Shown piece by piece: positions 1-64,000 of a stretch of 64,000 bases of DNA. Source of the DNA: Rebecca billardiae RCC1528 (Eukaryota > Protista > Haptophyta); the NCBI GenBank assembly GCA_965240325.2, contig OZ251227.1, positions 1,426,001-1,490,000 on the forward strand, in the 5' to 3' direction. The notes under the pieces were generated by a model, which had not been told where the DNA came from, ran no database searches, and saw nothing but the letters and a program-made list of their open reading frames with translations. Position numbers and translations under genes: made by a program. Positions within the stretch are counted from its first letter, which is position 1. Every line of letters starts with the position of its first letter.

Positions 1-863
1 TGCACGTGCGCACGCTCGACGGGCGGCTGTACGGGCGGCTCGGGTACGGCGGCGGCATGCTCGGCTCGTGGACCGCGCCGCCGGTCGCGACCAGCGGCGC
101 GCTCGTCGCGCAGCTGGGCGCGCAGGGTGGCGGCGCCTCGAGTCCGCACGGCGGATCCCGGAGGGCGAGTCACCGGCGCGCGCGCGCCACGCAGCAGGCG
201 GCGCTCGTCGCGGACGAGGACGTGGCCGGGATGTCCGAGCACCTGCTCGCGCTGCGCCACCTCATCGGCAACGACATGGCCAACCCGCTCGCCGCGGCCG
301 ACCAGCACCTCGCCATCGCCGCGCTGGACGCCCGGCTCGAGCCGGCGCCGCCGCAGCAGAGCTACTTTCACACGCCGCCCGCGCGCGCGCCCGCGCTGCC
401 CAAGCCCAAGGCCAAGCCCAAGGCGAAGCGCAGCAAGGCGGACGGGCCGGGCGCCGAGCGCGGGCCCGCGCTCGCGACGAGCCCGCCCGGCCAGCTGCCG
501 CCCGTCGCGCGCGGCGGTCGCGCGGGCGCCGAGGCCGCGGACAAGCCGCCGACGCCCGTCTTTGGGCGCGAGCGGCGGCGTGCGCTCGGCCTCGCCGCGC
601 CGCACGCCGCGCCGACGTCGCGCGGCGCCGCCGGCTCGGCGGCCGCCGAGCCAGACGCCGGCTCGGGCACCGGCGCGTCGGCCACCGCGCTGCCGCCGCT
701 GCAGCCCAGCGTCAAGCTCGACCGCCGGGTCTCGCTCTCCAACCACAACCCGGCGACCAACCCTCGTCTCCGCAGGAACTGGACACAGGGGCAGGGCCAG
801 GGGGAGGGCGAGCTCGAGTCCCGCGTGCCAGGCGTGTCGGGCGCCATCAGCGAGGGACCCTGA
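1..863 (+). CDS. 3' part of hypothetical protein (low-complexity C-terminus), truncated at window edge
   Basis: Open frame with G/C-ending codons ending at TGA 861-863, followed by an ATG/GAC-rich AT-richer 3' tract; no recognisable domain. Confidence 0.6.
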   Translation, partial: HVRTLDGRLYGRLGYGGGMLGSWTAPPVATSGALVAQLGAQGGGASSPHGGSRRASHRRARATQQAALVADEDVAGMSEHLLALRHLIGNDMANPLAAADQHLAIAALDARLEPAPPQQSYFHTPPARAPALPKPKAKPKAKRSKADGPGAERGPALATSPPGQLPPVARGGRAGAEAADKPPTPVFGRERRRALGLAAPHAAPTSRGAAGSAAAEPDAGSGTGASATALPPLQPSVKLDRRVSLSNHNPATNPRLRRNWTQGQGQGEGELESRVPGVSGAISEGP

Positions 864-1045
864 CAATGATCATGACGATGAGTCTCATGATGACGACGAC
901 GATGGCAGCGCAGCAGACGACAGCAGAACGCGGCGCAGTTTGTAATCATAAATAACCGAACTGGCATATCGTCGCGTACGCAGTATCCGGAGGCTCCGGC
1001 GATTACTCTGATGATCGATCAATAATAATATATGATGAACGACGA

Positions 1046-2491
1046 TCAAATGTCCGTCGTCAAGTGGTGCGTAATGCGTTGCAGCTGTGCGCGAAGAGTC
1101 TCGAGCTCATCACACGCGCGCTGGTGTTCGGCACGCTCGAGCGCGCGCTCCGCGCGCTCAGCGCCCAGCTGCTGCACCACCGCTGCCTGTGCACGCGCGC
1201 TCGCCGCGAGCCACGCGGCCAGGCGGGGCAAGCCATGCGCATGCGCCTCCTGCATGCCCTGAGCGACCGCCAGATCAGCCGAGCCCTCCTCCAGCGCGCA
1301 CGCGGGCTCGAGCAGGGCGGCGGTCAGCGGCGGCTCACCCGCGGACGCGCTGCCACGCGTGCGCATGCGCTTGGCCGCGAGCGAGGTGGCAGGAGCCGCA
1401 TCTGCCACGCACTCGCCAGGTGCCGGCGCCGCGGCGGCGGGGTCCTCGCCGCGGGGGCGCACGCAGCCGCCGAGAAGCGCGGCCTGTGCGGCAGCCTCCT
1501 CCGGCCGAGGGAAGTTGAGCGGCCGTGCGTCCAGCAGCCGGCGCGCGCGCACCAGGTCGTCGTATGCGCGCGCAGCCTCCTCCTCCGACTGCAGGTTTGA
1601 TCCTGCGCGGTAAATGGCGCCCCTGCAACTGAATTGGACCTGCCAGCGCACCTTGCTCCCCGAGCTGTGGCTGGCCCGCGCGACGCCGTAGTACCGGCTG
1701 CTGGAGCCGCCGTGCTTGAACGGGACGGTGCGAGCGGCCCTGCTGCTGCAGCCGAGGGCGGCACTGACCTCCGTCGCCTGCTCCACCGCCGCCACCACCA
1801 CCTCCTCGCTCTCCCCCTCCTCCTCCTCCTCCTCCTCCTCCTCCTCCCCCTCCTCCTCCTCCTCCTCCTCCTCCTCCTCGTCACCGTCGTCGTCATCGCT
1901 GCTGCCTATGATGGCAGACTCGCCCTCGCCCTCGCGCGGGAAGTTGAGCAGCTTCACGCCCACCAGCCCGAGCTTGCGCACGAGGTCGTCGCGCGCGCGT
2001 GCGGCTTCCTCGCTCGTGTGGCACGCCGCGGTGTACACGTTGCGCACCCGCCCGGCCTCCTCCGTGCGCACGGGCACGAGCCCGCGCCAATTGCGCTCGG
2101 CGCGCGCGTCAAAGGTCACGCCGGCATACCGCGACCGTCGAGGCCCGCGGGGAGACGGCGCGCGGGAGCGGTTGGGCACGATGGGCTCGCCCGGTCGCGG
2201 GAAGTTCAGTGACCTCTCGCCCGCCAGCTCGAGCTGGCGCACGAGCGCATCGTACGTGCGCGCCGCCTCCTCCTCGGTCCTGTGATAGCAGCCCTCATCA
2301 GGGAAGTAGTACTTGCCCGCGTGCGAGAAGCCGACCCGCCAGGGCTTCGACTTACTCTTCCGGTCGATGCGCACACCATGGTACTTGCTCGCACGCACGC
2401 CGGGCTGAGCTGGAGGGAGCTCGTCGGCTGTGGCATCTGCGTCGACGTCAACACGCGCAGGACGATCAAAATGCGCCTGCGCAATCGGCAT
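1046..2491 (-). CDS. AP2/ERF-domain transcription factor with three AP2 domains
   Basis: Three copies of S(K/R)YxGV...W...EEAARxxD...LNFP (~2200-2390, ~1935-2140, ~1505-1700), a poly-E tract and a C-terminal coiled coil; start uncertain (ATG 2491 or further upstream). Confidence 0.85.
   Translation of the reverse strand: MPIAQAHFDRPARVDVDADATADELPPAQPGVRASKYHGVRIDRKSKSKPWRVGFSHAGKYYFPDEGCYHRTEEEAARTYDALVRQLELAGERSLNFPRPGEPIVPNRSRAPSPRGPRRSRYAGVTFDARAERNWRGLVPVRTEEAGRVRNVYTAACHTSEEAARARDDLVRKLGLVGVKLLNFPREGEGESAIIGSSDDDDGDEEEEEEEEEEGEEEEEEEEEEGESEEVVVAAVEQATEVSAALGCSSRAARTVPFKHGGSSSRYYGVARASHSSGSKVRWQVQFSCRGAIYRAGSNLQSEEEAARAYDDLVRARRLLDARPLNFPRPEEAAAQAALLGGCVRPRGEDPAAAAPAPGECVADAAPATSLAAKRMRTRGSASAGEPPLTAALLEPACALEEGSADLAVAQGMQEAHAHGLPRLAAWLAASARAQAAVVQQLGAERAERALERAEHQRACDELETLRAQLQRITHHLTTDI
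1800..1880 (-). repeat. (GAG)n trinucleotide tract encoding poly-Glu
   Basis: (CTC)n run on the + strand inside the AP2 CDS. Confidence 0.9.
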
Positions 2492-3073
2492 GGGCGTCGC
2501 GCTGCCCTGCCCTTTGCGGCATCGGGTCCACTTCTGCTTCTTATGAGGCGGGGTGATCAGCACATCGTCGCGCGGGCACTGAAACCACTCGATGGCGCGC
2601 GGAGGCCCGTCCCGCATGCTTCGCGGTCGGTCGCGTTGACGCGCGTTCGCGCCCTGGACGCGACCCGATGTCTCCACTCGCAGCAGTGAGCACCTCTCCC
2701 GGACCGGAAGGAACACCCTTGCCCGGACCCACAGCTCACGGCTGGCGTGGGTTCCGGTTGTGCTGGTGTCCCGTGTCACTGGGTCCGGTGCGCCGCCGCA
2801 CCAGCGCCGCACACCGATGCAAGCAAGCGCCTCTCCAGCGGCCCACAGTATCATGCCCCCCTCCCACTGCTGCCCTCTCACTTCTCAGTCGCGGATCCGT
2901 CAGGATGGCGGCTCAGCTATTGTCACATGTGTGCAGACTCATGAGTCATGAGTCAATCACGACTCACACGACTCACGAGTCACGTGCCACTTGGTGTGAG
3001 TTGGACGCCAGTCACGGACACGTGCTGAGTCGGTCCGTCGGTGACGTGATTGGCATGGACGGGAGCCCTGGTT

Positions 3074-3225
3074 CTACGTACTCCGTCAGCGTGATAATCT
3101 AACTGATTCTAAGCGGCATTCCGGGCAGCGCCTAGCAGCATTCCGGGCAGCGCCTGCTAGGCGCTGCCCGGAATGCCGCTTAGAATCAGTTGACAGTTAG
3201 ATTATCACGCTGACGGAGTACGTAG
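3074..3225. repeat. Long near-perfect inverted repeat (hairpin), ~65-bp arms
   Basis: CTACGTACTCCGTCAGCGTGATAATCTAACTG...GCGCCTAGCAG pairs with CTGCTAGGCGC...CAGTTAGATTATCACGCTGACGGAGTACGTAG; one 7-nt bulge, ~15-nt loop. Confidence 0.9.
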
Positions 3226-4112
3226 TACGGAACTTCAAGTGCCCGGTCGGCGGTATGAGAGCATTTCGAGCGAGCCGACGCCCTCAGCCACGTTATCGTG
3301 AAGATACTCGCCGGCATACTCCGAATAGCCGTACTGGCAGCACGTGCCACGATGGAAGCCAGGCCACGTTTGTGCGTGCGATGCCAACGGGCCAACGAGG
3401 CAAGCCTGGTAGCTGCGCGCGCGCATCACGCGCATATGGGCGCAGTAGCATGGGTCAAAGTTTCCCTGGCCAGGATCGGGAACGGGCTCAACTGCGCGCG
3501 CGCGCACCAATAGTCATGATTTTGAATCTGCAACGTGTGGAATAGGAAGAAGCGAGACTGTGACGGGCAGGCGAGCGCTTGGCCGGAGCCGTCACGTTGG
3601 GTGCAACGCGGCCGCTCTGGATGCAGATGGACCGTGTGCACGTGCTCGCTCCATGTGATGTGCTCGTTTGGTGGCTCGTGAGAGAGGGCGAGCTCGCGCA
3701 CGCCCATGAGCACACGCTCCCTCCCGGATTTGTGGGCGAGTAAGTTGTGAGGGTGCTCACTTTGCGGCAGCCATGCTGAGCCAAGCGAGGCAGCCGCGCC
3801 TTCATCGGCAGAGATTCACGCGCGGCCTTTCACGGTAATCAGAGTGCGAGAAAGCCCGAGATGGGCGATCTCCAGCAAGGGAGCTCCCTTGTCTCCAGGC
3901 TGGCAGCGGATCTTTTCGCGTCGGATCTTCGACGAATCGTCTGTCATGGCTTTCTTTTCAACAGATTGTGCCGGTTTGGAGGTTCACCAAGCACGTCGTC
4001 GTCGTCGATGATATACGAGGATACCGCCACTTTTCAACCCCTTTTCAAGGGATGAGTCATGAGTGCTGCGCTTGGTCCAGACGCATCGGGCTCGGTGCGC
4101 CAATCAGCCATC

Positions 4113-6213
4113 ATGCGGACGTCGAGACGATGCACACGCCGTGCGGTGGGCATCGCCGTCATCTGCGGCGCACTGCGCTCACGCACGCTGAACCTCAGCG
4201 CGCACCCGGATTACGCCGCCTGCGTCGAGAACCCGGCCACGTGCACCACCCTGTACGGACGCGCGAGCGCGGCGCAGACCGCGAGCGGGTGCTGCAGTGG
4301 GCGCGGCGCTCACCCCGCCTGGCCCGTGCCCGCGACGCTGCAGGGACGTGCGGATGGAAGGGCTGACCGGCTCTCTCCCTAGCAATCTGCTCTCGTTCAC
4401 GCGCCTCGCCCAACTGTGCGCGCCATGCCTCCTGCGGCGAAACGCCACCGCGTGCGCGCTCGCATCGCCGCGGGCACGCCCCTGACCGGCCACGCGCGCC
4501 ACTGCGCCCGCGCCCTGCCCGCAGGGATTTGGGGGCGAACGCGATCACTGGCTCGCTTCCGAGCGAGCTTGGCCTCCTGACGGCGTTGACTCTACTGTGC
4601 GCCGCGTCGCGTCCCACACGCGTGCGGCCGCGATGGCCGGCGCGCCCCTCGCGCGTGGCTCGCTCTTGATCAGCCGGTCTGCGCACCGATACCCGCCAGG
4701 CTTCTGGAGTCGAACAGCCTGACGTCGAGCGTGCCCTCCGAAGTGAGTACGCTCACGCAGCTGCGCCAGCTGCGCATGAACGACAACGACCTCGATGGGC
4801 CCCTGCCGACGGAGCTGGCAGGCATGGCCGCGTGCACGGCTCTGTGCGCCGCAGCGCGCAACGCGCGCCGCGCGCACACGCCGCCCGCGCCTGCCCGCGC
4901 GCGGGACGCGTGGGCTCACGGCGCGCGTCTGCCCCGACTGCGTCCCACGCTTGCTCTTGCCGCCGCCGCCGCGCAGGTACCTGCACGCGAACAGCCTGAC
5001 GCGCGCGCTGCCCACCGAGCTGGGCGCGCTGGGCGCGCTGCTGTACGTGCGCTTGTACGAGAACCTTCTCAGCGGCGCGCTACCCACCGAGCTGGGTGGG
5101 CTGGGCGCGCTGCGGGAGCTCGATCTGGAGGGGAACGGGGGCCTGAACGGGACGATCCCGACGACGCTCGGCCAGCTCGGTAGCCTGCAGTACCTGCTGC
5201 TGCACGGCAACGCGCTCAGCGGGATCTTCCCGACCGAGCTCGCGCGCGCGGCCTCCCTGCTCGGCCTGCTGCTCGACGACAACGCGCTCGGCGACGCGCT
5301 GCCCACGGAGCTCGGCCGGCTGGGCGCGCTGACGCAGCTCGGCGCGAGCTCGAACGCGCTGACCGGGCGCGTTCCCACCGAGCTCGGGCTGCTCACCGCG
5401 CTCAGCACGCTCAGCCTGGGCGACAACTCGCTGTCGGGTGCGCTGCCAAGCTCCCTGGGCGGCCTCGGCCAGTTGCGCGTGCTGTGGGCGCCGAGCAACG
5501 AGCTCACGAGCGTGCCCACGGAGGTGGGCGAGATGCTGCGGCTCTCGAGCCTGGACCTTGCGGGCAACCCGCTGAGCGGCACGCTGCCCGTCGCCGCGCT
5601 CGACAGCCTCGTCTCGCTGCAGGACCTGTTCCTGAGCTACACCGTGAGCTGCGACTTTGGCAGCGCGCCGTGCGGCGACAGGCCGCAGTGCGCGGGCGCG
5701 GGCAGCTACCCGACCTGCCCGTCGCCGCCGCCGAGCCCGCCGCTCGCGCCGCCGCCGCCGAGCAGCCCCCCGCGCCCGCCGCCGGAGTCGCCGCCCGCAC
5801 GTCCGCCGCCGCGCTCGCCGCCGCCGGGCAAGCCTCCGAACGCGCCGCCGCCGCCGCCGCCGCTCGACTCGCACGACCTCGACTTCTGGCAGCTCACCGC
5901 CGCGGTCGCGGGCGCGGTGGGCGGCTGCCTGCTGCTGGCGCTCTGCGCGGTGCTGCTGCTGCGCAGGCGCAAGGCGCAGCGCCAGGGTGTGCCCGGCGGC
6001 CTCCCCGCGGTGAGCGCGCCGTCGCTCGGCCGGCGCCACGGCACCGACCAGAGCGTGGTCTCGGACGTCACCTGGCACACGCTCGGCTCCAGGCGGGGGA
6101 CCGCTGAGGCGTTGGCGCACATGACGACGATGCTCGAATATCTGAGCGGCGGCGGCCGGCGGCGAAGTGAGCGCGATGCAGGGCGCACGGCCCCGCGCCG
6201 CGACGCCGTATGA
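4113..6213 (+). CDS. Leucine-rich-repeat receptor-like membrane protein (5 exons: 4113-4252, 4344-4415, 4525-4596, 4700-4843, 4977-6213)
   Basis: Plant-type 24-aa LRRs (LxxNxLSGxLPTELGxLxxL), N-terminal hydrophobic segment, Cys cap, Pro-rich stalk, TM helix (LTAAVAGAVGGCLLLALCAVLLL-RRRK), short tail; GT..AG introns keep the frame. Confidence 0.85.
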
Positions 6214-6803
6214 ACCAGTACAAATGCCCTCGCCTAGCTGAGCAGATCAGTAGCCTCAGACTGAGACCGTGAGTGGGCTCGGACCGCTCACACCGCACAC
6301 GGACACAGTGCCGGGCCCGCGCCGGCCCGCGCGCCGCTGCCAGAGTGCCAGAGTGCGCCGCCTCATGCCGAGTGCGGCGTGACGGTTGACTCCGGTTCCA
6401 AGCGGCTCTGACTGAGCAGGCCCAGCTGTCCAGGCCCAGCTGTCACGAAAGGTACCAAGCATCGACATTGATGCAAGTATGAGCCACTGAGTCACCAAAC
6501 GGCTTGCCGCGCTGAGGCACTACCCGCGCGGGCGCAGCCCGCGGCGGGGGCCAATCGATTCTTGCGGAATGGCGGGCCGCGGCGCCAGAACTAATCGTCG
6601 CTTTGAAACGCATGACCGCAAGGATGGGTGCCGTCGTCCAACCTCTCCGAACGGGCGTTGATTGCGACCGCACACCATTGACAAGAGCTTGGCAAGTGAT
6701 GGGCAGCAAGACGCAGCCGCCATCGTGGACTTACGTGGCTTGGCCGGTGCCCGGTGGGCAGCCGGCGCGGTACGTCATCGGGCCAGCCGCAGCCTCAGAC
6801 GTG

Positions 6804-7628
6804 ATGCACGCCGGGTCTGTACTCTTCCTCCTGCCGTCAATGGCCGGCTACCGCGCGGCGGCGTGCTCGGCGTTGCGTGCACCGCGCACGAGCACGCTGA
6901 CTCGCACCCGCGCGCTTGCCGTCGACGTTTCGGAGCGCGCCGTCGCGACGGGCGACGCCGAGCGTCGCCGCCGTTGGAAGCGGCCCCGGCAGCACGTCAA
7001 CCCACTCGCACAGCACCACCAGAACCCGCTCGAGCTCGCCGACGCGTGGGATGCGGAGTCCTTCGACGCAGCGCGCCCGCTCCACGTCGACATCGGCTGC
7101 GCCGCTGGGCACTTTTGCGTCGGGTACGCGGACCGGCGACCCGACATAAACGTGCTGGGCGTCGAGATCCGCCAGATCCTGGTCGATCGAGCCAACTCGT
7201 GGGCGGACGCGCGCGAGCACCACAACCTGCGCTTCCTCGCGGGGAACGCGAACGTCGACCTGCCCACCATCCTTCGCGCCTCGCGCTCGCCCCTCGCCTC
7301 GTGCTCCATCCAGTTCCCGGACCCGTGGTTCAAGAAGCGGCACCACAAGCGGCGCGTCGTGCAGCCCGCGCTCGTCGACTGCCTCGCGGAGCACCTGCCG
7401 CCGGGCGGCTTCGTCTTCGTGCAGTCGGACGTGCTCGAGCTGGCAGAGGCGATGACGGAGCAGCTCGACGCGTGCCCGCGCCTCGCCCGCGACGAGGGCG
7501 CCGCGGGCACGGGCTGGCTGCCGGACAACCCGCTGGGCGTGCCCACCGAGCGCGAAATTGCGACGGCGCGCAAGGGCGGCGACGTGTGGCGCGCGATGTA
7601 CACCAGGCGGCCGGACGACGGGCACTGA
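6804..7628 (+). CDS. trmB: tRNA (guanine-N7)-methyltransferase, probably plastid-targeted
   Basis: RQHVNPL, VDIGCAAGHF, GVEIR, FPDPWFKKRHHKRR, QSDV and PTERE motifs; N-terminal hydrophobic plus R/A/T-rich extension; start at ATG 6804 inferred. Confidence 0.92.
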   Translation: MHAGSVLFLLPSMAGYRAAACSALRAPRTSTLTRTRALAVDVSERAVATGDAERRRRWKRPRQHVNPLAQHHQNPLELADAWDAESFDAARPLHVDIGCAAGHFCVGYADRRPDINVLGVEIRQILVDRANSWADAREHHNLRFLAGNANVDLPTILRASRSPLASCSIQFPDPWFKKRHHKRRVVQPALVDCLAEHLPPGGFVFVQSDVLELAEAMTEQLDACPRLARDEGAAGTGWLPDNPLGVPTEREIATARKGGDVWRAMYTRRPDDGH

Positions 7629-8714
7629 GCCGCGTCGTCTGACCCACCACCAGCGTCATCACGCCGCCCGCGAGAGCAGCAGATCGGCTCACGCGCCAGC
7701 GAAGCGTGATGGCGGCTTATCCGATGGATCACGGATACTTGCACGCGGAATGGTCAGACTTGAACTGATCAAACTGGAGGCCCGCCCGCCGCGCGCCGGC
7801 GCGCCATCAATCGTTATTCGTCACGATTTATTACGCGATATCATATCGAAATATACGACCTAGCCCTAGGTAAGCACGTTAGAGAAATGTAAGTTCTGAT
7901 GCACTAGCCTAGCCAGTTGTAGATGAGATTAGCCTATCCGCGTGTCAGACTGTAGTACGTCAGTCAGTGTCACTACTCACTCTGACTCGGTGCCGCGCGG
8001 CCCGCGGCGGCCCAGGACCAGGTCGGCCCGCAGCACTCGCCCTCGGTGTCCGGTGCCGGCGGCTAGTCCGAGCCGCGCGAGGGCAGCATACTGGCTTACT
8101 GCTAGCGGATGATATATATAGTATTAGCAGACTGCTGCGCAGCCACGTGGTCGGAGCGCTATCACGTATCATCGCAGATGCCGAACAACCTGTAAACCTT
8201 GCCGTGCCCGACGTGCCCGGCCCGCCGTGGCCTGGCCCGGAACGCGAGATCTCATCGAGACAAGCATGGAGCAGCCAGCAGGCGTCTTCCGCCCGTCGAG
8301 TCGGCCGGATGGCGGATCGCGCGTGGGCACAATGGTACTGGGTACGGGGCCGCCCGGCGGTCCGGCGCGGGCGTGGTTACCGTCGTCGGCGGGTCGCCGG
8401 AGGTGTCGGCCGCACGGCCGTACGGACCCCAGAGCGCCTTTCGCGCGCCTCGCTTGAGGGCGGGGGACGTCCGCGCGCGAAACGCGCCTCACCAAAACAG
8501 GCTGTCTGCAGTGAGTGCACATCGCTTTAGTGGGCTTCATCTGGCACTGCGCGCGCGAGAGGGGTGCTGCAGGCGCGCGGAGGGCGACCCGGATGAGGCT
8601 GACGCGTTGGGAGGGGTGGTCACCCAACGCGAGCTCGTCCGGGGCGCACAGGTGAGCGCTGCGCACGCACCGGAGTGCTGCAGCGAACTTTTGCGCCGTC
8701 CCGGCTCCACCGGC

Positions 8715-11700
8715 ATGTCGTCTCGTCAGCAGCCGGCGGCCCTGGGCGAGTCGACTCTGGCAGAGCGATCGCAGATCGCGCAAGACGCCGAGATTGCGGC
8801 TAGGCTACACGAAGAGCTTAACGGCAAGGTGGGGACCGAGCACCACGCCCAGCTGGATTCAATGGCGGCGAACGCGGCAGAGACCGGCCGGTGCGCACCC
8901 GGAAGCATGACTTGTCATGGCGCGAGCGGTGAGGGCAGATTCGGTGCTTGGGCGGCCAGCGGGTGTGACGAGCCACCAGGTACATTCAAGTTCTATGCAA
9001 CCGACTTCCCGCCGCCCGGCTTAGCAGGCGCCGCGGGCGCCGCTCCCAATCATACCCATCCTACCCCTGACTGACCTCGTCGCACCTGCCCACTGTGGCC
9101 CACACATGCGCTCCTGCGCGCGCGCAGGCGCGGCCACGGGCGGCCCGGTCGGCGCGGCGGGTGGCGGGTCTGGCGCGGGTGGCACGCAAGGTGGCTCTCC
9201 CCTCGGCTCGGCCACGGGCGGCGCGGGCGTCGGCAGCTCGTTCAGCGCGCCGACCGGCGGCGTGCCGTCCCTCTTCGGCGGCGCCGGCGCCGCGGGAGCG
9301 AGCACTGCCTCGCCCATCGGCAGCACGTTCGGCGGCGGCGCGGGTGCAGGCGCGGGCGGCGTGGGCAGCCGCGCACCCACGCGCTCGTTCGGCATGCCGG
9401 CGAGCTCGACGCCGTCGCTCATCGGCGGCGCGGCGGGCGGCGGGTCTGGCGCGAGTGGCACGCAAGGTGGCTCTCCCTTCGGCTCGGCCACGCGCGGCGC
9501 GGGCGCGTTCGGCGGCGCGGCGGGCGGCGGGTCTGGCGCGAGTGGCACGCAAGGTTGCTCTCCCTTCGGCGCGGCCACGGGCGGCTCGGGCGCGGCGGGC
9601 GGCAGGTCTGGCGCGAGTGGCACGCAAGGTTGCTCTCCCTTCGGCGCGGCCACGGGCGGCGCGGGCGCGTTCGGCGGCGCGGCGGGCGGCGGGTCTGGCG
9701 CGAGTGGCACGCAAGGTGGCTCTCTCTTCGGCTCGGCCACGGGCGGCGCGGGCGCGTTCGGCGGCGCGGCGGGCGGCGGGTCTGGCGCGAGTGGCACGCA
9801 AGGTGGCTCTCTCTTCCCGCCGAAGCCGCCCGTGGCGAAGCCGAAGGTTCGGCTCCGCCACGGGCGGCTTCGGCGCCGGGTGGGCGGCGGGTCTGGCACG
9901 CAAGGTGGCTCTATCGTCGGCGCGTCAGCTGCAGGTGGCGCATGCAGCGTTGGCATTGCAGCCGCTGGTGCTGCCGGGATCGGCCGCTCCGGCGCACTCA
10001 ACTCGCAGGGCGCTGAGATCCCAGCTTCACCCGAGGCTATGGCGGCACAGCACCCACATGCCACCATGGGCACGGGTGTACCACCCTACCGGCCTACACT
10101 GCTCGAGTGCCCCTCGTTCGAGGCGCTGGCCGGTCAGTTGTTCATCTACCACTCGATCACGATGATGCCCGCGTACGCGCCCAAGTCGTTCGAGGAGCTG
10201 CGCGCGGAAGACTACGCGCTCGGCAAACGCTGCATTGCACCGGGCCCCCCTGCTCCCTGGCCCAGGCCCTGCAGCGTGCATGCGAGCACACAGACACCGC
10301 CGGCACTGTTCGGCGGCAGCGGTGGTTGGGCAGGCAGCTCGCCCAACCCCTCAGCTGAGCCCGACGCCCGGCGCGTCGGCAGGGCCGACGGCGGGGCAAA
10401 TTGCTCAGCCGCACCCGACGCGCACCGGCCAGGTGCCTCTCTCGTCAGCGCGGGTCCGGCGGCGAGCGGACTCAACACGTCCGCGGCACCGGGCAGTTCG
10501 GCTGCGGCGCGTCCCCCGGCGCGCAGCTTTCGACCGGGCACCGCAGCTGGCGGCGGAGCGAGCGCGGAGCGAGGGGGCGCGAGCGCGTCGGCCTGGGCCA
10601 ATGGTGACGGTTTGCTCCTCGGTGAGCAGCTCAGCCGCGCACGCGCGCTGCGGTCATCGGTTGCGCCGATGGGCCCACAATCGCACGTTGCGTTTCCTGA
10701 GAAGCTCTCGCGCATGATTGGCAGTGTGCGGCGCATGCATGCGCGCGGTGGCGAGCGTCAGTGGCCCTCGCTCGACCCACCTGCTGTCGTGCTGCGGCTG
10801 CGCGTGCTGCCTCCTGATGGCGATGGTGATCTCACGCCGCAGCCGAGAGTGCGCATCGAGTTCGAGCAGCTCGCCCTGCTCCGCGCGCGTGAGGCCGAGC
10901 TCGCTGCTCGCGTTCGCGATGAGTGCAGCTCACGCGCGGCATCGGAGGCGCCGCAGCATGCAGACCGGCCTGGCGAGCTGCGCGCGCTGATTGGCGACCG
11001 GCAGCGCGCTCGCCAGGAGCTGGCGCGCGCACTGGATGATCGCCTGGCGACGCTCATCGCCGCACAGATCGAGCAGCGACTCGACGAGGTCTGCGCGAAT
11101 CTGGTTGACGTCCGCCCAGCTCGCGACCTGCTACCTCCCGCCTCCTCGTCGGCACCAGAGCGTATGAGCGCGAGCGACATTCGCGAGGTGGTCGACACCT
11201 TTGACGCGTGGGCGAATGAGCTCGGCCGCGAGCTCGACGAGCTCAAGGTGCAGACTGAGGAGAGCGCGCGGAGAGCGTGGGAGGCGCTCGAAGCGCTCGC
11301 CCGCGCTCTGTGCGAGGAGAGCCGCCGCGTGGAGGTAAGCAGCGACAACACCCTTCTCCGCTTCAGTGCGGCTGGCCTAGTCGGTGCGGCCAGGCAGCGG
11401 TTCTGCACCCTCGCGTCAGCGGCGGCTGCCAATGTCGGCCGGGAGGTGGCGGCCTTGGAGACCGGCTACACAGATCGGATCCTCAGCGCGTGCGGTGGGG
11501 ATCCGCGGGGTCGACCCAGAGCGCAGCTCGGCATCCTGCTCTCAAGCCGCCTCGGCTCCGCAGCGCACCGGCTGTGCGCGCAGCTCGAGGCGGAGGAGGC
11601 GACATTGCGCGACGCGCGGCAGGAGTCGCGCAACCTGCGAGCCGAGCGCGCGGCGCTCCGGCCGCAGCTCGCTGACGCGGAGCAGAGCATGCGTGCGCTG

Positions 11701-13710
11701 TGTGCGCTCGATTACGAGCTCGCCAAGCTGAACCACGCGCACAGGCGGATTGCAGTGGACACCCAGTCCCCTGAGACGGCTGGCGACGCTGTCGCGCGGC
11801 TCGAGACGGAGATGCGAGCCCTCGACATCGAGCGGCGCGCAGCGTACGCCAGCCGTGAGCAGCAGCGAGGTGCGCTCCTGCGCGTGGGCAGCCACTTCCC
11901 CGAGATCCGAGCTCCGAGCAAGTGGCTGGCGGCGGGCTGGCTCGAGGGCAGAAACCCCGTTGCCAAGCTCGAGGAGCTGCTTGTGTCGCTCGACGTGCCG
12001 CAAGCCGCGCCCGGCCGCACCCTCGACATGTACGAGCGCTCCGAGTGGCCCGCAAGCATCTCGCCCTCTCACGGGCGCGTGTTTGTGCGCCGCTTCGGGG
12101 GCGAGGCGTGCGTGCTGAAAAGCGTCGAGCTGGCCGACGCCACTGCACTTCGCCGGCTGCAGCGCTCGTGCCAGCTGCTGCACCGACTGCGCGCGCATCG
12201 GCACGTGCTCAGGCTCAGCGCTGTCTGGCACGCAGACGCGCCGTCGGGGGTGCAGTGCGCATACCTGCACTCGCCGCTGTACGCGGGCGGCTCGCTGCGC
12301 CACTTCCTCGGCGCGCGCGAGCGTGCGGTGCTCTCGGACGTGCTCGACGAGCAGCAGGCGCACGCGTGCCTCCCGCTGGACGACGATCGCGTGCAGCACA
12401 CGCACGTGCGGCTGCTCGCGGAGGCGCTCTCCGCCGTCTCGCACGTGCACGCGCACGGCTTTGTGCACTGCGACCTCAAGCTGGAGAACATTCTCGTCGA
12501 CCTGTCGGCCGGCCCGGCTGGCACTGCCGTGCTCGCTGACTTCGAGCTGTGCCACGCGCACGACGACGACCCGCGCGCGCTCGAGCAGGCGCACACGCTG
12601 CGCACGCGCGCCATCGGCACGGCGCTGTACATGAGCCCCGAGCTCCTGAGTGATCCCCCCGCGCGCTCGTCCGAGGCCAGCGACGTGTTCGCATTCGGCG
12701 TGTGCGTGCTGCTCGCGTGCTGCCCGAGGGCGCGCGCGGCGGAGGGCGGGGTGATCACGCGGCAGCAGCTGGACAAGCTGGCACGCGACGCACAGCCGCG
12801 ATCGCGCGATCTGCGCGAGCTGCTGAACGCGACGATGCTGCGCGCGGAGCCGGCGCAGCGCATCTCGGCGGCGGAGCTCGAGATGCTCAGCTTCTTCACA
12901 ACGGGCCGCGAGGCGATGCACGCTCGGATCGAGACCGACGCGGCGCGCGACACCTGCTGCATCTGCCTCGAGAGCCACCGGCGATCGGCCGGCGCGCAGT
13001 GCTCTGGTGGCGCAGACTTCTTCTGCGCGGATTGCCTGTGCAACCTGGTGATACAGCGCACGACTGTGCCGGCCATGGACGGCGCCATCCAGTGCGTCGG
13101 CGTCGGCTGTGCCGGCCGCGTCGAGGGCCGCGAGGTGCTGCGCGTGCTCAGCTCGGTCGGTGACGACAGGCGGGCGGCGTACGTGCGCAGGCTGCAGGAG
13201 CACTTCGATGCGCTCAGCCGGCGAGAGCAAGAGCTCGAGACGCAGCAGGCGATCGAGCGCGCACGGCGCGAATGGGAGCGGAGCTCGGAGGAGGCGCAGC
13301 GTGACGCCAGCCTGCGCGCGCGCGTGTGTGAGGAGGCGCTCAGCTTGCGCTGCCCGGCGTGCCGCCAGGTCTTCGACGACTTCGATGGATGCGCCGCGCT
13401 GCAGTGCGCACGCCAGCTGTGCCGGGCGCATTTTTGCGCGCTCTGCCTCGAGCAGAGTCGGGACGGAGCAAGGTGCCATACGCACGTGCGGCAATGCGCG
13501 CACAACCCCATGCGCGGCCAGTATCATCTCCCGCGCGAGCAGTGGCCAGACATCAAGCGCAGCACCTTCAAGCGCCAGCTGCGCGCACTCCTCGCCTCGC
13601 TCCCGACGGTGCAGGAGCGTCAGCGCGCTCTCCGCGCAGCGCGTCGCGACCTTTCGGACGCGCGCATCGACGTGGAGGCCGAGCTGCGCCACGTCGTCCG
13701 CCAGGGCTAG
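8715..13710 (+). CDS. Multidomain protein: MIU-like motif, FG repeats, Nup98-type GLEBS motif, coiled coil, Ser/Thr kinase, RING and RBR-type RING2 (exons 8715-8979, 9128-13710)
   Basis: YHSITMMPAYAPKSFEELRAEDY (GLEBS); VLK, HCDLKLEN, DFE, GTALYMSPE, SDVFAFG (kinase); CCICLE..C..FCADC..C..C (RING); CPAC..DGCAALQC..C..HFCALC (RING2); phase-1 GT-AG intron 8980-9127 joins the frames. Confidence 0.85.
9420..9816 (+). repeat. 87-bp (29-aa) tandem repeat encoding Gly-rich FG units
   Basis: GCGAGTGGCACGCAAGG recurs at 9451, 9538, 9613, 9700 and 9787; peptide GGSLFGSATGGAGAFGGAAGGGSGASGTQ. Confidence 0.9.
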
Positions 13711-14796
13711 CAGGTAAGCAGCGGTGAGCGGCAGCGCCGACAGCAATGACTCGCCAACGAGTGAGAGAGAGAGATATGTGGCGTTATAGGGAACCTATAA
13801 CTGAGTGTCTATGAGCGACGCCAAGAATCCGGCTCGCACGGCATTCCTGCGTTGTCCCGCGCGCACCGCCGCGCGCGGGAGTCCTGGTGCGCTGCCAATC
13901 TGGCCCACACTCACAGCGGCGCACCTGCAGGACCGTCGGTTCAGGTTACCGCTCACATCGGATCGATCAGGCTTCGCTCTCGGGGGCGCCATGGGGCTGC
14001 TCGCGACGAAGGCGCCGAGCTGGGCAAGGGAATCGCCTGCATCGAGCACTGCCGGGTGCACTCTCCGCTGCAGGAGGTGCACCGCAGTCGCCGCAGCCCC
14101 TCTGCTCGGTAAGGTCGCTGGCTGTCTGTGTGGCCCGGCTCCCCGCCTGATCGTTCGGCGGCGCGACGACATCATCTACTGTCTTCGCCGCGTCGCCCCT
14201 CATGCAATATGGTCTCTTGCTCTCGCCGCTGTCGCGTCAACCCGCACGCTTCATCGTTTGCCCGCCCGCCCACCCTCGGCCTCTGGCGGATATGGAAGCA
14301 CTGCAGCGTCAGCGAGCCATCAGCCCTAATCGACCTTGCTCAGTGACTGACGACTCGCGGGCGCCCTCTCGACCTCGGGCAGCAGCTCAGCGCCCTCTCG
14401 ACCTTGGGCAGCAGCTCAACCGCCACGCCGCTGCCAGCGCCCGCTGTCGTTCGTTGCTCAAATCCCAACATAGCTAACCTGATCGTTCCATGATTGATCA
14501 TCGTGATGGTCTGTCTACTCCACGACGCCGCGCGCCGCGACCATCCAGCTCCAGAGTCCATTCGTACCCGACGCCTTGTGCGAGCCGGGCATGGCGGAGT
14601 GGCTAGACATATATATATATAGCTGCGCTAGCAGTCGTCGTCATATCTGCGCGCTAGCGCGCCGATCATCATATCGTCGTCATCATATTATTACTACTGC
14701 TCATCATATTGCATGCTGCGCAGATCGACGTCGGATCACTCAGACGACAGCAGCAGCATCATCATCGTCGCATTGTCATCATGATGACTGAGACGA

Positions 14797-17700
14797 TCAG
14801 TCATCTGCTGCTGCAGCACAGCCGGGTGGTAGCTGCTGGGCCTGGGACGGAGGCGACGCGCTGGCAGCACCGTTGAGCCCGGCGGCATCATCTGATGCCT
14901 GCTCCGCGCCGATGATGCTGTCTGGTGCCGGCTGCAGGTGCACGGCGTCGGACTTGATCCTCGCCTGCGTGCCGCGTGGGGCGCGCGCGGCACGGTGCAG
15001 GGGCGGGCGCGCAGCACGCGGTCACGGTGAGCCAGTGCCACGCACGCGGCTGGGCGCGTCGGCACACGCGCGTGACTGACTGTCTCTCGATGGCGCGCGC
15101 GCACCAGACGCTCACGCAGAGCCGCCATGGAGGCCTGACTGGGCGTGGGCGGGTCGAGCGCGTCCTCCTCGCCCGCGCCCGCGCCGCTCGGCCGCGGCGA
15201 CCCCGCGCCCGCGCCCGGCGCCGGCGCGAGGTTGTACTTGCTCTTGAGCTCGCGCAGCCGCTCCATGTACCGGCTGGAGACCGCCTCGACCGGCGAGCGC
15301 GCGGCGGCGAGGGTGGAGGAGGTGAGGTGCGAGTCGGTCGAGCTGGACGCGGCGGCGACCAGCGCGACCTCGGCGGTGGGGAACTTGGAGCGCAGCTCGC
15401 GGATGCGCCTCACGCGCGCCTGCACCGACTCGGCTGCGCTCGCGCTCGCGGCGAACGCTGCGCTCGCCGAGAGCGCCGCCTCGGCCGCATCCGCCGCCCC
15501 GGCAGCGTCGGCCGCGTGCGCGGCGCCGCCCGCTGCCCCGGCCTCGGTCGCAGCGGCGGCGAGCTCCGACGCGGCGGGCACGTCGGGCAGCGGCGAGGAG
15601 AAGGCCGCGGCCACGTCCGCGGCCGTCGGCGGCACGACCGCCTCCGCGTCTGCTGCGACCTCGTCGCGCGGCGCGCTCGGCTCGGCGGCGGCGGCGGCCT
15701 CCGCCTCGGCGGCGGCCTTTGCGCGCGCAGCCGAGCGCGTGAGCCGCGCGCTCGACGGGCGCTCGGCCGCCGCCGCGGCGCGCGCCGCGGACGCGCGCGT
15801 GGCGGAGCCGGCCGCGCGGCCGGCGCTGCTCTCCGCGGCGGCGGCGAGCGCGCTCGCGAGCGGCGTGCTCGGAGGCTGCTGCTCCTCCGCGCCGGCTCGC
15901 TTGGCCGCGGAGTGCGCCGCGCTGCGCGGCGTGCGCGCCGAGCCGCGCAGGCACGCGCCGAGCACGTACGCGTCCGGCGCGTCGCACTCAGCCAGCGCCG
16001 CCTCCGCGCTCAGCCCGCCCACGCGGAGGACCTCCACGGCAAGCGCGCGCACGTGCTCGCGCGCGCGCTTGGCGAGCGCCGAGCGGCCCGGCTGGGGCGC
16101 GCGCGGCGTGCCGCCGTGCGAGGCGGAGGCGGGCGAGGCGGCGGCGGCCTCGTGCGCGCGGAGGTACGCGCACACGTGGCGCAGTACCGCGCGAGGCTCG
16201 ATGTCCGCCTGCTCGAGCTGGCCGCGCTCGGTCGCCGCGAGCGCGGCCGTCGCCTTGCTCAGGGACTTGAGCACGAGCGCGCCGAGGTCGGCGCCGCTCG
16301 CCTCCTCCTCCGCGCCCTCCGAGGGCTGCGGCGCGGAGTAGTGCGCCAGCAGCGAGAGCAGCGTGCCGCAGAGCTGCGTGCGCGAGAGCTCGTCCAGCAC
16401 GCGCAGCACCAGCAGGTTGAGCGCCTGCGAGCACGGCGCGCGCGCGCGCGTCAGCCGCGCGCGCGCACGCGAGGGGAGGGCGCGGTGGCGGTGGCACGGC
16501 TCCGCGCGCGCGGCACTCAACCGGCGCGCGCGGCGCGGGGCGGGGCGGCGCGGCGCGCCACCTTGAGCATGCGGCTGCCCTCGCTGATCTGCTGCTCGCG
16601 CGCGTGCACGAGGATCATCGAGCCCAGCAGCGCGTGCACCGCGCTCCTCGAGCCCTCCTCCGAGAGCGAGCGCACCACGCCCGGCACCTGGCACCACGCA
16701 CACAGCACACACAGCACACACAGCACACACAGCACACACAGCACACACAGCACACACAGGCAGAGCCGATGGCACGCACGCGCGCGCGCACGCACGCACG
16801 CCGCGGGGCAGGGCGCGCGCGCGAGCGGGGCAAGGGCGCGGGGTGAGCGAGCGGCAGGCGCGCGCGTGCTGCACGCCACGCCACACGCCACGCCGCACAG
16901 CGCGCGCGCACCTTGACGAGCGTCATGAACGCGTTGAGGATGTGCTTGCACCAGCGCACGCCCACCTTGTCGCCCTCGGCGGAGGGCAGCGCGCCGCGCA
17001 GGCACGCGAGCAGCGCGCTCACCGCGCTGTCCGCGTGCGGACGCAGCAGCTCAGGCGGCGTCCGCTCGACCTCGGCGACGAGCGCGCGGAGCGCCGCGAC
17101 GCGCTCGGCCTCCGCCTGCGAGGGGAACGCGAGCAGCGCGCACAGCAGTGCGGGCAACCCGTCGGCGCCCGCGCCCACACCGTCCGCCGCGCCAGAGCCG
17201 GGCACCGCCTCCTCCGCGGGTGAGGAGCCGATCAGAGGGGAGGCGGGCAGAGAAGACTTGCGCCGTGCGCCGCCGGCCGCGGGGCGCCGGCCCGCGGCCG
17301 CGAGGGGCGGCGCGGGGACCGGCTCGGCGGAGGGCGCGGGCGGCGCGGCCGCAGCGCCGTTCGCGAGCGCCGCCGACGCGCGCACGCGCGGAGACTTGGC
17401 GGGCGAGGGCGCGGCCGGCGCGAGCGGGCGGCGCGCGGGCGACGGCTGCGGCGGCGGCGTGCCCGCGCCCGCGCCCGCGCCCGCCGCGTGCTGCTGCTGC
17501 TGCTGCTGCTGCACGCGCGTGATCGCGGCGGGCACGGGCAGGTTCGACGCGGCGGGCGCGCCGCCACCGCGCGCGCGCGCCGACGCGGGCGGCGTGGGCG
17601 GCGGGCTGCTCGACGACGGCGCCGGCTCGGCGGCGGCGTGCGCGCCTGCGCCTGCGGCCGCGGCGGCGGCGGCGGCGCGCGGCGCGGCCGCGCGCGCGGG

Positions 17701-18735
17701 CGGCTCGAGCGCGCCGAGACGGTCCCGCAGCGCGCGCGCGTCCGCGTCGCCCAGCGGCGCGACGATGTGCGCCGCCCACGCCTCGCCGTCCGCGAGCGCC
17801 ACGCGCAGCAGCGCGAGCGATGCGTCGCGCAGCCGCTTGTCCGCAGCGCTCGAGTGAGACGCGGCGAGCGGCAGCGAGCGCGCGGGCGCGCACGCGCCGA
17901 TGCCGTGCCGCGCGCCGAGCCACGCGAGGCACTCGGCGGCCTCGACGCGCGCGCGCGCGTTGCGCGAGCTCGCCATCGCGTCGACGAGCGCCGCGCCCAC
18001 CACCGCCGGCTCGGCCACCTCGCACGCGCCGCGCACGAGGCCGCGGAAGCGCGCGCGCGTCGGCTCTGCGTTCGCCCCGAGGTGCAGCGTGAGGGCGGGC
18101 AGCAGCGCGCGCGCCTCCAGCTCGGTGAGGCGGTAGCCGTCGGCGCCGAGCGCGGCAAGCAGCCCGTCGATCAGGCCGGCCGCCTTGGCGAGCACCGCCG
18201 CGGACGGCGCGCCCGAGAGGCGCAGCGCGAGCCAGCGCGCCACCAGGTCGAGGCAGTCCGCCAGCGCCGAGCCGCGCACGCCGCCGTGCGCGGCCTGCGC
18301 CGCGCCCAGTTCCTTCTCCAGAGAGCCTATCGCCATCAGGTGCTGCCGGAAGTCCGGGGCAAAGAGCTGCGCGTGCAAAGCGCCGGAGGCGACGGGCGCG
18401 AACTGCTCGGAGAGCATCGCGATCGCCTCCGCCGAGGGCACGCTCTCCGTCGGGTGCACCCAGCGGCACTTGGCCTCGCGGCGCGCGCGCCCCTCCTTGC
18501 CGCCGTTGGCGCTCAGCATGCCCGCGCCCGGCGGCGGCGGCGCGCTGCCGCCGCCGGCCGTGCGCGGGCGCGCGGGCGCGGCGCCGGAGCGCGCCGGCGC
18601 GCGCGCCGTCGCCGGGCGCGCAGCCTGGCGCTGCGCGGGCGCCTCCTCCTCGCCCACGGGCGGCGCGCCCTCCGCCTCCGCGGCCGATGCAGCCTCGGCC
18701 GCGCCGTCCTCGGCCTCGGCCTCGGCCCCGCCCTC

Positions 18736-18766
<31 letters not shown>

Positions 18767-21700
18767 GAGCCGAGGGCGGAGGCGGAGGAGAGGATGCGCT
18801 GCACGGCGGGCGCGACGGCGTGCGCGTCCGCAGCCTTGAGCTCCGCCGCCGCCGCCTGCACCGCGTCCGCGCCCAGCGCGTCCGCCAGCGCCTTGAGCAG
18901 ACGGTCCGCGTGCGCGCGCGGCTCGGCGGCGCGCTCGGCGGCGCGCGCGCCGAGCGCTGGCGGCAGCAGCAGCCGCAGCTCCGCGTGCGCGTCGGGCTTG
19001 GTCGCGGGCGCGTAGCTCGCGAGCCACTTGAGCACCGCGCCGCGGCCCGTCTCGGACGAGAGCGCGCGCGCGCCCAGCCCGATGAACGGCTCGAAGCTCA
19101 CCTCCGCCACGAGCGCCGCCAGCGCGGCCTCGGCCGCCTCGCGCGGCGCGGGGCGCGCGTCTCCGAGCAGGCTAAGCAGAGCGGGGCCGAGCGTCTTCAC
19201 GTGCTGCAGCACCGGGCGGCCCATGGCGCGCGCGAGCTCGGCGGCGAGCTCGGCGGCGGCGGCGGCCACCGCGCGGTTCGTGTCGCCCAGCCGCGCGCGC
19301 ACCGCCTCGGCGAACGGCCCGAGCGCCGGGTCCAGCCTCGTGCCGCGCACCGCGTCGCGCGCCGCGCTCACGGCCGCGAGGCGCGCCTTCCACTGCGCGC
19401 ACCCCATCGCGCCCAGCGTCTCGGCGGGGAGGAGCGAGGCGATGGGCACGCGCGCGCGCTGCGGCGAGAGCAGCCCGCTCGGCGGCGCGCCGCCCTGCCC
19501 GCCGCTCGCGCCGCTCACGCCGCCGCCGCCGTCTGCGGCGGCGTCGGCGTCGGCGTCGGCCGGCTGAGCGCCGCGCGCGCGGTGCGTCGGCTGCGGCAGC
19601 GGCGCCCCCTCCTCGCGCTGCTGGGCCGCCTCGAGCGCGGCGCCGGTCTGCGGGCTGACGCGCGAGACGAGCGCCGGGAGCAGCCCGTCGCGCGACCCCG
19701 CCGCGCTCGCGCAGCGGTGCAGCGCCACCGCCGCGCCCGTCGCCGCCTCGCGCACCTTGACATCCTTGTGGCCGAGTGCGTCTGCAAGCGCGCCGCTCAC
19801 GCCGGGCGCGCGCGCGAGCGAGCCGCCGCCGCCGCGCGCGCCAAAGGCGAGCGCGCAGCCGCGGAGCCAGACGAGCGCCTCGGCGGTGACGCGCGGGTTC
19901 TTGTGCGCGCGTGTCGCGCGGCACACGTGCGCGCCAACCAGCGCCGCGCCGCCGCTCGCCGCGAGCGCGAGCAGCGCGTCGGCGGCCGCCGCGCGCTGCT
20001 TGGCGTCTGCCAGCCTCTCGGCGAGCGGCGGCGCCGCCTTGGCCACCGTCGACGGGTGCGCCTCGTGCGCGCAGCCGCGCGCGAGCGCGCCGACGCACGC
20101 GGCCATGCGCGCGCCCACGGCCGCCATGCTCTCCTTCCAGCCCGGCGTGCGGCCGAGCAGGCTGATCGCCGCGTCGAGCAGCTCGGCCGAGCAGCCGGCC
20201 TCGGCCGCGCCGCCGGCCGCGCCGACGCCGCCGGCCGCGCCGCCGAGCGCGGCCGCGAGCGCGTCCACCGCCTCGAGCCGCTCGCGCCACGGCTTGGCGC
20301 CGAGCGCGGCGAGGCTGAGGTTGGGCGCGGCCGCGGCCACGCGCGCGTCGCCGTCCGAATCGGCGAGCAGCGGCGCCGGCGCCGCCTCGAGCGCCGCCTC
20401 GAGCGCAGCGGCCGCCGCACGGCCGCCGCCTCCCTTGGCGCCGCCGCCGCCGCCGCTCGCGCCTGCAGACGAGGCGGGCTTGGAGCCAGCGGCGGCGGCG
20501 GAGCGGGCGGTGCGCGCGGTCTTGGGGCGCGCCGAGCCCTTGGACGAGGCGGCGCCGCCGCTCTTGCTCGCAGGGCGCGCGCCTGCCGTCGTCGGCCGGG
20601 GCGGCGGCGCCGCCGTCGCCGTCGCCGCGGCGCCCGCGGACGGCTGCGCGCGCTCGGAGCCCGCGGCGGCGGCGCCGCCGGCCGAGCCGCCGAGCGCCTT
20701 GTCCAGCGCCTTGCGCTTGACGCCGTCGAGGCCGGCGAGCAGCCCATCGAGGTGCACGCCCTCCGGCGCCGTGCTGATCACCGCGGCGAGGCTGGCGTAC
20801 GCCGCGGCGCGCACGTCCCCCTGCCCGTCGTCCGTGGCGCGCAGCAGCGCGGCCGCGAGCGCTTTTGCGGCCGCGCCCGTGCGCGCCGCGCCCGCCGGCG
20901 GCTCGGCGCGCGCGCAGCGGCCGAGCCACTCGGCGGCGGCGAGGCGCACGGCGGGCGTCTTGCTGCCGATCCCGCCGGCCGCCACCTCGCACGCCTCCGC
21001 CAGCGGCACCGCGCCCGCGCCGTACAGCGCGTCGAGCGCGCGCGCCACCGCGTCGGAGACCGCCCGGTGCTTCTCCGCCGCCTTGTCGAGGATCAGAGGC
21101 GCCACCTCGCGCGCCGCGCGCGCAAAGTCGGCGCCGAGGCCGGTGGCGAGGAGCGCGAGGCAGCGCACCGCCGCGGCGACGCACGCCACGTTCGCGTCGC
21201 TGCCGACCACGCGCTTCAGCGCGCGCACCAGCTCGACGTAGTCGTCCTTGGGCGCGAGGCGGCAGAGCGGGCTCGGCAGCGCGAGCCCCTTCTCGACCGA
21301 GTCGAGCGCAGCCTTGCGCGCCTGCCACTTGTCCGCGCCGAGCTGGGCGGCCCAGCCCTTCGGCAGCTTGGACATGGCCGAGACCACCTCCGCCACGGCC
21401 GGCGCGGTCGGAACGGCGCCCGCGCCGGCGGCCGGCGCCCCGGGCGCGTCGGCGGCGTCGGCGGCGTCGGCGGCCAGAGCGGCGCCGCGCACCGAACGCG
21501 TCGGCGGCGCAGCCGCTGCCTCGGCGCTCTCGGCGCAGATGCGCTCAAACTCGGCGGCGGTGGCAGGCTTGACCTCGCGCAGAGCAACGTCCACGGCGGC
21601 CTCCCCACCGCGCGCCTTCGCCAGCGCGAGCGCGCCCAGCGCCGCGTCGCGCACCGCCTTGTCGCGGTGCGTCTCCGCAAGCGCCGCAACCGGCTTGGCG

Positions 21701-22797
21701 AGTGAGCGCACGTCGAGCGGCGCGAGCCCAAACGACCTGCGCGCGCGCGCGGTGGAGGCGGGGCGAGGTGCGCGCAGGAAGCAGATGCGTAGCGCGTGCT
21801 GGTCAGGCGACTCCCTTCACCGCTCGCGCGCAGACGCACGCGCGTGCGCGCACGCACGCACGCGCACGCGTGCGCGCACGTGAGCACAGCTGCCAGCAGC
21901 TCGGTCGCCGCGAGCGCCACCTTGGGCACCTTGTGCGCGCTGAGCTTGAGGCAGCTGGCCTGCACGGCGGGGCCGGCGCCCGCCTCGACGAGCAGCATCG
22001 CCGCCTCCGTCGCGCGCGAGCGCACGTTCGGCCGCCCCACCAGACCCTTCTCGATCAGCGCGCCGAGCAGCGACGCAGACGCGAGCCGCTCCGCGTCCGC
22101 CACCTCCTCCGCCGCGCGCGCGAACGCGACGAGCGCGTCGAAGGCGCGCTCCTGCGCGAAGGGGTTGGAGTCGGCGATCATCTTGGGCAGCAGCGAGCCG
22201 TGCGCCACGCGCGCCGAGCCCACGTCCGCCTCCGCCGCCGCGACGATCTCGTCGTACGCGGAGCGGCGCTCCTGCCACCGCTTGCTGCCCAGCCGCTTCT
22301 CGAGCGGCATGCTCGCGATCGAGGCGGAGTCGTCGGCCGGCGGTGTGTACCCGGGCGGGTACTCGTCTGCGTGGCCGCGCGCGCGCGCGCATCGCGGACA
22401 GGGCCGGCCCGCCTAAGCGCGAAGCGCCTGCGCGTGCCACAGCCCCGCACGCTGGCCCGCCGAGCAAAGCGAGCACGCTCTCGCGTGCGCACACGCACGC
22501 GCGCGCGGGCGTGCGGGCATGCGGCGCACCTGGCATGGGGACGGATGAATTGCCACCGACGGGCATCTCCTCGAGGTCCAGCGCGGCCCCAGAGCTGGAC
22601 CCGCCCGCCTTTGGCTTGGGCGCGGGCTTGTATCCCGGCGGGTTTGCCGTCTCAAAGGGAATCTGCGTCGGCACGCCGATCGGCAGGTCGTCGAAGCTGA
22701 TCGGGTGCTCGGTCGGCTTGACGGACGGCACGGGTGGCTCCGCGCCGCGCCCGACCTTCCCGTTCACCTGCACCTCGCGCAGCGGCGAGTCTGACAT
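14797..22797 (-). CDS. MOR1: XMAP215/ch-TOG/MOR1 microtubule polymerase (6 exons; introns 22367-22529, 21737-21879, 16688-16911, 16425-16561, 14965-15104)
   Basis: TOG-domain starts KRWQERR, DKWQARK, KPWRERL, AQWKARL and DFRQH; HEAT repeats; C-terminal LKALNLLVLRVL and ALRERLARIK motifs; all five GT-AG introns restore the frame. Confidence 0.9.
16699..16759. repeat. (CACACACAG)n 9-bp intronic minisatellite, ~7 copies
   Basis: Seen directly within intron 16688-16911. Confidence 0.9.
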
Positions 22798-23421
22798 GTC
22801 TGGCGCCGGCGTCCCGTGCGGACGTGCGGCGAGCAGGCCGGCACGGGCAGATTTGAATCCTCCTCCAAAGTCCACACGGAGCACCGGACCGCCAGGAATT
22901 TGTCCCCGTGCATCCGGACTGAATGACCTTGGAATGACCGTACTTTTTTCAAAGCGGAGGGTGGCGGCTGTGCCTCCAAGCCTCAATGGCTTGGCCGCCT
23001 CGCGAACGGCGGGCGATGCTGCTGCCCACAGAGGGCGTGCGTCGGAGGCAAGGAACCGGGCAGATGGCGCGTCGCGCGCACCGTGAGAATGCGCTCGTAA
23101 TGCTCGCCATCTTCGGCACCCTAGTTCAGTTCGGCGACAGTCCGTGACGGTCACTCAGATTCGCGGTTGCCCGAGGGCAGCGGTCGGCCTCTCGACTCTC
23201 GATCGTCAGGTACGCGTTTCCCAACGGCAAGGGACAGGGTGACCCAAGACTCAATCAGGAATGCTGATAAATTCGAATGGAGCTCAGGAGTCAGGTTCTC
23301 ATACAATGACTACACATCAATCACGGCTCATGCTATACGACACACAGTCGGGTCCGATCATCGATCATGCCGCCGTGCGCCGCGGCGGCGGACCGGCGGT
23401 GGTGACGGCCGCGCCCCGCGC

Positions 23422-24863
23422 TCACGCGGCGCCGATGTTGCGCAGCGCGTGCACACCGGTGGACACGGCGGTCGCGAGCAGCTCGTTGAGCGCCTCGCCC
23501 GTCGCGCCGCCCCGCGCGAGCGCGCGGTCGACGAGCACGGGCAGCACGACCATGAGCGCGATGATGAGCGGCTCCTCCACGGCGAGCGACTGCGCCTCCG
23601 CCATGCTCCAGCTGAGCAGCAGGTAGCGCGTCTGCTCGGCGCCAAAGATGAGCGAGTAGGTGAGCACGATCCACGCGAGCGCGCCGTAGATGGAGAACAT
23701 GGCCGCCCACGCAAAGGCGAAGCGCGCGCGCGGCGGCGGCGTGAGCAGCCGCAGCAGCCGCGTGCACACGCCGCGCAGCCCGCGCGCGCGCCGCGCCTCC
23801 TTGAGCGCCTCGTCCGCCACCTGCCGGTCGTACCAGCCGACCAGCTCGGCGAAGGAGATGCGCCCGTCGCCGTCGAGGTCAAACTCCTGCGCGAGCGCGC
23901 GCACGCGCGCCGGGCGCAGCCGGAAGCCGAGCGAGCGCACGAGCTCGGCGAACTCTGCGCGCTCGATCATGCCGTTGCCGTTGGCGTCATGCGCGCAGAA
24001 CTTGAGCCGCAGCAGCTCGAGGGTGTCCGCGTCGAGCGAGTGGGCGGACGCGGGCGGGAGGAGCGGCGGGAGCGGCGCGTCGGCCGGGCCCGCGCCGCGC
24101 GCGCCGCGCGCGCCGGCGGGCGGCGTCTCGAACGGCGCCCGCGCCGCCGCGCCCGGGGCCGAGGGCGGCGAGCCTGGCGGCGGCGAGGGCGGCGGCGAGG
24201 CGTCATCGTCCGAGCAAGCAGCAGCATCGGACGCGTCGCTGCACTCACTGCCCGCCGCCGCCGCCGCGGCCATCGCCTCCTCCGGGTAGACGGGCGCGGG
24301 GCCAGCGACGTCGGCCGCCCGCTCCGGGAAGACGGGCGCGACGATGGCGCCGCCCACGCTCGCGCTGCGCGGCCGGCCGTACCGCGGCGCGGACGTCGGG
24401 CGCGAGCCCGCGGTGCTGGGCCTCGAGACGAGCAGCCCAAGCGCGTCCTCTGCGTCCGGACGCAGCGGGAGGCGCGAGCCGGCGGAGGCGGCGGATGCGC
24501 CGGAGGAGCGGCAGGGCAGCGTGCGGCCGAGCGTGAGCGAGGCCGGCGGCGCCGCGGCCGCGAGCTTGTCGCTCAGCGCCTCGGCCTCCTCGCGCTCCTC
24601 CTCCCACGCGGCGGCGGCGGCGGCCGCCGCGGTGGCGCGCTCGAACGCGCACTCGGCGGCGGCGAGCTCGGCGGCGGCGCTGGGCGAGTTGCATGGCGCG
24701 GTGCGGTCGTGCGTGGCGGGCCGCGCCGCCGAGCGCACGCGCGGGGACACGCGCGCGTTGCGCGGCGCCGGCGTCGTGGTCGGGCGCGGCGAGCCGAGCG
24801 CGCCGCCGAGCGACCAGCGGCCGACGAGCGCGCCGTCGTCGCCGCCGCCGCCGCCTCCCGGGC

Positions 24864-24900
<37 letters not shown>

Positions 24901-27900
24901 TGGCGAGATCTTGGCGGCGCGGCAGCTGAACGAGCCGCCGTCGCTGCGCGCGGGCGATTCGGCGCCGAGCTCGCCCGCCGCCACGGCCGCCGCGACGGGC
25001 GTGAGCGACGGCGCGGTGCGGCCGAGCAGCGCGCACGGCGACGGCAGCGCGGCGGGCTCGGCGCGCGCGCGCGGTGAGGCGGGCCCGCTGCGCGCGCCGG
25101 GCGCGCGGCCGGCGCGCGAGCCCGGCGGCAGCGGCGAGGCGAGACTGGACGGCGCGGCGGAGGTGGCGCTTGCGGACGGGCGGCGCGAGGCGGGCGCGCC
25201 GCCGCCGCCGCCGTGCACGCTCCCCGACGTCGTGCTCGAGAGCTCCCACGGCAGCTCGGCCGGCGCAGGCGCCCGCTGCCCGTCCGCGCCGCCGTGCTGC
25301 TGCGGCTGCTGCTGCTGCAGCCGCGCCGCCTCCGCCTCGATGGCGGCGCGGAGCCAGCCGGCGGAGGCGGCCGCGCCGGGCGTGCCGCGCGCGCCGACCG
25401 AGCCCTTGCGCGGCGCGGAGAAGAAGCCGAGCGAGCCGCGCCGGCTGCTCGCGGCGGACGCCGAGCCCCAGCCCATCGAGGCCCCCCAGCCGGAGCCGCC
25501 CAGACCTCCCGAGCTGGCCTCGCGCTCGAGCCGCGCGCGCACCGACGCCTTGAACGGCGTGCGCTCCTCGCGCCGCTGCGCGAGCTCGGCGCGGAGGAAG
25601 GCGGCGAAGACGCGCTTCGAGAGCGGCGCGGCGCTGCGCCCGTACCCGAAGCGGAAGAGCAGGCGGAAGAGGCCGAGCGCGGGCACGGTGAGCGCGGCGG
25701 TGAGCAGCGCGCTCAGCAGCGCGTGCGTCAGGTTGAGCGGCGCGCCGCGCCCGCCGGCCGGCCCCTCGTCGGGCGCGTACAGCATGCAGCTGATCACGAG
25801 CGCGAGCATCGCGATCGACCAGAAGATCTGCGCGTGCTCCGTGCGCCGGCTCTCCTCGCCGTCCGCGAAGAGCACGCCGAGCAGCGAGTGCTCGGTGCAC
25901 AGCCGCGCGCACACCCTGCGCAGCAGCGCGGTGAGCGCGTGGTCTCGCTCCAGCTGCGCGTGCAGCCGCGCGGGCCGGAGCAGCTTCTCGAGCGCGCGGC
26001 GCGCGCGGCGGCCGCGCACGTGGCGCTGCACCGTGCGCGCCGCCGCGTGCCGCGTGCGCAGCGCCCACTCGTCCAGCCCGTCCAGGCGGCGCTCGAGCCG
26101 GTCCGCCCAGTCGGGCGCGTCGGCGAGCGCGGCCGCGGCGCCATCGGCGATGCGCTCGCCTCTCTCGTCGCGAGGCGTCGGCGTGAACGGCGGCGTGGAC
26201 CAGACGCGGCGCGCGCACGAGCGCGCGGCGGCCGCGGCCGCCGTGGCCGCGGCCGCGGGGCTCGGCGGCACGCGCGCCGCCGCCGCCGCCGCCGGCGGCG
26301 GCGGTGGCAGCCCCTTGAGCGCGCGCTTGAGCCGCTGGCGCCGGCCGCGCGCGTCCGCCTTGTCGCGCGCCGCCGCGAGGCCGAGCGAGACGGCGCAGCC
26401 CGCGGACATGCCGATCACGAGGGCGAAGAGCAGCGGGCTCTCGACGGCGACGTCGCGCTCGACCAGCGCGTTGAGCTCGTCCAGCCGGATGCTCTGCACC
26501 TCGAACTCGGACGCGTCCTGCGCGAGCTCGGCGCTCGAGCCGGGCACGGACACGCCCGCAAAGTCGGTCAGGTGCGTGCACGCGCACGCGAGGGCGGCCG
26601 CGCCGCCGTCGGGCCCGAGGGTCTCGCAGCCGTCGCCGAGCCACGCGGCGCTGGGCTCGTCCCACCACATGCACGCCAGGCTGGCGCCCGCGTCCGCCTG
26701 CCCCGCCAGCTCGGCCGCGCCGAACGGCACGCGCAGCTCAATCGGCGGCTGCACGGCCGAGACAGAGACGGGCGCGCCGGTGGCCGCGTCGTACAGCGTG
26801 GCGGAGAGGGTCGCGCTGCGCAGCCGCTCGCCCAGGCTGCCGTTCGTCGCGGCGGCCGGGTCGGCGTGCACGTTGTGCGCGAAGACGAGCAGCACGAGGT
26901 CGAACACACCGCCGCCCTCCGCGCGCGCGCCGCCTCCCGCGGGGAGCGCTTGGCCGTGCGAGCCGTTCGGGGCGAGCAGCGTCGCCGGGAGGCTGATCGA
27001 GCCCGCGCCGCCGGGCAGCTCGACGAGCGTGGCGTTGGCGCCGGCGGGGGGGCCGAGCCGCGCGACCGAGAGGCTGAGCGCCTCGCCGAGCAGCTGCACG
27101 CCGCCGTCGCCCGGCAGCAGCCCGGCGCGCAGCGCGCGCGCGAGCGCGCTCGCGGCGCCGACCGCGGCGCGGCTGAGCGCGGCCGCCTCTGAGGCGGAGG
27201 CCGGCTCGGCGTCGGCGGAGAGCACGGCGTCGAGCGCGGCGTGCAGCGCGGCCGCGGTGGGCGCGTCGAGCCCCACGCCCGCCGCGCCCTCCGCGAGCGC
27301 CGCGAGCTGCTCCAAGCCCGCCGCGCGCGCGCTCGGCACGCCGAGCGCCGCCGGCGGCGCGCCGCCGAGCACGGCGCCGAGCGCGGCGCCGAGCTGCGCG
27401 CGCACCTCCGCGCTCGGCGCGGCGCCGGCGGCGTCGAGCGCGGCGGCGGTGAGCGCGAGGAGCGCGTGCACGCTCTCGACCGCCGCGCCCGCGCCCGCCG
27501 CGCCGAGCAGCTCCGCCGCCGCGCCCACCAGCTGCAGCAGCTCGTCCCACGCGCCGACCGCCTCAAGCAGCGCCGCGCGCTCGAGCGCGGACGACAGCAG
27601 CGCGCTCGGCGGCCGCCCGTCCAGCTGGGCGGCGGGCGCGACCTCGAGCGGGGCGTCGGCCGTGGCGAACGCGCCGAGCGCGTCGGCGACGCGCACGCGC
27701 GCGGTGCAGTTGCCCGCGGGCAGCACCGCGCGCGCGTACGGCGCGAGCGTCGCCGCGCCCAGCGCCACTTCCGGCGCGCCGAGCGGCAGCGCGGGCGCGC
27801 GCGCAAACGCGTACCACAGCGGCAGGTCGTCCGCCTCGTCCTCCGCCCAGCCGTGCGCGCGCAGCTCGAAGCGCGTGAGCAGCGCGTGCCCCGTGCGCGG

Positions 27901-30900
27901 CTCCGCGCTCAGCGCGCCGCCAAACGGCGGCCGGTTGATCGGCACGCGCACCGAGCCTATCCCAACCGCACCGGCCGGCTGCGGCGCGCCGCCTTCGCCC
28001 TCGCCCTCGCCCTCGCCGGCGCGCGCGGGCGCGGCGCTCACGCGCAGCTCGAAGGCGTACACGCCGCCCGGCGCGAGCACGGCGCGGTGGAAGCCGAGGG
28101 AGGGCGAGGCGTCGCCCGTCGTCGTCACGCGCGCGCGGTCGGCCAGCGCCAGCCCCGCCGGGCCGAGCGCCCCGGCCGCGCCCTCGAGCAGCGCGCGCCA
28201 CGCGCGGCCCACCGACAGCGGCGCGCCCGGCGGCAGCAGCAGCGCGCGCGCCACGCGCTCCAGAGACGGCTGCTCGAGCCGGGTGTGGAGCACCAGCCGC
28301 CCCGGCTCGGCGGGGCTGAGCCACGTCGGGTTGTACTTGGCGCGCGCGAGCGGCTCGAACAGCACCGTCGGCACCGCGTGCGCCACCACGCTCACGCGCA
28401 CGGCCGCGGCGGCGGAGGCGCGGCCTGCCTTGTCGACGCGCACGCTCGCGCGGTACTCAGCCGGGGGCAGCGCGCCCGCCGGGATGCGGAGCACCGGCGC
28501 GGAGGCGTCGACGCCGCCGAGCGTGCCGTTGGCGCCCCCGCCGAGGGGCAGCGGCGCGGGCTCGCCCTCGCGCTCGAGCGCCCAGCTGAAGCTCAGGCCG
28601 GCCGCCCCCGCCTCGCCCGGCTCGTTGGGGTCGGCGCTGGCGGACGCGTCAAGCCACAGCGGCGCGCTCGCGGACGCGACGCGGTCGCCGCCCGCCAGCG
28701 CCGCGCGCACCGGCTGCACGCGCACCGCGACGCGCACGAGCGCGCTCGCGGCCTGCGCGGGCGCGTCCGCCATCGCCGCGCGCACGCGCAGCTCGTACTC
28801 GAAGCCGGCCGAGAGCGCGTGCGGCCCGAGCTGCAGCGAGGAGGAGCGCGCGCCGCCGAGCTCGGGCACGCGCGCGCCCGCGGCCGCGGCAGCGGCGCCG
28901 AGCGCGGCCGCGTCGCCGGCCGCCGCGTCGCCGTCGACGAGCAGCGCGCCCGTCGACGCGTCGCGCAGCGCGGCGAGCGCCCAGGAGAAGCCGACGCGCG
29001 GGCTGTCGCGCGGCCAGCACTCGGCGAGCTCCGCGCGCGCCGCGAGGCGCAGCGGCCGGCCCGCCGCCACCTCCACGCGCGTCGGCCCAAGCAGCCGCAC
29101 GGACGGACGTCCGTCGTGCACGACGCGCACGCGCCAGCTGGCGGGCTCGGAGCTCGCGTTGAGCAGCGGGGAGGTGACGACGAGCGAGAAGGCGTACTCG
29201 CCGCTCGTGCCCAGCCCCTCGAGCCTCGGCGCGGCCGCGCGCGCACCCAGCGCACCCAGCGCACCGCGCACCGCGCCCACCCCCTCGGCGCTCGACGCGT
29301 TCGAGTCCGCATCCCAGCGGTACGCGAGGCCAGGCGCGCCGCCGCCGCGCGAGCCCGTGCCGTCGAGCACGAGCGCGGCGCCGGGGCACGCGGAGACGTG
29401 CGCCGGCGCGGAGATGGCGGCGACGGGCGGCGCGCACGCGCCGTCCTCGCACGGCGCCGCCGGGTCGATCAGCACGCTCGCCGCCGCCGAGCCGAGCGCC
29501 TCCGCGCACGCGGGCGCGCACGCGGCGGGCCAGAGCGCGCCCGCGCGCGCGCCAACCGTCGCGCCCGCGCGCAGCGCGGTGGCCGCGGTGAGCTGCGCGA
29601 GCAGCGTCGAGTCGTCGCGCCAGCGGCAGAGCGGCTCGGCGGCGGCGCCGCCCCGCAGCAGCGCGAGCGTCTCGTCGTCGAGCACCGCGTCGCAGCGGCC
29701 GAGGTCGCTGCCCATGCCCGCGCGGTCGGTCGGCTGCGCGTCGAAGCGCAGCAGCAGCCCGGTGAGCCGCGCGTCGAAGCCAGCCCACTCGAGCGAGGGC
29801 GCGTGCAGCGGCGGCGACGGCGGCGGCGGCGGGGGCGCGGGCGGCGGGGGCGCGGGCGGCGGGTGCGCCGGCGGCGTGGGCGGCGCGCTCTCGCACGAGC
29901 CGTCGTCCACCTCCGCGCCCGAGTCGAAGTTTGGCGCCGCCGCGTGTGCGCAGCCGGCGCGCAGCAGTACGGGGAGCGCCTCGACGCCAAAGCCGAGGAC
30001 GACGGAGAGCTCCGGCAGCGAGAGCGCGCGCAGCGCGCCCACCACGTCCACGCGCTCGCCCGTCGCGCTCAGCTCGCGCGCCCAGAAGACGACGAGGATC
30101 GACGCGGCGCTCACCGAGTGCACGCGCACGTGCGCGCTCGGCACGCCCGCCACCGCGGCCGCGCGCGCCGCCGAGCCGGCGCGCTCCTCGTCTGTCGCGA
30201 GCTCCGACACGTCGCCCGAGCCGAGCACGCTGAAGTACACCTCGGGGATCGGCGCGGGGGGCAGCGGCGGCGGGTGCGGCGGGCGCGGCGGCGAGGGCGG
30301 CGGCGAGGGCGGCGGCGGCGAGGCGGGCGGCGCGCTCGGGGGCGGGCTCGAGGGCGGCGGCGGCGAGGGCGGCAGGCTCGGCGGAGGAGGTGGCGGCGCC
30401 GAGGGCGGCGGCAGCGGCGGCGGCGACGGCGGCGGCGCGGGCGGCGGCGCGGACGGCGGCGGCAGCGGCGGCGGCGCGGGCGGCGGGCGTGGCGGCGGCG
30501 GAGGCAGTGGCGGTGGCGCCGGGCTCGGCGGCGGGCGCGGCTTCCAATCGGGCGGAGGGCGTGGCGGGCTCGGCGGTGGCGGCGCGCGAGGCGACGGCGA
30601 GGGCGGCGGCGAGGGCGGAGGCGAAGGCGCCGGGCTGGGCGGCGGCGGCGGCGGCGCGCTCGGTGGCGGCGGTGGCGGCGACGACGGCGGCGGCGCGGGC
30701 GGCGGCGGCGACGGCGGCGGCAGTGGCGGAGGCGGCGGCAGAGGCGGCGCCGGTGGCGGGTGCGGAGGCGAGGGTGGCGGCGGGCTGGGCGGCGGCGAGG
30801 GCGGAGGTGACGGCGGCGAGGGCGGCGGCGGCGAGGGCGGCGGCGAGGGCGGCGGGCTCGGCGGCGGCGGGCTTGGCGGCGGCGCCGGCGGCGGGCTGGG

Positions 30901-32568
30901 CGGCGAGGGCGGCGGCGGGCTCGGCGGCGGCGAGGGCGGCGGGCTCGGTGGCGAGGGCGGTGGCGCCGGCGGCGGCGGCGACGGTGGCGGGCTCGGCGGT
31001 GGCGAGGGCGGCGGGCTCGGCGGAGGCGACGGTGGGGGGGGTGGCGAGGGCGGCGGGCGTGGCGGGAGCGGCGGCGGGCGCGGTGGCGCCGGCGGCGGCG
31101 AGCTCGGCGGTGGCGAGGGGGGCGGGGCCGGCGGCGAGGGCGGCGGCAGCGAGGGCGGCGGCGAGGGCGGCGGTGAGGGCGGCGGCGGGCTCGGCGGCGG
31201 CATCGGACGCGGCGAGGGCGGCGGCGGCGGCGCGGGCGGCGCCGGCGGCGGCGCCGGTGGCATCGGCGGCGGCGATGAGGGCGGCGGGCTCGGCGGCGGG
31301 CTCGGCGGCGATGGTGGCGGCGGTGACGGCGGCGGCGACGGCGGCGGCGACGGCGGCGGCGGGCTCGGCGGCGGCGCGGGCGGCGGGCTCGGCGGTGCGG
31401 GCGGCGGGCTCGGCGGCGGCGGCGACGGCGGCGGCGAAGGCGGCGGCGGGCTGGGCGGCGGGGCGGGCGGCGGCCTCGGCGGCAGCGGCGGCGGCGGCGG
31501 CGCCGGTGGCGGTGAGGGCGGCGGCGGGCTCGGCGGCGGCATCGGACGCGGCGAGGGCGGCGGCGGCGGCGCGGGCGGCGCTGGCGGCGGCGCCGGCGGC
31601 GTCGGCGGCGGCGATGAGGGCGGCGGGCTCGGCGGCGGGCTCGGCGGCGATGGTGGCGGCGGTGACGGCGGCGGCGACGGCGGCGGCGACGGCGGCGGCG
31701 GGCTCGGCGGCGGCGCGGGCGGCGGGCTCGGCGGTGCGGGCGGCGGGCTTGGCGGCGGCGGCGACGGCGGCGGCGACGGCGGCGGCGGGCTGGGCGGCGG
31801 GGCGGGCGGCGGCCTCGGCGGCAGCGGCGGCGGCGGCGGCGATGGCGGCGGTGAGGGCGGCGCGGGCGGCATCGGCGGCGCATCTGGAGGCGGCGGCGGC
31901 GGCGGCGACGGCGGCGGCGGCGGTGGCATCGCCGGCGGCGGCGGCGGCGGCGGGCTCGGTGGCGGCGGCGGCGGCGGGCTCGAAGGCGGGCTCGGCGGCG
32001 GCGGCGGCGGCGCATGGGGCGGCGGGCTCGGCGGCGGGCTCGGCGGCGGCGGGGGCGGCAGTGGCGGCGCGGGCGGAGGCGAGGATGGCGGGCTCGGCGG
32101 CGGGCTGGGCGGCGCCGGTGGCAAGGGTGGGCTGGGCGGCGGTGGGCTGGGCGGTGGGCTTGGTGGGGATGGCGGCGGACTTGGCGGTGGGCTCGGCGGC
32201 GAAGGCGGCGAGGGCGGGCTCGGCGGTGGTGGGCTCGGCGGCGGGCTGGGCGGCGGTGGCGGCGGGCTCGGCGGCGGGCTGGGCGGCGGGCTTGGCGGCG
32301 GCGATGGTGGTGGCGGTGGCGGCGGGCTGGGCGGCGGCGGGCTGGGCGGCGGGCTCGGCGGCGGGCTCGGCGGAGGCGGAGACGGTGGCGGGCTGGGCGG
32401 TGGCGGGCTGGGTGGCGGGCTCGGCGGCGACGATGGCGGCGGCGAAGGTGGCGGGCTCGGCGGCGGGCTCGGCGGCGGCGGCGGTGGGCTAGGCGGCGGC
32501 GGGCTGGGCGGCGGGCTGGGCGGTGGCGAGGGCGGCGGCGAGGGCGGTGGGCTGGGCGGCGGGCTGGG

Positions 32569-32601
<33 letters not shown>

Positions 32602-35600
32602 CGGCGGCGGGCTCGGCGGCGGCGAGGGAGGCGGCGAGGGCGGCGGGCTCGGCGGCGGCGCGGGCGGCGGCGGCGAGGGCGGCGGCGAGGGCGGCGGAGG
32701 CGGCGGTGGGCTGGGCGGCGGCGGGCTGGGCGGCGGGCTGGGCGGCGGGCTGGGCGGCGGCGGAGACGGTGGCGGGCTGGGCGGTGGCGGGCTGGGTGGC
32801 GGGCTCGGCGGCGACGATGGCGGCGGCGAAGGTGGCGGGCTGGGCGGCGGGCTGGGCGGCGGGCTGGGCGGCGGCGGGCTCGGCGGCGGGCTGGGCGGTG
32901 GCGCCGGCGGCGGCGAAGGTGGTGGGCTGGGCGGCGGGCTTGGCGGCGGTGGCGGCGGGCTGGGCGGCGGCGGGCTCGGCGGCGGGCTGGGCGGTGGCGA
33001 CGGCGGCGGCGACGGCGGTGGGCTTGGCGGCGGGCTGGGCGGCGGCGGCGGTGGACTCGGTGGCGGCGGGCTCGGCGGCGGGCTCGGTGGCGGCGACGGA
33101 GGCGAGGGTGGCGGCGGCTTCGGCGGCGGCGACGGCGGTGGCGCTGGCGGCGGCGGCGGCGGTGGCGACGGCGGCGGCGGCGGAGGCATGCGCGGCGGCG
33201 GCGGCGGCGGCGGGCTCGGCGGCGGCGGCGGCGGCGGTCTGGCAGGCGGTGCGGGCGGCGGCGCGCTCGGCACCGGCGGCGGGCTCGGTGACGGCGGTGG
33301 CGCGCTCGGCGGCGCGCTCGGCGGCGGCGACGGCGAGCACAGCCACTCGAGCGACCACAGACTCGAGTCCTTGTGCAGCCCAGGTCGCGCGCGCGGGCCC
33401 GGCACTGTCGCGCAGCAGTAGCAGCGCCCGTCCTCGTAGAAGGCGATCGACTGCGACGCGCAGCTGCCCACGAGCAGCTCGGCGCACGCCTGCGCGCTCG
33501 GCGCGATCGCGTCCGGCGGAGGCGCGTTGCCCTCGTCGATGCACGTGCCGCCAGGGACCGGCAGGAAAGCGACCGCGGAGATGTTGGTGTTGCCGCCGCA
33601 CGGGGGCGGGGGCGACGGGGGCGGCGACGGCGGCGGCGGCGGGCTGGGCGGCGGCGGGCTGGGCGGCGGGTGGGGCGGCGGCGCGGACGGCGGCGGCGAC
33701 GGGTAGGGCGGCGGCGGCGGGCGCGGTGGCGGCGGCGGTGGCGGCCGCGGTGGTGGCGGCGGCGGCGAGAGCGGTGGCGACAGTGGCGGCGGGGCTGGCG
33801 GCGGCGGCGCGGGCGGCGGCGGCAACGGCGGGGGGCTGGGCGGCGGCGACGGAGATGGGGACGGCACTGGCGGCGGCGGGCTCGGCAGCGGTGGGCTCGG
33901 CGGCGACGGCGGGCTCGGCGGCGGCGAGCCCGGCGGCGGGCTTAGCGGCGGTGCCGGCGGCGGCGGCACTGGCGGCGGGCGCGGCGGCTGTGGCGACGGC
34001 GCTGGTGGCGGCGGGCTCGGCATCGGCGGACTCGGCGGCGATGGCGGCGACGGCGGTGGCGGGCTCGGAGGTGGTGATGGCGGCGGCAGTGGCGAAGGTG
34101 GCACCGTCGGCGGCGGAGGGCTCGGCCGCGGCGGGCTCGGCGGCGATGGCGGCGGCAGGCTCGGTGGCGGCGGCGGCGGAGGTCGAGGTGGCGCGCTTGG
34201 CGGAGGCGCACTGGGCGGCGGGCTCGGAGGGGGCGGGCTCGGCGGTGATGGCGGCGGGCTCGGTGGTGGCGGTGGCGGAGATGACGGGGGCGTTGGGCTC
34301 GGCGGAGGCGACGGCCAAGCCGGTGGCTTTGGCGGCGGCGGGCTTGGCTGCGGCGGGCTGGGCGGCGACGGCGGCGGCGGGCTTGGTGGCGGCGCGGGCG
34401 GTGGCGACGGCGGCGACGGTGGCGAGGGTGAAGGCGGTGAGCTCGGTGATGAGGGCGGCGTCGGCTGGCCCGTCTGCACTGGGCTCGGCGGGGGCGGCGG
34501 CGCGCTCGGCGGCTCCGACGGCGGCGGTGGGCTGGGCAGCGGCGGGCTCGGCGGTGGCGGCGGCGCGCTTGGCGGCTCCGACGGCGGCGGTGGGCTGGGC
34601 AGCGGCGGGCTCGGCGGTGGCGGCGGCGCGCTTGGCGGCTCCGACGGCGGCGGTGGGCTGGGCAGCGGCGGGCTCGGCGGTGGCGGCGGCGCGCTTGGCG
34701 GCTCCGACGGCGGCGGTGGGCTGGGCAGCGGCGGGCTCGGCGGTGGCGGCGGCGCGCCCGGGGGCTGAGACGGCGGCGGTGGCGGCGGTGGACTGCTCGG
34801 CGGTGCGGCCGGCGGCGCGGGCGGTGGCGGGCACACCCACTCCGACTCCCACAGCGATGCAGACGGGCGCGGGTAGAGCGTGAACGGGTCCGGGCAGCAG
34901 TAGCACTCGCCCGTGTCCGCCCAGAAGCTGAACACCGAGCACGCGCTGTACAGCGCGGCAGCGCACTCGTCCTCGTCACGCGCACCCACCACGTCAGGCA
35001 CACTCGACAGGCGGCGCGGCCGGGGAGGGCCCGCCTTGTCGTCCGGCACGCACGAGTAGCCCGTCGGAGGACCGCCCGAGTACGCAGTCGCCTGAACCGC
35101 GCCATTGCCGTTGCAAGGCGGAGGTGGCGCGGGTGGCAACGACGGCGGTGGCGGAGGCGGCGGCGGGCTTGGCGGCGGTGGGCTTGGCGGCGGCATGGGC
35201 GGTGGTGACGGCGGCGGAGGCGGCGGCGGACTTGGCGGCGGTGGGCTTGGCGGCGGCATGGGCGGTGGTGACGGCGGCGGAGGTGGTGGCGGGCTTGGCG
35301 GCGGTGGGCTTGGCGGCGGCATGGGCGGAGGCGACGGCGGCGGAGGCGGCGGCGGGCTTGGCGGCGGTGGGCTTGGCGGCGGCATGGGCGGAGGCGACGG
35401 CGGCGGAGGCGGCGGCGGGCTTGGCGGCGGTGGGCTTGGCGGCGGCATGGGCGGTGGTGACGGCGGCGGAGGCGGCGGCGGGCTTGGCGGCGGTGGGCTT
35501 GGCGGCGGCTCGGGCGGTGGTGACGGCGGCGGAGGTGGTGGCGGGCTTGGCGGCGGTGGGCTTGGCGGCGGCATGGGCGGAGGCGACGGCGGCGGAGGCG

Positions 35601-36864
35601 GCGGCGGGTTTGGCGGCGGTGGGCTTGGCGGCGGCATGGGCGGTGGTGACGGCGGCGGAGGCGGCGGCGGGCTTGGCGGCGGTGGGCTTGGCGGCGGCTC
35701 GGGCGGTGGTGACGGCGGCGGAGGTGGTGGCGGGCTTGGCGGCGGTGGGCTTGGCGGCGGCATGGGCGGTGGCGACGGCGGTGGCGGCGGCGGCGGGCTT
35801 GGCGGCGGTGGGCTTGGCGGCGGCATGGGCGGTGGTGACGGCGGCGGAGGTGGTGGCGGGCTTGGCGGCGGTGGGCTTGGCGGCGGCATGGGCGGAGGCG
35901 ACGGCGGCGGAGGCGGCGGCGGGCTTGGCGGCGGTGGGCTTGGCGGCGGCATGGGCGGTGGTGACGGCGGCGGAGGTGGTGGCGGGCTTGGCGGCGGTGG
36001 GCTTGGCGGCGGCATGGGCGGAGGCGACGGCGGCGGAGGCGGCGGCGGGCTTGGCGGCGGTGGGCTTGGCGGCGGCATGGGCGGTGGCGACGGCGGCGGA
36101 GGCGGCGGCGGGCTTGGCGGCGGTGGGCTTGGCGGCGGCATGGGCGGTGGCGACGGCGGCGGAGGCGGCGGCGGGCTTGGCGGCGGTGGGCTTGGCGGCG
36201 GCATGGGCGGTGGTGACGGCGGCGGAGGCGGCGGCGGGCTTGGCGGCGGTGGGCTTGGCGGCGGCATGGGCGGTGGTGACGGCGGCGGAGGTGGTGGCGG
36301 GCTTGGCGGCGGTGGGCTTGGCGGCGGCATGGGCGGTGGTGACGGCGGCGGAGGTGGTGGCGGGCTTGGCGGCGGTGGGCTTGGCGGCGGCGACGGCGGC
36401 GGTGGCGGAGGTGGCGGTGGCGGCGGGCTCGGCGGCGGCGACGGTGGCGATGGCGGGTCCTGCGGCGGTGGCGACGGTGGCGGCAGCGGCGAGCACACCC
36501 ACTCCGACTCCCACAGCGATGCAGACGGGCGCGGGTAGAGCGTGAACGGGTCCGGGCAGCAGTAGCACTCGCCCGTGTCCGCCCAGAAGCTGAACACCGA
36601 GCACGCGCTGTACAGCGCGGCAGCGCACTCGTCCTCGTCACGCGCACCCACCACGTCAGGCACACTCGACAGGCGGCGCGGCCGGGGAGGCCCCGCCTTG
36701 TCGTCCGGCACGCACGAGTAGCCCGTCGGAGGACCGCCCGAGTACGCAGTCGCCTGAACCGCGCCATTGCCGTTGCAAGGCGGAGGTGGCGCGGGTGGCA
36801 ACGACGGCGGTGGTGGGCTCGGTGGCGGGGAGGGCGGTGGTGGCGATGGCGGCGGCGAGGGCGG

Positions 36865-36897
<33 letters not shown>

Positions 36898-37155
36898 CGG
36901 TGGCGGCGACGGCGGCGGTGATGGCGGCGGCGGCGGAGGCGGGCTTGGCGGCGGTGGCGATGGCGGCGGCGATGGCGGCGGTGGTGGTGGCGGAGACGGC
37001 GGTGGCGGGCTCGGTGGTGGCGACGGCGGAGGCGATGGCGGCGGCGGCGGAGGCGGGCTCGGTGGCGGCGGGCTGGGTGGCGGCGAGGGCGGCGGTGGCG
37101 GGGGCGGAGACGGCGGTGGCGGGCTCGGTGGTGGGGATGGCGGAGGTGATGGCGG

Positions 37156-37188
<33 letters not shown>

Positions 37189-39402
37189 CGGCGGCGGCGA
37201 GGGCGGCGGTGGCGGTGGCGGAGACGGCGGCGGCGGGCTCGGCGGTGGCGACGGCGGCGGTGATGGCGGCGGCGGCGGAGGTGGACTCGGCGGCGGTGGC
37301 GATGGCGGCGGCGACGGCGGCGGCGATGGCGGCGGTGGCGGTGGCGGAGACGGCGGTGGCGGACTGGGTGGTGGGGATGGCGGAGGCGATGGCGGCGGCG
37401 GAGGTGGCGGGCTCGGCGGTGGTGGCGACGGCGGCGGCGATGGCGGCGGTGGCGGCGGCGGAGACGGCGGTGGTGGCGACGGCGGTGGCGATGGCGGCGG
37501 TGGCGGAGGTGGACTCGGCGGCGGTGGCGACGGCGACGGCGATGGCGGCGGTGGCGGTGGCGGAGACGGTGGCGGTGGCGACGGCGGCGGCGATGGCGGC
37601 GGTGGCGGTGGCGGGCTCGGCGGTGGTGGCGACGGCGGCGGCGATGGCGGCGGTGGCGGAGGTGGACTCGGCGGCGGCGGCGACGGCGGAGGCGATGGCG
37701 GCGGTGGCGGTGGCGGGCTCGGCGGTGGTGGCGACGGCGGCGGCGATGGCGGCGGTGGCGGAGGTGGACTGGGCGGCGGTGGCGACGGCGGCGGCAATGG
37801 TGGCGGTGGCGGCGGCGGAGACGGCGGTGGTGGCGACGGCGGCGGCGATGGTGGCGGTGGCGGCGGCGGAGACGGCGGTGGTGGCGACGGCGGCGGCGAT
37901 GGCGGCGGTGGCGGCGGCGGAGACGGCGGTGGTGGCGACGGCGGTGGCGATGGCGGCGGTGGCGGTGGCCGGCTCGGCGGCGGTGGCGACGGCGGCGGCG
38001 ATGGCGGCGGTGGCGGTGGCGGAGACGGCGGTGGTGGCGACGGCGGCGGCGATGGCGGCGGTGGCGGTGGCGGGCTCGGCGGTGGTGGCGACGGCGGCGG
38101 CGATGGCGGCGGTGGCGGAGGTGGACTCGGCGGCGGCGGCGACGGCGGAGGCGATGGCGGCGGTGGCGGTGGCGGGCTCGGCGGTGGTGGCGACGGCGGC
38201 GGCGATGGCGGCGGTGGCGGAGGTGGACTGGGCGGCGGTGGCGACGGCGGCGGCAATGGTGGCGGTGGCGGCGGCGGAGACGGCGGTGGTGGCGACGGCG
38301 GCGGCGATGGTGGCGGTGGCGGCGGCGGAGACGGCGGTGGTGGCGACGGCGGCGGCGATGGCGGCGGTGGCGGTGGCGGAGACGGCGGTGGTGGCGACGG
38401 CGGCGGCGATGGCGGCGGTGGCGGTGGCGGGCTCGGCGGTGGTGGCGACGGCGGCGGCGATGGCGGCGGTGGCGGAGGTGGACTCGGCGGCGGCGGCGAC
38501 GGCGGAGGCGATGGCGGCGGTGGCGGTGGCGGAGACGGCGGTGGTGGCGACGGCGGCGGCGATGGCGGCGGTGGCGGTGGCGGGCTCGGCGGTGGTGGCG
38601 ACGGCGGCGGCGATGGCGGCGGTCGCGGAGGTGGACTCGGCGGCGGCGGCGACGGCGGAGGCGATGGCGGCGGTGGCGGTGGCGGGCTCGGCGGTGGTGG
38701 CGACGGCGGCGGCGATGGCGGCGGTGGCGGTGGCGGGCTCGGCGGTGGTGGCGACGGCGGCGGCGATGGTGGCGGTGGCGGCGGCGGAGATGGCGGTGGT
38801 GGCGACGGCGGCGGCGATGGTGGCGGTGGCGGCGGCGGAGACGGAGGTGGCGGGCTCGGTGGTGGGGATGGCGGAGGCGATGGCGGAGGCGGAGGTGGCG
38901 GGCTCGGCGGAGGTGGGCTCGGCGGCGGGCTCGGTGGCGGTGGCGGAGGTGGCGGTGGCGGCGGGCTCGGCGGCGGCGACGGTGGCGATGGCGGGTCCTG
39001 CGGCGGTGGCGACGGTGGCGGCAGCGGCGAGCACACCCACTCCGACTCCCACAACGATGCAGACGGGCGCGGGTAGAGCGTGAACGGGTCCGGGCAGCAG
39101 TAGCACTCGCCCGTGTCCGCCCAGAAGCTGAACACCGAGCACGCGCTGTACAGCGCGGCAGCGCACTCGTCCTCGTCACGCGCACCCACCACGTCAGGCA
39201 CACTCGACAGGCGGCGCGGCCGGGGAGGCCCCGCCTTGTCGTCCGGCACACACGAGTAGCCCGTCGGAGGACCGCCCGAGTACGCAGTCGCCTGAACCGC
39301 GCCATTGCCGTTGCAAGGCGGAGGTGGCGCGGGTGGCAACGACGGCGGTGGTGGGCTCGGTGGCGGGGAGGGCGGTGGTGGCGATGGCGGCGGCGAGGGC
39401 GG

Positions 39403-39435
<33 letters not shown>

Positions 39436-39693
39436 CGGTGGCGGCGACGGCGGCGGTGATGGCGGCGGCGGCGGAGGCGGGCTTGGCGGCGGTGGCGATG
39501 GCGGCGGCGATGGCGGCGGTGGTGGTGGCGGAGACGGCGGTGGCGGGCTCGGTGGTGGCGACGGCGGAGGCGATGGCGGCGGCGGCGGAGGCGGGCTCGG
39601 TGGCGGCGGGCTGGGTGGCGGCGAGGGCGGCGGTGGCGGAGGCGGAGACGGCGGTGGCGGGCTCGGTGGTGGGGATGGCGGAGGTGATGGCGG

Positions 39694-39726
<33 letters not shown>

Positions 39727-40161
39727 CGGCGGCGGCGAGGGCGGCGGTGGCGGTGGCGGAGACGGCGGCGGCGGGCTCGGCGGTGGCGACGGCGGCGGTG
39801 ATGGCGGCGGCGGCGGAGGTGGACTCGGCGGCGGTGGCGATGGCGGCGGCGACGGCGGCGGCGATGGCGGCGGTGGCGGTGGCGGAGACGGCGGTGGCGG
39901 ACTGGGTGGTGGGGATGGCGGAGGCGATGGCGGCGGCGGAGGTGGCGGGCTCGGCGGTGGTGGCGACGGCGGCGGCGATGGCGGCGGTGGCGGTGGCGGA
40001 GACGGCGGCGGCGGACTGGGTGGTGGGGATGGCGGAGGCGATGGCGGCGGCGGCGGAGGCGGGCTCGGCGGCGGTGGGCTGGGTGGCGGCGAGGGCGGCG
40101 GCGGCGGAGGCGGAGACGGCGGTGGCGGGCTCGGCGGTGGCGATGGCGGCGGTGATGGCGG

Positions 40162-40194
<33 letters not shown>

Positions 40195-42510
40195 CGGTGG
40201 CGGCGACGGCGGCGGCGGCGGTGGCGGAGACGGCGGTGGCGGGCTCGGTGGTGGGGATGGCGGAGGCGATGGCGGCGGCGGCGGTGGCGGGCTCGGCGGT
40301 GGCGATGGCGGCGGTGAGGGCGGCGGCGGCGGAGGCGGGCTTGGCGGTGGCGGGCTCGGAGGCGGCGACGGTGGTGGCGGTGGCGGCGAGCTCGGCGGCG
40401 GCGTCGACGGAGGCGGCGATGGCTGTGGGGGCGGCGGCGATGACGGCGGCGGTGGGCTCGGTGGCGGGCTCGGAGGCGGTGATGGCGGCGGCGGCGGAGG
40501 TGGACTCGGCGGTGGTGGCGACGGCGGCGGCGATGGCGGCGGTGGCGGTGGCGGGCTCGGCGGTGGTGGCGACGGCGGCGGTGATGGCGGCGGTGGCGGA
40601 GGTGGACTCGGCGGCGGCGGCGATGGCGGCGGCGATGGCGGCGGCGGCGGTGGCGGAAACGGCGGTGGCGGACTGGGTGGTAGGGATGGCGGAGGCGATG
40701 GCGGCGGCGGCGGAGGCGGGCTCGGAGGCGGCGGGCTCGGCGGCGGCGAAGGCGGCGGCGGCGGAGGCGGAGACGGCGGCGGAGGGCTCGGTGGTGGCGA
40801 CGGTGGCGGTGATGGTGGCGGCGGCGGTGGCGGGCTCGGTGGCGGTGGGCTCGGTGGCGGCGACGGCGGCGGCGGCGGTGGCGGAAACGGCGGTGGCGGA
40901 CTGGGTGGTGGGGATGGCGGAGGCGATGGCGGCGGCGGCGGAGGCGGGCTCGGAGGCGGCGGGCTCGGCGGCGGCGAAGGCGGCGGCGGCGGAGGCGGAG
41001 ACGGCGGCGGAGGGCTCGGTGGTGGCGACGGTGGCGGTGATGGTGGCGGCGGCGGTGGCGGGCTAGGTGGCGGTGGGCTCGGTGGTGGCAATGGCGGCGG
41101 CGGCGGTGGCGGAGACGGCGGCGGCGGGCTCGGCGGTGGCGATGGCGGCGGTGAGGGCGGCGGCGGCGGAGGCGGGCTTGGCGGCGGTGGCGATGGCGGC
41201 GGCGACGGCGGCGGCGGCGGTGGCGGAAACGGCGGTGGCGGACTGGGTGGTGGGGATGGCGGAGGCGACGGCGGCGGCGGCGGAGGCGGGCTCGGAGGCG
41301 GCGGGCTCGGCGGCGGTGAAGGCGGCGGCGGCGGTGGCGGAGACGGCGGCGGAGGGCTCGGTGGTGGCGACGGTGGCGGTGATGGTGGCGGCGGCGGTGG
41401 CGGGCTAGGTGGCGGTGGGCTCGGTGGTGGCAATGGCGGCGGCGGCGGTGGCGGAGACGGCGGCGGCGGGCTCGGCGGTGGCGATGGCGGCGGTGAGGGC
41501 GGCGGCGGCGGAGGCGGGCTTGGCGGCGGTGGGCTCGGTGGCGGCGACGGCGGCGGTGGCGGTGGCGGAGACGGCGGTGGCGGGCTCGGCGGTGGCGATG
41601 GCGGAGGCGATGGCGGCGGCGGCGGAGGCGAGCTCGGCGGCGGCGGCGACGGAGGCGGCGATGGCTGTGGGGGCGGCGGCGATGACGGCGGCGGTGGGCT
41701 CGGTGGCGGGCTCGGAGGCGGTGATGGCGGCGGTGGCGGCGGCGAGCTGGGGGGCGGCGGCGATGGCGGTGGGCGTGGCGGTGGTGGCGGCGGCGGACTT
41801 GGCGGTGGCGGGCTGGGCGGCGGGCTCGGCGGTGGCGACGGCGGCGGCGGTGGCGGCGAGCTCGGCGGCGGCGGCGACGGAGGCGGCGATGGCTGTGGGG
41901 GCGGCGGCGATGACGGCGGCGGTGGGCTCGGTGGCGGGCTCGGAGGCGGCGACGGCGGCGGTGGCGGCGGCGAGCTCGGTGGCGGCGGCGATGGCGGTGG
42001 GCTTGGTGGTGGTGGCGGCGGCGGACTTGGCGGTGGCGGGCTGGGCGGCGGGCTCGGAGGCGGCGACGGTGGTGGCGGTGGCGGCGAGCTCGGCGGCGGC
42101 GGCGACGGAGGCGGCGATGGCTGTGGGGGCGGCGGCGATGACGGCGGCGGTGGGCTCGGTGGCGGGCTCGGAGGCGGCGACGGCGGCGGTGGCGGCGGCG
42201 AGCTCGGTGGCGGCGGCGATGGCGGTGGGCTTGGTGGTGGTGGCGGCGGCGGACTTGGCGGTGGCGGGCTGGGCGGCGGGCTCGGAGGCGGCGACGGTGG
42301 TGGCGGTGGCGGCGAGCTCGGCGGCGGCGGCGACGGAGGCGGCGATGGCTGTGGGGGCGGCGGCGATGACGGCGGCGGTGGGCTCGGTGGCGGGCTCGGA
42401 GGCGGTGATGGCGGGGGCGGCGGCGGCGAGCTGGGGGGCGGCGGCGATGGCGGGGGCGATGGAGGCGGTGGCGGCGGCGGACTTGGCGGTGGCGGGCTGG
42501 GCGGCGGGCT

Positions 42511-42542
<32 letters not shown>

Positions 42543-43080
42543 AGCTGGGCGGTGGTGGCGATGGCGGTGGCGATGGTGGCGGTGGTGGCGGCGGACTTGG
42601 CGGTGGCGGGCTGGGCGGCGGGCTCGGAGGCGGCGACGGTGGTGGCGGTGGCGGCGAGCTCGGCGGCGGCGGCGACGGAGGCGGCGATGGCTGTGGGGGC
42701 GGCGGCGATGACGGCGGCGGTGGGCTCGGTGGCGGGCTCGGAGGCGGCGACGGCGGCGGTGGCGGCGGCGAGCTCGGTGGCGGCGGCGATGGCGGTGGGC
42801 TTGGTGGTGGTGGCGGCGGCGGACTTGGCGGTGGCGGGCTGGGCGGCGGGCTCGGAGGCGGCGACGGTGGTGGCGGTGGCGGCGAGCTCGGCGGCGGCGG
42901 CGACGGAGGCGGCGATGGCTGTGGGGGCGGCGGCGATGACGGCGGCGGTGGGCTCGGTGGCGGGCTCGGAGGCGGTGATGGCGGGGGCGGCGGCGGCGAG
43001 CTGGGGGGCGGCGGCGATGGCGGGGGCGATGGAGGCGGTGGCGGCGGCGGACTTGGCGGTGGCGGGCTGGGCGGCGGGCT

Positions 43081-43112
<32 letters not shown>

Positions 43113-44448
43113 AGCTGGGCGGTGGTGGCGATGGCGGTGGCGATGGTGGCGGTGGTGGCGGCGGACTTGGCGGTGGCGGGCTGGGCGGCGGGCTCGGAGG
43201 CGGCGACGGTGGTGGCGGTGGCGGCGAGCTCGGCGGCGGCGGCGACGGAGGCGGCGATGGCTGTGGGGGCGGCGGCGATGACGGCGGCGGTGGGCTCGGT
43301 GGCGGGCTCGGAGGCGGCGACGGCGGCGGTGGCGGCGGCGAGCTCGGTGGCGGCGGCGATGGCGGTGGGCTTGGTGGTGGTGGCGGCGGCGGACTTGGCG
43401 GTGGCGGGCTGGGCGGCGGGCTCGGAGGCGGCGACGGTGGTGGCGGTGGCGGCGAGCTCGGCGGCGGCGGCGACGGAGGCGGCGATGGCTGTGGGGGCGG
43501 CGGCGATGACGGCGGCGGTGGGCTCGGTGGCGGGCTCGGAGGCGGTGATGGCGGCGGTGGCGGCGGCGAGCTCGGTGGCGGCGGCGATGGCGGTGGGCTC
43601 GGTGGTGGTGGCGGCGGCGGACGTGGCGGTGGCGGGCTGGGCGGCGGGCTCGGAGGTGGCGACGGTGGTGGCGGTGGCGGCGAGCTCGGCGGCGGCGGCG
43701 ACGGAGGCGGCGATGGCTGTGGGGGCGGCGGCGATGACGGCGGCGGTGGGCTCGGCGGCGGGCTCGGAGGCGGCGACGGCGGGGGCGGCGGCGGCGAGCT
43801 GGGGGGCGGCGGCGATGGCGGGGGCGATGGAGGCGGTGGCGGCGGCGGACTTGGCGGTGGCGGGCTGGGCGGCGGGCTCGGAGGCGGCGACGGTGGTGGC
43901 GGTGGCGGCGAGCTCGGCGGCGGCGGCGACGGAGGCGGCGATGGCTGTGGGGGCGGCGGCGATGATGGCGGCGGTGGGCTCGGTGGCGGGCTCGGAGGCG
44001 GCGACGGCGGCGGTGGCGGCGGCGAGCTCGGTGGCGGCGGCGACGGAGGCGGCGATGGCTGTGGGGGCGGCGGCGATGACGGCGGCGGTGGGCTCGGTGG
44101 CGGGCTCGGAGGCGGTGATGGCGGCGGTGGCGGCGGCGAGCTCGGTGGCGGCGGCGATGGCGGTGGGCTCGGTGGTGGTGGCGGCGGCGGACTTGGCGGT
44201 GGCGGGCTGGGCGGCGGGCTCGGATGCGGCGACGGTGGTGGCGGTGGCGGCGAGCTCGGCGGCGGCGGCGACGGAGGCGGCGATGGCTGTGGGGGCGGCG
44301 GCGATGACGGCGGCGGTGGGCTCGGTGGCGGGCTCGGAGGCGGTGATGGCGGGGGCGGCGGCGGCGAGCTGGGGGGCGGCGGCGATGGCGGGGGCGATGG
44401 AGGCGGTGGCGGCGGCGGACTTGGCGGTGGCGGGCTGGGCGGCGGGCT

Positions 44449-44480
<32 letters not shown>

Positions 44481-44790
44481 AGCTGGGCGGTGGTGGCGAT
44501 GGCGGTGGCGATGGTGGCGGTGGTGGCGGCGGACTTGGCGGTGGCGGGCTGGGCGGCGGGCTCGGAGGCGGCGACGGTGGTGGCGGTGGCGGCGAGCTCG
44601 GCGGCGGCGGCGACGGAGGCGGCGATGGCTGTGGGGGCGGCGGCGATGACGGCGGCGGTGGGCTCGGTGGCGGGCTCGGAGGCGGTGATGGCGGGGGCGG
44701 CGGCGGCGAGCTGGGGGGCGGCGGCGATGGCGGGGGCGATGGAGGCGGTGGCGGCGGCGGACTTGGCGGTGGCGGGCTGGGCGGCGGGCT

Positions 44791-44822
<32 letters not shown>

Positions 44823-45132
44823 AGCTGGGCGGTGGTGGCGATGGCGGTGGCGATGGTGGCGGTGGTGGCGGCGGACTTGGCGGTGGCGGGCTGGGCGGCG
44901 GGCTCGGAGGCGGCGACGGTGGTGGCGGTGGCGGCGAGCTCGGCGGCGGCGGCGACGGAGGCGGCGATGGCTGTGGGGGCGGCGGCGATGACGGCGGCGG
45001 TGGGCTCGGTGGCGGGCTCGGAGGCGGTGATGGCGGGGGCGGCGGCGGCGAGCTGGGGGGCGGCGGCGATGGCGGGGGCGATGGAGGCGGTGGCGGCGGC
45101 GGACTTGGCGGTGGCGGGCTGGGCGGCGGGCT

Positions 45133-45164
<32 letters not shown>

Positions 45165-46158
45165 AGCTGGGCGGTGGTGGCGATGGCGGTGGCGATGGTG
45201 GCGGTGGTGGCGGCGGACTTGGCGGTGGCGGGCTGGGCGGCGGGCTCGGAGGCGGCGACGGTGGTGGCGGTGGCGGCGAGCTCGGCGGCGGCGGCGACGG
45301 AGGCGGCGATGGCTGTGGGGGCGGCGGCGATGACGGCGGCGGTGGGCTCGGTGGCGGGCTCGGAGGCGGCGACGGCGGCGGCGGTGGCGGCGAGCTCGGC
45401 GGCGGCGGCGACGGAGGCGGCGATGGCTGTGGGGGCGGCGGCGATGACGGCGGCGGTGGGCTCGGTGGCGGGCTCGGAGGCGGCGACGGCGGCGGTGGCG
45501 GCGGCGAGCTCGGTGGCGGCGGCGATGGCGGTGGGCTTGGTGGTGGTGGCGGCGGCGGACTTGGCGGTGGCGGGCTGGGCGGCGGGCTCGGAGGCGGCGA
45601 CGGTGGTGGCGGTGGCGGCGAGCTCGGCGGCGGCGGCGACGGAGGCGGCGATGGCTGTGGGGGCGGCGGTGATGACGGCGGCGGTGGGCTCGGTGGCGGG
45701 CTCGGAGGCGGTGATGGCGGCGGTGGCGGCGGCGAGCTCGGTGGCGGCGGCGACGGAGGCGGCGATGGCTGTGGGGGCGGCGGCGATGACGGCGGCGGTG
45801 GGCTCGGTGGCGGGCTCGGAGGCGGTGATGGCGGCGGTGGCGGCGGCGAGCTCGGTGGCGGCGGCGATGGCGGTGGGCTTGGTGGTGGTGGCGGCGGCGG
45901 ACTTGGCGGTGGCGGGCTGGGCGGCGGGCTCGGAGGCTGCGACGGTGGTGGCGGTGGCGGCGAGCTTGGCGGCGGCGGCGACGGAGGCGGCGATGGCTGT
46001 GGGGGCGGCGGCGATGACGGCGGCGGTGGGCTCGGTGGCGGGCTCGGAGGCGGTGATGGCGGCGGTGGCGGCGGCGAGCTCGGTGGCGGCGGCGATGGCG
46101 GTGGGCTCGGTGGTGGTGGCGGCGGCGGACTTGGCGGTGGCGGGCTGGGTGGCGGGCT

Positions 46159-46190
<32 letters not shown>

Positions 46191-47251
46191 AGCTGGGCGG
46201 TGGTGGCGATGGCGGTGGCGAAGGTGGCGGTGGCGGCGGCGGACTTGGCGGTGGCGGACTGGGCGGCGAGCTCGGAGGCGGTGATGGCGGCGGTGGTGGC
46301 GGCGAGCTCGGCGGCGGCGGCGATGGCGGTGGGCTCGGTGGTGGTGGCGGCGGCGGAGACGGCGGCGGTGGGCTCGGTGGCGGGCTCGGCGGTGGCGACG
46401 GCGGCGGTGGGCTCGGTGGTGGTGGCGGCGGCGGACTTGGCGGTGGCGGGCTGGGCGGCGGGCTCGGAGGTGGCGACGGTGGTGGCGGCGGAGGCGAGCT
46501 CGGCGGCGGCGGCGACGGAGGCGGCGATGGCTGTGGGGGCGGCGGCGATGACGGCGGCGGTGGGCTCGGTGGCGGGCTCGGAGGCGGTGATGGCGGCGGT
46601 GGCGGCGGCGAGCTCGGTGGCGGCGGCGATGGCGGTGGGCTCGGTGGTGGTGGCGGATGTGGGCTCGGCGGTGGCGGGCTCGGCGGCGGGCTCGGCGGCG
46701 GGCTTGGTGGCGGCGGAGGCGGCGAGCTCGGTGGCGGTCGCGCCAGCGGTTGGGGTGGCGGCGGGCTTGGTGGTGGTGGCGGCGGCGAGCTTGGTGGCGG
46801 CGAGCTCGGTGGCGGTTGCGCCGGCGGTTGGGGCGGCGGCGGGCTCGGCGGCGGTGGCGGCGGCGGTGGCGGCGGCGAGCTCGGTGGCGACGATGGCGGC
46901 GGCGGCGGCGGCGAGGGGGGAGACGGTGGCGGTCGCACGGGCGGTGGCGGCGGCGGTGGGCTTGGAGGCGGCGGAGGCGAAGCTGGCGAGTCACACGCAT
47001 CACACGCGATCGTCGCTTCCGCATCGGTGCACATGTCAAAGCCACCGTCGTCGTCGTCGTCGTCGTCATCACCGCTGAGCCGGCGGCGGCGATGGTCGAG
47101 GCGGCGGCGCTCACCGTCGCCGCCAAGCCCGTCCGGCCGATCCTCCGAGCGGCGCAGCCAGGCCGGTGCACCTGCGCGCGCCGGCATGGTCGCGAGGCGG
47201 CGGCGCGCGCGGCGGTCCTGCCCTCCACCGGTGTGGCAGTCATCGTCGACA

Positions 47252-47284
<33 letters not shown>

Positions 47285-48549
47285 GAGGTCAGCTGGCGTC
47301 GCCCAGCAGCTTCGAGCGCCACGGTCCCCGCGTCATTCCCCGCGGCGCCGCGCGCCAGGCTCAGCATCCGGCGCGCGCGCCGCCGGTCGGAGCCGTCCTC
47401 GGCGCCGTCATCGAGGCAGCCCGGCTCGACGCTGCCCCAGAGCTCGACAGCGGCGCACGCGCCGACGGGGGCGTCGTTGGCGGCGAAGGTGTTGCAGCGC
47501 AGCCGCAGGCAGCCCTCCGACAGAAGGATCGCGCCACCGCCGAGCTCCGCCTCGTTCCCGCGGAAGGCGCTCATGGCGACCCGCAGCGTGCTCCACTCGG
47601 CCGCGATCGCGCCGCCGTACCTGCCGGCGGTGTTGTTCTCAAACGAGCTGCGCGACACGTCGAGGGGCCGGGCGTCGTACGCGTACACGGCGGCGCCGGA
47701 GGAGGAGACGCCAAAGTGCGTGAACGCCGAGTCCTCGACGAAGACGGCGCTCCCGTAGATGTACGCAGCGCCGCCCGTGGTCGCGGCCGCGCCCGGCCAC
47801 TCCGGCCCCGCAAACGCGCAGCCTCGGCACGTCCAGCTCGAGGCGTACACGTACCACGCGCCGCCGACCTGGCCGGCGACGGAGGCGCCGAAGCTGGCCG
47901 TGTGCACGTCGAGCGTCGAGTACACGGCGTACACCGCGCCGCCCGTCCACGCCGCGACGTTGTCGTCGAAGTGGCCGCGCATCAGCAAGAGGGAGGACTC
48001 GAAGACGCATGCCGCCGCACCCTGCGTCGCGCTGTTGCCGCGGAATTCGCAGTCCTCGAGCGTCGCCGTCGACTGGTAGATGAGCGCGCCGCCGCCGTCA
48101 GACACGCCGCCGTTGTCGTAGAAGGTGCAGTTGCTCAGCGTGGCGCTCGACCTGTACACCTTGAGCGCGCCGCCCTGGCTTGCGTCCTGGAAGCGAAGGC
48201 GGTGGAGAGAGAGCCGCGCGGCGTGGTCGGCCTTCATCAGCCGGCCAGCGAGGCTCGGCCCCGGCGTGAGCACCGCCGGCGCGCTCGTGTTCGCGCACGC
48301 GACCGTCACGTCGTCCTTGTCCACGCACAGCGTGGATGCAACCTCGAACGTCGTCGGCTCGAGCACGAGCGTGTCACACGCGCGCAGGTCGGCAAACGCC
48401 GCGCTGAGCTCCGCGGTCGTGCCGATGGGCACCGTGCGACAAGCGGTGGCAGACGCACGCCCGACGGGCACGAGCAGCTGGGCAGCTGTGAGCACCAGCG
48501 CGCGGCAGAGCACGCCCTTCGGGCGTGCCGCGGAGTGGTAGCGTGCCAT
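23422..48549 (-). CDS. Giant (8375 aa) polycystin-1/REJ-GPS-like membrane protein with beta-helix head and extensin-like stalk
   Basis: Uninterrupted ORF; signal peptide; GG(A/G)-FxxN beta-helix repeats; SPn stalk; REJ-like region (ALAGGDR, LDASASADP, PINRPPFGG, PRTGHALLTRF); GPS CMWWD..W..GC..CACTHLTDF at ~26560-26673; five TM helices; IQ motif; two EF-hands. Confidence 0.85.
30250..46980 (-). repeat. 16.7-kb coding Ser-Pro(n) repeat array with distinct sub-arrays (114-, 51- and 63-bp units)
   Basis: GGCTGTGGGG spaced 228/342 bp (multiples of 114) at 41.6-46.5 kb; 51-bp unit at ~37.4-38.8 kb; 63-bp Met-containing unit at ~35.2-36.4 kb; another 63-bp unit x4 at ~34.5-34.75 kb. Confidence 0.95.
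34831..39315 (-). repeat. Three near-identical 285-bp Cys-rich modules (39031-39315, 36493-36777, 34831-35115) plus a diverged copy at 33337-33600
   Basis: CNGNGAVQ...CAAALYSACSVFSFWADTGECYCCPD...WESEWVC is identical in protein; only a few synonymous differences. Confidence 0.95.
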
Positions 48550-51500
48550 GGAGCTTACTGGTAGTGTTCGGTGGGCACTCGTGCAACCCCGGCCCGCCCG
48601 TGCAGCAATGCGCCACTCGTTCGGCTCGCGCTTCGTCGGTGCCCTGCAGCTGGCGACCGCCGCGGTATCATATACGCCATGCGGGTAACACTACAGTATA
48701 TCGGCATTCGGGCGCATTCCTAATCAGTCCAACCGGGAAGTAGTTGGGCTGGTTTTTTCGGTTGGGATTTGAATAGAGCCGTGCAAGCTTCGCTAACCCC
48801 TGCCAGAAATAGCCGTATTGACGAAAGCCATCCAAAGAATGAGCAGCTTCAGCTTCCCCGATTCTGATTGGCTAGAACCGCCGGCCGTGATTTCTCCTAT
48901 GATGAGATGTTATTCTGGAAACCCACGAGAACAAAGGCACGACTTCACGCTGGGGACCAGCCCGTCGCAACCCTGTCCGCCCTCCACGCGCGAGCGCGCG
49001 ACTGCGTGTTCCACGAGCTGCAGCAGGCGGCCGCGGGCTGGTCGGCGGCCGGCGAGGTCGGCGGAGTGCCGCCCGGCCCGCGTTCTCGCTTGGGCGCGGG
49101 CCACACTCTCACTCACAGCGCGGGGCGTGGTGCTGCGGACGGGCCAGTCATTGCAGCGCGCACTCCGTGGTCAGACGTGCACACGCGCGCGCGTCGTCAG
49201 CCCCGCCGCTGCGCCCCTGTGGCGCCGTTGGCAGCGTCGGAATTCCGAGCTCGGGCTACCGGCCCGGCGTGCCATCATGCGTTTCAGAAACAGGTTTCCA
49301 GCCCAAGTTGACGCGCAGCGCCAACCCATATTCGCGCGGGCTTTTCGATGAGCGGACATGCCATGCCGGCGGAGGCACGGGTGCCGACGGCCAGGTCCCT
49401 CGGCTTGAACCTCCTCGCCCTGGCCTCCTTGCGCTGGCCGATGGGTTCGAAGAAACCGTATGGTTTCCCGTGCTGCTCCAGGGCTTGACAGTGAGCCCGA
49501 TCTGGAGGCGCTGGAGTCAGCGGGCTACCTTGTGCTGCGCGATGTCACCTGCAGAGGGCGCGTGGATGCATGGGCAACCTGCTCGCCTGGCTCGTCGGTA
49601 TAGGAGATCGAGGAGGCGCAAGAGTATACGCGCGCGCTCGGCGTGCGCATGCAGCACATTCGCTCCTCGAGTTGCACACACTGGCCTCCCCAGAAGCCCT
49701 TCCCCCTCACCAATCGACGGGAACGCCAACTGACGAGAGTGCTGCGGTACCCGGCGGTGCCCGAAGGGCACCGCGAGCGGCTGCGGGGCGGCTACTCGGG
49801 CCAGCTTCACGATGCGGAAGAAGGATGAGGCGATCTGCGAGGTGGACTCCGCCTGCCAGCCCTGTTGCGCCCAACCGCCTGCTCGAGCCTGGCTCTTCCA
49901 CTGCACCGTCCCGCCCGACGTGCGAATGGGGAACGCGCTCGCGATGTGCGGAGACGTGCGCGCAGCTTGGGGTCAACCAAGCGCACGGACCTGCGCATCC
50001 GTTCTGGCCGCGCGCACGCGCTCGAGCCATCAAGATCAACGGTGGCAACGCCGAGCAACGGAGCAAGCGCGCAAATTGCGGTGGTGATGCAAAACGCCGC
50101 GCGCGTCGTCTGCCCGGACGGCGGCAGGCCAGTCCTCTCCGTTTACTCTGTTGACTCTAGATAGTAGTCGTAGATCGCGATGGGTCGATGGCCCGGCTGC
50201 CCAGAGCTACAAGTATTCGCGAGTAGTCACATTTGTCGCGACGAATGGCGGGCCGTAGGTCCGCCCCTTGTAGTGCCCGGGAAAAAGATAAGAAGAAAAG
50301 AAAAAGAAAATCGCCTCGCAAAGAAAAGAAAATCGCCTCGCTCACTACCGGGCGCCCTCGCAGCTCCCACTGGGGACGCTCGGCCGAAAAGCGAGTGCGT
50401 CACGGCGCGGAGCGCGTGGGCCGCGCGCGCCAGATCCAACGCCGGCGGGGACATTGCGCGAGGATTCCCTAGGCGTGTTTTCGCCCGATTCGCGATTGCT
50501 GCCCTCGTCGTCTCGCGTGCAGGTCGAACGGGGGCCAAAGTCGACGCGTATGGAGGTACGCTCGGCGCGTCGACACGATCGTGCGACCTGGGGCGGTCCT
50601 CGCCTGACTTGCACGTCGAGCGCTCGCACGGGCCATAGCATCAAGCACTGCGCGCGACAACCACCTCGCGCGATCCACCGCCGCGCGTCGGGCTCGGTGC
50701 GGAAAGGCCCTCATCACGAGGTGTCTCGCGGGCGGGAAGCGCCATCGCACGCGACGCAAGATTTGGCGCGGCCTTCTGAACTCGATCGCCGGAATTCTCG
50801 CGCACCGGACTGTCGCCCGCGGTCCCTCAGCCGCAGCCCACGTCCGGCGTGCATGACGTCCACGGTGACCGATGCGACGGAAGCGCAGCGCCAACGGCGT
50901 ACGACGCGCAGCGGACGCGCCTCCCGGGTCTGTCGCCGTGGCAGCAACCGTGTCTTTGCGAGTTGGTGACCCTCGCCGCAGCGCGACACAGACAAGCCCG
51001 TGATCCCATCCGCAGAGAGATGAAACGTCGAGCATGCAACATCGCTGCGCCATCCTCGTCCATGGCGCAGGCGCTGCGGGACGAGGCGGAAGTCGTCACG
51101 CTGGTGACGGATGCGCTGCGATTCGTGTGTCCGCGTGAGCAGCCCGTGCCCACTCTCGATCGCGAGTGGCACACACTGTCGCTGTGCGCGCGCGCGCGCA
51201 CAACCAACAGCTCCTCGTGCCGCCGAACACGCGGGCGCCAGACCTGTCGAAGAGGCGAAGAGGGACGACCGCCTGAACGTCAACGCGCTCGTGCTCAGCG
51301 TGGCGGTCGTGTACGACGTCAACGCGCCCTGCGCCGAGCCCATCATGCCCGGAGCGGACATCGGCAAGCATCCTCGCGACGACCGCTCTCGGCTGGCGGC
51401 AGGAGGACATTCACATGATCTACTCTGGCGGCTTCGTCGGCGGCGAGGCGCTCGATTACGCAATCGCGGTCGAGATGCGGCACATACAGCGCGTACCCGC

Positions 51501-52149
51501 GCTCGCGCGGAGCAACGGGCTACCCGCCCCGCCCCGCGTGCTGCACATTCCCTCTTAAGTGTGGGCCTCGCTGATGATGCGCACGCCGGACGTCATGTAC
51601 ACGTGAGTGGGAGAACTTCAGGTGTCACTGGTCCGACTGTCCGTCACCCACGGCCACGAGCGAATGTGGAAAGACACGAACCCGCGCAGAGGAAACATTG
51701 CGAGTTTGCGACAGCACTGGCACGGCCCGCCGACCCCCCCCCCGCCCGCCAGGGCACAGTTTATGGCCCGCGGTGCAGGGCGGAGCGCGCAGCGTGGAGC
51801 CCGCTCCGTGGGCCCTAACCACGTTTCAAAAAGATCTTTGATCAAAGAAAAAAGGGATGGGCCATGGGGGACGATTTTCAGGGCTGGAGGAGACCGAGTT
51901 TCGAATTTTGAGACCGCAAGAGACATCCATTGCAGCGAGAAATGGACGCGTCCGCTCTTTTGATAGTCAGAGGAATCAACGAAACCCACGTCCAAGTGTG
52001 CGAGGGTGGGTAATTGTGGGTAGACTGTGACCATAGTAAATAAGCACATGACCATAGTAAACAAGCATATAGTCAGTTAACAGGCCTCGCTGCCGCTACT
52101 AGGCGCGCGCCAGACACGGAGCGCGCGCACCAGTTGCGTCGCGCTGCGC

Positions 52150-53322
52150 ACGGAGCATGCGCGACGAGATCGCGGCGGGGGCGGCGAGATCGCGGCGGGG
52201 GCGACGGGCAACAGCCTGCCCGCGGGCGCGTTCGTCACTCGAGGAGCAGCGCGCAAGGGCGAGCCGAGTCCGGAGCACGCGAGCTCGTCGCTCGCCGCCC
52301 GGAGCAGAGCGACCGCCGAGCGAGCGGCGCCGGCAGAGCTGATGAGCCGGATGCGCCCGGAGCTCGCGCGGCTGAAGGGCGAGCTCAAGCACGCGAGCTC
52401 GCGCCTCGACGCTGAGCGCGAGCTCCTCCTCAACTCGGTCGACGGCGGCGCGGAGGTGCAGCAGCGTGAGGACGAGCAGGAGCATCAGTGAAACGCGCGC
52501 CGGTTCCGGGTCGCGCAGCGGCGCCCAGCTGCCTGCACGCGAGCGGCGGCCACGTGGCGCGAGGAGCTGCGTGGGGAAATAGCCGCGCGCGTCGACGCGG
52601 CGATCACCGGGCTGCAGGCCTCGGCAATCGACGCGGTGCGCACCCTCGCCGCCAGCCGCGACGACTCCGCCGTCGAGCTGCAGCAGCTGCGCGCGCAGAT
52701 GCCAGAAGTGCCGATGGGCGGCGGCGTTACCCGCGGCGTATCAGCAGGCTGACGTGCACGAGCACGTGACACGCGGAGGCGCTAGGCGCCAAGCTGGCGA
52801 AGTGCGGCGCCGAGCTCGACGAGCTGAGCGACGCGGCAACGGACGCGCTGGGCGCCCGCGCTGCCATCGTCGCGGCGCCCTCCAGCAGCTCGAGCAGCTG
52901 TGGATAGATGGCTGTCGAGGCGACCGCGGGTGTGACTCACAGTGTGAGTGAGTCGCGCGCGGCTCAGCCTGCCGCTGGCAGCCGCCGTCTTCGAGGCCGA
53001 CGCGGCGGAGGAGGCGGCGGGCGAGCACGGCGGCGCGGTGGAGCAGGCGTGCACGCGCGGCGGCAGGCGCGACGCGCCGCTCGCCTCGTTCCACCGCCCC
53101 GAGCTCCGCTCGGTCGGTCTCGGTGCGAGGCTGCGCAGCCGGCAGGCCGGGGCCAGCAGTGGCGCGCGCTCTCGCTCTGCCGGCACGAGCGACCAGCGGC
53201 CCGTCGTCGAGCGCATGGCGCAGGGCGAGTACCTCAAGCAGGTGCGCCCGCTCGCGCGCACGCGCCGGCTCGCGCCGCGCCAGCGCCTCTCGCCCTGCCT
53301 GCGCGCGCGCGCCGGCCGCTAG
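52150..53322 (+). pseudogene. Fragmented coiled-coil-protein coding sequence inside the TIR element
   Basis: Host-like codon usage and heptad peptides (RPELARLKGELKHASSRLDAERELL; SAVELQQLRAQ; CGAELDELSD) in shifting frames with stops. Confidence 0.45.
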
Positions 53323-53869
53323 TCCCCGCGGCGGCCCGCGGCGACAGTCCTCGGCCCGCCGGCCCGGTGGGCGGCAGTGACTGAGTTGGCGGTGGCAGCT
53401 CAGGCGAACTGTTACACATGTCAGACTGAGACAGCAGCCGACGGAGGGTGCACCGCGGGCCCCGAACTACGTTCGTTCTACGGAAAAAGACCGCGGAACG
53501 CGGTCATATTATTGTTGAGATCCAGTGAGCGCGCAATAAAAAGGTTACTGTGCACCTTAAATCATACCAGCCACTGACCAAGTACGGGCGACGACATCAT
53601 CCACCAGCTGCTGAAGTAGGGGACGGCCTTGCCGACGCCAACATTGTCACATTACATTGTCAGTGAACATGCTCACTCGCCTTTGATTTGGTACCCATAC
53701 ATCTCCCCGGTGGGCCTGACGACGTCGACGACGACAACAACGACGTCCACCATGGCGACCTGAACGTCAACGTGCTCACACCACTGCCACTGCTGCAAGC
53801 TTCGACCAGTACCACTACAGACGAATCAGGAGAGCTGCGCCCTCGTGCCTGTGTCTTTAAATCATAGAA

Positions 53870-53906
53870 TTAGTAAACTGGCGTCTCTTATTCTTAGTAA
53901 ACTGTA
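53870..53906 (-). mobile_element. Isolated Tc1/mariner-like terminus (TA-CAGTTTACTAAGAATAAGAGACGC)
   Basis: 26-bp exact reverse complement of 56009-56034; CAGTTTACTAA motif occurs twice. Confidence 0.45.
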
Positions 53907-55107
53907 CGTTTTGATGATGAAAATCTGATGAGCGTCGGAAGCGGCTTCGCGCCTTCGCGATCCGCGTCGGCCGCCGAATTTGACGACAGTTTGTCGCGAT
54001 CCGGAGCAGCCGCCGTCCTTCTTGGCGCGAATCCGGAGGCGGACGCCGTGCCGCGGGCGGCCGAGACGTCGCCACACGCGCGGCTTTTTGCATCGCGACC
54101 GGCGTCCCGACCAGCCGCCGTCCGCGCGACAAGCAGCTTGTCGACGTCTCGAAGCATGGCCGTGGTCGTCGTTGGTGCGGTCATCGCCGCCGCAGGTGCG
54201 AGCTCGGCCCTTCTGAGGGAACGACTCGCAATCTGCCGCCAGCATCACCTTGGGACCGCACGTGCGCCACCATCCTCGCAGAGCACACATCGATCCGCAA
54301 ACGGGGAGGAGGGAAGAACACAAGTGTCCACCTGGGGCAAGTCTCGCCACAGGGGCGGCCACTCGCGCACACCTCTGCGATACCGTTGAGGCAGCCAGGC
54401 GCTTCCCTGGTCTCTGACTCCCGTCAGGCAGCACAGCGAATCATGCCGCACGATCTGCAGGCAGACAGCTTCCGCTTCAACGCACTCGACGTGTGCATCA
54501 CGGGCTTCAACATGGCGTCTTCTCCACGCCCATGTCCCACCTGACAATCTGCCTTCCGCCAATGGTCCGGTCCGACTTCCCGCCTCGATCACGCCGGGTC
54601 TCAATGATCCGCGGTCCGACCGTTCGGACCGTCCCGGATGGTTCCCGCGGCCTCGACATCTGACGCTGGCTCAGAGTCAGGCTGATCCAGATGATGCGGG
54701 AATGAGTTAGCAGCTAGTATTAGGAACTGCCAGTCTGACATCATCAGCTACTACTGCGGCAGCCAGCAGCAGTTCCGCGGCAGCAGTTCCGCGAATCCGG
54801 AGCTGGCGTCTGATCAGAGTCGTCTCGTCATCATACATCCGGGAATAATACTATGACCGCGTTCCGCGGTCCTTTTCTGCATAGAATCAACGCAGTTGGG
54901 GGCCCGCGGTGGCCGTGCAATCGCGGCTCTCCGCCGTAGTGGCAGTTCGCCAGTTGAAGTCGGTTCTGAGATGACTGAAGCTATTAGTCCGACCGTCGCC
55001 CTGCCTGCGCGACCGCTAGACTCATTCACACTTCACACAATCACAGCAGCGGACCTGAGACCGCACCCGGCACCGGTCGTCGTCAAATCGGACGTCCGTC
55101 TGACAAC

Positions 55108-55253
55108 TAGCTGCCAAATGTCCAACTGGCTGATCAGCTCGGATCCGACCCGTCCGCGATCGTGCCATCGGCATCGGAATTACTACTAGTAGCTGCCAAA
55201 CTGTGTCCAACTCTGGCTGATCAGCTCGGATCCGACCCGTCCGCGATCGTGCC
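55108..55253. repeat. ~60-bp imperfect direct repeat x2
   Basis: TAGCTGCCAAA..TGTCCAACT..GGCTGATCAGCTCGGATCCGACCCGTCCGCGATCGTGCC twice, ~20-bp spacer. Confidence 0.85.
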
Positions 55254-56010
55254 GAGTGAGTCGTGCCGCGGAGCTCGGAGTACTGAAGGAGTCGGGTGTG
55301 ACAGCAGGGTGCTTTAGCGCTGCGGCCCGTGCCAGCCAACGACCAGACGTACTCTGGCCACTTGACCCGTTGCACGGGTGAGTGACCGTACCGGTACGCC
55401 CTGCCTAGTGCCTACCGCGCGCGCCGCGCGACCGGCGACTCGGGGTGATGGAGAGCGGATGGCGACAGCAGCAGCAGTCCTCATGAAGACGATGAAACTG
55501 GCGGCACGGGTGCACGAGGTGGCAGGCGAAAGCGCGCCGACGAGACCGCATTTGACACACCTGAGCCGCACGCGCGTGCCGTCGCCGAGCGGCGAGCGCT
55601 GCAAACGCGCAACCGTACCGCGCGCGCCACGACGGCGCGGCACTAGCTGATGCAGGCCGTACTGCCGGCACTGCTTCTGCGATCATGCGCCACGGTCGCA
55701 GCTGACTGCGTGAGCAGCAAGCGGGAGGCGGGTCCGGAGGCACGTGCAGGCGCCGTCCCGCATATCCGCCATCGCCCATCGTGCCGGGGCACGTCACCTC
55801 CGACGATCCGGATGTGGCCCAGTCCGGACGTCACGCGATCCGGGAAGACGAGTACGATTCGCTCGTAACGAACCGTTACACTAAAGTCACGGCCAGGCTC
55901 ACGTCCCGTCCATCGATTACTTATGGAATCAGCTGGGCGCGCTCTTTTTCGGCCTAATAGACCTCTCTATGCGATCTCAAAAACTCGAAACTCGGTCTCC
56001 GCCAGCCCTA

Positions 56011-56121
56011 CAGTTTACTAAGAATAAGAGACGCACACAGCTCAGGCAGGCGAGATTGACGCCCGCCAACTGTCACCGCCCATGAAGCCGTCGCCGATGG
56101 TAGCGCCGCCGGAAAAAATCG
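56011..56121 (+). mobile_element. 111-bp TA-flanked insertion within the right TIR
   Basis: Absent from the left TIR copy; flanked by TA at 56009-56010 and 56122-56123; begins CAGTTTAC. Confidence 0.55.
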
Positions 56122-56381
56122 TATAAAATCGCCCCCCGTCCCTTTTTTTCCGCCGCCGCCCCCCGTCCCTTTTTTCTTGATCAAAGATCTTTTTGAAACG
56201 TGGTTCGGGCCCGCCGCTGGTGCGGGCTCCACGCTGCGCGCTCCGCCCTGCACCGCGGGCCATCATTAATCATCTAATAAGTAGACCTACTCATAGTCGT
56301 AGTTAAGCTCTGAGTCTGGACTATATACTGTAATGTATACTACTGTCACTGATCAGGTCGCGGCGAGCCGCGCAGCCCGTA

Positions 56382-57809
56382 CTACCCTTCGAGCAGGCCG
56401 AGCGTGCGCTCGAGCTGCTCCGCGTACGCGCGCTGCAGCACGCGCACGGCGCGCGCGTGTCGTCCACTGAGCTGCTCCGGCGACTTGCCCGCCTTGTTGC
56501 GTGCCACCACGTCAGCGCCGAGCGCCAGCAGCTGCTCGACGAGCTGCACGCCGCCATCGCTGCCATCGCCGGCGGCGCCATCCTCGCCCGCGCCACGCGC
56601 GGCCGCGGCGGTGCGGCGCTTCTCCTCGTCTGGCGGCGCGGCCGCACGCATGCCCAGCGCGCGGCACGCGGTGTGCAGCGGCGTGTCGCCATCCTCATCC
56701 TCCGCACGCACTGCCGCGGCGAGCTCGGACTCGAGCTGGCCGGGCAGAGCGAGCAGCGCGCGCACGCAGCCGAGCTCGAGGCACTGGCACGCGATGTGCA
56801 GAGGCACGTGCCTGCTGCCATCGCGCGCGAGCAGCGCCGCCGGCTCGGCCGCGAGCAGCGCGCGCGCCACGTCCGCGTGCCCGGCCAGGCACGCCAGATG
56901 CAGCGGCGTGCCCAGGCCGCGGCCGTCGCCGTGGAGCGCGGAGCCGCCGTCTGCGAGAGCGCGCGCGGCCGCGTCGAGGTCGCCCTCAGCTGCCGCGCGC
57001 GCCAAGCGCTCGCCGGCGGCGGCGCAGGGCGCGCGGCGTGGCACCGCGGCCGCCTGCTCGGCCTCGGCGGGCGGGGCCTCGGCGGCCGTCGGCTCGGCGC
57101 CGCGCTCGGATTGGCCGATGGCGGCGGCGCTGCTGGCGGGTGCGGCGCATGAGTCGAGGCCAGCGCCGCCACCGCCTCGGCGCGGCTTGCGCTTGTGCCG
57201 CCTTCGCAAGCTCGGCGGCGCAGCCACCGCCGGCGCCGCTTCCGCGCCGGCGGGCGAATCGGCCGAGGCCGGCGCCAGCAGCGGCCCTGCCCACCGGTCG
57301 GGCGCGGGGGGCTGAGCGGGCGCGGCCTCAGCGACGCGGGGCGCAGCCGGGCCTTCCGCCGGGGCGTGTGCAGCCGCGGGCGTCGATGGTGGCGGGGCGG
57401 GCGAGGGCGGCTCCGGCCGAGGGGCGGCAGCCGGGGACGTGGCCGGCGCGTCCGATCGCGCAGTCTCCTCGCTCGAGGGCGCGTCCTCGGCCATCGGCGG
57501 GCCGACGGGGGCGTGGGCGGGGCCGTCCGCCGCTGGCGGGCGCGCGCCCGCCCCCTCCGTGCCCAGCGCCGCCGCAGCTGCCACGGCCGCGCGCGCGACG
57601 TGCACGCCGCGCGCGCCCCTGCCCAGAGAGTCGCGCGGAGTGGCCGGCGGGGCGGGCGGCGGCATCGGCGGCGTCGGCATGTGCCAGTCGGCGGCGGGAG
57701 GCCGTGCGGTGGCCGAGCTGGCTCGCGGCGCGGCGTGCGCCGAGTGCTGCGCCGCGTCGGCCGCCGGCTCGACACTCGAGCTGCTCGAGGTGCGCCCGAG
57801 CCTGCGAGT

Positions 57810-57861
<52 letters not shown>

Positions 57862-57862
57862 A

Positions 57863-57896
<34 letters not shown>

Positions 57897-58963
57897 GGTG
57901 GTGGTGCTGAGCATGCACTGCAGCACCGACTTGACGTTGACGAGGTCCTCGGCGTGCCGCGCCTCGGAGGCCTCGAGCTCGCAGTGCAGCTGCGACAGCC
58001 GCCCGCGCAGCAGCGAGTTCTCGCGGCTCGCCGCCTCGCTCTGCTGCAGCACCGCGCGCGCGGTCGCCAGGTCCCTCACCTGCTCCTCCCACGCCGACCA
58101 CGCCGTCGTAAGGAACGCGCCGGTCGCGATCACGATCAGCAGGAGGCGCTCGACGCCCGCGCTGGCGAGCGCGCGCGCGCCCGCGGTGTACGCGCGGCCG
58201 AGCCGCTCGGCGAGCGAGCAGCCCGCGCCCGCCCTCGCGCCCTCGCACTCGCGCGCGAGCAGCGCGCGGCCCGCGTCGGCGAGCGCGCCCGCGGTGAAGG
58301 AGCCGATCCCGGCGGCGGTGAGCGCGCCGAGCGGCAGCGGCCGCAGCGAGCACGTGTGGATGTTGAAGCCGCTCTGCGTGATCATCAGGCAGAACATGCC
58401 CTCGCGCACGTACGAGCTCGACGCGTGGTGCGTGCCCAGCGTGAGCGCGAGCGTGCGCACCACCGCCGAGAGCGCGCGCAGCCGCGGGCGCGACGCGTCG
58501 ATCAGCGCGCGCGCGTCGTCGCGCCACCACTGCGCTACGCTGGCGACCGACTGCACGCGCGCGCTGATGTCGGACATCGCGCACGACTCGGCGAGGCCGA
58601 GGGCGAGCATCGCGATCGCCTCGGCGTGCGTGCGCAGCCGCTCGCCCTGGCTGCTCCCCAGCGTCACCAGCGCGAGCCCGCCGAAGCACGCCGCCGAGCA
58701 CAGCCCGAGCGCGCGGCAGCGGCGCGCCAGCACCTGCGCCAGCCCAACCGCCACCTCGTCAAACTCAGCGTGCTTGCGCGCGAGCTCGGAGGAGACGGGC
58801 GGCGAGAGCGCCTCGAGCTCGGCGAGGGTGGGCCGCGGCGGCGCGGGCGCGGGCGCGAACGCCGGGCGGAGCAGGCTGGCCAGCGTGAGGATCCCGCTCT
58901 CCCGCGCCGCGCCGCAGCCGCTGCTGCGCAGCGCCGAGCGCGGTGGCGGCGGCGCCGCCGCCG

Positions 58964-58997
<34 letters not shown>

Positions 58998-59879
58998 CTC
59001 GGCCGAGCTGGTGGAGGCGCTGGCGGAGGAGGAGGCGTCGAAGCAGTCGAGGCTGCTGAGGCTCTCGATGCTACTCACGCTCGCCGCCGTGGAGAACCGG
59101 TCCGCCACCTCACTCCGCGCCGCCGTCTCGAGCATGCGCTGGTGCGTGCCCGAGAGCTCCTGCTCCGCCATCAGCCCGTGCCGCCGCATGCAGACGTACA
59201 CGGAAGAGAGGAGCGCGCTGCCGCCCATCAGCGCCCAGCAGATCGCCTCTCGGCGGTGCTCGAGCCGGCCCATGAACGCGGGCGCCACCTCCGCGTGGAA
59301 CGCGCACGCCTCCGTCCCGATCGCCAGCCCCGCCGAGCCGAGCAGCGCGGTCGCCACCAGCAGCTCGAGTGCGTACATTCTCAGCGCCGCGCGCGCGGGG
59401 ATCGCCGGCAGGATGTGCGGCATCGCGACGTTGAAGCCGCTCACGTCGAGGCAGCGCAGCGCGACGACGCGCGATGAGCACGAGCTGAAGACGATGCACG
59501 TCTTCGCCACCATGTGGAAGCCGAACACGACGATCACGCCGAGCAAGAAGAGGCGGGTCGAGACGCGCGCCTCGGCGCGCACAGCGAGCGCGAGCGCGGC
59601 GTCGAGGAGGATGGGGAGCACGTCGAGGGCGAGCGTGAGGGCGGGCACGGCGGTCTGCGAGCCGATCACCAGCATCGACAAGACGTGCCACGCCAGCGTG
59701 TTCAGCGCGAGCAGGAAGGTCTGGGGCCGCGAGCGCCTCACGAGCTCCCACTCGCGCTCGGACAGAGCGCGCGCGCGCGCGGCAGCAGCCGGCGCGGGCT
59801 CGCACCGGCCCCGCTGGCTGTACAGCCACACGCCCCCTAGCCCAGCCGCGAGAGCCGTGGTCGCCCCCAGCCAATCCAT
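56382..59879 (-). CDS. Multi-pass membrane protein with coiled coil and C-terminal ankyrin repeats
   Basis: Two hydrophobic-helix clusters; coiled coil; ankyrin motifs GTPLHLACLAGHADVARALL, VPLHIAC, DGDTPLHTAC, GADVVARNKAGKSP; start ATG 59879. Confidence 0.8.
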
Positions 59880-60166
59880 CGCGCCCACACCGACACCCAC
59901 GGCGCCGACCGCGCTGCACGTCACAGCGCGTGACGCCCGGGCCGTCCTGCAGCTGGGGTCCAGGGCGTCCCGTACGAGTATCCCTGCTTACCCAACCGCA
60001 ACTTTTGATTGCTTTCGTCCGTCCGGACTGGTCGCTCCGTACTCAGACTCGCCGACGCGGATCGATCCTGAATCCGGACCCGTGGCACGGCCGACAGAAG
60101 TGCGCGGCCCGCCACCCGTCGTCGTCGCGTCGTCGGCGCTGCAGATTGCGGCGAGTGCTCACCGCC

Positions 60167-61851
60167 ATGGCTACGAGTGGGGCGGGCAAGGTGTCGTGGG
60201 TGGAGGCGCCTGCGCCCAAGGCCGAGGAGATGGCCGTCCAGTACGACGGCCAGATGCGCATCGCCTTCGACGCGTTCGACGCGGGCCGGTACACGGAGGC
60301 TGTGGCGCACTTTAACGCCGCGGCCGAGCTGTGCGCCAAGATGCCCAAGCACGACACGGCGTCCTCGGCGTGGGTCGCGCGCCGGGTGAAGGCCATGAAC
60401 AACAGCGCCGCGTCGAAGGACAAGCTCGGCGAGCTCGAGGCCGCCGAGCGAGGCTACGCGGCCGCGCGGAAGGTCCTGCTCGACGCGTACGCCTCGTACA
60501 GCTTCCCCTCGTTGTGGGACTCGTCCTACTCGGCGATGCTCGCGCACGTGGAGAAGAAGATGGGCATGATGCCGCGCACGGTGGGGGCGCACGTCGGCGA
60601 GGGCGTCGACGTCGGCGAGGTCGTCGACGTCGGCAAGCACATGGCGCACGAGGCGGTCGCCGCGTTCAAGGCGAAGGAGTACGAGCGCGCGCTGCCGCTG
60701 CTCGAGCAGGCGATCGCGATCCTCGAGAAGCACGGGCGCGGCGACGCGATCACGCTGGCGACGTGCATCAACAACCTCGCCTCGACGCACATGGAGCTCG
60801 GCAACGCCGAGCCCGCGCGCAGAAACTACATCCGCGCGCTGCAGGTGCCGGGCACGACCGAGGCGCAGCGCACGCACATGCAGGGCAAGCTCAAGCAGCT
60901 CAACGCCCGGCTGGCGGGCGCGGGGCGCGGCGGCGAGGTGCAGCGCGCGCTGCAGAGCGAGCTCGCCGCGCTCGTGAAGGAGAAGGGCTGCGGCCCCATC
61001 CTCATCCGGCTGTCGTGGCACGACGCCGGCGTGTTTGCCGAGGGGAAGGGCGGCTGCCCGAACGCCGCGATGCGCTTTGGCGCGGAGGGCGAGGGCGCGT
61101 TCGGCGCCAACGCGGGGCTGCCGGACGTGGCGCTGGGGCTGCTCGCGCCGCTCACGGCCAAGTACGTGGAGGGGCAGAAGGTGATCTCGCACGCGGACAT
61201 GTGGGCCCTCGCCGCCAACGTCGCGATCGAGGCGATGGGCGGACCGCACGTGCCGACGCGCTTTGGGCGGCAGGACGCCGCGTCCGCGGCCGAGTCTGTT
61301 GAGGGCCAGGCGGGACGGCTGCCCGATGGCGACAAGGTGCGCGCGCCGCGCCCGCGTCGGCCAGCCGCGCGAGCCCGCGCCGCCGCGGCTCAGCCGTCTC
61401 TGACCCGCCCGCGTCGCCCCCAACCCGCCGCCCGGCCTGGATGGAGCAGGGCGCGGCGCACCTGCGCGAGATCTTCGGGCCCAAGGGCTTTGGCGACCAG
61501 GCGATAGTCGCCCTCAGCGGCGCACACACCGTCGGCCGCTGCCACGCCAACCGCTCGGGCTTCGACGGGCCGTGGACCGAGCAGCCGCTCAAGTTCGACA
61601 ACTCGTACTTTGTGTCCCTCCTGCGCAACGCCTACCAGCCCGAAAAGACCGCCGCGGGCTGCCCGCAGCACCGCCATGCGGCGAGCGGCACAATCATGCT
61701 CGAGTCAGACCTTGCCCTTGTCTCCGACCCGGCGTTCAAGCCACACGTCGAGCGGTACGCTGCCGATCAGAGCGCCTTCTTCGCAGACTTCGTCGAGGCG
61801 TGGGTGATGCTGCAGGAGCTCGGCTGCACAGGGCTTCGCGACGCGCTCTGA
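60167..61851 (+). CDS. APX: TPR-domain / ascorbate peroxidase (class I heme peroxidase) fusion; intron 61337-61449
   Basis: CGPILIRLSWHDAG (distal R-W-H), ISHADMWALA, GRLPDGDK|GAAHLREIF across the intron, ALSGAHTVGRCHANRSGFDGPWT, FDNSYF; N-terminal TPRs (LATCINNLASTHMELG). Confidence 0.92.
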
Positions 61852-62120
61852 AGTCGCTTCAGCAGCTGCGCTGCTTTAAGAGTGGACGTGGCGGTGCGCG
61901 CGTGACGCAGCGACGTGATTGCTGCGCTGATGACAGGGTGTAAGAATGCTGCTGTGCAGTGTCAGACGACGCCCGTTTGACTCTGTATCATCATCGACGA
62001 GTTCTGGCGTCGTTGAATCTCGCGCGTCATCAGACATCGTCAGAGTCTGCTCCGTGCGCTATATATAGCCTATATATATATATACTCAGTATAGGACATC
62101 ATGGTACAGTATTCAGAGTA

Positions 62121-62147
62121 TAGAGAGAGAGAGAGACTGTCTGAGCT

Positions 62148-62183
<36 letters not shown>

Positions 62184-62187
62184 CTGT

Positions 62188-62224
<37 letters not shown>
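62121..62224. repeat. (GA)n microsatellite, interrupted twice by CTGTCTGAG
   Basis: Seen directly. Confidence 0.95.
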
Positions 62225-62227
<3 letters not shown>

Positions 62228-62433
62228 TTGATCATCATACTCATTTGCGCTGGTGATGATAGTATACGACGACGTATATAGCAGTAGCGCAATAAGTATT
62301 AGCGCAGTGCAGCCCAGCAGCGCATATTATTCATCAGATAGATCAGTGTGACATATGCGCCGCTGGTCGTGGACGGTCTAGTGGACGACGCCGCCCGCGC
62401 CGGGGCACCCGGATTCCCGGCTATGACGGCTAT

Positions 62434-62437
<4 letters not shown>

Positions 62438-62507
<70 letters not shown>
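62438..62507. repeat. (CT)n microsatellite, ~35 units
   Basis: Seen directly. Confidence 0.95.
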
Positions 62508-62510
<3 letters not shown>

Positions 62511-62660
62511 TCGAACGAGTTTCGATATGATGATGATATGCATGATCATGATGACGATGATGATCAGGCAATAACATGCGCGCGTATGTCAGCAGCAGTC
62601 ACGTCGGCGATCACATCATCATCTGATGACGCGCCGCGCGGTCTCCTCCTCGAAGCATCA

Positions 62661-64000
62661 TCATTTCCGAGCAGCGGCCCCATCGTCGAGCGTGGTCATG
62701 ATATCCTTTGCCGCCTTGAGCGGCGTCGCAAAGCTCGCGTGCGCCTGTGACGCTTTGACTCGCTCGAGAGCCGCTGCGTACTCCTCGCGCAGCCCGACGA
62801 GCGCCGATGCCGCCGCATCGTGGCCTTCGCCAGACTGCGAGGCGAGCTCAACGAGCACGCTCTGCAGCTCAACGGCGAGCGCGAGCCACTGCTCGGAGGA
62901 CTTGGGCATGTCCATGCGGCCGGCATGGATGGCAAACTTCTCGGCTTTTGCGCACAGCCACTCGAGCATGCTGCGCCACACGGGCCGCGCGCCCATCGAC
63001 GAGTGCTTTCCCGCGGTCGCGACGTGCCCCACTTTGAGCACAAGATCAGTGTCGACGCACGCCTCTGCGTGGGACAGCCGCTCAATGAGCCGCGTGATGC
63101 AGGTGCACATGCGTACGAGCGCATCTGCACCGTTGTTGGAGGCGCCGCCGTCCTCGAGGCGCTGCGCGTACGCGCTGAACGCCCGCCGGAAGCCGAGCGC
63201 TGCTGCCGGGCGCAGCTGGTTGGTCGGCGCCTCGAGGGAAGCGGCGCGCTGGGCGAGCAGCTCGAGGTGCTCCGCGCTGAGCTCGGGCACCACGCCGTCA
63301 CGCAGCCGGCTGAGCAGAGAGGCACGCGCTGCGCCGGCGCCGCCCGTGCTGGGCCCGGTGCGCGCCTCGAGCCACGCCGTCATCTCGAGATCGACCAGCC
63401 GCAGTGACGGCTGCAGCGCGTCGAGAGCGCTGCGAGCCGCCGCTACATGGCCAGTGGCGCCGCCGCCGCCGTCCACCTCCATCGCGTCGTCGCACGTCTC
63501 GAACTTGCCTGTGCCCGCTGCGGCGCCAGCATTGTCGCGCTTGGCGTCGACGGGCTGTGGCAGCTCGCTGATCAGCTCGAGCGCAGCGGTGGCATTCTTG
63601 TGCGCCGCGGCAGCGTAGTTCGCGGCCTGATCGAACGTGAGCGCGGACGGCGGCATGCTGTCGAGCAGCTCCTTCACGGCGAGAGCGATCTCTGCGCGGC
63701 ATTCAATGGCAAACTCCGTCTGCTTCGCTGACGGCGGCATGCGCTCGTTGAGCCGCAGCGCGCACTGCAGGCAGTCGAACGCCAGCTGGTGGTCGGCGAG
63801 CTCGTTCGCCCGGAAGGCAAGGTTCCAGCCGAGCACGGTGCACCACCACACGTCGTCTTCCGTGCCGCACGACGCCTCGCCAGCGAGCGCCGGCAGCCGC
63901 CTGACCGCACACTTGAGGTAGCCACCGAGAGCCTTGAGCTCGTCCTGCTCGAGCAGCGTCGGATCGCGCTCGCCGAGCGCGACACGGTGCAGCTGGCGCA
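62661..64000 (-). CDS. ZIP4: 3' part of probable meiotic TPR protein ZIP4/SPO22/TEX11
   Basis: Frame open to the window edge; EDDVWWCTVLGWNLA and LEWLCAKA...SEQWLALAVEL resemble the two conserved W..W-N blocks and the AEKW..LAL block of the family C-terminus. Confidence 0.6.
   Translation of the reverse strand, partial: RQLHRVALGERDPTLLEQDELKALGGYLKCAVRRLPALAGEASCGTEDDVWWCTVLGWNLAFRANELADHQLAFDCLQCALRLNERMPPSAKQTEFAIECRAEIALAVKELLDSMPPSALTFDQAANYAAAAHKNATAALELISELPQPVDAKRDNAGAAAGTGKFETCDDAMEVDGGGGATGHVAAARSALDALQPSLRLVDLEMTAWLEARTGPSTGGAGAARASLLSRLRDGVVPELSAEHLELLAQRAASLEAPTNQLRPAAALGFRRAFSAYAQRLEDGGASNNGADALVRMCTCITRLIERLSHAEACVDTDLVLKVGHVATAGKHSSMGARPVWRSMLEWLCAKAEKFAIHAGRMDMPKSSEQWLALAVELQSVLVELASQSGEGHDAAASALVGLREEYAAALERVKASQAHASFATPLKAAKDIMTTLDDGAAARK

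Follow-up and report, generated by a model that had tools for sequence, protein, structure and literature searches.

A predicted fusion of a Nup98-type FG/GLEBS head with a kinase and an RBR-type ubiquitin ligase in Rebecca billardiae

In the window, meaning the whole 64,000-nucleotide stretch of Rebecca billardiae RCC1528 DNA that was analysed, one open frame at 9106-13710 on the + strand codes for 1534 aa over 4.6 kb without a stop or frameshift. Every domain lies within this uninterrupted frame, in the order FG array, GLEBS, helix-rich region, kinase and RING1-linker-RING2. The initial annotation, which had placed all these elements in one frame, had their positions essentially right. The features of the locus are as follows.

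8715-8928, + strand: probable first coding exon (ATG at 8715; 71 codons plus 1 base; alternative end 8979)
8929-9127, + strand: probable intron, inferred from direct reading of the sequence (pyrimidine-rich 3' part, CAG end)
9128-9816, + strand: FG array, Gly/Ala/Ser/Thr-rich and uncharged, with 10 FG motifs (SPFG, SLFG, AFGG)
9818-9875, + strand: near-perfect palindrome from the repeat search (28-nt arms, 96% complementary, 2-nt gap)
10066-10230, + strand: GLEBS motif, aa 321-375 (Pfam Nup98_GLEBS; PDB matches)
10231-10600, + strand: Ala/Gly/Ser/Pro-rich low-complexity linker with one further FG
10843-11907, + strand: helix-rich pre-kinase region by composition, aa ~580-930, ending in HFPEI (11893-11907)
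12100-12882, + strand: protein kinase domain (Pfam Pkinase, aa 999-1259, E 8.8e-20)
12955-13110, + strand: RBR-type RING1 (module alignment; profile matches RING1 of parkin and ARIH1)
13111-13350, + strand: cysteine-free helical linker in the IBR position (model helices at module residues 81-151)
13351-13497, + strand: RING2 (Rcat) (invariant alignment columns; match to RING2 of parkin and ARIH1; fold matches)
13498-13710, + strand: conserved helical module tail and stop codon (alignments; model helices 217-273)

The DNA here is 70% GC and long open frames commonly arise by chance, for example a 734-aa antisense frame with no domain. The support for the gene therefore comes from domain matches and codon periodicity, and not from frame length. 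The codon-position GC bias agrees with the frame at 10000-10225 and 10600-13700, and the third-position bias is strong across the kinase and ligase parts. GC is at least 0.58 throughout 9100-13700, falling to 0.40-0.47 in the flanks (7800-7950 and 13740). This profile has no intergenic signature, unlike both gene ends. An antisense gene was rejected, as antisense open frames across the locus carry no domains.

A spliced first exon had also been proposed, and candidate start, donor and acceptor signals for it are present. The donors GTGAGG (8929) and GTACAT (8980) are both in phase 1, and either would join in frame to the acceptor CAG at 9127. This putative exon shows a position bias typical of coding sequence at about 8715-8800. 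The predicted intron has a pyrimidine fraction of 0.60-0.67 at 9000-9120 and a GC content below that of the exons. The exon's helix QDAEIAARLHEE presumably resembles an MIU ubiquitin-binding motif (a 12-residue motif match); PDB and Pfam searches with the first exon gave no match. The run search listed no RNA runs over 8700-13800. For 12000-13700, runs of any kind come from one sample, with three runs giving twelve low-depth 151-nt contigs of unknown kind and without joints, which are uninformative on splicing.

In terms of the FG array, aa 8-235 hold 10 FG among 12 Phe, with charged residues at 4 of 228 positions. Shuffled versions contain 4.2 FG on average and reach at least 10 in 7 of 5000 shuffles. 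Because Pfam Nucleoporin_FG finds no match here, even at E up to 10, this array is the weakest element. Within it, 9422-9816 consists of an 87-nt unit repeated in tandem (4.7 copies, 90% matches). The palindrome that follows is an inverted copy of one FG unit with a basic in-frame reading (PPKPPVAKPKVRLRHGRLRRR), and could be genuine or an assembly artefact.

As for the GLEBS motif, Pfam Nup98_GLEBS (PF21240) scores 24.7 bits in the whole protein and 29.2 bits (E 9.5e-7) on an isolated 100-aa piece, which passes the cut-off of 27. The same piece searched against PDB at E up to 10 returns Nup98 GLEBS peptides only (7vpg, 4owr, 7byf, 3mmy), so the assignment of a GLEBS at 10066-10230 stands. No homologue of this region was found at E<=10 in a set of 5.8 billion proteins. 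None of the retrieved relatives contains a GLEBS, and the head made of FG plus GLEBS was seen here only. In Nup98, this motif binds Rae1/Gle2.

The coiled coil of the initial annotation is retained as a region that is helix-rich by composition, and no more than that. It can be aligned with the metagenomic relative P0018 from aa 812 onward, and its terminal HFPE[LI] motif is recurrent among relatives. A protein-atlas search with this region gave generic coiled-coil look-alikes only, below 0.8.

The Pkinase match confirms the predicted kinase, with landmarks at Lys1005 (in ACVLK), HCDLKLEN (12466-12489), DFE (12532-12549) and SPE. The Lys, HxD, Asn and DFx Asp recur throughout the family alignment. 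The domain has no glycine loop (no GxGxxG), which is also missing in most family members, and the helix-C Glu column is occupied by Ser. Matches in PDB are weak and include RIPK1, PINK1 and PDK1.

The C-terminal part was originally described as “RBR-like”, with a RING at 12955-13110 and a RING2 with the catalytic-Cys position, and this term is correct. A 68-sequence profile matches RING1 and RING2 of parkin and ARIH1 (E 2e-8), with the catalytic Cys in register. RING1 keeps 7 of 8 zinc ligands and has Asp in place of the near-invariant His. In RING2 all ligand columns are invariant in the module alignment, as is the catalytic-position Cys1429 (13390-13392), which is followed by a CHxHVxxC zinc knuckle. 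The cysteine spacing is identical to that of parkin (CPxC-x9-C-x4-C-x4-C-x4-C-x2-C). Between the two RINGs, the alignment and the model show helices only and no Cys/His zinc ligands of an IBR, which is replaced by the cysteine-free helical linker. The AlphaFold model of the module has a pLDDT of 92.8, and RBR ligases make up all of its top fold matches in PDB. Given a kinase without glycine loop and helix-C Glu, and a RING1 with Asp for His, either enzyme could be impaired.

The RING1-linker-RING2 module belongs to a large unnamed protist family, with 2056 clusters at E<=1e-3. A Pkinase domain directly precedes the module in 22 of the 47 longer members, and other members have LRR, ankyrin, WD40, helicase or ZZ domains. 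The UniProt entries are named only “RING-type” or “Protein kinase domain-containing protein”. The kinase plus ligase module is thus a widespread protist chassis with interchangeable N-terminal heads, found without any head in P0016 and P0040. The R. billardiae protein has the features of this family, namely HFPE[LI], a kinase without glycine loop and a ligase module that includes the conserved tail. Its closest database relatives share 32-40% identity and it has the second-longest branch in the family tree; since there is no close orthologue, conservation of the exact fusion cannot be demonstrated. For RING2 and the tail, the nearest matches are DEAH-helicase RBR proteins such as P0003 and P0009. 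Small versions of the ligase module are also present in giant-virus MAGs.

A parallel case is P0018, where a nucleoporin-type head (FG plus Ran-binding domain) sits on the helical-kinase-ligase chassis in a single ORF. It aligns with the R. billardiae protein over 760 aa (E 1e-37). Its FG repeats score 62.9 bits with Pfam Nucleoporin_FG. The middle domain could not be identified by sequence in PDB or Pfam, and fold comparison alone identified it, with a predicted model that matches Ran-binding domains (TM 0.7-0.77, E about 1e-6). The head has up to 77% identity with stand-alone Nup50-like genes and appears to have been copied from one of them; P0016, the sister of P0018, has no FG/Ran-binding head. 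As P0018 belongs to a different clade than the R. billardiae protein, nucleoporin heads were probably gained independently on the chassis, at least twice.

Our preferred reading, held with moderate confidence, is that the locus forms a single nuclear gene, which probably has two exons (8715-8928 or 8715-8979, and 9128-13710) and codes for a protein of ~1,600 aa in which a Nup98-type head is fused to the protist chassis. We infer a single gene and a single transcript from the continuity of the frame, the composition and the P0018 parallel. The head, a short FG array plus GLEBS, would have been copied from a Nup98-type nucleoporin and fused onto a chassis consisting of the helical region, HFPE[LI], a Ser/Thr kinase without glycine loop and an RBR-derived RING1-helical linker-RING2.

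An unlikely alternative is that two transcription units lie in tandem: a small, truncated Nup98 paralogue with FG and GLEBS that stops near 10.3 kb and a separate helical-kinase-ligase gene starting near 10.6 kb, with a GC-rich spacer that is merely stop-free. The linker at 10231-10600 lacks codon periodicity, and at ~375 nt and 72-80% GC its chance of staying open is about one in eight, as estimated from base composition. Chance frames such as the domain-free antisense one, the headless P0016 and P0040 and the lack of any RNA run found for the locus point the same way. Against this, the linker shows neither a GC dip nor a pyrimidine tract, so that no AT-richer intergenic stretch like those at both gene ends separates the parts. 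In composition the linker is like an ordinary disordered region, and stops do occur in the other frames (10356-10358 and 10605-10607). Furthermore, both parts share the same frame, and we estimate that same frame and no stop would coincide by chance in about 4% of cases. Finally, P0018 carries its FG-nucleoporin head and the chassis in a single ORF.

We consider it distinctly improbable that the locus is a young chimeric gene or pseudogene, formed by segmental shuffling of a Nup98 fragment beside a kinase-ligase gene, whose product is unused or whose chassis works with an inert head. The 87-nt tandem repeats, which are recent, and the palindrome point to instability and recent rearrangement of the region, FG motifs number just 10, RING1 has its His-to-Asp change, the kinase lacks the helix-C Glu, and the branch is long. 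A frame intact over its full length, the strong third-position GC bias in kinase and ligase, the retained RING2 ligands, catalytic Cys and kinase catalytic residues, and the well-preserved GLEBS core all speak against this reading.

Bub1 combines a GLEBS motif with a C-terminal kinase, and the core SFEELRA presumably resembles the Bub1-type motif, so the protein might be read as a spindle-checkpoint kinase whose GLEBS binds Bub3 rather than Rae1 and whose kinase acts at kinetochores. Rae1 and Bub3 are described as homologous WD40 proteins (PMC2172680). Bub1 identity was nevertheless rejected as very improbable, since Pfam finds no Mad3_BUB1_I/TPR domain in the whole protein, the PDB search with the GLEBS piece gives Nup98 peptides and no Bub1 or Mad3, the GLEBS follows an FG array as in Nup98, and the kinase groups with the kinase-ligase family, Bub1 being absent from its best 60 PDB matches.

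In terms of function, the single fused protein would be a kinase and ligase tethered to Rae1 or the pore, perhaps an mRNA-export regulator as the initial annotation suggested, or would act as an immune decoy. Its GLEBS would be expected to bind the WD40 protein Rae1/Gle2 and the FG array may enter the FG phase or bind transport receptors, which together could bring the enzyme to the nuclear pore or to mRNPs undergoing export. RING1 would recruit a ubiquitin-charged E2, and RING2 would accept the ubiquitin as a thioester on Cys1429 before its transfer to the substrate. The adjoining kinase may mark substrates, or gate the ligase as PINK1 does parkin. Rae1 binding, both enzyme activities and the localisation are here predicted from domain content.

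A more speculative proposal, which we regard as rather improbable, is that the chassis serves as an immune effector inside the cell, with heads that act as sensors or integrated decoys. The FG/GLEBS head, like the FG/Ran-binding head of P0018, would be a bait that mimics virus-attacked transport proteins, and a viral effector grabbing it would switch on phosphorylation and ubiquitylation. Consistent with this proposal are the nucleoporin heads probably gained on two branches, the LRR, ankyrin and WD40 heads, and the small modules in giant-virus MAGs. Such swapping of heads is reminiscent of innate immunity, with its sensor-effector or decoy logic.

If expressed, the fused protein would be the first in which a nucleoporin module that binds Rae1 is directly linked to a kinase and to a ubiquitin ligase that forms a thioester. 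It would offer a way to study, in a non-model eukaryote, how the nuclear pore or mRNPs in export receive phosphorylation and ubiquitylation. The analysis also exposes a large uncharacterised family with an IBR-less, RBR-derived ligase, usually with a glycine-loop-less kinase, whose heads are swapped and include nucleoporin pieces in two lineages. Literature searches found no description of a GLEBS-kinase-RBR-type-ligase architecture. This result, together with the absence of GLEBS from the retrieved relatives, upholds the earlier statement that no such protein was described. What is new is the combination of a Nup98-derived piece, a kinase and a parkin-type ligase, while the chassis family is widespread but undescribed.

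Compared with known systems, Nup98, Nup116 and Nup145N also have a GLEBS, with the core I[ST]xMPxYxxKSxEELRxEDY, behind an uncharged array of FG motifs. Here, however, there are only 10 FG, no second FG array and no Nup96 part, and a kinase and ligase follow the GLEBS instead of the C-terminal autoproteolytic domain of Nup98. Pfam gave no match to this domain (peptidase S59/Nucleoporin2) in the whole protein or in aa 401-985, and the protein is therefore not a Nup98 orthologue. With RBR E3s (parkin, HHARI/ARIH1, RNF216, HOIL-1; Helicase or “Plant I” subfamily) it shares the RING1 CPxxxC ending, the RING2 spacing and the catalytic Cys register. These ligases have an IBR, whereas our protein has a cysteine-free helical linker of about 70 aa and a kinase fusion; the passage of PMC2904391 that cites a classification of RBRs into 14 subfamilies mentions no kinase.

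PINK1-parkin likewise pairs a Ser/Thr kinase with a thioester ligase of RBR type, and the weak PDB matches of the kinase include PINK1. That pair consists of two separate proteins, whereas here both activities would reside in one chain. This resemblance is one of logic and not of orthology, and phosphorylation of ubiquitin by this kinase is unsupported by the analogy. Nup358/RanBP2 combines FG repeats and Ran-binding domains with a SUMO E3 region, and sets a precedent for a protein-modifying ligase within an FG nucleoporin. It comes especially near P0018, in which a ligase is joined to FG repeats and a Ran-binding domain. RanBP2 is a SUMO E3 without RING/RBR and without kinase, whereas the R. 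billardiae protein has a GLEBS and no Ran-binding domain. Bub1 also places a GLEBS-type WD40-binding motif upstream of a kinase; our protein differs from it in the lack of TPR/Mad3_BUB1_I, in kinase type, and in its additional FG array and ligase module. Lastly, the unnamed protist family (P0001, P0002, P0016, P0018) shares HFPE[LI], the glycine-loop-less kinase and the ligase module with its tail. In this family the head may be absent or consist of ankyrin, LRR, or FG repeats with a Ran-binding domain, and FG plus GLEBS was seen in the R. billardiae protein only.

All domain matches at this locus fall in a single forward frame (9106-13710), which most likely belongs to one gene; its product would combine a kinase with a thioester-type ubiquitin ligase and be tethered to Rae1 or the pore. 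The length of the frame (1534 codons without a stop) is by itself no evidence, since open frames of hundreds of codons arise frequently by chance in the window, as with a 734-aa antisense frame without any domain. The window is eukaryotic and very GC-rich (63-88%). Evidence for the frame comes instead from the domain matches, from the GC profile within the locus and from codon positions: in this frame, GC is about 0.5 at position 2 and 0.8-0.95 at position 3 over 10000-10225 and 10600-13700.

Two transcription units bridged by a chance-open linker are an improbable reading, although the best placed of the alternatives, and it would apply to 10231-10600. This linker is Ala/Gly/Ser/Pro-rich, of low complexity and without codon periodicity; stops interrupt the other frames across it, and a scan of GC and composition found no intron-like or spacer-like signal in it. 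Furthermore, no intergenic-type GC dip is present within 9100-13700 (minimum 0.58), compared with 0.40-0.47 in the flanks at 7800-7950 and 13740. The features of the gene are:

8715, forward: start codon ATG, joining in frame with donor and acceptor
8929, forward: candidate donor GTGAGG, phase 1
8980, forward: alternative donor GTACAT, phase 1
9127, forward: acceptor CAG after a pyrimidine-rich tract, joining in frame
10066-10230, forward: GLEBS motif, from Pfam Nup98_GLEBS and PDB matches
amino acids 999-1259: protein kinase (Pfam Pkinase, E 8.8e-20)
13390-13392, forward: catalytic-position Cys1429, from the RING2 alignment

A first exon starting at 8715 and spliced to the acceptor at 9127 is a reasonable predicted model. 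It would add about 71 residues, including QDAEIAARLHEE, with a short motif that may be MIU-like.

The gene upstream is an ordinary tRNA methyltransferase (Methyltransf_4). One gene further, an open frame at 4795-6213 (forward) matches LRR_8 and LRR_14 (leucine-rich repeats) and, weakly, an ErbB1-type transmembrane-juxtamembrane region, which suggests a receptor-like protein. Just 3' of the gene, at 13786-14260, a contig of run X1 shows 8 substitutions and 5 small deletions, at a depth of 16 versus 3-8 over the gene body; a diverged allele, another strain or a repeated element may account for this. Farther away, 30000-46000 reaches 80-88% GC with a strong and sustained GC skew (0.31-0.46), and an ORF of 8375 codons (23422-48549, reverse) overlies this region.

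As for the head of the protein, amino acids 8-235 are rich in Gly, Ala, Ser and Thr, with 4 charged residues in 228, and Gly follows 10 of the 12 Phe (SPFG, SLFG, AFGG). Shuffles of this array contain a mean of 4.2 FG, and 7 of 5000 had at least 10. It is partly made of an 87-nt tandem repeat. The Pfam Nucleoporin_FG model does not match it, therefore we regard the array as FG-nucleoporin-like by composition, but short. Inside lies a palindrome (9818-9875; 28 nt, 96% complementary, 2-nt gap), an inverted copy of one FG repeat unit whose in-frame translation is basic and NLS-like. Either a genuine insertion able to form a hairpin or an artefact of the assembly could explain it.

The assignment of the GLEBS motif is well supported by sequence matches. 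The isolated piece scores 29.2 bits against Pfam Nup98_GLEBS (E 9.5e-7, cut-off 27) and 24.7 bits within the full protein, and a PDB sequence search at E up to 10 matches it to nothing but GLEBS peptides of Nup98, whose structures were solved with Rae1. In Nup98, GLEBS binds Rae1. Pfam finds neither a second FG array nor an autoproteolytic domain 3' of the motif, so the head is a fragment of a Nup98-type protein. On the same grounds, a Nup98 orthologue was ruled out.

The head is followed by a region rich in helix-forming composition (amino acids ~580-930), for which protein-atlas matches are only generic coiled-coil look-alikes. It closes with HFPEI, a motif immediately upstream of the kinase that is common to the relatives.

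The ligase module is RBR-derived, with a helical linker in place of the IBR. An exhaustive search with amino acids 1261-1534 returned 2056 clusters at E<=1e-3, of which 502 pass E<=1e-10. In an alignment of 68 sequences, RING1 has six invariant Cys, one near-invariant Cys and one near-invariant His, the last being Asp in this protein, and the ~70 residues between RING1 and RING2 hold no zinc ligands. RING2 has invariant C156, C159, C169, C174, C179, C187 and H198, and near-invariant C184, H200 and C204. Its spacing here (CPxC-x9-C-x4-C-x4-C-x4-C-x2-C) is that of parkin RING2. The module profile matches RING1 and RING2 of parkin and ARIH1 separately (E 2e-8), with the catalytic Cys in register. 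In the AlphaFold model (pLDDT 92.8), helices separate the two zinc domains, and the top-ranking folds in the PDB are those of RNF216, HHARI, parkin, HOIL-1 and HOIP. The derivation follows from these profile and fold matches and from the helices.

The RING2 profile also matched three giant-virus MAG contigs. The two examined, both AT-rich, encode small RING1-RING2-tail proteins (270-298 aa) with a short linker, thus viral versions of the module exist; their hydrophobic C-terminal tail looks membrane-spanning.

L002, 7623-8435: viral RING1-RING2-tail gene
L003, 7716-8612: viral RING1-RING2-tail gene

A nucleoporin head also occurs on a relative. P0018 (1437 aa, one ORF on a metagenomic scaffold) and our protein align across 760 aa (E 1e-37), a stretch that starts with the helical region and extends into the tail. 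Its N-terminal region matches Nucleoporin_FG (62.9 bits, Pfam), and a weak UBA domain lies at its C-terminus. The model of its middle domain (pLDDT 76.9) matches the Ran-binding domains of Nup358, RanBP1 and RanBP3 (TM by target 0.7-0.77, E about 1e-6), and a language-model search also indicated this domain. It is 48-77% identical to stand-alone proteins of ~290 aa with FG repeats, therefore the P0018 head was copied from a small nucleoporin. The stand-alone genes, whose domain Pfam does not recognise, resemble divergent Nup50-type nucleoporins from small marine eukaryotes:

L005, 8001-8861: FG and Ran-binding-type gene
L006 and L007, 8001-8879: FG and Ran-binding-type genes

In a tree built from kinase and ligase module, the P0018 clade has 100/100 support, and its sister P0016 is complete without an FG head. 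Our protein falls outside this clade, on a long branch of unsettled placement. Nucleoporin heads were thus most likely acquired independently at least two times. It is a speculative reading that the heads serve an immune kinase-ligase effector as sensors or integrated decoys. Separately, the 445-aa P0085 carries GLFG-type and poly-Q repeats at its C-terminus, after the module, and is a third link to FG-type low complexity.

Pkinase lies directly upstream of the module in 22 of 47 longer module-bearing proteins; some of the rest carry LRR, ankyrin, WD40, Upf1-like helicase, ZZ or C1 domains. AlphaFold DB matches are uncharacterised, automatically named proteins, several fused to a kinase. From accession prefixes, we guess that several are marine-protist transcriptome entries; if so, the kinase-ligase fusion is transcribed elsewhere. 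A young, non-functional chimera is doubtful. None of the retrieved relatives has GLEBS, and the closest in the databases are only 32-40% identical, with no close orthologue. A literature search found no description of this architecture, and the RBR classification paper (PMC2904391) mentions no kinase.

In an alignment of 25 kinases upstream of the same module, the catalytic Lys, HxD, Lys, Asn, DFx Asp, activation-loop Thr and xPE are conserved and present in our kinase. The glycine-rich loop is absent from most, ours included, and Ser occupies our helix-C Glu column. Catalytic activity of the predicted kinase is plausible but uncertain. Its matches in the PDB are weak and of mixed kind (RIPK1, PINK1, PDK1). 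A Bub1-like kinase is very improbable.

The domain identities and family membership of this protein are shown by the matches above; its single transcript, Rae1 binding, two enzyme activities and localisation we infer. In terms of known systems, its RING2 and tail are nearest to the DEAH-helicase RBR proteins P0003 and P0009, which, in contrast, possess the IBR. The RING2 of RBR ligases forms a ubiquitin thioester, parkin is gated by PINK1, and RanBP2 is a ligase within an FG nucleoporin. Together with Nup98, these systems make the logic of a Rae1- or pore-tethered kinase-ligase plausible.

What the first reader, a model, noticed from the sequence alone, without database searches (positions are those of the whole stretch)
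23422..48549. 25-kb single-ORF polycystin-1-like receptor on a micrometre-scale extensin stalk, with Ca2+-sensing modules instead of a channel
Seen: signal peptide, beta-helix head, ~5,500-aa SPn stalk, SEA-like and REJ-like regions, GPS with intact HL|T, five TM helices, IQ motif and EF-hand pair, all in one ORF while neighbouring genes have introns. Known: REJ+GAIN/GPS+TM defines the PKD1/REJ family, HL|T is the autoproteolysis site, and polyproline-II rises ~0.31 nm per residue. Inference: ~5,200 Pro-rich residues could hold a carbohydrate-binding head ~1.6 um from the membrane as a self-cleaving tether or mechanosensor, e.g. a surface filament, scale or flagellar hair. I do not recognise this combination as described.
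Basis: partly seen in the sequence, partly recalled or inferred. Interest (0 to 1): 0.92.

Follow-up and report, generated by a model that had tools for sequence, protein, structure and literature searches.

The report
Giant stalked polycystin-1-like algal receptor
A haptophyte alga encodes, in one uninterrupted 25-kb exon, an 8,375-residue surface protein: an adhesin-like head on a Ser-Pro rod that could reach about 1.6 micrometres, anchored by the front half of a polycystin-1-type receptor that carries calcium-sensing motifs and no ion-channel half. It belongs to a large, undescribed family of such proteins.

Summary
Window 23422-48549 (minus strand) is one 8,375-codon ORF with coding-type codon bias in all its non-repetitive parts.

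Confirmed features:
- a signal peptide and a beta-helix head (Pfam);
- 5,209 Ser/Pro-rich residues in five segments, separated by four Cys modules;
- REJ (Pfam 3e-27);
- a GAIN fold with intact HL|T (AlphaFold plus Foldseek, BAI3 E 1.6e-7);
- five TM helices that superpose on human polycystin-1 TM1-TM5 (Z 16, top of 48,161 chains);
- a conserved IQ motif and a canonical EF-hand pair.

There is no PLAT domain and no channel half. Relatives end at the same C-terminus.

The SEA-like call is unconfirmed, and read-level checking of the array was impossible.

The closest named relatives are Pavlovales (Diacronema lutheri) "hypothetical" proteins. A D. lutheri paralogue also carries a hidden ~1,900-residue (SPPP)n stalk that its annotation cut off, and a third organism shows the same layout.

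First-stage notes of this scan report at least 15 similar giants elsewhere in this genome, so this is one member of a family.

The closest described analogue is Chlamydomonas MST3/Mstax, a poly-hydroxyproline rod on a PKD2-like anchor. This protein uses the other half of polycystin-1.

Verdict: real, and a new variant of a known kind. Its function as a cleavable tether or mechanosensor is inferred.

The parts
23422..48549 (-). Whole ORF: 8,375 codons plus stop, predicted 820 kDa before glycosylation
48448..48549 (-). Signal-peptide-like N-terminus (aa 1-34, hydrophobic core aa 11-30)
   Evidence: read from the sequence; no dedicated predictor was run
47395..48447 (-). Right-handed beta-helix head (aa ~35-385), Chlam_PMP-type repeats
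   Evidence: Pfam Beta_helix 3.3e-10, Chlam_PMP 3e-8; atlas feature hits 0.94-0.95 to beta-helix/PMP clusters
46990..47394 (-). Charged linker (aa 386-520): two poly-Asp runs flanked by Arg-rich RRxRRL stretches
   Evidence: function unknown
39316..46989 (-). Stalk segment 1 (aa 521-3078; 2,558 aa; 77% Pro, 21% Ser; 38/76/114-aa periodicity)
39031..39315 (-). Cys module 1 (aa 3079-3173, 8 Cys), possibly PAN/Apple-like
   Evidence: no Pfam or PDB sequence hit
36778..39030 (-). Stalk segment 2 (aa 3174-3924; 21-aa units)
36493..36777 (-). Cys module 2 (aa 3925-4019). Same protein sequence as module 1, with 2 synonymous nucleotide differences
35116..36492 (-). Stalk segment 3 (aa 4020-4478; SPPPMPPP-type 21-aa units)
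34831..35115 (-). Cys module 3 (aa 4479-4573). Same protein sequence, with 1-3 synonymous nucleotide differences
33601..34830 (-). Stalk segment 4 (aa 4574-4983; less regular, 68% Pro)
33337..33600 (-). Cys module 4 (aa 4984-5071). Diverged copy, 42% identical, lacks the RPRRL-containing insertion
30244..33336 (-). Stalk segment 5 (aa 5072-6102; 1,031 aa)
29890..30243 (-).
   Evidence: Present after the stalk in L002 and L004 as well. SEA assignment not confirmed
27610..29889 (-). Pro linker, Ig/PKD-like region and REJ domain (aa ~6221-6980)
   Evidence: Pfam REJ 3e-27, weak PKD_4; homologues align here
26545..27609 (-). GAIN domain (aa ~6981-7335): helical subdomain A plus beta-sandwich subdomain B containing the GPS
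   Evidence: AF2 pLDDT about 90; Foldseek BAI3 4dlo 1.6e-7 and other adhesion-GPCR GAIN domains; suREJ1, PKD1L2 and PKD1L3 in AFDB clusters
26566..26574 (-). GPS cleavage triad H7326-L7327 | T7328, followed by the conserved TDFAG(V/I)xVP stalk peptide
26368..26436 (-). TM1 (aa 7372-7394)
25999..26031 (-). IQ motif VQRHVRGRRAR (aa 7507-7517) in cytosolic loop 1, where PKD1 has PLAT
25654..25827 (-). TM2 and TM3 (aa 7575-7592 and 7610-7632)
24031..25653 (-). Long cytosolic loop 2 (aa ~7633-8173), low-complexity Ala/Ser/Gly/Pro-rich and mostly predicted disordered (two isolated predicted helices; ~5 aa at its start are the end of the TM3 helix)
   Evidence: long stretches under pLDDT 50: model residues 341-366, 383-660, 698-870; helices at model residues 344-381 and 659-697 reach pLDDT 65-76; GC3 stays at 0.95-0.99
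23782..24030 (-). EF-hand pair (aa 8174-8256). Ca2+ loops DANGNGMIERAE (8188-8199) and DLDGDGRISFAE (8224-8235)
   Evidence: Pfam EF-hand_7 6.7e-13; calmodulin-lobe fold
23515..23715 (-). TM4 and TM5 (aa 8279-8302 and 8327-8345), then a 30-aa helical C-terminus
   Evidence: The C-terminus coincides with those of homologues

Best explanation
This is a real, single-exon gene of a very GC-rich Pavlovales-type haptophyte. It encodes a giant surface receptor.

Shown:
- Its base is the N-terminal half of a polycystin-1/REJ-type protein: REJ domain, GAIN domain with an intact HL|T autoproteolysis site, and the TM1-TM5 bundle.
- It ends after TM5, so it has no PLAT domain and no PKD2-like channel half.
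- The first cytosolic loop carries a conserved IQ motif.
- The second loop carries a canonical EF-hand pair about 20 residues (aa 8257-8278) before TM4.
- This base is a conserved cassette shared by many paralogues and by relatives in other Pavlovales.
- In front of it the gene has a variable part: a beta-helix adhesin-like head and about 5,200 Ser-Pro(3,4,7) residues, interrupted by four Cys-rich beads.

Inferred:
- The Ser-Pro segments form glycosylated polyproline-II rods, as in Chlamydomonas MST1/MST3 and extensins. They would hold the head up to about 1.6 um from the membrane.
- The GAIN domain self-cleaves, leaving a ~7,300-residue extracellular fragment non-covalently held on the membrane fragment.
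- Pull or shear on the head is passed down the rod. It strains or removes the N-terminal fragment and exposes the conserved TDFAG(V/I)xVP peptide.
- That changes the five-TM bundle, whose output is read and tuned by Ca2+ through the EF-hand pair and by calmodulin, or the protein's own EF lobe, on the IQ helix.
- Any ion flux would need a separate partner such as a PKD2-type channel.
For: - ORF and coding bias.
- Repeat units are 94-95% identical as protein but only 57-70% identical at third codon positions. The three Cys modules differ only by synonymous changes. So the stalk is under selection as protein and is not made of identical DNA copies.
- Pfam REJ, GPS, EF-hand and Beta_helix hits.
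- GAIN fold.
- Five-TM bundle: the top structural match out of 48,161 chains is polycystin-1 8z6b_A residues 3063-3610, at Z 16.0, rmsd 2.7 A and 192 aligned residues. The next non-EF-hand matches are at Z 10.7 or less.
- Family: 826 library hits, 16 of them below 1e-30. The best are from Diacronema lutheri and Pavlovales sp. CCMP2436. They share the same REJ-GPS-TM1-IQ-TM2-TM3-EF-TM4-TM5 order and the same C-terminal end.
- The stalk-plus-base layout recurs independently. D. lutheri locus L002 has a 5,890-aa ORF: signal peptide, ~1,900 aa of (SPPP)n, the same post-stalk module, then TIG, REJ, GPS, 5TM and EF. L004, from another organism, has at least 570 aa of SP-rich ORF running to the contig end, upstream of the same module and of REJ/GPS.
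- In L002 the only signal peptide lies upstream of the stalk, so the stalk must be translated for the ectodomain to be exported.
- Precedent that PPII helices can span hundreds of nanometres on a polycystin-type anchor: PMC11015965.
- Haptophytes have ExAD-like GT47 genes and Ser-Pro3-4 proteins: PMC5371791, PMC10290126.
Against: - There is no expression, proteomic or read-level evidence for this gene. No sequencing run was listed, and the exact protein is not in a collection of 15 billion sequences.
- Repeat copy number could be mis-assembled in sub-blocks, given a 968-nt exact repeat.
- Hydroxylation, glycosylation, GPS cleavage, Ca2+ binding and localisation are all untested.
- Some GAIN domains with an HL|T motif do not cleave.
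- Helical bundles tend to give high structural Z-scores, so Z 16 is convincing mainly because the top hit is the family already predicted from REJ and GPS.
- None of the 150 best library homologues shows a stalk in its annotated model. At least one of those models is demonstrably truncated.
Confidence: 0.6

Rival explanations
1. Filament-core reading. The protein is the axial thread of a discrete surface appendage, for example the fine non-tubular flagellar hairs of Pavlovales. Like Chlamydomonas MST3/Mstax, its strictly periodic Ser-Pro rod would template the binding of other glycoproteins. The polycystin-type base would mainly be an anchor, and sensing would be secondary.
For: - MST3/Mstax precedent: about 8,000 aa, N-terminus distal, lectin domains, a Hyp-repeat stem and a polycystin-type TM anchor.
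- The 38/76/114-aa period is kept at 94-95% protein identity despite divergent third codon positions. That fits a ruler or template better than a plain spacer.
- The Cys beads lie at fixed places.
- The length matches micrometre-scale hairs (own knowledge of Pavlova ultrastructure, not checked in a paper here).
Against: - The anchor differs from MST3: REJ-GAIN-TM1-5 here, a PKD2-like S2-S6 there. The MST3 paper mentions no REJ, GPS or GAIN.
- No MST1-like partner was sought or found.
- First-stage notes report many paralogues with quite different heads and stalk lengths. That suits a receptor repertoire better than one uniform hair.
Confidence: 0.2
2. Passive adhesin or agglutinin reading. The protein only displays an adhesive head far from the cell, for substrate, prey or gamete adhesion. 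It would be comparable to Chlamydomonas sexual agglutinins (head on a PPII shaft) or sea-urchin REJ1. The GAIN site would serve shedding, and the IQ and EF motifs trafficking or turnover rather than mechanosensing.
For: - The head is a Chlam_PMP-type beta-helix, an adhesin-type fold.
- REJ proteins of sea urchin, Ectocarpus and Cryptosporidium are tied to gamete recognition (PMC4700764; bioRxiv 10.64898/2026.10.13.757955).
- suREJ1 is among the structural matches.
- Heads vary across paralogues.
Against: The five-TM bundle, the IQ motif, the EF-hand pair and the post-cleavage peptide are conserved across the family. That is more than a passive anchor needs, since a single TM helix would suffice.
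Confidence: 0.15
3. Artefact or non-gene reading. The Ser-Pro array is mis-assembled or greatly inflated. Alternatively, the head and tail are separate genes joined only by an open, GC-rich low-complexity tract, or the locus is a pseudogene.
For: - At 81% GC, and in CCN-rich repeats, several frames stay open. Other frames here hold ORFs of 4,436 and 3,025 aa.
- 65% of stalk 31-mers are non-unique.
- There was no read support to inspect.
Against: - The Ser-Pro reading phase never slips over 16.7 kb, and all four Cys modules are in frame.
- Positions 1 and 2 of repeat codons are about 95% conserved, against 57-70% for position 3.
- Differences between modules are all synonymous.
- The tail has no signal peptide of its own.
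- The same layout occurs in two other assemblies.
- An independent Logan contig matches the window 100% over 3.4 kb elsewhere, so the assembly is accurate at least there.
Confidence: 0.05

Closest known systems
Polycystin-1 / REJ family (human PKD1, PKD1L1-3, PKDREJ; sea-urchin suREJ1-3)
   Same: REJ domain (Pfam 3e-27). GAIN/GPS with HL|T directly before TM1. A TM1-TM5 bundle that superposes on PKD1 3063-3610 (Z 16). The loop pattern also matches: a long cytosolic loop 1, a short TM2-3 hairpin, a long cytosolic loop 2 and a short TM4-5 hairpin. suREJ1, PKD1L2 and PKD1L3 are among the GAIN-region structural matches.
   Different: No PLAT domain in loop 1; an IQ motif sits there instead. No TM6-11 PKD2-like half, TOP domain or coiled coil. 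An EF-hand pair sits in loop 2. The N-terminus is a beta-helix head on a ~5,200-residue Ser-Pro rod rather than LRR, C-lectin or PKD repeats.
Chlamydomonas MST3 / Mstax and the seven other SIP-dependent poly-Pro PKD2-like proteins (PMC11015965; bioRxiv 10.1101/2024.12.24.630281)
   Same: About 8,000 residues, with the N-terminus distal. Globular binding domains plus very long Pro-rich, presumably PPII, rods. A polycystin-type membrane anchor. A family with variable ectodomains. The gene models were also incomplete before manual revision.
   Different: MST3 is anchored by an incomplete PKD2-like channel domain (S2-S6) that SIP completes, and has no REJ, GAIN or GPS. This protein uses the other polycystin-1 module (REJ-GAIN-TM1-5) and has no pore domain. 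The lineage differs (haptophyte versus green alga). The repeat sequences differ: SP3/SP4/SP7 here, Hyp11-(X2Hyp)n-Hyp12 there.
Adhesion GPCRs (BAI, latrophilin, GPR126 and others)
   Same: GAIN fold and GPS sequence (Foldseek 1.6e-7; profile E 6e-8). The T-x-F-A start of the post-cleavage peptide resembles the tethered-agonist core (own knowledge).
   Different: The membrane part is a five-TM PKD1-type bundle, not a seven-TM family-B domain.
Extensins and algal HRGPs, including Chlamydomonas sexual agglutinins (globular head on a PPII shaft; own knowledge)
   Same: Ser-Pro3, Ser-Pro4 and Ser-Pro7 repeats (358, 258 and 121 copies). A head-on-shaft design.
   Different: There is almost no Tyr in the stalk, so no YXY-type cross-link motifs. 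It is an integral membrane protein rather than a wall or extrinsic protein. It comes from a haptophyte, where Hyp-O-glycosylation has not been shown. It is more than 10 times longer than typical extensins.
Protist REJ+GPS membrane proteins (Ectocarpus Esi0130_0068, PMC4700764; Phytophthora and other hits)
   Same: REJ, GPS and TM helices, without PLAT.
   Different: In the scans run here those proteins show no IQ/EF cassette and no Ser-Pro stalk. The Ectocarpus protein is reported to have a polycystin cation-channel hit.

Membership tests
Polycystin-1 / REJ family | REJ domain in the ectodomain | tested here: met
   Pfam PF02010 E 3e-27, 95.8 bits against a cutoff of 25
Polycystin-1 / REJ family | GAIN domain with GPS (HL|T) immediately before TM1 | tested here: met
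   Pfam GPS 1e-5. AF2 model with Foldseek hits to BAI3, BAI2, CL1 and GPR126 GAIN domains, E 1.6e-7 to 1e-5. CxC-THLTDF motif
Polycystin-1 / REJ family | N-terminal five-TM module (PKD1 TM1-TM5) | tested here: met
   VIA-align wide: top hit 8z6b_A, residues 3063-3610, Z 16.0, rmsd 2.7 A, 192 aa
Polycystin-1 / REJ family | PLAT/LH2 domain in the first cytosolic loop | tested here: not met
   No PLAT hit at E<=1. The loop holds an IQ motif instead
Polycystin-1 / REJ family | C-terminal six-TM PKD2-like half with TOP/polycystin domain (11 TM in total) | tested here: not met
   No PKD_channel hit. The ORF stops 30 aa after TM5. Homologues end within about 10 aa of the same point. A separate TOG-domain gene follows. 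suREJ1 and suREJ2 also lack this half (own knowledge)
Polycystin-1 / REJ family | Actual autoproteolysis at the GPS | not testable with these tools
   Needs protein work
Adhesion GPCR | Seven-TM family-B domain after the GAIN domain | tested here: not met
   Five TM helices. The best structural match is PKD1, not a GPCR
MST3/Mstax-type mastigoneme axial protein | PKD2-like TM domain lacking S1, completed by SIP | tested here: not met
   No PKD_channel hit. The TM bundle matches PKD1 TM1-5, not the channel half
MST3/Mstax-type mastigoneme axial protein | Very long Hyp-rich PPII stem carrying ordered glycans and wrapped by MST1 | not testable with these tools
   The sequence is 68-81% Pro with Ser spacing. 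Hydroxylation, glycans and partners are unknown
Extensin / HRGP | Ser-Pro(3-5) repeats | tested here: met
   358 SPPP, 258 SPPPP, 121 SP7 and 56 SP6
Extensin / HRGP | Tyr cross-linking motifs (YXY, VYK) | tested here: not met
   One Tyr in 5,209 stalk residues
Extensin / HRGP | Prolyl 4-hydroxylation and O-arabinosylation or galactosylation | not testable with these tools
   Literature only: ExAD-like GT47 in haptophytes (PMC5371791)
EF-hand Ca2+ sensors | Paired helix-loop-helix with canonical 12-residue loops (D-x-[DN]-x-[DN]-G-x-I-x-x-x-E) | tested here: met
   Pfam EF-hand_7 6.7e-13. Loops DANGNGMIERAE and DLDGDGRISFAE. Calmodulin-lobe fold, TM up to 0.88 by target
IQ calmodulin-binding motif | [ILV]QxxxRGxxx[RK] on a helix | tested here: inconclusive
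   Exact consensus VQRHVRGRRAR, conserved in 7 relatives. It lies on a predicted helix. Pfam IQ reaches only E 0.28, below its cutoff. The profile weakly hits the IQ regions of Sp17, RSP23 and myosin-5
SEA domain | About 120-aa alpha/beta sandwich, often with a G|SVVV cleavage motif | tested here: inconclusive
   No Pfam SEA hit for three orthologous modules. Atlas score 0.69 only. The L004 copy has GSIVV and the window copy has ASILVV.
PAN/Apple domain (Cys modules) | Cys-knotted apple fold | tested here: inconclusive
   Atlas feature scores of 0.90-0.92 to PAN clusters, with only 139-155 shared features. No Pfam hit and no PDB sequence hit

The most novel reading that the evidence does not exclude
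The REJ-GAIN-TM1-5 module is an autonomous, channel-less signalling unit with a built-in Ca2+/calmodulin switch. In Pavlovales it would anchor a repertoire of micrometre-long glycosylated polyproline filaments with interchangeable heads. That would be a second, independent polycystin-anchored 'hair' system besides the Chlamydomonas mastigoneme, built on the complementary half of polycystin-1. If so, rod-on-polycystin mechanosensing would be an old and general design of protist cell and ciliary surfaces. Animal PKD1 could then be read as a fusion of such a receptor half with a PKD2-like channel half.
Probability: 0.25. Interest if true: 0.85.

Novelty: new variant of a known kind. Interest (0 to 1): 0.7.

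Why it matters
Polycystin-1 is the main gene mutated in human polycystic kidney disease. It is still debated what its N-terminal half (REJ, GAIN, TM1-5) does apart from the channel half.

Here that half occurs alone, conserved and multiplied. It is wired to Ca2+-sensing motifs and attached to what would be among the longest single-polypeptide rods known, about 1.6 um. That offers a natural system for asking how force on an ectodomain is passed through a GAIN domain into the TM1-5 bundle.

It also extends the 2024 mastigoneme discovery, polyproline rods on polycystin anchors, from green algae to haptophytes.

Finally, it shows that current Pavlovales annotations cut these genes short. In D. lutheri, KAG8459354.1 has 3,751 aa, but the ORF at its locus has 5,890 aa.

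Tried and rejected
1. Read-level check of the array. The look-up of sequencing runs listed no run for the tail or for the head. A Logan contig of ERR14847148 is 100% identical to window 3795-7213.

2. The search for homologous proteins. It timed out on the whole protein with the tail region. It found nothing with the 1,191-aa piece or with alignment A1, probably because Ala/Pro-rich words swamped the word filter. A neighbour ORF returned only generic LRR hits and did not identify the organism.

3. Exact look-up of the 8,375-aa protein: not in the collection.

4. Foldseek of the TM model against PDB and Swiss-Prot saw only the EF-hand lobe. The PKD1 match came only from the Foldseek-independent search.

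5. PDB sequence searches found only GPS and IQ similarities, with no PKD1 TM match.

6. The SEA and PAN assignments could not be confirmed.

7. Green-alga origin, my first guess from the GC content and the extensin-like repeats. Rejected: the nearest named relatives are Pavlovales haptophytes, and 73% GC fits D. lutheri.

8. A continuation of the gene into downstream exons that would add a channel half. Rejected: the next ORF on the same strand is a TOG/XMAP215-like protein, and the family's C-termini coincide.

9. The repeat finder on the stalk gave only a flood of overlapping families. My own scripts were used instead.

Full report
**1. Is it there?**

Window 23422-48549 on the minus strand is one ORF of 8,375 codons with an ATG start. 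The window averages about 73% GC, and the ORF about 81%. At that composition long open frames are common. Two other frames across the repeats are open for 4,436 and 3,025 codons, so openness alone proves little.

Three things show that the annotated frame is coding.
- In the ORF frame, GC3 is 0.91-1.00 in every 100-codon block of the tail and 0.88-0.96 over the first 400 codons of the head, while GC2 is 0.5-0.7. GC3 drops (0.81, 0.68) only in the Asp/Arg linker and at the start of the stalk. No intron-like block appears.
- The Ser-Pro reading phase never slips over 16.7 kb, and four Cys-rich modules embedded in the repeats are all in frame.
- Repeat units at their 38/76/114-residue period are 94-95% identical as protein. 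They are only 82-86% identical as DNA and 57-70% identical at third codon positions. The three Cys modules have identical protein sequences and differ by 1-3 synonymous bases. This is purifying selection on a translated product, not a stack of identical DNA copies.

**2. Anatomy**

Positions are in residues; window coordinates are in the parts list.

*Head and linker*
- aa 1-34: a signal-peptide-like start.
- aa ~35-385: a right-handed beta-helix. Pfam gives Beta_helix 3.3e-10 and Chlam_PMP 3e-8, and feature search agrees.
- aa 386-520: a charged linker with two poly-Asp runs between Arg-rich stretches.

*Stalk*
- aa 521-6102: five Ser/Pro-rich segments of 2558, 751, 459, 410 and 1031 residues. 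Together these are 5,209 residues, 68-81% Pro.
- The repeats comprise 358 SPPP, 258 SPPPP, 121 SP7 and 56 SP6.
- There is virtually no Tyr.
- The segments are separated by four ~90-residue modules with eight Cys each. Three are identical and one is 42% identical.

*Ectodomain of the base*
- Next come a Pro linker, an Ig/PKD-like region and the REJ domain (Pfam 3e-27).
- aa ~6981-7335: the GAIN domain.

*Membrane part*
- Five hydrophobic helices.
- IQ consensus VQRHVRGRRAR at aa 7507-7517, in the TM1-TM2 loop.
- A ~540-residue, mostly disordered, low-complexity TM3-TM4 loop.
- That loop ends in an EF-hand pair (Pfam 6.7e-13). Its two loops, DANGNGMIERAE and DLDGDGRISFAE, are canonical.
- With the N-terminus outside, the helix count puts both the IQ motif and the EF-hands in the cytosol, which is self-consistent.

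**3. Fold evidence**

An AlphaFold2 model of aa 6950-7640 was built on 25 homologues. It has a helical subdomain and a beta-sandwich at pLDDT about 90.
- Foldseek against the PDB returns GAIN domains of BAI3 (E 1.6e-7), BAI2, latrophilin, GPR126, GPR56 and CD97.
- Against AlphaFold DB clusters it returns PKD/REJ-like and GAIN-B proteins, sea-urchin sperm receptor for egg jelly, PKD1L2, human PKD1L3 and a Tetrahymena REJ protein.

A second model covers aa 7300-8375. Its helices and EF-hands are ordered (pLDDT 70-96) and its loops are mostly disordered.
- Foldseek saw only the calmodulin-like lobe.
- The Foldseek-independent search of 48,161 PDB representatives put polycystin-1 first. The hit is chain A of the PC1/PC2 complex, 8z6b: Z 16.0, rmsd 2.7 A, 192 aligned residues, model 53-1033 onto PKD1 3063-3610.
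- To my knowledge that PKD1 range is exactly TM1 to TM5.
- The next matches are EF-hand lobes at Z 11.6 or less.
- The tool warns that helical bundles can reach Z of about 13-14 by arrangement alone. I find this match persuasive because the single best chain is the family already predicted from REJ and GPS, and it covers just the expected module.

No PLAT or PKD_channel signal exists at E<=1.

**4. The gene ends after TM5**

The stop lies 30 residues after TM5. The next ORF on the same strand (21711-16615) is a TOG/XMAP215-like protein. In seven or more homologues the alignment runs to within 1-7 residues of their C-termini. So the absence of a channel half is a family trait, not a truncated gene model.

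**5. Relatives and organism**

A full HMMER scan of 1.84 billion representatives with aa 6450-7640 gave 826 hits, 16 of them below 1e-30.
- The best named hits are *Diacronema lutheri* KAG8462819.1 and KAG8459354.1 ("hypothetical" or "EF-hand domain-containing") and Pavlovales sp. CCMP2436 KAJ1635852.1 ("REJ domain-containing").
- The next tier includes *Phytophthora*.
- The top ~15 share the cassette REJ-GPS-TM1-IQ-TM2-TM3-EF pair-TM4-TM5. The family consensus around the cleavage site is LxCACTHLTDFAGIxVPTS.
- Lower-tier protist hits have REJ, GPS and TM helices, but no IQ/EF, PLAT or channel.

The 73% GC matches *D. lutheri* (PMC8379373). Identities of 39-41% mean these are paralogue-level relatives. 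I conclude that the window comes from a Pavlovales-type haptophyte whose species I could not fix. A Logan contig from run ERR14847148 is 100% identical to window 3795-7213.

**6. Is the stalk-on-base design recurrent?**

Yes. None of the 150 best hits shows a Ser/Pro stalk in its deposited model, but the models are cut short.
- At the *D. lutheri* locus of KAG8459354.1 (3,751 aa) the genome has a 5,890-codon ORF. It reads: signal peptide, ~1,900 residues of (SPPP)n, the same post-stalk module, then TIG, REJ, GPS, 5TM and EF. The only signal peptide sits in front of the stalk, so the stalk must be translated for the REJ/GAIN ectodomain to be exported.
- In a contig from a third, less GC-rich organism (SRR30664515), the frame upstream of the called gene is open to the contig end. 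It holds at least 570 Ser/Pro-rich residues, again followed by the same module and by TIG, REJ and GPS.
- First-stage notes of this scan list at least 15 further giants in this same genome with other heads (LRR, FG-GAP, RCC1, integrin-like) on Ser-Pro stalks and the same base. Those notes are unchecked and I use them only as leads. They fit what I verified in L002 and L004.

**7. How it probably works**

Shown: the domain order, the folds, the intact catalytic triad, canonical Ca2+ loops, the conserved IQ motif and the absence of a pore domain.

Inferred from established knowledge:
- Ser-Pro(n) tracts of this density form polyproline-II helices that, once hydroxylated and O-glycosylated, are stiff. 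The mastigoneme structures show that such helices span hundreds of nanometres (PMC11015965; bioRxiv 10.1101/2024.12.24.630281).
- Haptophytes have ExAD-like GT47 genes and Ser-Pro3-4 proteins (PMC5371791, PMC10290126).
- GAIN domains cleave at HL|T and keep the two fragments together until force removes the N-terminal fragment. That exposes the first residues of the C-terminal fragment as a tethered ligand, as in adhesion GPCRs and PKD1 (PMC9672506 reviews the PKD1 case).

My best reading (about 0.6) is therefore a cleavable tether or mechano-adhesion receptor. Its five-TM bundle is modulated by Ca2+ through the juxtamembrane EF pair and by calmodulin, or its own EF lobe, on the IQ helix. Any ion flux would come from a separate partner.

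The strict 38/76/114-residue periodicity hints that the rod is also a ruler or template. That keeps the MST3-like filament-core reading alive (about 0.2). A passive adhesin or agglutinin reading gets about 0.15, and an artefact about 0.05.

**8. What remains open**
- Repeat copy number. The longest exact repeat is 968 nt and 65% of stalk 31-mers are non-unique. No reads were available.
- Expression of the gene.
- All post-translational steps.
- Localisation.
- Whether the post-stalk module is SEA.
- Whether the Cys modules are PAN/Apple-like (a lead only).

**9. Novelty**

The parts are known. A related design was published for *Chlamydomonas* in 2024. REJ/GPS proteins of protists have been noted before (PMC4700764; bioRxiv 10.64898/2026.10.13.757955). 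In the library searched, I found no description of a channel-less REJ-GAIN-TM1-5 cassette with IQ and EF-hands, nor of its fusion to micrometre Ser-Pro rods. I rate it a new variant of a known kind, at family level. This locus is one good, complete example.

Noticed in passing
L002:4144-21816 (Diacronema lutheri JAGTXO010000041.1): The deposited model KAG8459354.1 (3,751 aa) is a truncation of a 5,890-codon single ORF. The signal peptide and the ~1,900-residue (SPPP)n stalk were left out. The 6.7 kb upstream of the model carries no called gene.
   Followed up: yes
window 30244-46989 (stalk) compared with the rest of the ORF: Pro codon usage differs sharply. CCA makes up 20-25% of Pro codons in stalk segments 1-3 but about 2% outside the stalk, where CCG and CCC dominate. 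This may relieve tRNA demand or reduce slippage. Unexplained.
   Followed up: partly
window 29890-29960; L002 near 10400; L004 near 2030: The post-stalk module ends in a conserved Cys-bounded motif, G-C-x5-N-[FY]-[DE]-x-x-A-x-x-D-D-[GA]-S-C. It is seen in all three loci and has no Pfam match.
   Followed up: no
window 46990-47394 (aa 386-520): The head-stalk linker has two poly-Asp runs (aa 424-437 and 494-503) bracketed by RRARR(M/R)L and RRRRL stretches. These might be dibasic processing sites or a Ca2+-binding acidic patch. Another first-stage note (s1-336831) also flags this.
   Followed up: no
window 39031-39315, 36493-36777, 34831-35115: The three identical Cys modules carry a 9-residue insertion (part of ...PPRPRRLSSVPD...) with an RxRR-type basic site. 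The diverged fourth module (33337-33600) lacks it.
   Followed up: partly
window 16615-21711 (minus strand, and probably up to about 23154): The neighbouring gene downstream is a TOG/HEAT-repeat XMAP215/MOR1-like microtubule-associated protein. The end of its long ORF runs into a CCVCCV... low-complexity tail that looks like read-through into an intron.
   Followed up: no
window 48001-56000: About 8 kb upstream of the giant gene has much lower GC (0.63-0.67) than the coding regions and no ORF of 300 aa or more. It may be a long intergenic, intronic or repeat region.
   Followed up: no
L003 (Logan contig of ERR14847148) = window 3795-7213: A public run holds DNA 100% identical to the window over 3,419 bases, so reads of this organism exist. 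However, the look-up of sequencing runs did not list any run.
   Followed up: partly

Follow-up and report, generated by a model that had tools for sequence, protein, structure and literature searches.

A short stretch rich in arginine and aspartate, found in a 64,000-bp segment of the Rebecca billardiae genome (the window, to which all positions below refer), raises the question of whether a giant surface protein of this alga is processed proteolytically, and of what such processing would yield. The first-pass annotation had placed the stretch at the junction between a head and a stalk, and had read it as a silacidin-like polyprotein that sheds its head and releases acidic peptides. In the translation of the window, the stretch belongs to an open frame of 8,375 codons on the minus strand (23422-48549), as do all the features described here. 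From its predicted domains, the product is a giant REJ/GPS (polycystin-1-like) receptor. It begins with a predicted signal peptide (aa 1-35, 48445-48549), recognized by reading from its basic N-region, its hydrophobic core and its end (...GRASA↓TACRT), where small residues precede TACRT; AF2 pLDDT is below 50 over leader residues 1-34, and seven of the nine paralogues have a comparable leader at their N-terminus, the remaining two rows being trimmed to the start of the head. The head is a predicted right-handed beta-helix with PMP-type repeats (aa 36-378, 47416-48444), matching the Pfam families Beta_helix (2.9e-10) and Chlam_PMP (2.1e-8), modelled by AF2 with pLDDT above 90, and with PL6 lyases, adhesins and tailspikes as Foldseek matches. 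Composition in 200-aa blocks reveals a stalk of the type (S-P3-7)n (30100-46992), which has ~5,600 aa and four Cys-rich beads, three of them carrying PRRLSS. A REJ domain and a GPS motif (26557-28125; Pfam 1.3e-26 and 1.9e-5, respectively), the latter reading CACTHLTDF (26560-26586), precede the first transmembrane segment, a hydrophobic stretch directly after the GPS motif. Because REJ/GPS and then this segment lie downstream, the head, the loop discussed below and the stalk are predicted to be extracellular. EF-hands are also present (Pfam). The same REJ and GPS modules, followed by transmembrane segments and EF-hands, are found in polycystin-1 and the sea-urchin REJ receptors, and receptors of this type with GPS autoproteolysis are processed into non-covalently associated fragments. 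Among the described REJ/GPS members, we know of no counterpart of an extensin-like stalk of ~5,600 aa that bears a beta-helix head at its N-terminal end, nor of the RR(x)L/poly-Asp loop.

The Arg/Asp stretch comprises 128 aa (aa 379-506, 47032-47415) and lies between the conserved Cys378 and Cys507, as defined by the paralogue alignment (A1) and the AF2 model. Cys507 opens a cap with the pattern C-x8-C-xx-C (aa 507-519, 46993-47031), conserved in the paralogues and part of the head fold in the model. Its residues C507, A512 and C516 are invariant across the nine paralogues of A1, and its pLDDT ranges from 75 to 89, residues 509-518 forming a helix. L013, a paralogue that lacks the insertion, has its cap (pLDDT 77-89) contiguous with the beta-helix. 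Between the confident head and cap, pLDDT falls below 50 at 382-392 and 397-502. According to alignment and model, the stretch is a clade-specific disordered insertion in the folded cap at the C-terminal end of the head's beta-helix, and not a simple head-stalk junction. The number of cysteines in head and cap varies among the paralogues and is uninformative on disulfide pairing. As a separate observation, a complex prediction that paired the head (36-380) with the cap (497-530) gave no answer (score 0.01) and favours neither side.

All the RRL and poly-Asp strings listed in the first-pass annotation were recovered in the minus-strand translation of aa 379-506. Five Arg clusters end in (x)Leu there; in two cases [T]SG and a run of aspartates (D10 and D8) come next. 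Site 1, RRRARRML (aa 389-396, 47362-47385), aligns with DRRRRLL in a diverged paralogue, L012. Site 2, RRQL (aa 417-420, 47290-47301), is RARRL-TG in L012 and leads into poly-Asp run 1, TSG-D10-V-DDD (aa 421-437, 47239-47289), with Cys438 (47236-47238) directly behind it. Site 3, RRARRRL (aa 446-452, 47194-47214), corresponds to RRTRRRL in L012. Site 4, ERRRL (aa 480-484, 47098-47112), occurs only in the C10 and C3 copies of the alignment, while site 5, HRRRRL (aa 486-491, 47077-47094), is GLRRL-SG in L012 and leads into poly-Asp run 2, SG-D8 (aa 492-501, 47047-47076). A strict RRL is present at three of the five loop sites and at four of four in L012, the other two loop sites being RRxL; all fit R-x-L, with Arg at P3 and Leu at P1. 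The RR(x)L pattern of the loop exceeds chance: Leu or x-Leu closes five of its six Arg clusters, and the RR.?L count (eight overlapping, five separate) was never equalled in 100,000 shuffles of the 128 loop residues, which gave a mean of 0.65. Regarding composition, the loop has 32 Asp, five Ser and no Lys. The poly-Asp runs are (GAC)n microsatellites; TRF detected only (GAC)n and simple GC repeats. As this class of repeat is common in the genome (~1,900 overlapping (GAY)8 matches, similar to the reversed control), poly-Asp is unremarkable by itself, and the remarkable feature of the predicted protein is the conserved placement of poly-Asp right after RR(x)L-[ST]G.

Among the nine paralogues of A1, the RR(x)L/poly-Asp insertion is found only in C10, C3 (two copies) and C14; in L015, a fifth insertion carrier, this loop contains D12 without RRL. 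The insertion is attributed to one young clade of the paralogous family, and the loop appears dispensable for the family's basic function, because more distant paralogues do without it. The head of L012 is 53% identical to that of the receptor; four of the RR(x)L sites recur in its loop in unchanged order, and at two of them [ST]G-polyAsp comes next. The runs themselves vary in length. Run 1 measures D12 in the two C3 copies and reaches D34 in L012, where a Cys again stands right behind it (WCPSEY); for run 2, one C3 copy has D12 and L012 has D4. At site 2 both Arg codons differ between the receptor and L012, and only synonymously; the eight codons of site 3 (D-RR-x-RRR-L) show five synonymous differences and one non-synonymous; at site 5 (R-R-L-S-G) there are four synonymous differences and none that change the protein. 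All five insertion-bearing paralogues stay in frame between head and cap, although their insertions are of unequal length. Judging from these comparisons, which are restricted to paralogues within one genome and in which three of the four copies bearing the RR(x)L insertion are nearly identical, the loop is probably translated and under selection. A protein search of the genome with the loop only found three near-identical copies and failed to recover L012, because its non-motif loop sequence is so diverged. An amidation site, Gly-Arg-Arg (AAGRRQL), was considered and dropped, as it is not conserved in L012.

The first-pass annotation had proposed conservation of the motifs in orthologues as a check, and this was borne out in part: it holds for the diverged paralogue L012, with mostly synonymous change in the motif codons compared, and no orthologue was found outside the genome. 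An exhaustive HMMER search over 1.8 billion representatives gave generic PMP/beta-helix proteins at most 34% identical and without poly-Asp or RRL, and a word-based search of 90% clusters gave one match of 30% identity; in both, Pro-rich giants may be hidden by clustering or uncalled, and the genome's own protein is likewise missing. The ESM Atlas yielded generic beta-helix clusters only. By itself, the loop would amount to a plausible prediction from motifs, for a family so far seen in this genome only.

The same grammar is found elsewhere in the genome. In ectodomain frames retrieved from it, 20 of 49 distinct RR runs are directly followed by Leu, against 3-5 expected (P <= 5e-8); because paralogous repeats and a small number of non-coding flanks were counted, the events are not independent. 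Among these runs are those of a cohesin-bearing giant unrelated to the receptor, with four RRRL-Q[ST]SF loops, and those of another unrelated module, which reads RRRQL...RRRL-QAG-D6. Exposed loops of giant surface proteins that have no relation to the receptor show a strong excess of Leu behind RR. The full RRL-x-G-D5 pattern is limited to this receptor family and one other locus. The REJ-GPS ectodomain, in contrast, has no RR dipeptide among its 76 Arg, where 4.8 are expected (P = 0.008), and the cytosolic part of the receptor has 11, against 11.1 expected. The Pherophorin and alveolin Pfam families gave no matches in the genome, a result that is uninformative.

The likeness to the diatom processing signal noted in the first-pass annotation is well founded as far as the motif is concerned. 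In silaffins, the repeats carry a terminal RRIL or RRNL that is removed (PMC4557024), and the units of silacidin and cingulin end in RXL (PMC5525289). Like the loop, the diatom precursors (silaffin, silacidin, cingulin, silicanin) are secreted and carry RRxL, RRL or RXL at the C-terminal end of their units, and silacidin units are acidic, as are the poly-Asp runs. Several features differ. The organism is a haptophyte relative and not a diatom (one protein of the genome has the haptophyte Diacronema lutheri as the source of its closest named relative), the silica context is absent, and there is no sequence homology. Tandem homologous units are lacking; the acidic segments are pure Asp runs, unlike the Ser/Asp/Glu phosphopeptides of silacidins, and peptides that are Ser-rich and acidic or Lys-rich (polyamine-type) are not present. 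Furthermore, the diatom precursors are small and soluble, whereas the sites described here lie in a loop of a folded domain of a giant membrane receptor. A second comparison is offered by the apicomplexan export signals. Toxoplasma TEXEL (RRLxx) is cut after Leu by the Golgi protease ASP5, which also acts at internal sites (PMC4764566), and it shares the RRL motif with the loop, occurs internally and N-terminally, and tolerates Ala or Ser at P1'. Plasmodium PEXEL (RxLxE/Q/D) is cut by plasmepsin V (PMV), and the loop sites do not have E/Q/D at P2'. In contrast to both, the alga is free-living and a host-export role is absent. The third comparison is S1P/SKI-1, which cuts in the Golgi after the Leu of R-x-x-L, RRIL and RRLL being used in plants and animals. 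Its consensus is Rx[LIT][KL] (PMC9237531), from which the loop departs, since P2 at the five sites is M, Q, R, R and R, and not Leu, Ile or Thr; in addition, the conserved GLRRL, RARRL and RPRRL have no Arg at P4.

The most likely reading is that the RR(x)L motifs would be recognition sites of a secretory-pathway endoprotease cutting behind Leu, for which diatom silaffins and silacidins and Toxoplasma ASP5 offer precedents. That such RXL/TEXEL-type cutting gives a two-chain head/stalk protein with its poly-Asp exposed or freed has, in our judgement, an even chance of being right. If all five sites are cut, the head would be left with a basic C-terminal tail, and three short basic or neutral spacers would be excised together with a 32-aa peptide starting TSG-D10, whose net charge would be about -9, or about -14 if its RRARRRL tail were trimmed. 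Cutting at site 5 would leave cap and stalk with SG-D8 as their new N-terminus. Since the cap, with its conserved cysteines, is part of the head fold, the head would probably be retained; homology and AF2 confidence are the basis for expecting the cap to stay on the head. Processing would then be comparable to the removal of a connecting peptide from a folded precursor. Head shedding, as first proposed, is accordingly less likely than a two-chain product, the loop being within a folded cap. The proposed release of acidic peptides survives only for run 1, which could leave as a free peptide with its conserved Cys, whereas run 2 would remain as the cap/stalk N-terminus. In the intact loop, the basic spacers would offset the charge of the poly-Asp runs. 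Cleavage would unmask these runs at the stalk tip, over 1 micrometre away from the membrane, where they could bind cations or basic matrix components.

Other readings of the loop have to be weighed against this one. The silacidin-like polyprotein, in which RXL cuts would shed the head and free acidic peptides for mineral or cation handling, draws on the identical form of the motif in diatom RXL/RRxL units and on the two sites that delimit the single 32-aa peptide. We regard it as improbable. The segments between the sites are unrelated in sequence and are not homologous repeat units (TRF agrees), so that the term polyprotein, in the silaffin or silacidin sense, does not fit; the loop is neither Ser- nor phosphate-rich and, with its near-lack of Ser and lack of Lys, has no silacidin-like character; the delimited peptide may be tethered by its conserved Cys. 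Beyond the retention of the head and of run 2, the organism is a relative of Diacronema, a non-silicifying haptophyte, and the confinement of the full RRL-x-G-D5 pattern to this family and one other locus also speaks against it. Another objection would be that the stretch is absent from the mature mRNA, as an in-frame intron or a stop-poor, GC-rich artefact. The region does have 78-88% GC with long open frames in several frames and on both strands, and GC3 is lower in the loop (0.83) than in the head (0.94). Nevertheless, this objection is scarcely credible in view of the motif-restricted synonymous substitutions and the kept Cys between diverged paralogues, the frame preserved across five paralogues whose insertions differ in length, and a codon choice typical of the gene (CGC/CGG, GAC, CTC/CTG); inspection by eye found no convincing flanking splice donor/acceptor pair. 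An intron starting at GTGAG (~47113) is implausible, the only CAG lying ~30 nt downstream.

Cutting could also take place after the last Arg, with Leu as a mere P1' residue, if these were multibasic furin/kexin-type sites (R-x-R/K-R↓). RARR↓M, RARR↓R and RRRR↓L fit R-x-[KR]-R, and the genome has one P-domain match. However, it is the Leu and not the Arg spacing that is conserved, GLRRL and RARRL of L012 and RPRRL of the beads having no P4 Arg. Moreover, none of the 38 S8 matches in the genome falls at the place of the sole P-domain match, whose 1,515-aa frame has no S8 catalytic domain; both searches were made exon by exon, so the absence of a convertase is not proven by them. We therefore consider a convertase site very unlikely. 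Somewhat more weight is due to the idea that the loop is never cut and is a charge-patterned hinge, in which Arg helices pair with Asp runs, or both serve to bind Ca2+ or charged wall polymers, RR(x)L being kept for binding or folding. Taken in blocks, the charges of the loop almost balance (24 Arg to 36 Asp plus Glu), AF2 places low-confidence helices over its Arg-rich parts, poly-Asp stands beside the head without RRL in L015 (D12) and L017 (D18), and the host is of a Ca2+-related receptor type (REJ, GPS, EF-hands). We hold such a hinge to be possible but rather unlikely, as it leaves unexplained the preference for Leu after RR in unrelated proteins, the absence of RR in the folded ectodomain, and the conservation of the RR(x)L-[ST]G blocks alone while the rest drifts. 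Cutting behind Leu remains the preferred reading, and its prediction for the receptor is a two-chain head/stalk joint with an acidic tip on a micrometre-long stalk.

RXL cutting is central to the maturation of diatom silica proteins, and its enzyme has been described as still unknown (PMC5525289), while the near-identical apicomplexan RRL/RxL signals are cut by A1B aspartic proteases. The occurrence of the motif both at the receptor locus and in unrelated giants of the cell surface suggests that a haptophyte may use the signal for ordinary surface-protein maturation. In its widest form, RR(x)L would be a general haptophyte secretory maturation signal, cut after Leu by a membrane-anchored A1B family of the type of L049, a protease encoded in this genome, which would activate itself at its own conserved RRRL pro-junction. 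It would form one ancestral housekeeping pathway with diatom RXL, Toxoplasma TEXEL, Plasmodium PEXEL and possibly oomycete RxLR, and a masked receptor loop would become an exposed poly-Asp tip. We consider this general proposal unlikely as a whole; if true, several lineage-specific 'export' or 'biomineral' motifs would join one older pathway, and the L049 class would be a concrete candidate for the diatom RXL enzyme. Within the genome, sequence and analogy make L049 a candidate enzyme for RR(x)L cutting. This A1B aspartic protease combines a signal peptide and a C-terminal transmembrane segment with the motifs DTG and DSG; its best solved relative is plasmepsin V (1.7e-23). L049 has the flap Glu, S3 Gln and S2 Tyr that contact the P3/P2 Arg in PMV/ASP5, residues that do not discriminate for specificity, because plant 'aspartic proteinase 36-like' proteins, its nearest named relatives outside haptophytes, have the same PMV/ASP5-type pocket. 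The junction between the pro and mature parts of L049 reads RRRRL, followed by DE, and RR(x)L is kept at this junction in its homologues.

The protein is encoded by a single open frame of 8,375 codons on the minus strand (window 23422-48549). It begins with a leader resembling a signal peptide (aa 1-35) and a right-handed beta-helix head (aa 36-378; Pfam Beta_helix 2.9e-10, Chlam_PMP 2.1e-8), which AF2 models with pLDDT >90 and which Foldseek matches to PL6 lyases, adhesins and tailspikes. These are followed by an Arg/Asp loop (aa 379-506, window 47032-47415), a short Cys-rich cap (aa 507-519) and an (S-P3-7)n stalk of about 5,600 residues carrying four Cys-rich beads. Because a REJ domain (1.3e-26), a GPS motif (1.9e-5, CACTHLTDF), a TM segment, EF-hands and further TM segments lie C-terminal of them, head, loop and stalk form the ectodomain of a receptor of the polycystin-1/REJ type. 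Three of the stalk beads are identical (window 33000-39500, minus strand); each contains PRPRRLSS, an RRL lacking a P4 Arg within an apparently folded module.

Every string named in the first-pass annotation is present in the minus-strand translation of the loop. The five sites, RRRARRML (aa 389-396), RRQL (417-420), RRARRRL (446-452), ERRRL (480-484) and HRRRRL (486-491), all have the form R-x-L with P3 Arg and P1 Leu, most as RRL and two as RRxL. With overlaps, RR.?L occurs eight times in the 128 residues, against a shuffle mean of 0.65, and none of 100,000 shuffles equalled the observed value; Leu or x-Leu terminates five of the six Arg clusters. Encoded by (GAC)n arrays, the poly-Asp runs are by themselves unremarkable, since such repeats are abundant genome-wide, at approximately the level of the reversed control. 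AF2 predicts the loop to be disordered (pLDDT <50 at residues 382-392 and 397-502), and confidence is regained in the cap (pLDDT 75-89, helix 509-518). L013, a paralogue lacking the insertion, has a confidently modelled cap (pLDDT 77-89) that directly adjoins the last rung. According to these models, the loop is inserted within the head's folded C-terminal cap, and is not the simple head-stalk junction previously proposed.

The genome (72 Mb, 41 contigs) has nine head paralogues, all within giant open frames and followed by a Pro-rich stalk. Their alignment (A1) shows that C-x(n)-C-[TSD]-[DN]-x5-[AF]-C-x2-C is common to all nine at the head end. The first loop of this motif has only 5-8 residues in four paralogues and carries a D12 run in L015; an Arg/Asp insertion of 115-130 residues is present in the window's gene, two copies on contig 3 and one on contig 14 (L012). 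The distant paralogue L015 (G000:C13:73052-74125) has its D12 in the same cap loop without RRL, and another, L017 (G000:C14:2268196-2269122), has D18 immediately N-terminal of the head, also without RRL. In the paralogues L014 (G000:C12:1747110) and L016 (C7:2527390), Pro-rich spacers separate repeats of a ~130-aa globular module (EGYEACTPGYWKNHLPQW...). The contig 3 copies, L010 (G000:C3:3771995-3773530, minus) and L011 (C3:3780843-3782366, plus), form a divergent pair ~7 kb apart with 98% identical head and loop; what separates them from the window's copy is mostly poly-Asp run length (D10/D12/D12 for run 1 and D8/D8/D12 for run 2 in these near-identical copies).

The head of L012 is 53% identical and its loop retains RR(x)L at four sites, in the same order (DRRRRLL, RARRL-TG-D34, RRTRRRL and GLRRL-SG-D4), together with the Cys directly after the first Asp run. 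The rest of the L012 loop is strongly diverged, and a loop-only search of the genome does not recover it. The codons of D-RR-x-RRR-L have five synonymous differences and one non-synonymous, those of R-R-L-S-G four and none, and the two differences in the RR codons of site 2 are both synonymous. Judged from the sequence, this pattern is a signature of selection on the peptide, making it unlikely that the loop is an intron or an artefact. Conservation of the motifs is borne out by the paralogue L012; protein database searches gave no orthologue outside the Rebecca billardiae genome, a soft absence because the genome's own protein is likewise missing from their results.

The RR(x)L sites have the same motif form as the diatom RXL signal, in which silaffin units lose RRIL and RRNL and silacidin units end in RXL (PMC4557024; PMC5525289); the protease responsible is unknown (PMC5525289). 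The TEXEL protease ASP5 of Toxoplasma has the consensus RRLxx and cuts after Leu with a tolerant P1', internal sites included (PMC4764566). RXL-type processing at the loop's sites is the best explanation, to which we give about an even chance. Among other enzymes, S1P (consensus Rx[LIT][KL]; PMC9237531) fits poorly, because P2 is M, Q or R in the loop and several conserved sites lack P4 Arg. Furin/kexin cutting would account for the Arg residues but not for the conserved Leu, and the sole P-domain match in the genome has no adjoining S8 domain. The main rival, a charge-patterned loop that stays uncut, we consider possible though rather unlikely.

Assuming cuts after Leu at all five sites, RXL-type processing would yield a head ending at 396 with a basic C-terminal tail (...RRRARRML), a spacer of 24 aa (397-420, net charge +1), an acidic peptide (421-452, TSG-D10-V-DDD-C...RRARRRL, net charge -9, or about -14 with its tail trimmed as in silaffins), spacers of 32 aa (453-484, +2) and 7 aa (485-491, +3), and a cap and stalk product starting at 492 with SG-D8 (net charge -12 over its first 28 aa). 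At most one free acidic peptide (421-452) would be released, bearing the conserved Cys, and the second acidic run, SG-D8, would become the stalk tip. Since the loop lies inside the folded cap, cutting would leave two chains sharing one module with conserved cysteines. The earlier analogy with diatom RXL processing is reasonable and is adopted here. A polyprotein of the silacidin type, head shedding and a mineral role are not supported.

In ectodomain frames fetched from the genome, 20 of 49 distinct RR runs stand directly before Leu, against 3-5 expected (P <= 5e-8), although these events are not independent and include a few non-coding flanks. The folded REJ-GPS ectodomain (window 26500-30100, minus strand; aa 6150-7340) has 76 Arg and no RR dipeptide, against 4.8 expected (P = 0.008), and RR frequency is as expected in the cytosolic part of the same receptor. 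Both patterns are consistent with recognition of RR(x)L by an enzyme in the lumen. As a complete motif, RRL-x-G-D5 occurs in the genome only in the window gene's family and at C17:377166. This last locus (L027, ~aa 470-530) belongs to a different Pro-rich giant, in which an unrelated globular module has a D/E/G-rich run, RRRQL, a basic stretch and RRRL-QAG-D6-GDGDG in that order. Also on contig 17, an open frame of 20,156 codons that matches cohesin repeatedly (C17:400905-430736; L038-L041) has a loop with RRL, a basic stretch and RRRL-Q[ST]SF in four repeats.

The candidate enzyme is L049, an A1B aspartic protease (G000:C1:529503-530504; L049:1273-3093, plus strand) with an identical 607-aa gene call (P0151) in a public assembly. 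It has a signal peptide, DTG and DSG motifs, a C-terminal TM segment and Pfam matches to Asp, TAXi_N and TAXi_C; among its named homologues the closest belongs to Diacronema lutheri (53% identity), which supports a haptophyte placement. The best solved relative is plasmepsin V (1.7e-23), with which it has the PC-GC--CG-H motif in common, and BACE and pepsins are far behind. L049 also has a flap Glu, an S3 Gln and a Tyr seven residues past the second catalytic Asp, residues said in a modelling preprint to hold the P3/P2 Arg in PvPMV and TgASP5. Its pro/mature junction, RH-A-RRRRL/DE (slash at the junction), may mark self-processing or activation of the S1P type; four haptophyte homologues, including KFE25_009295 of Diacronema lutheri, and plant 'aspartic proteinase 36-like' proteins keep it as RR(x)L. 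These plant proteins have the same pocket residues, so the pocket is not proof of specificity, and the features of L049 are compatible with RR(x)L specificity without proving it. More broadly, a haptophyte signal of RXL/TEXEL-like form, together with a concrete candidate for the protease, is worth testing. A second, divergent A1 aspartic protease, L050 (G000:C16:872736-873629), has a long poly-Pro insertion before the end of its C-terminal lobe, and plasmepsin V is again the best relative of solved structure (9.5e-7).
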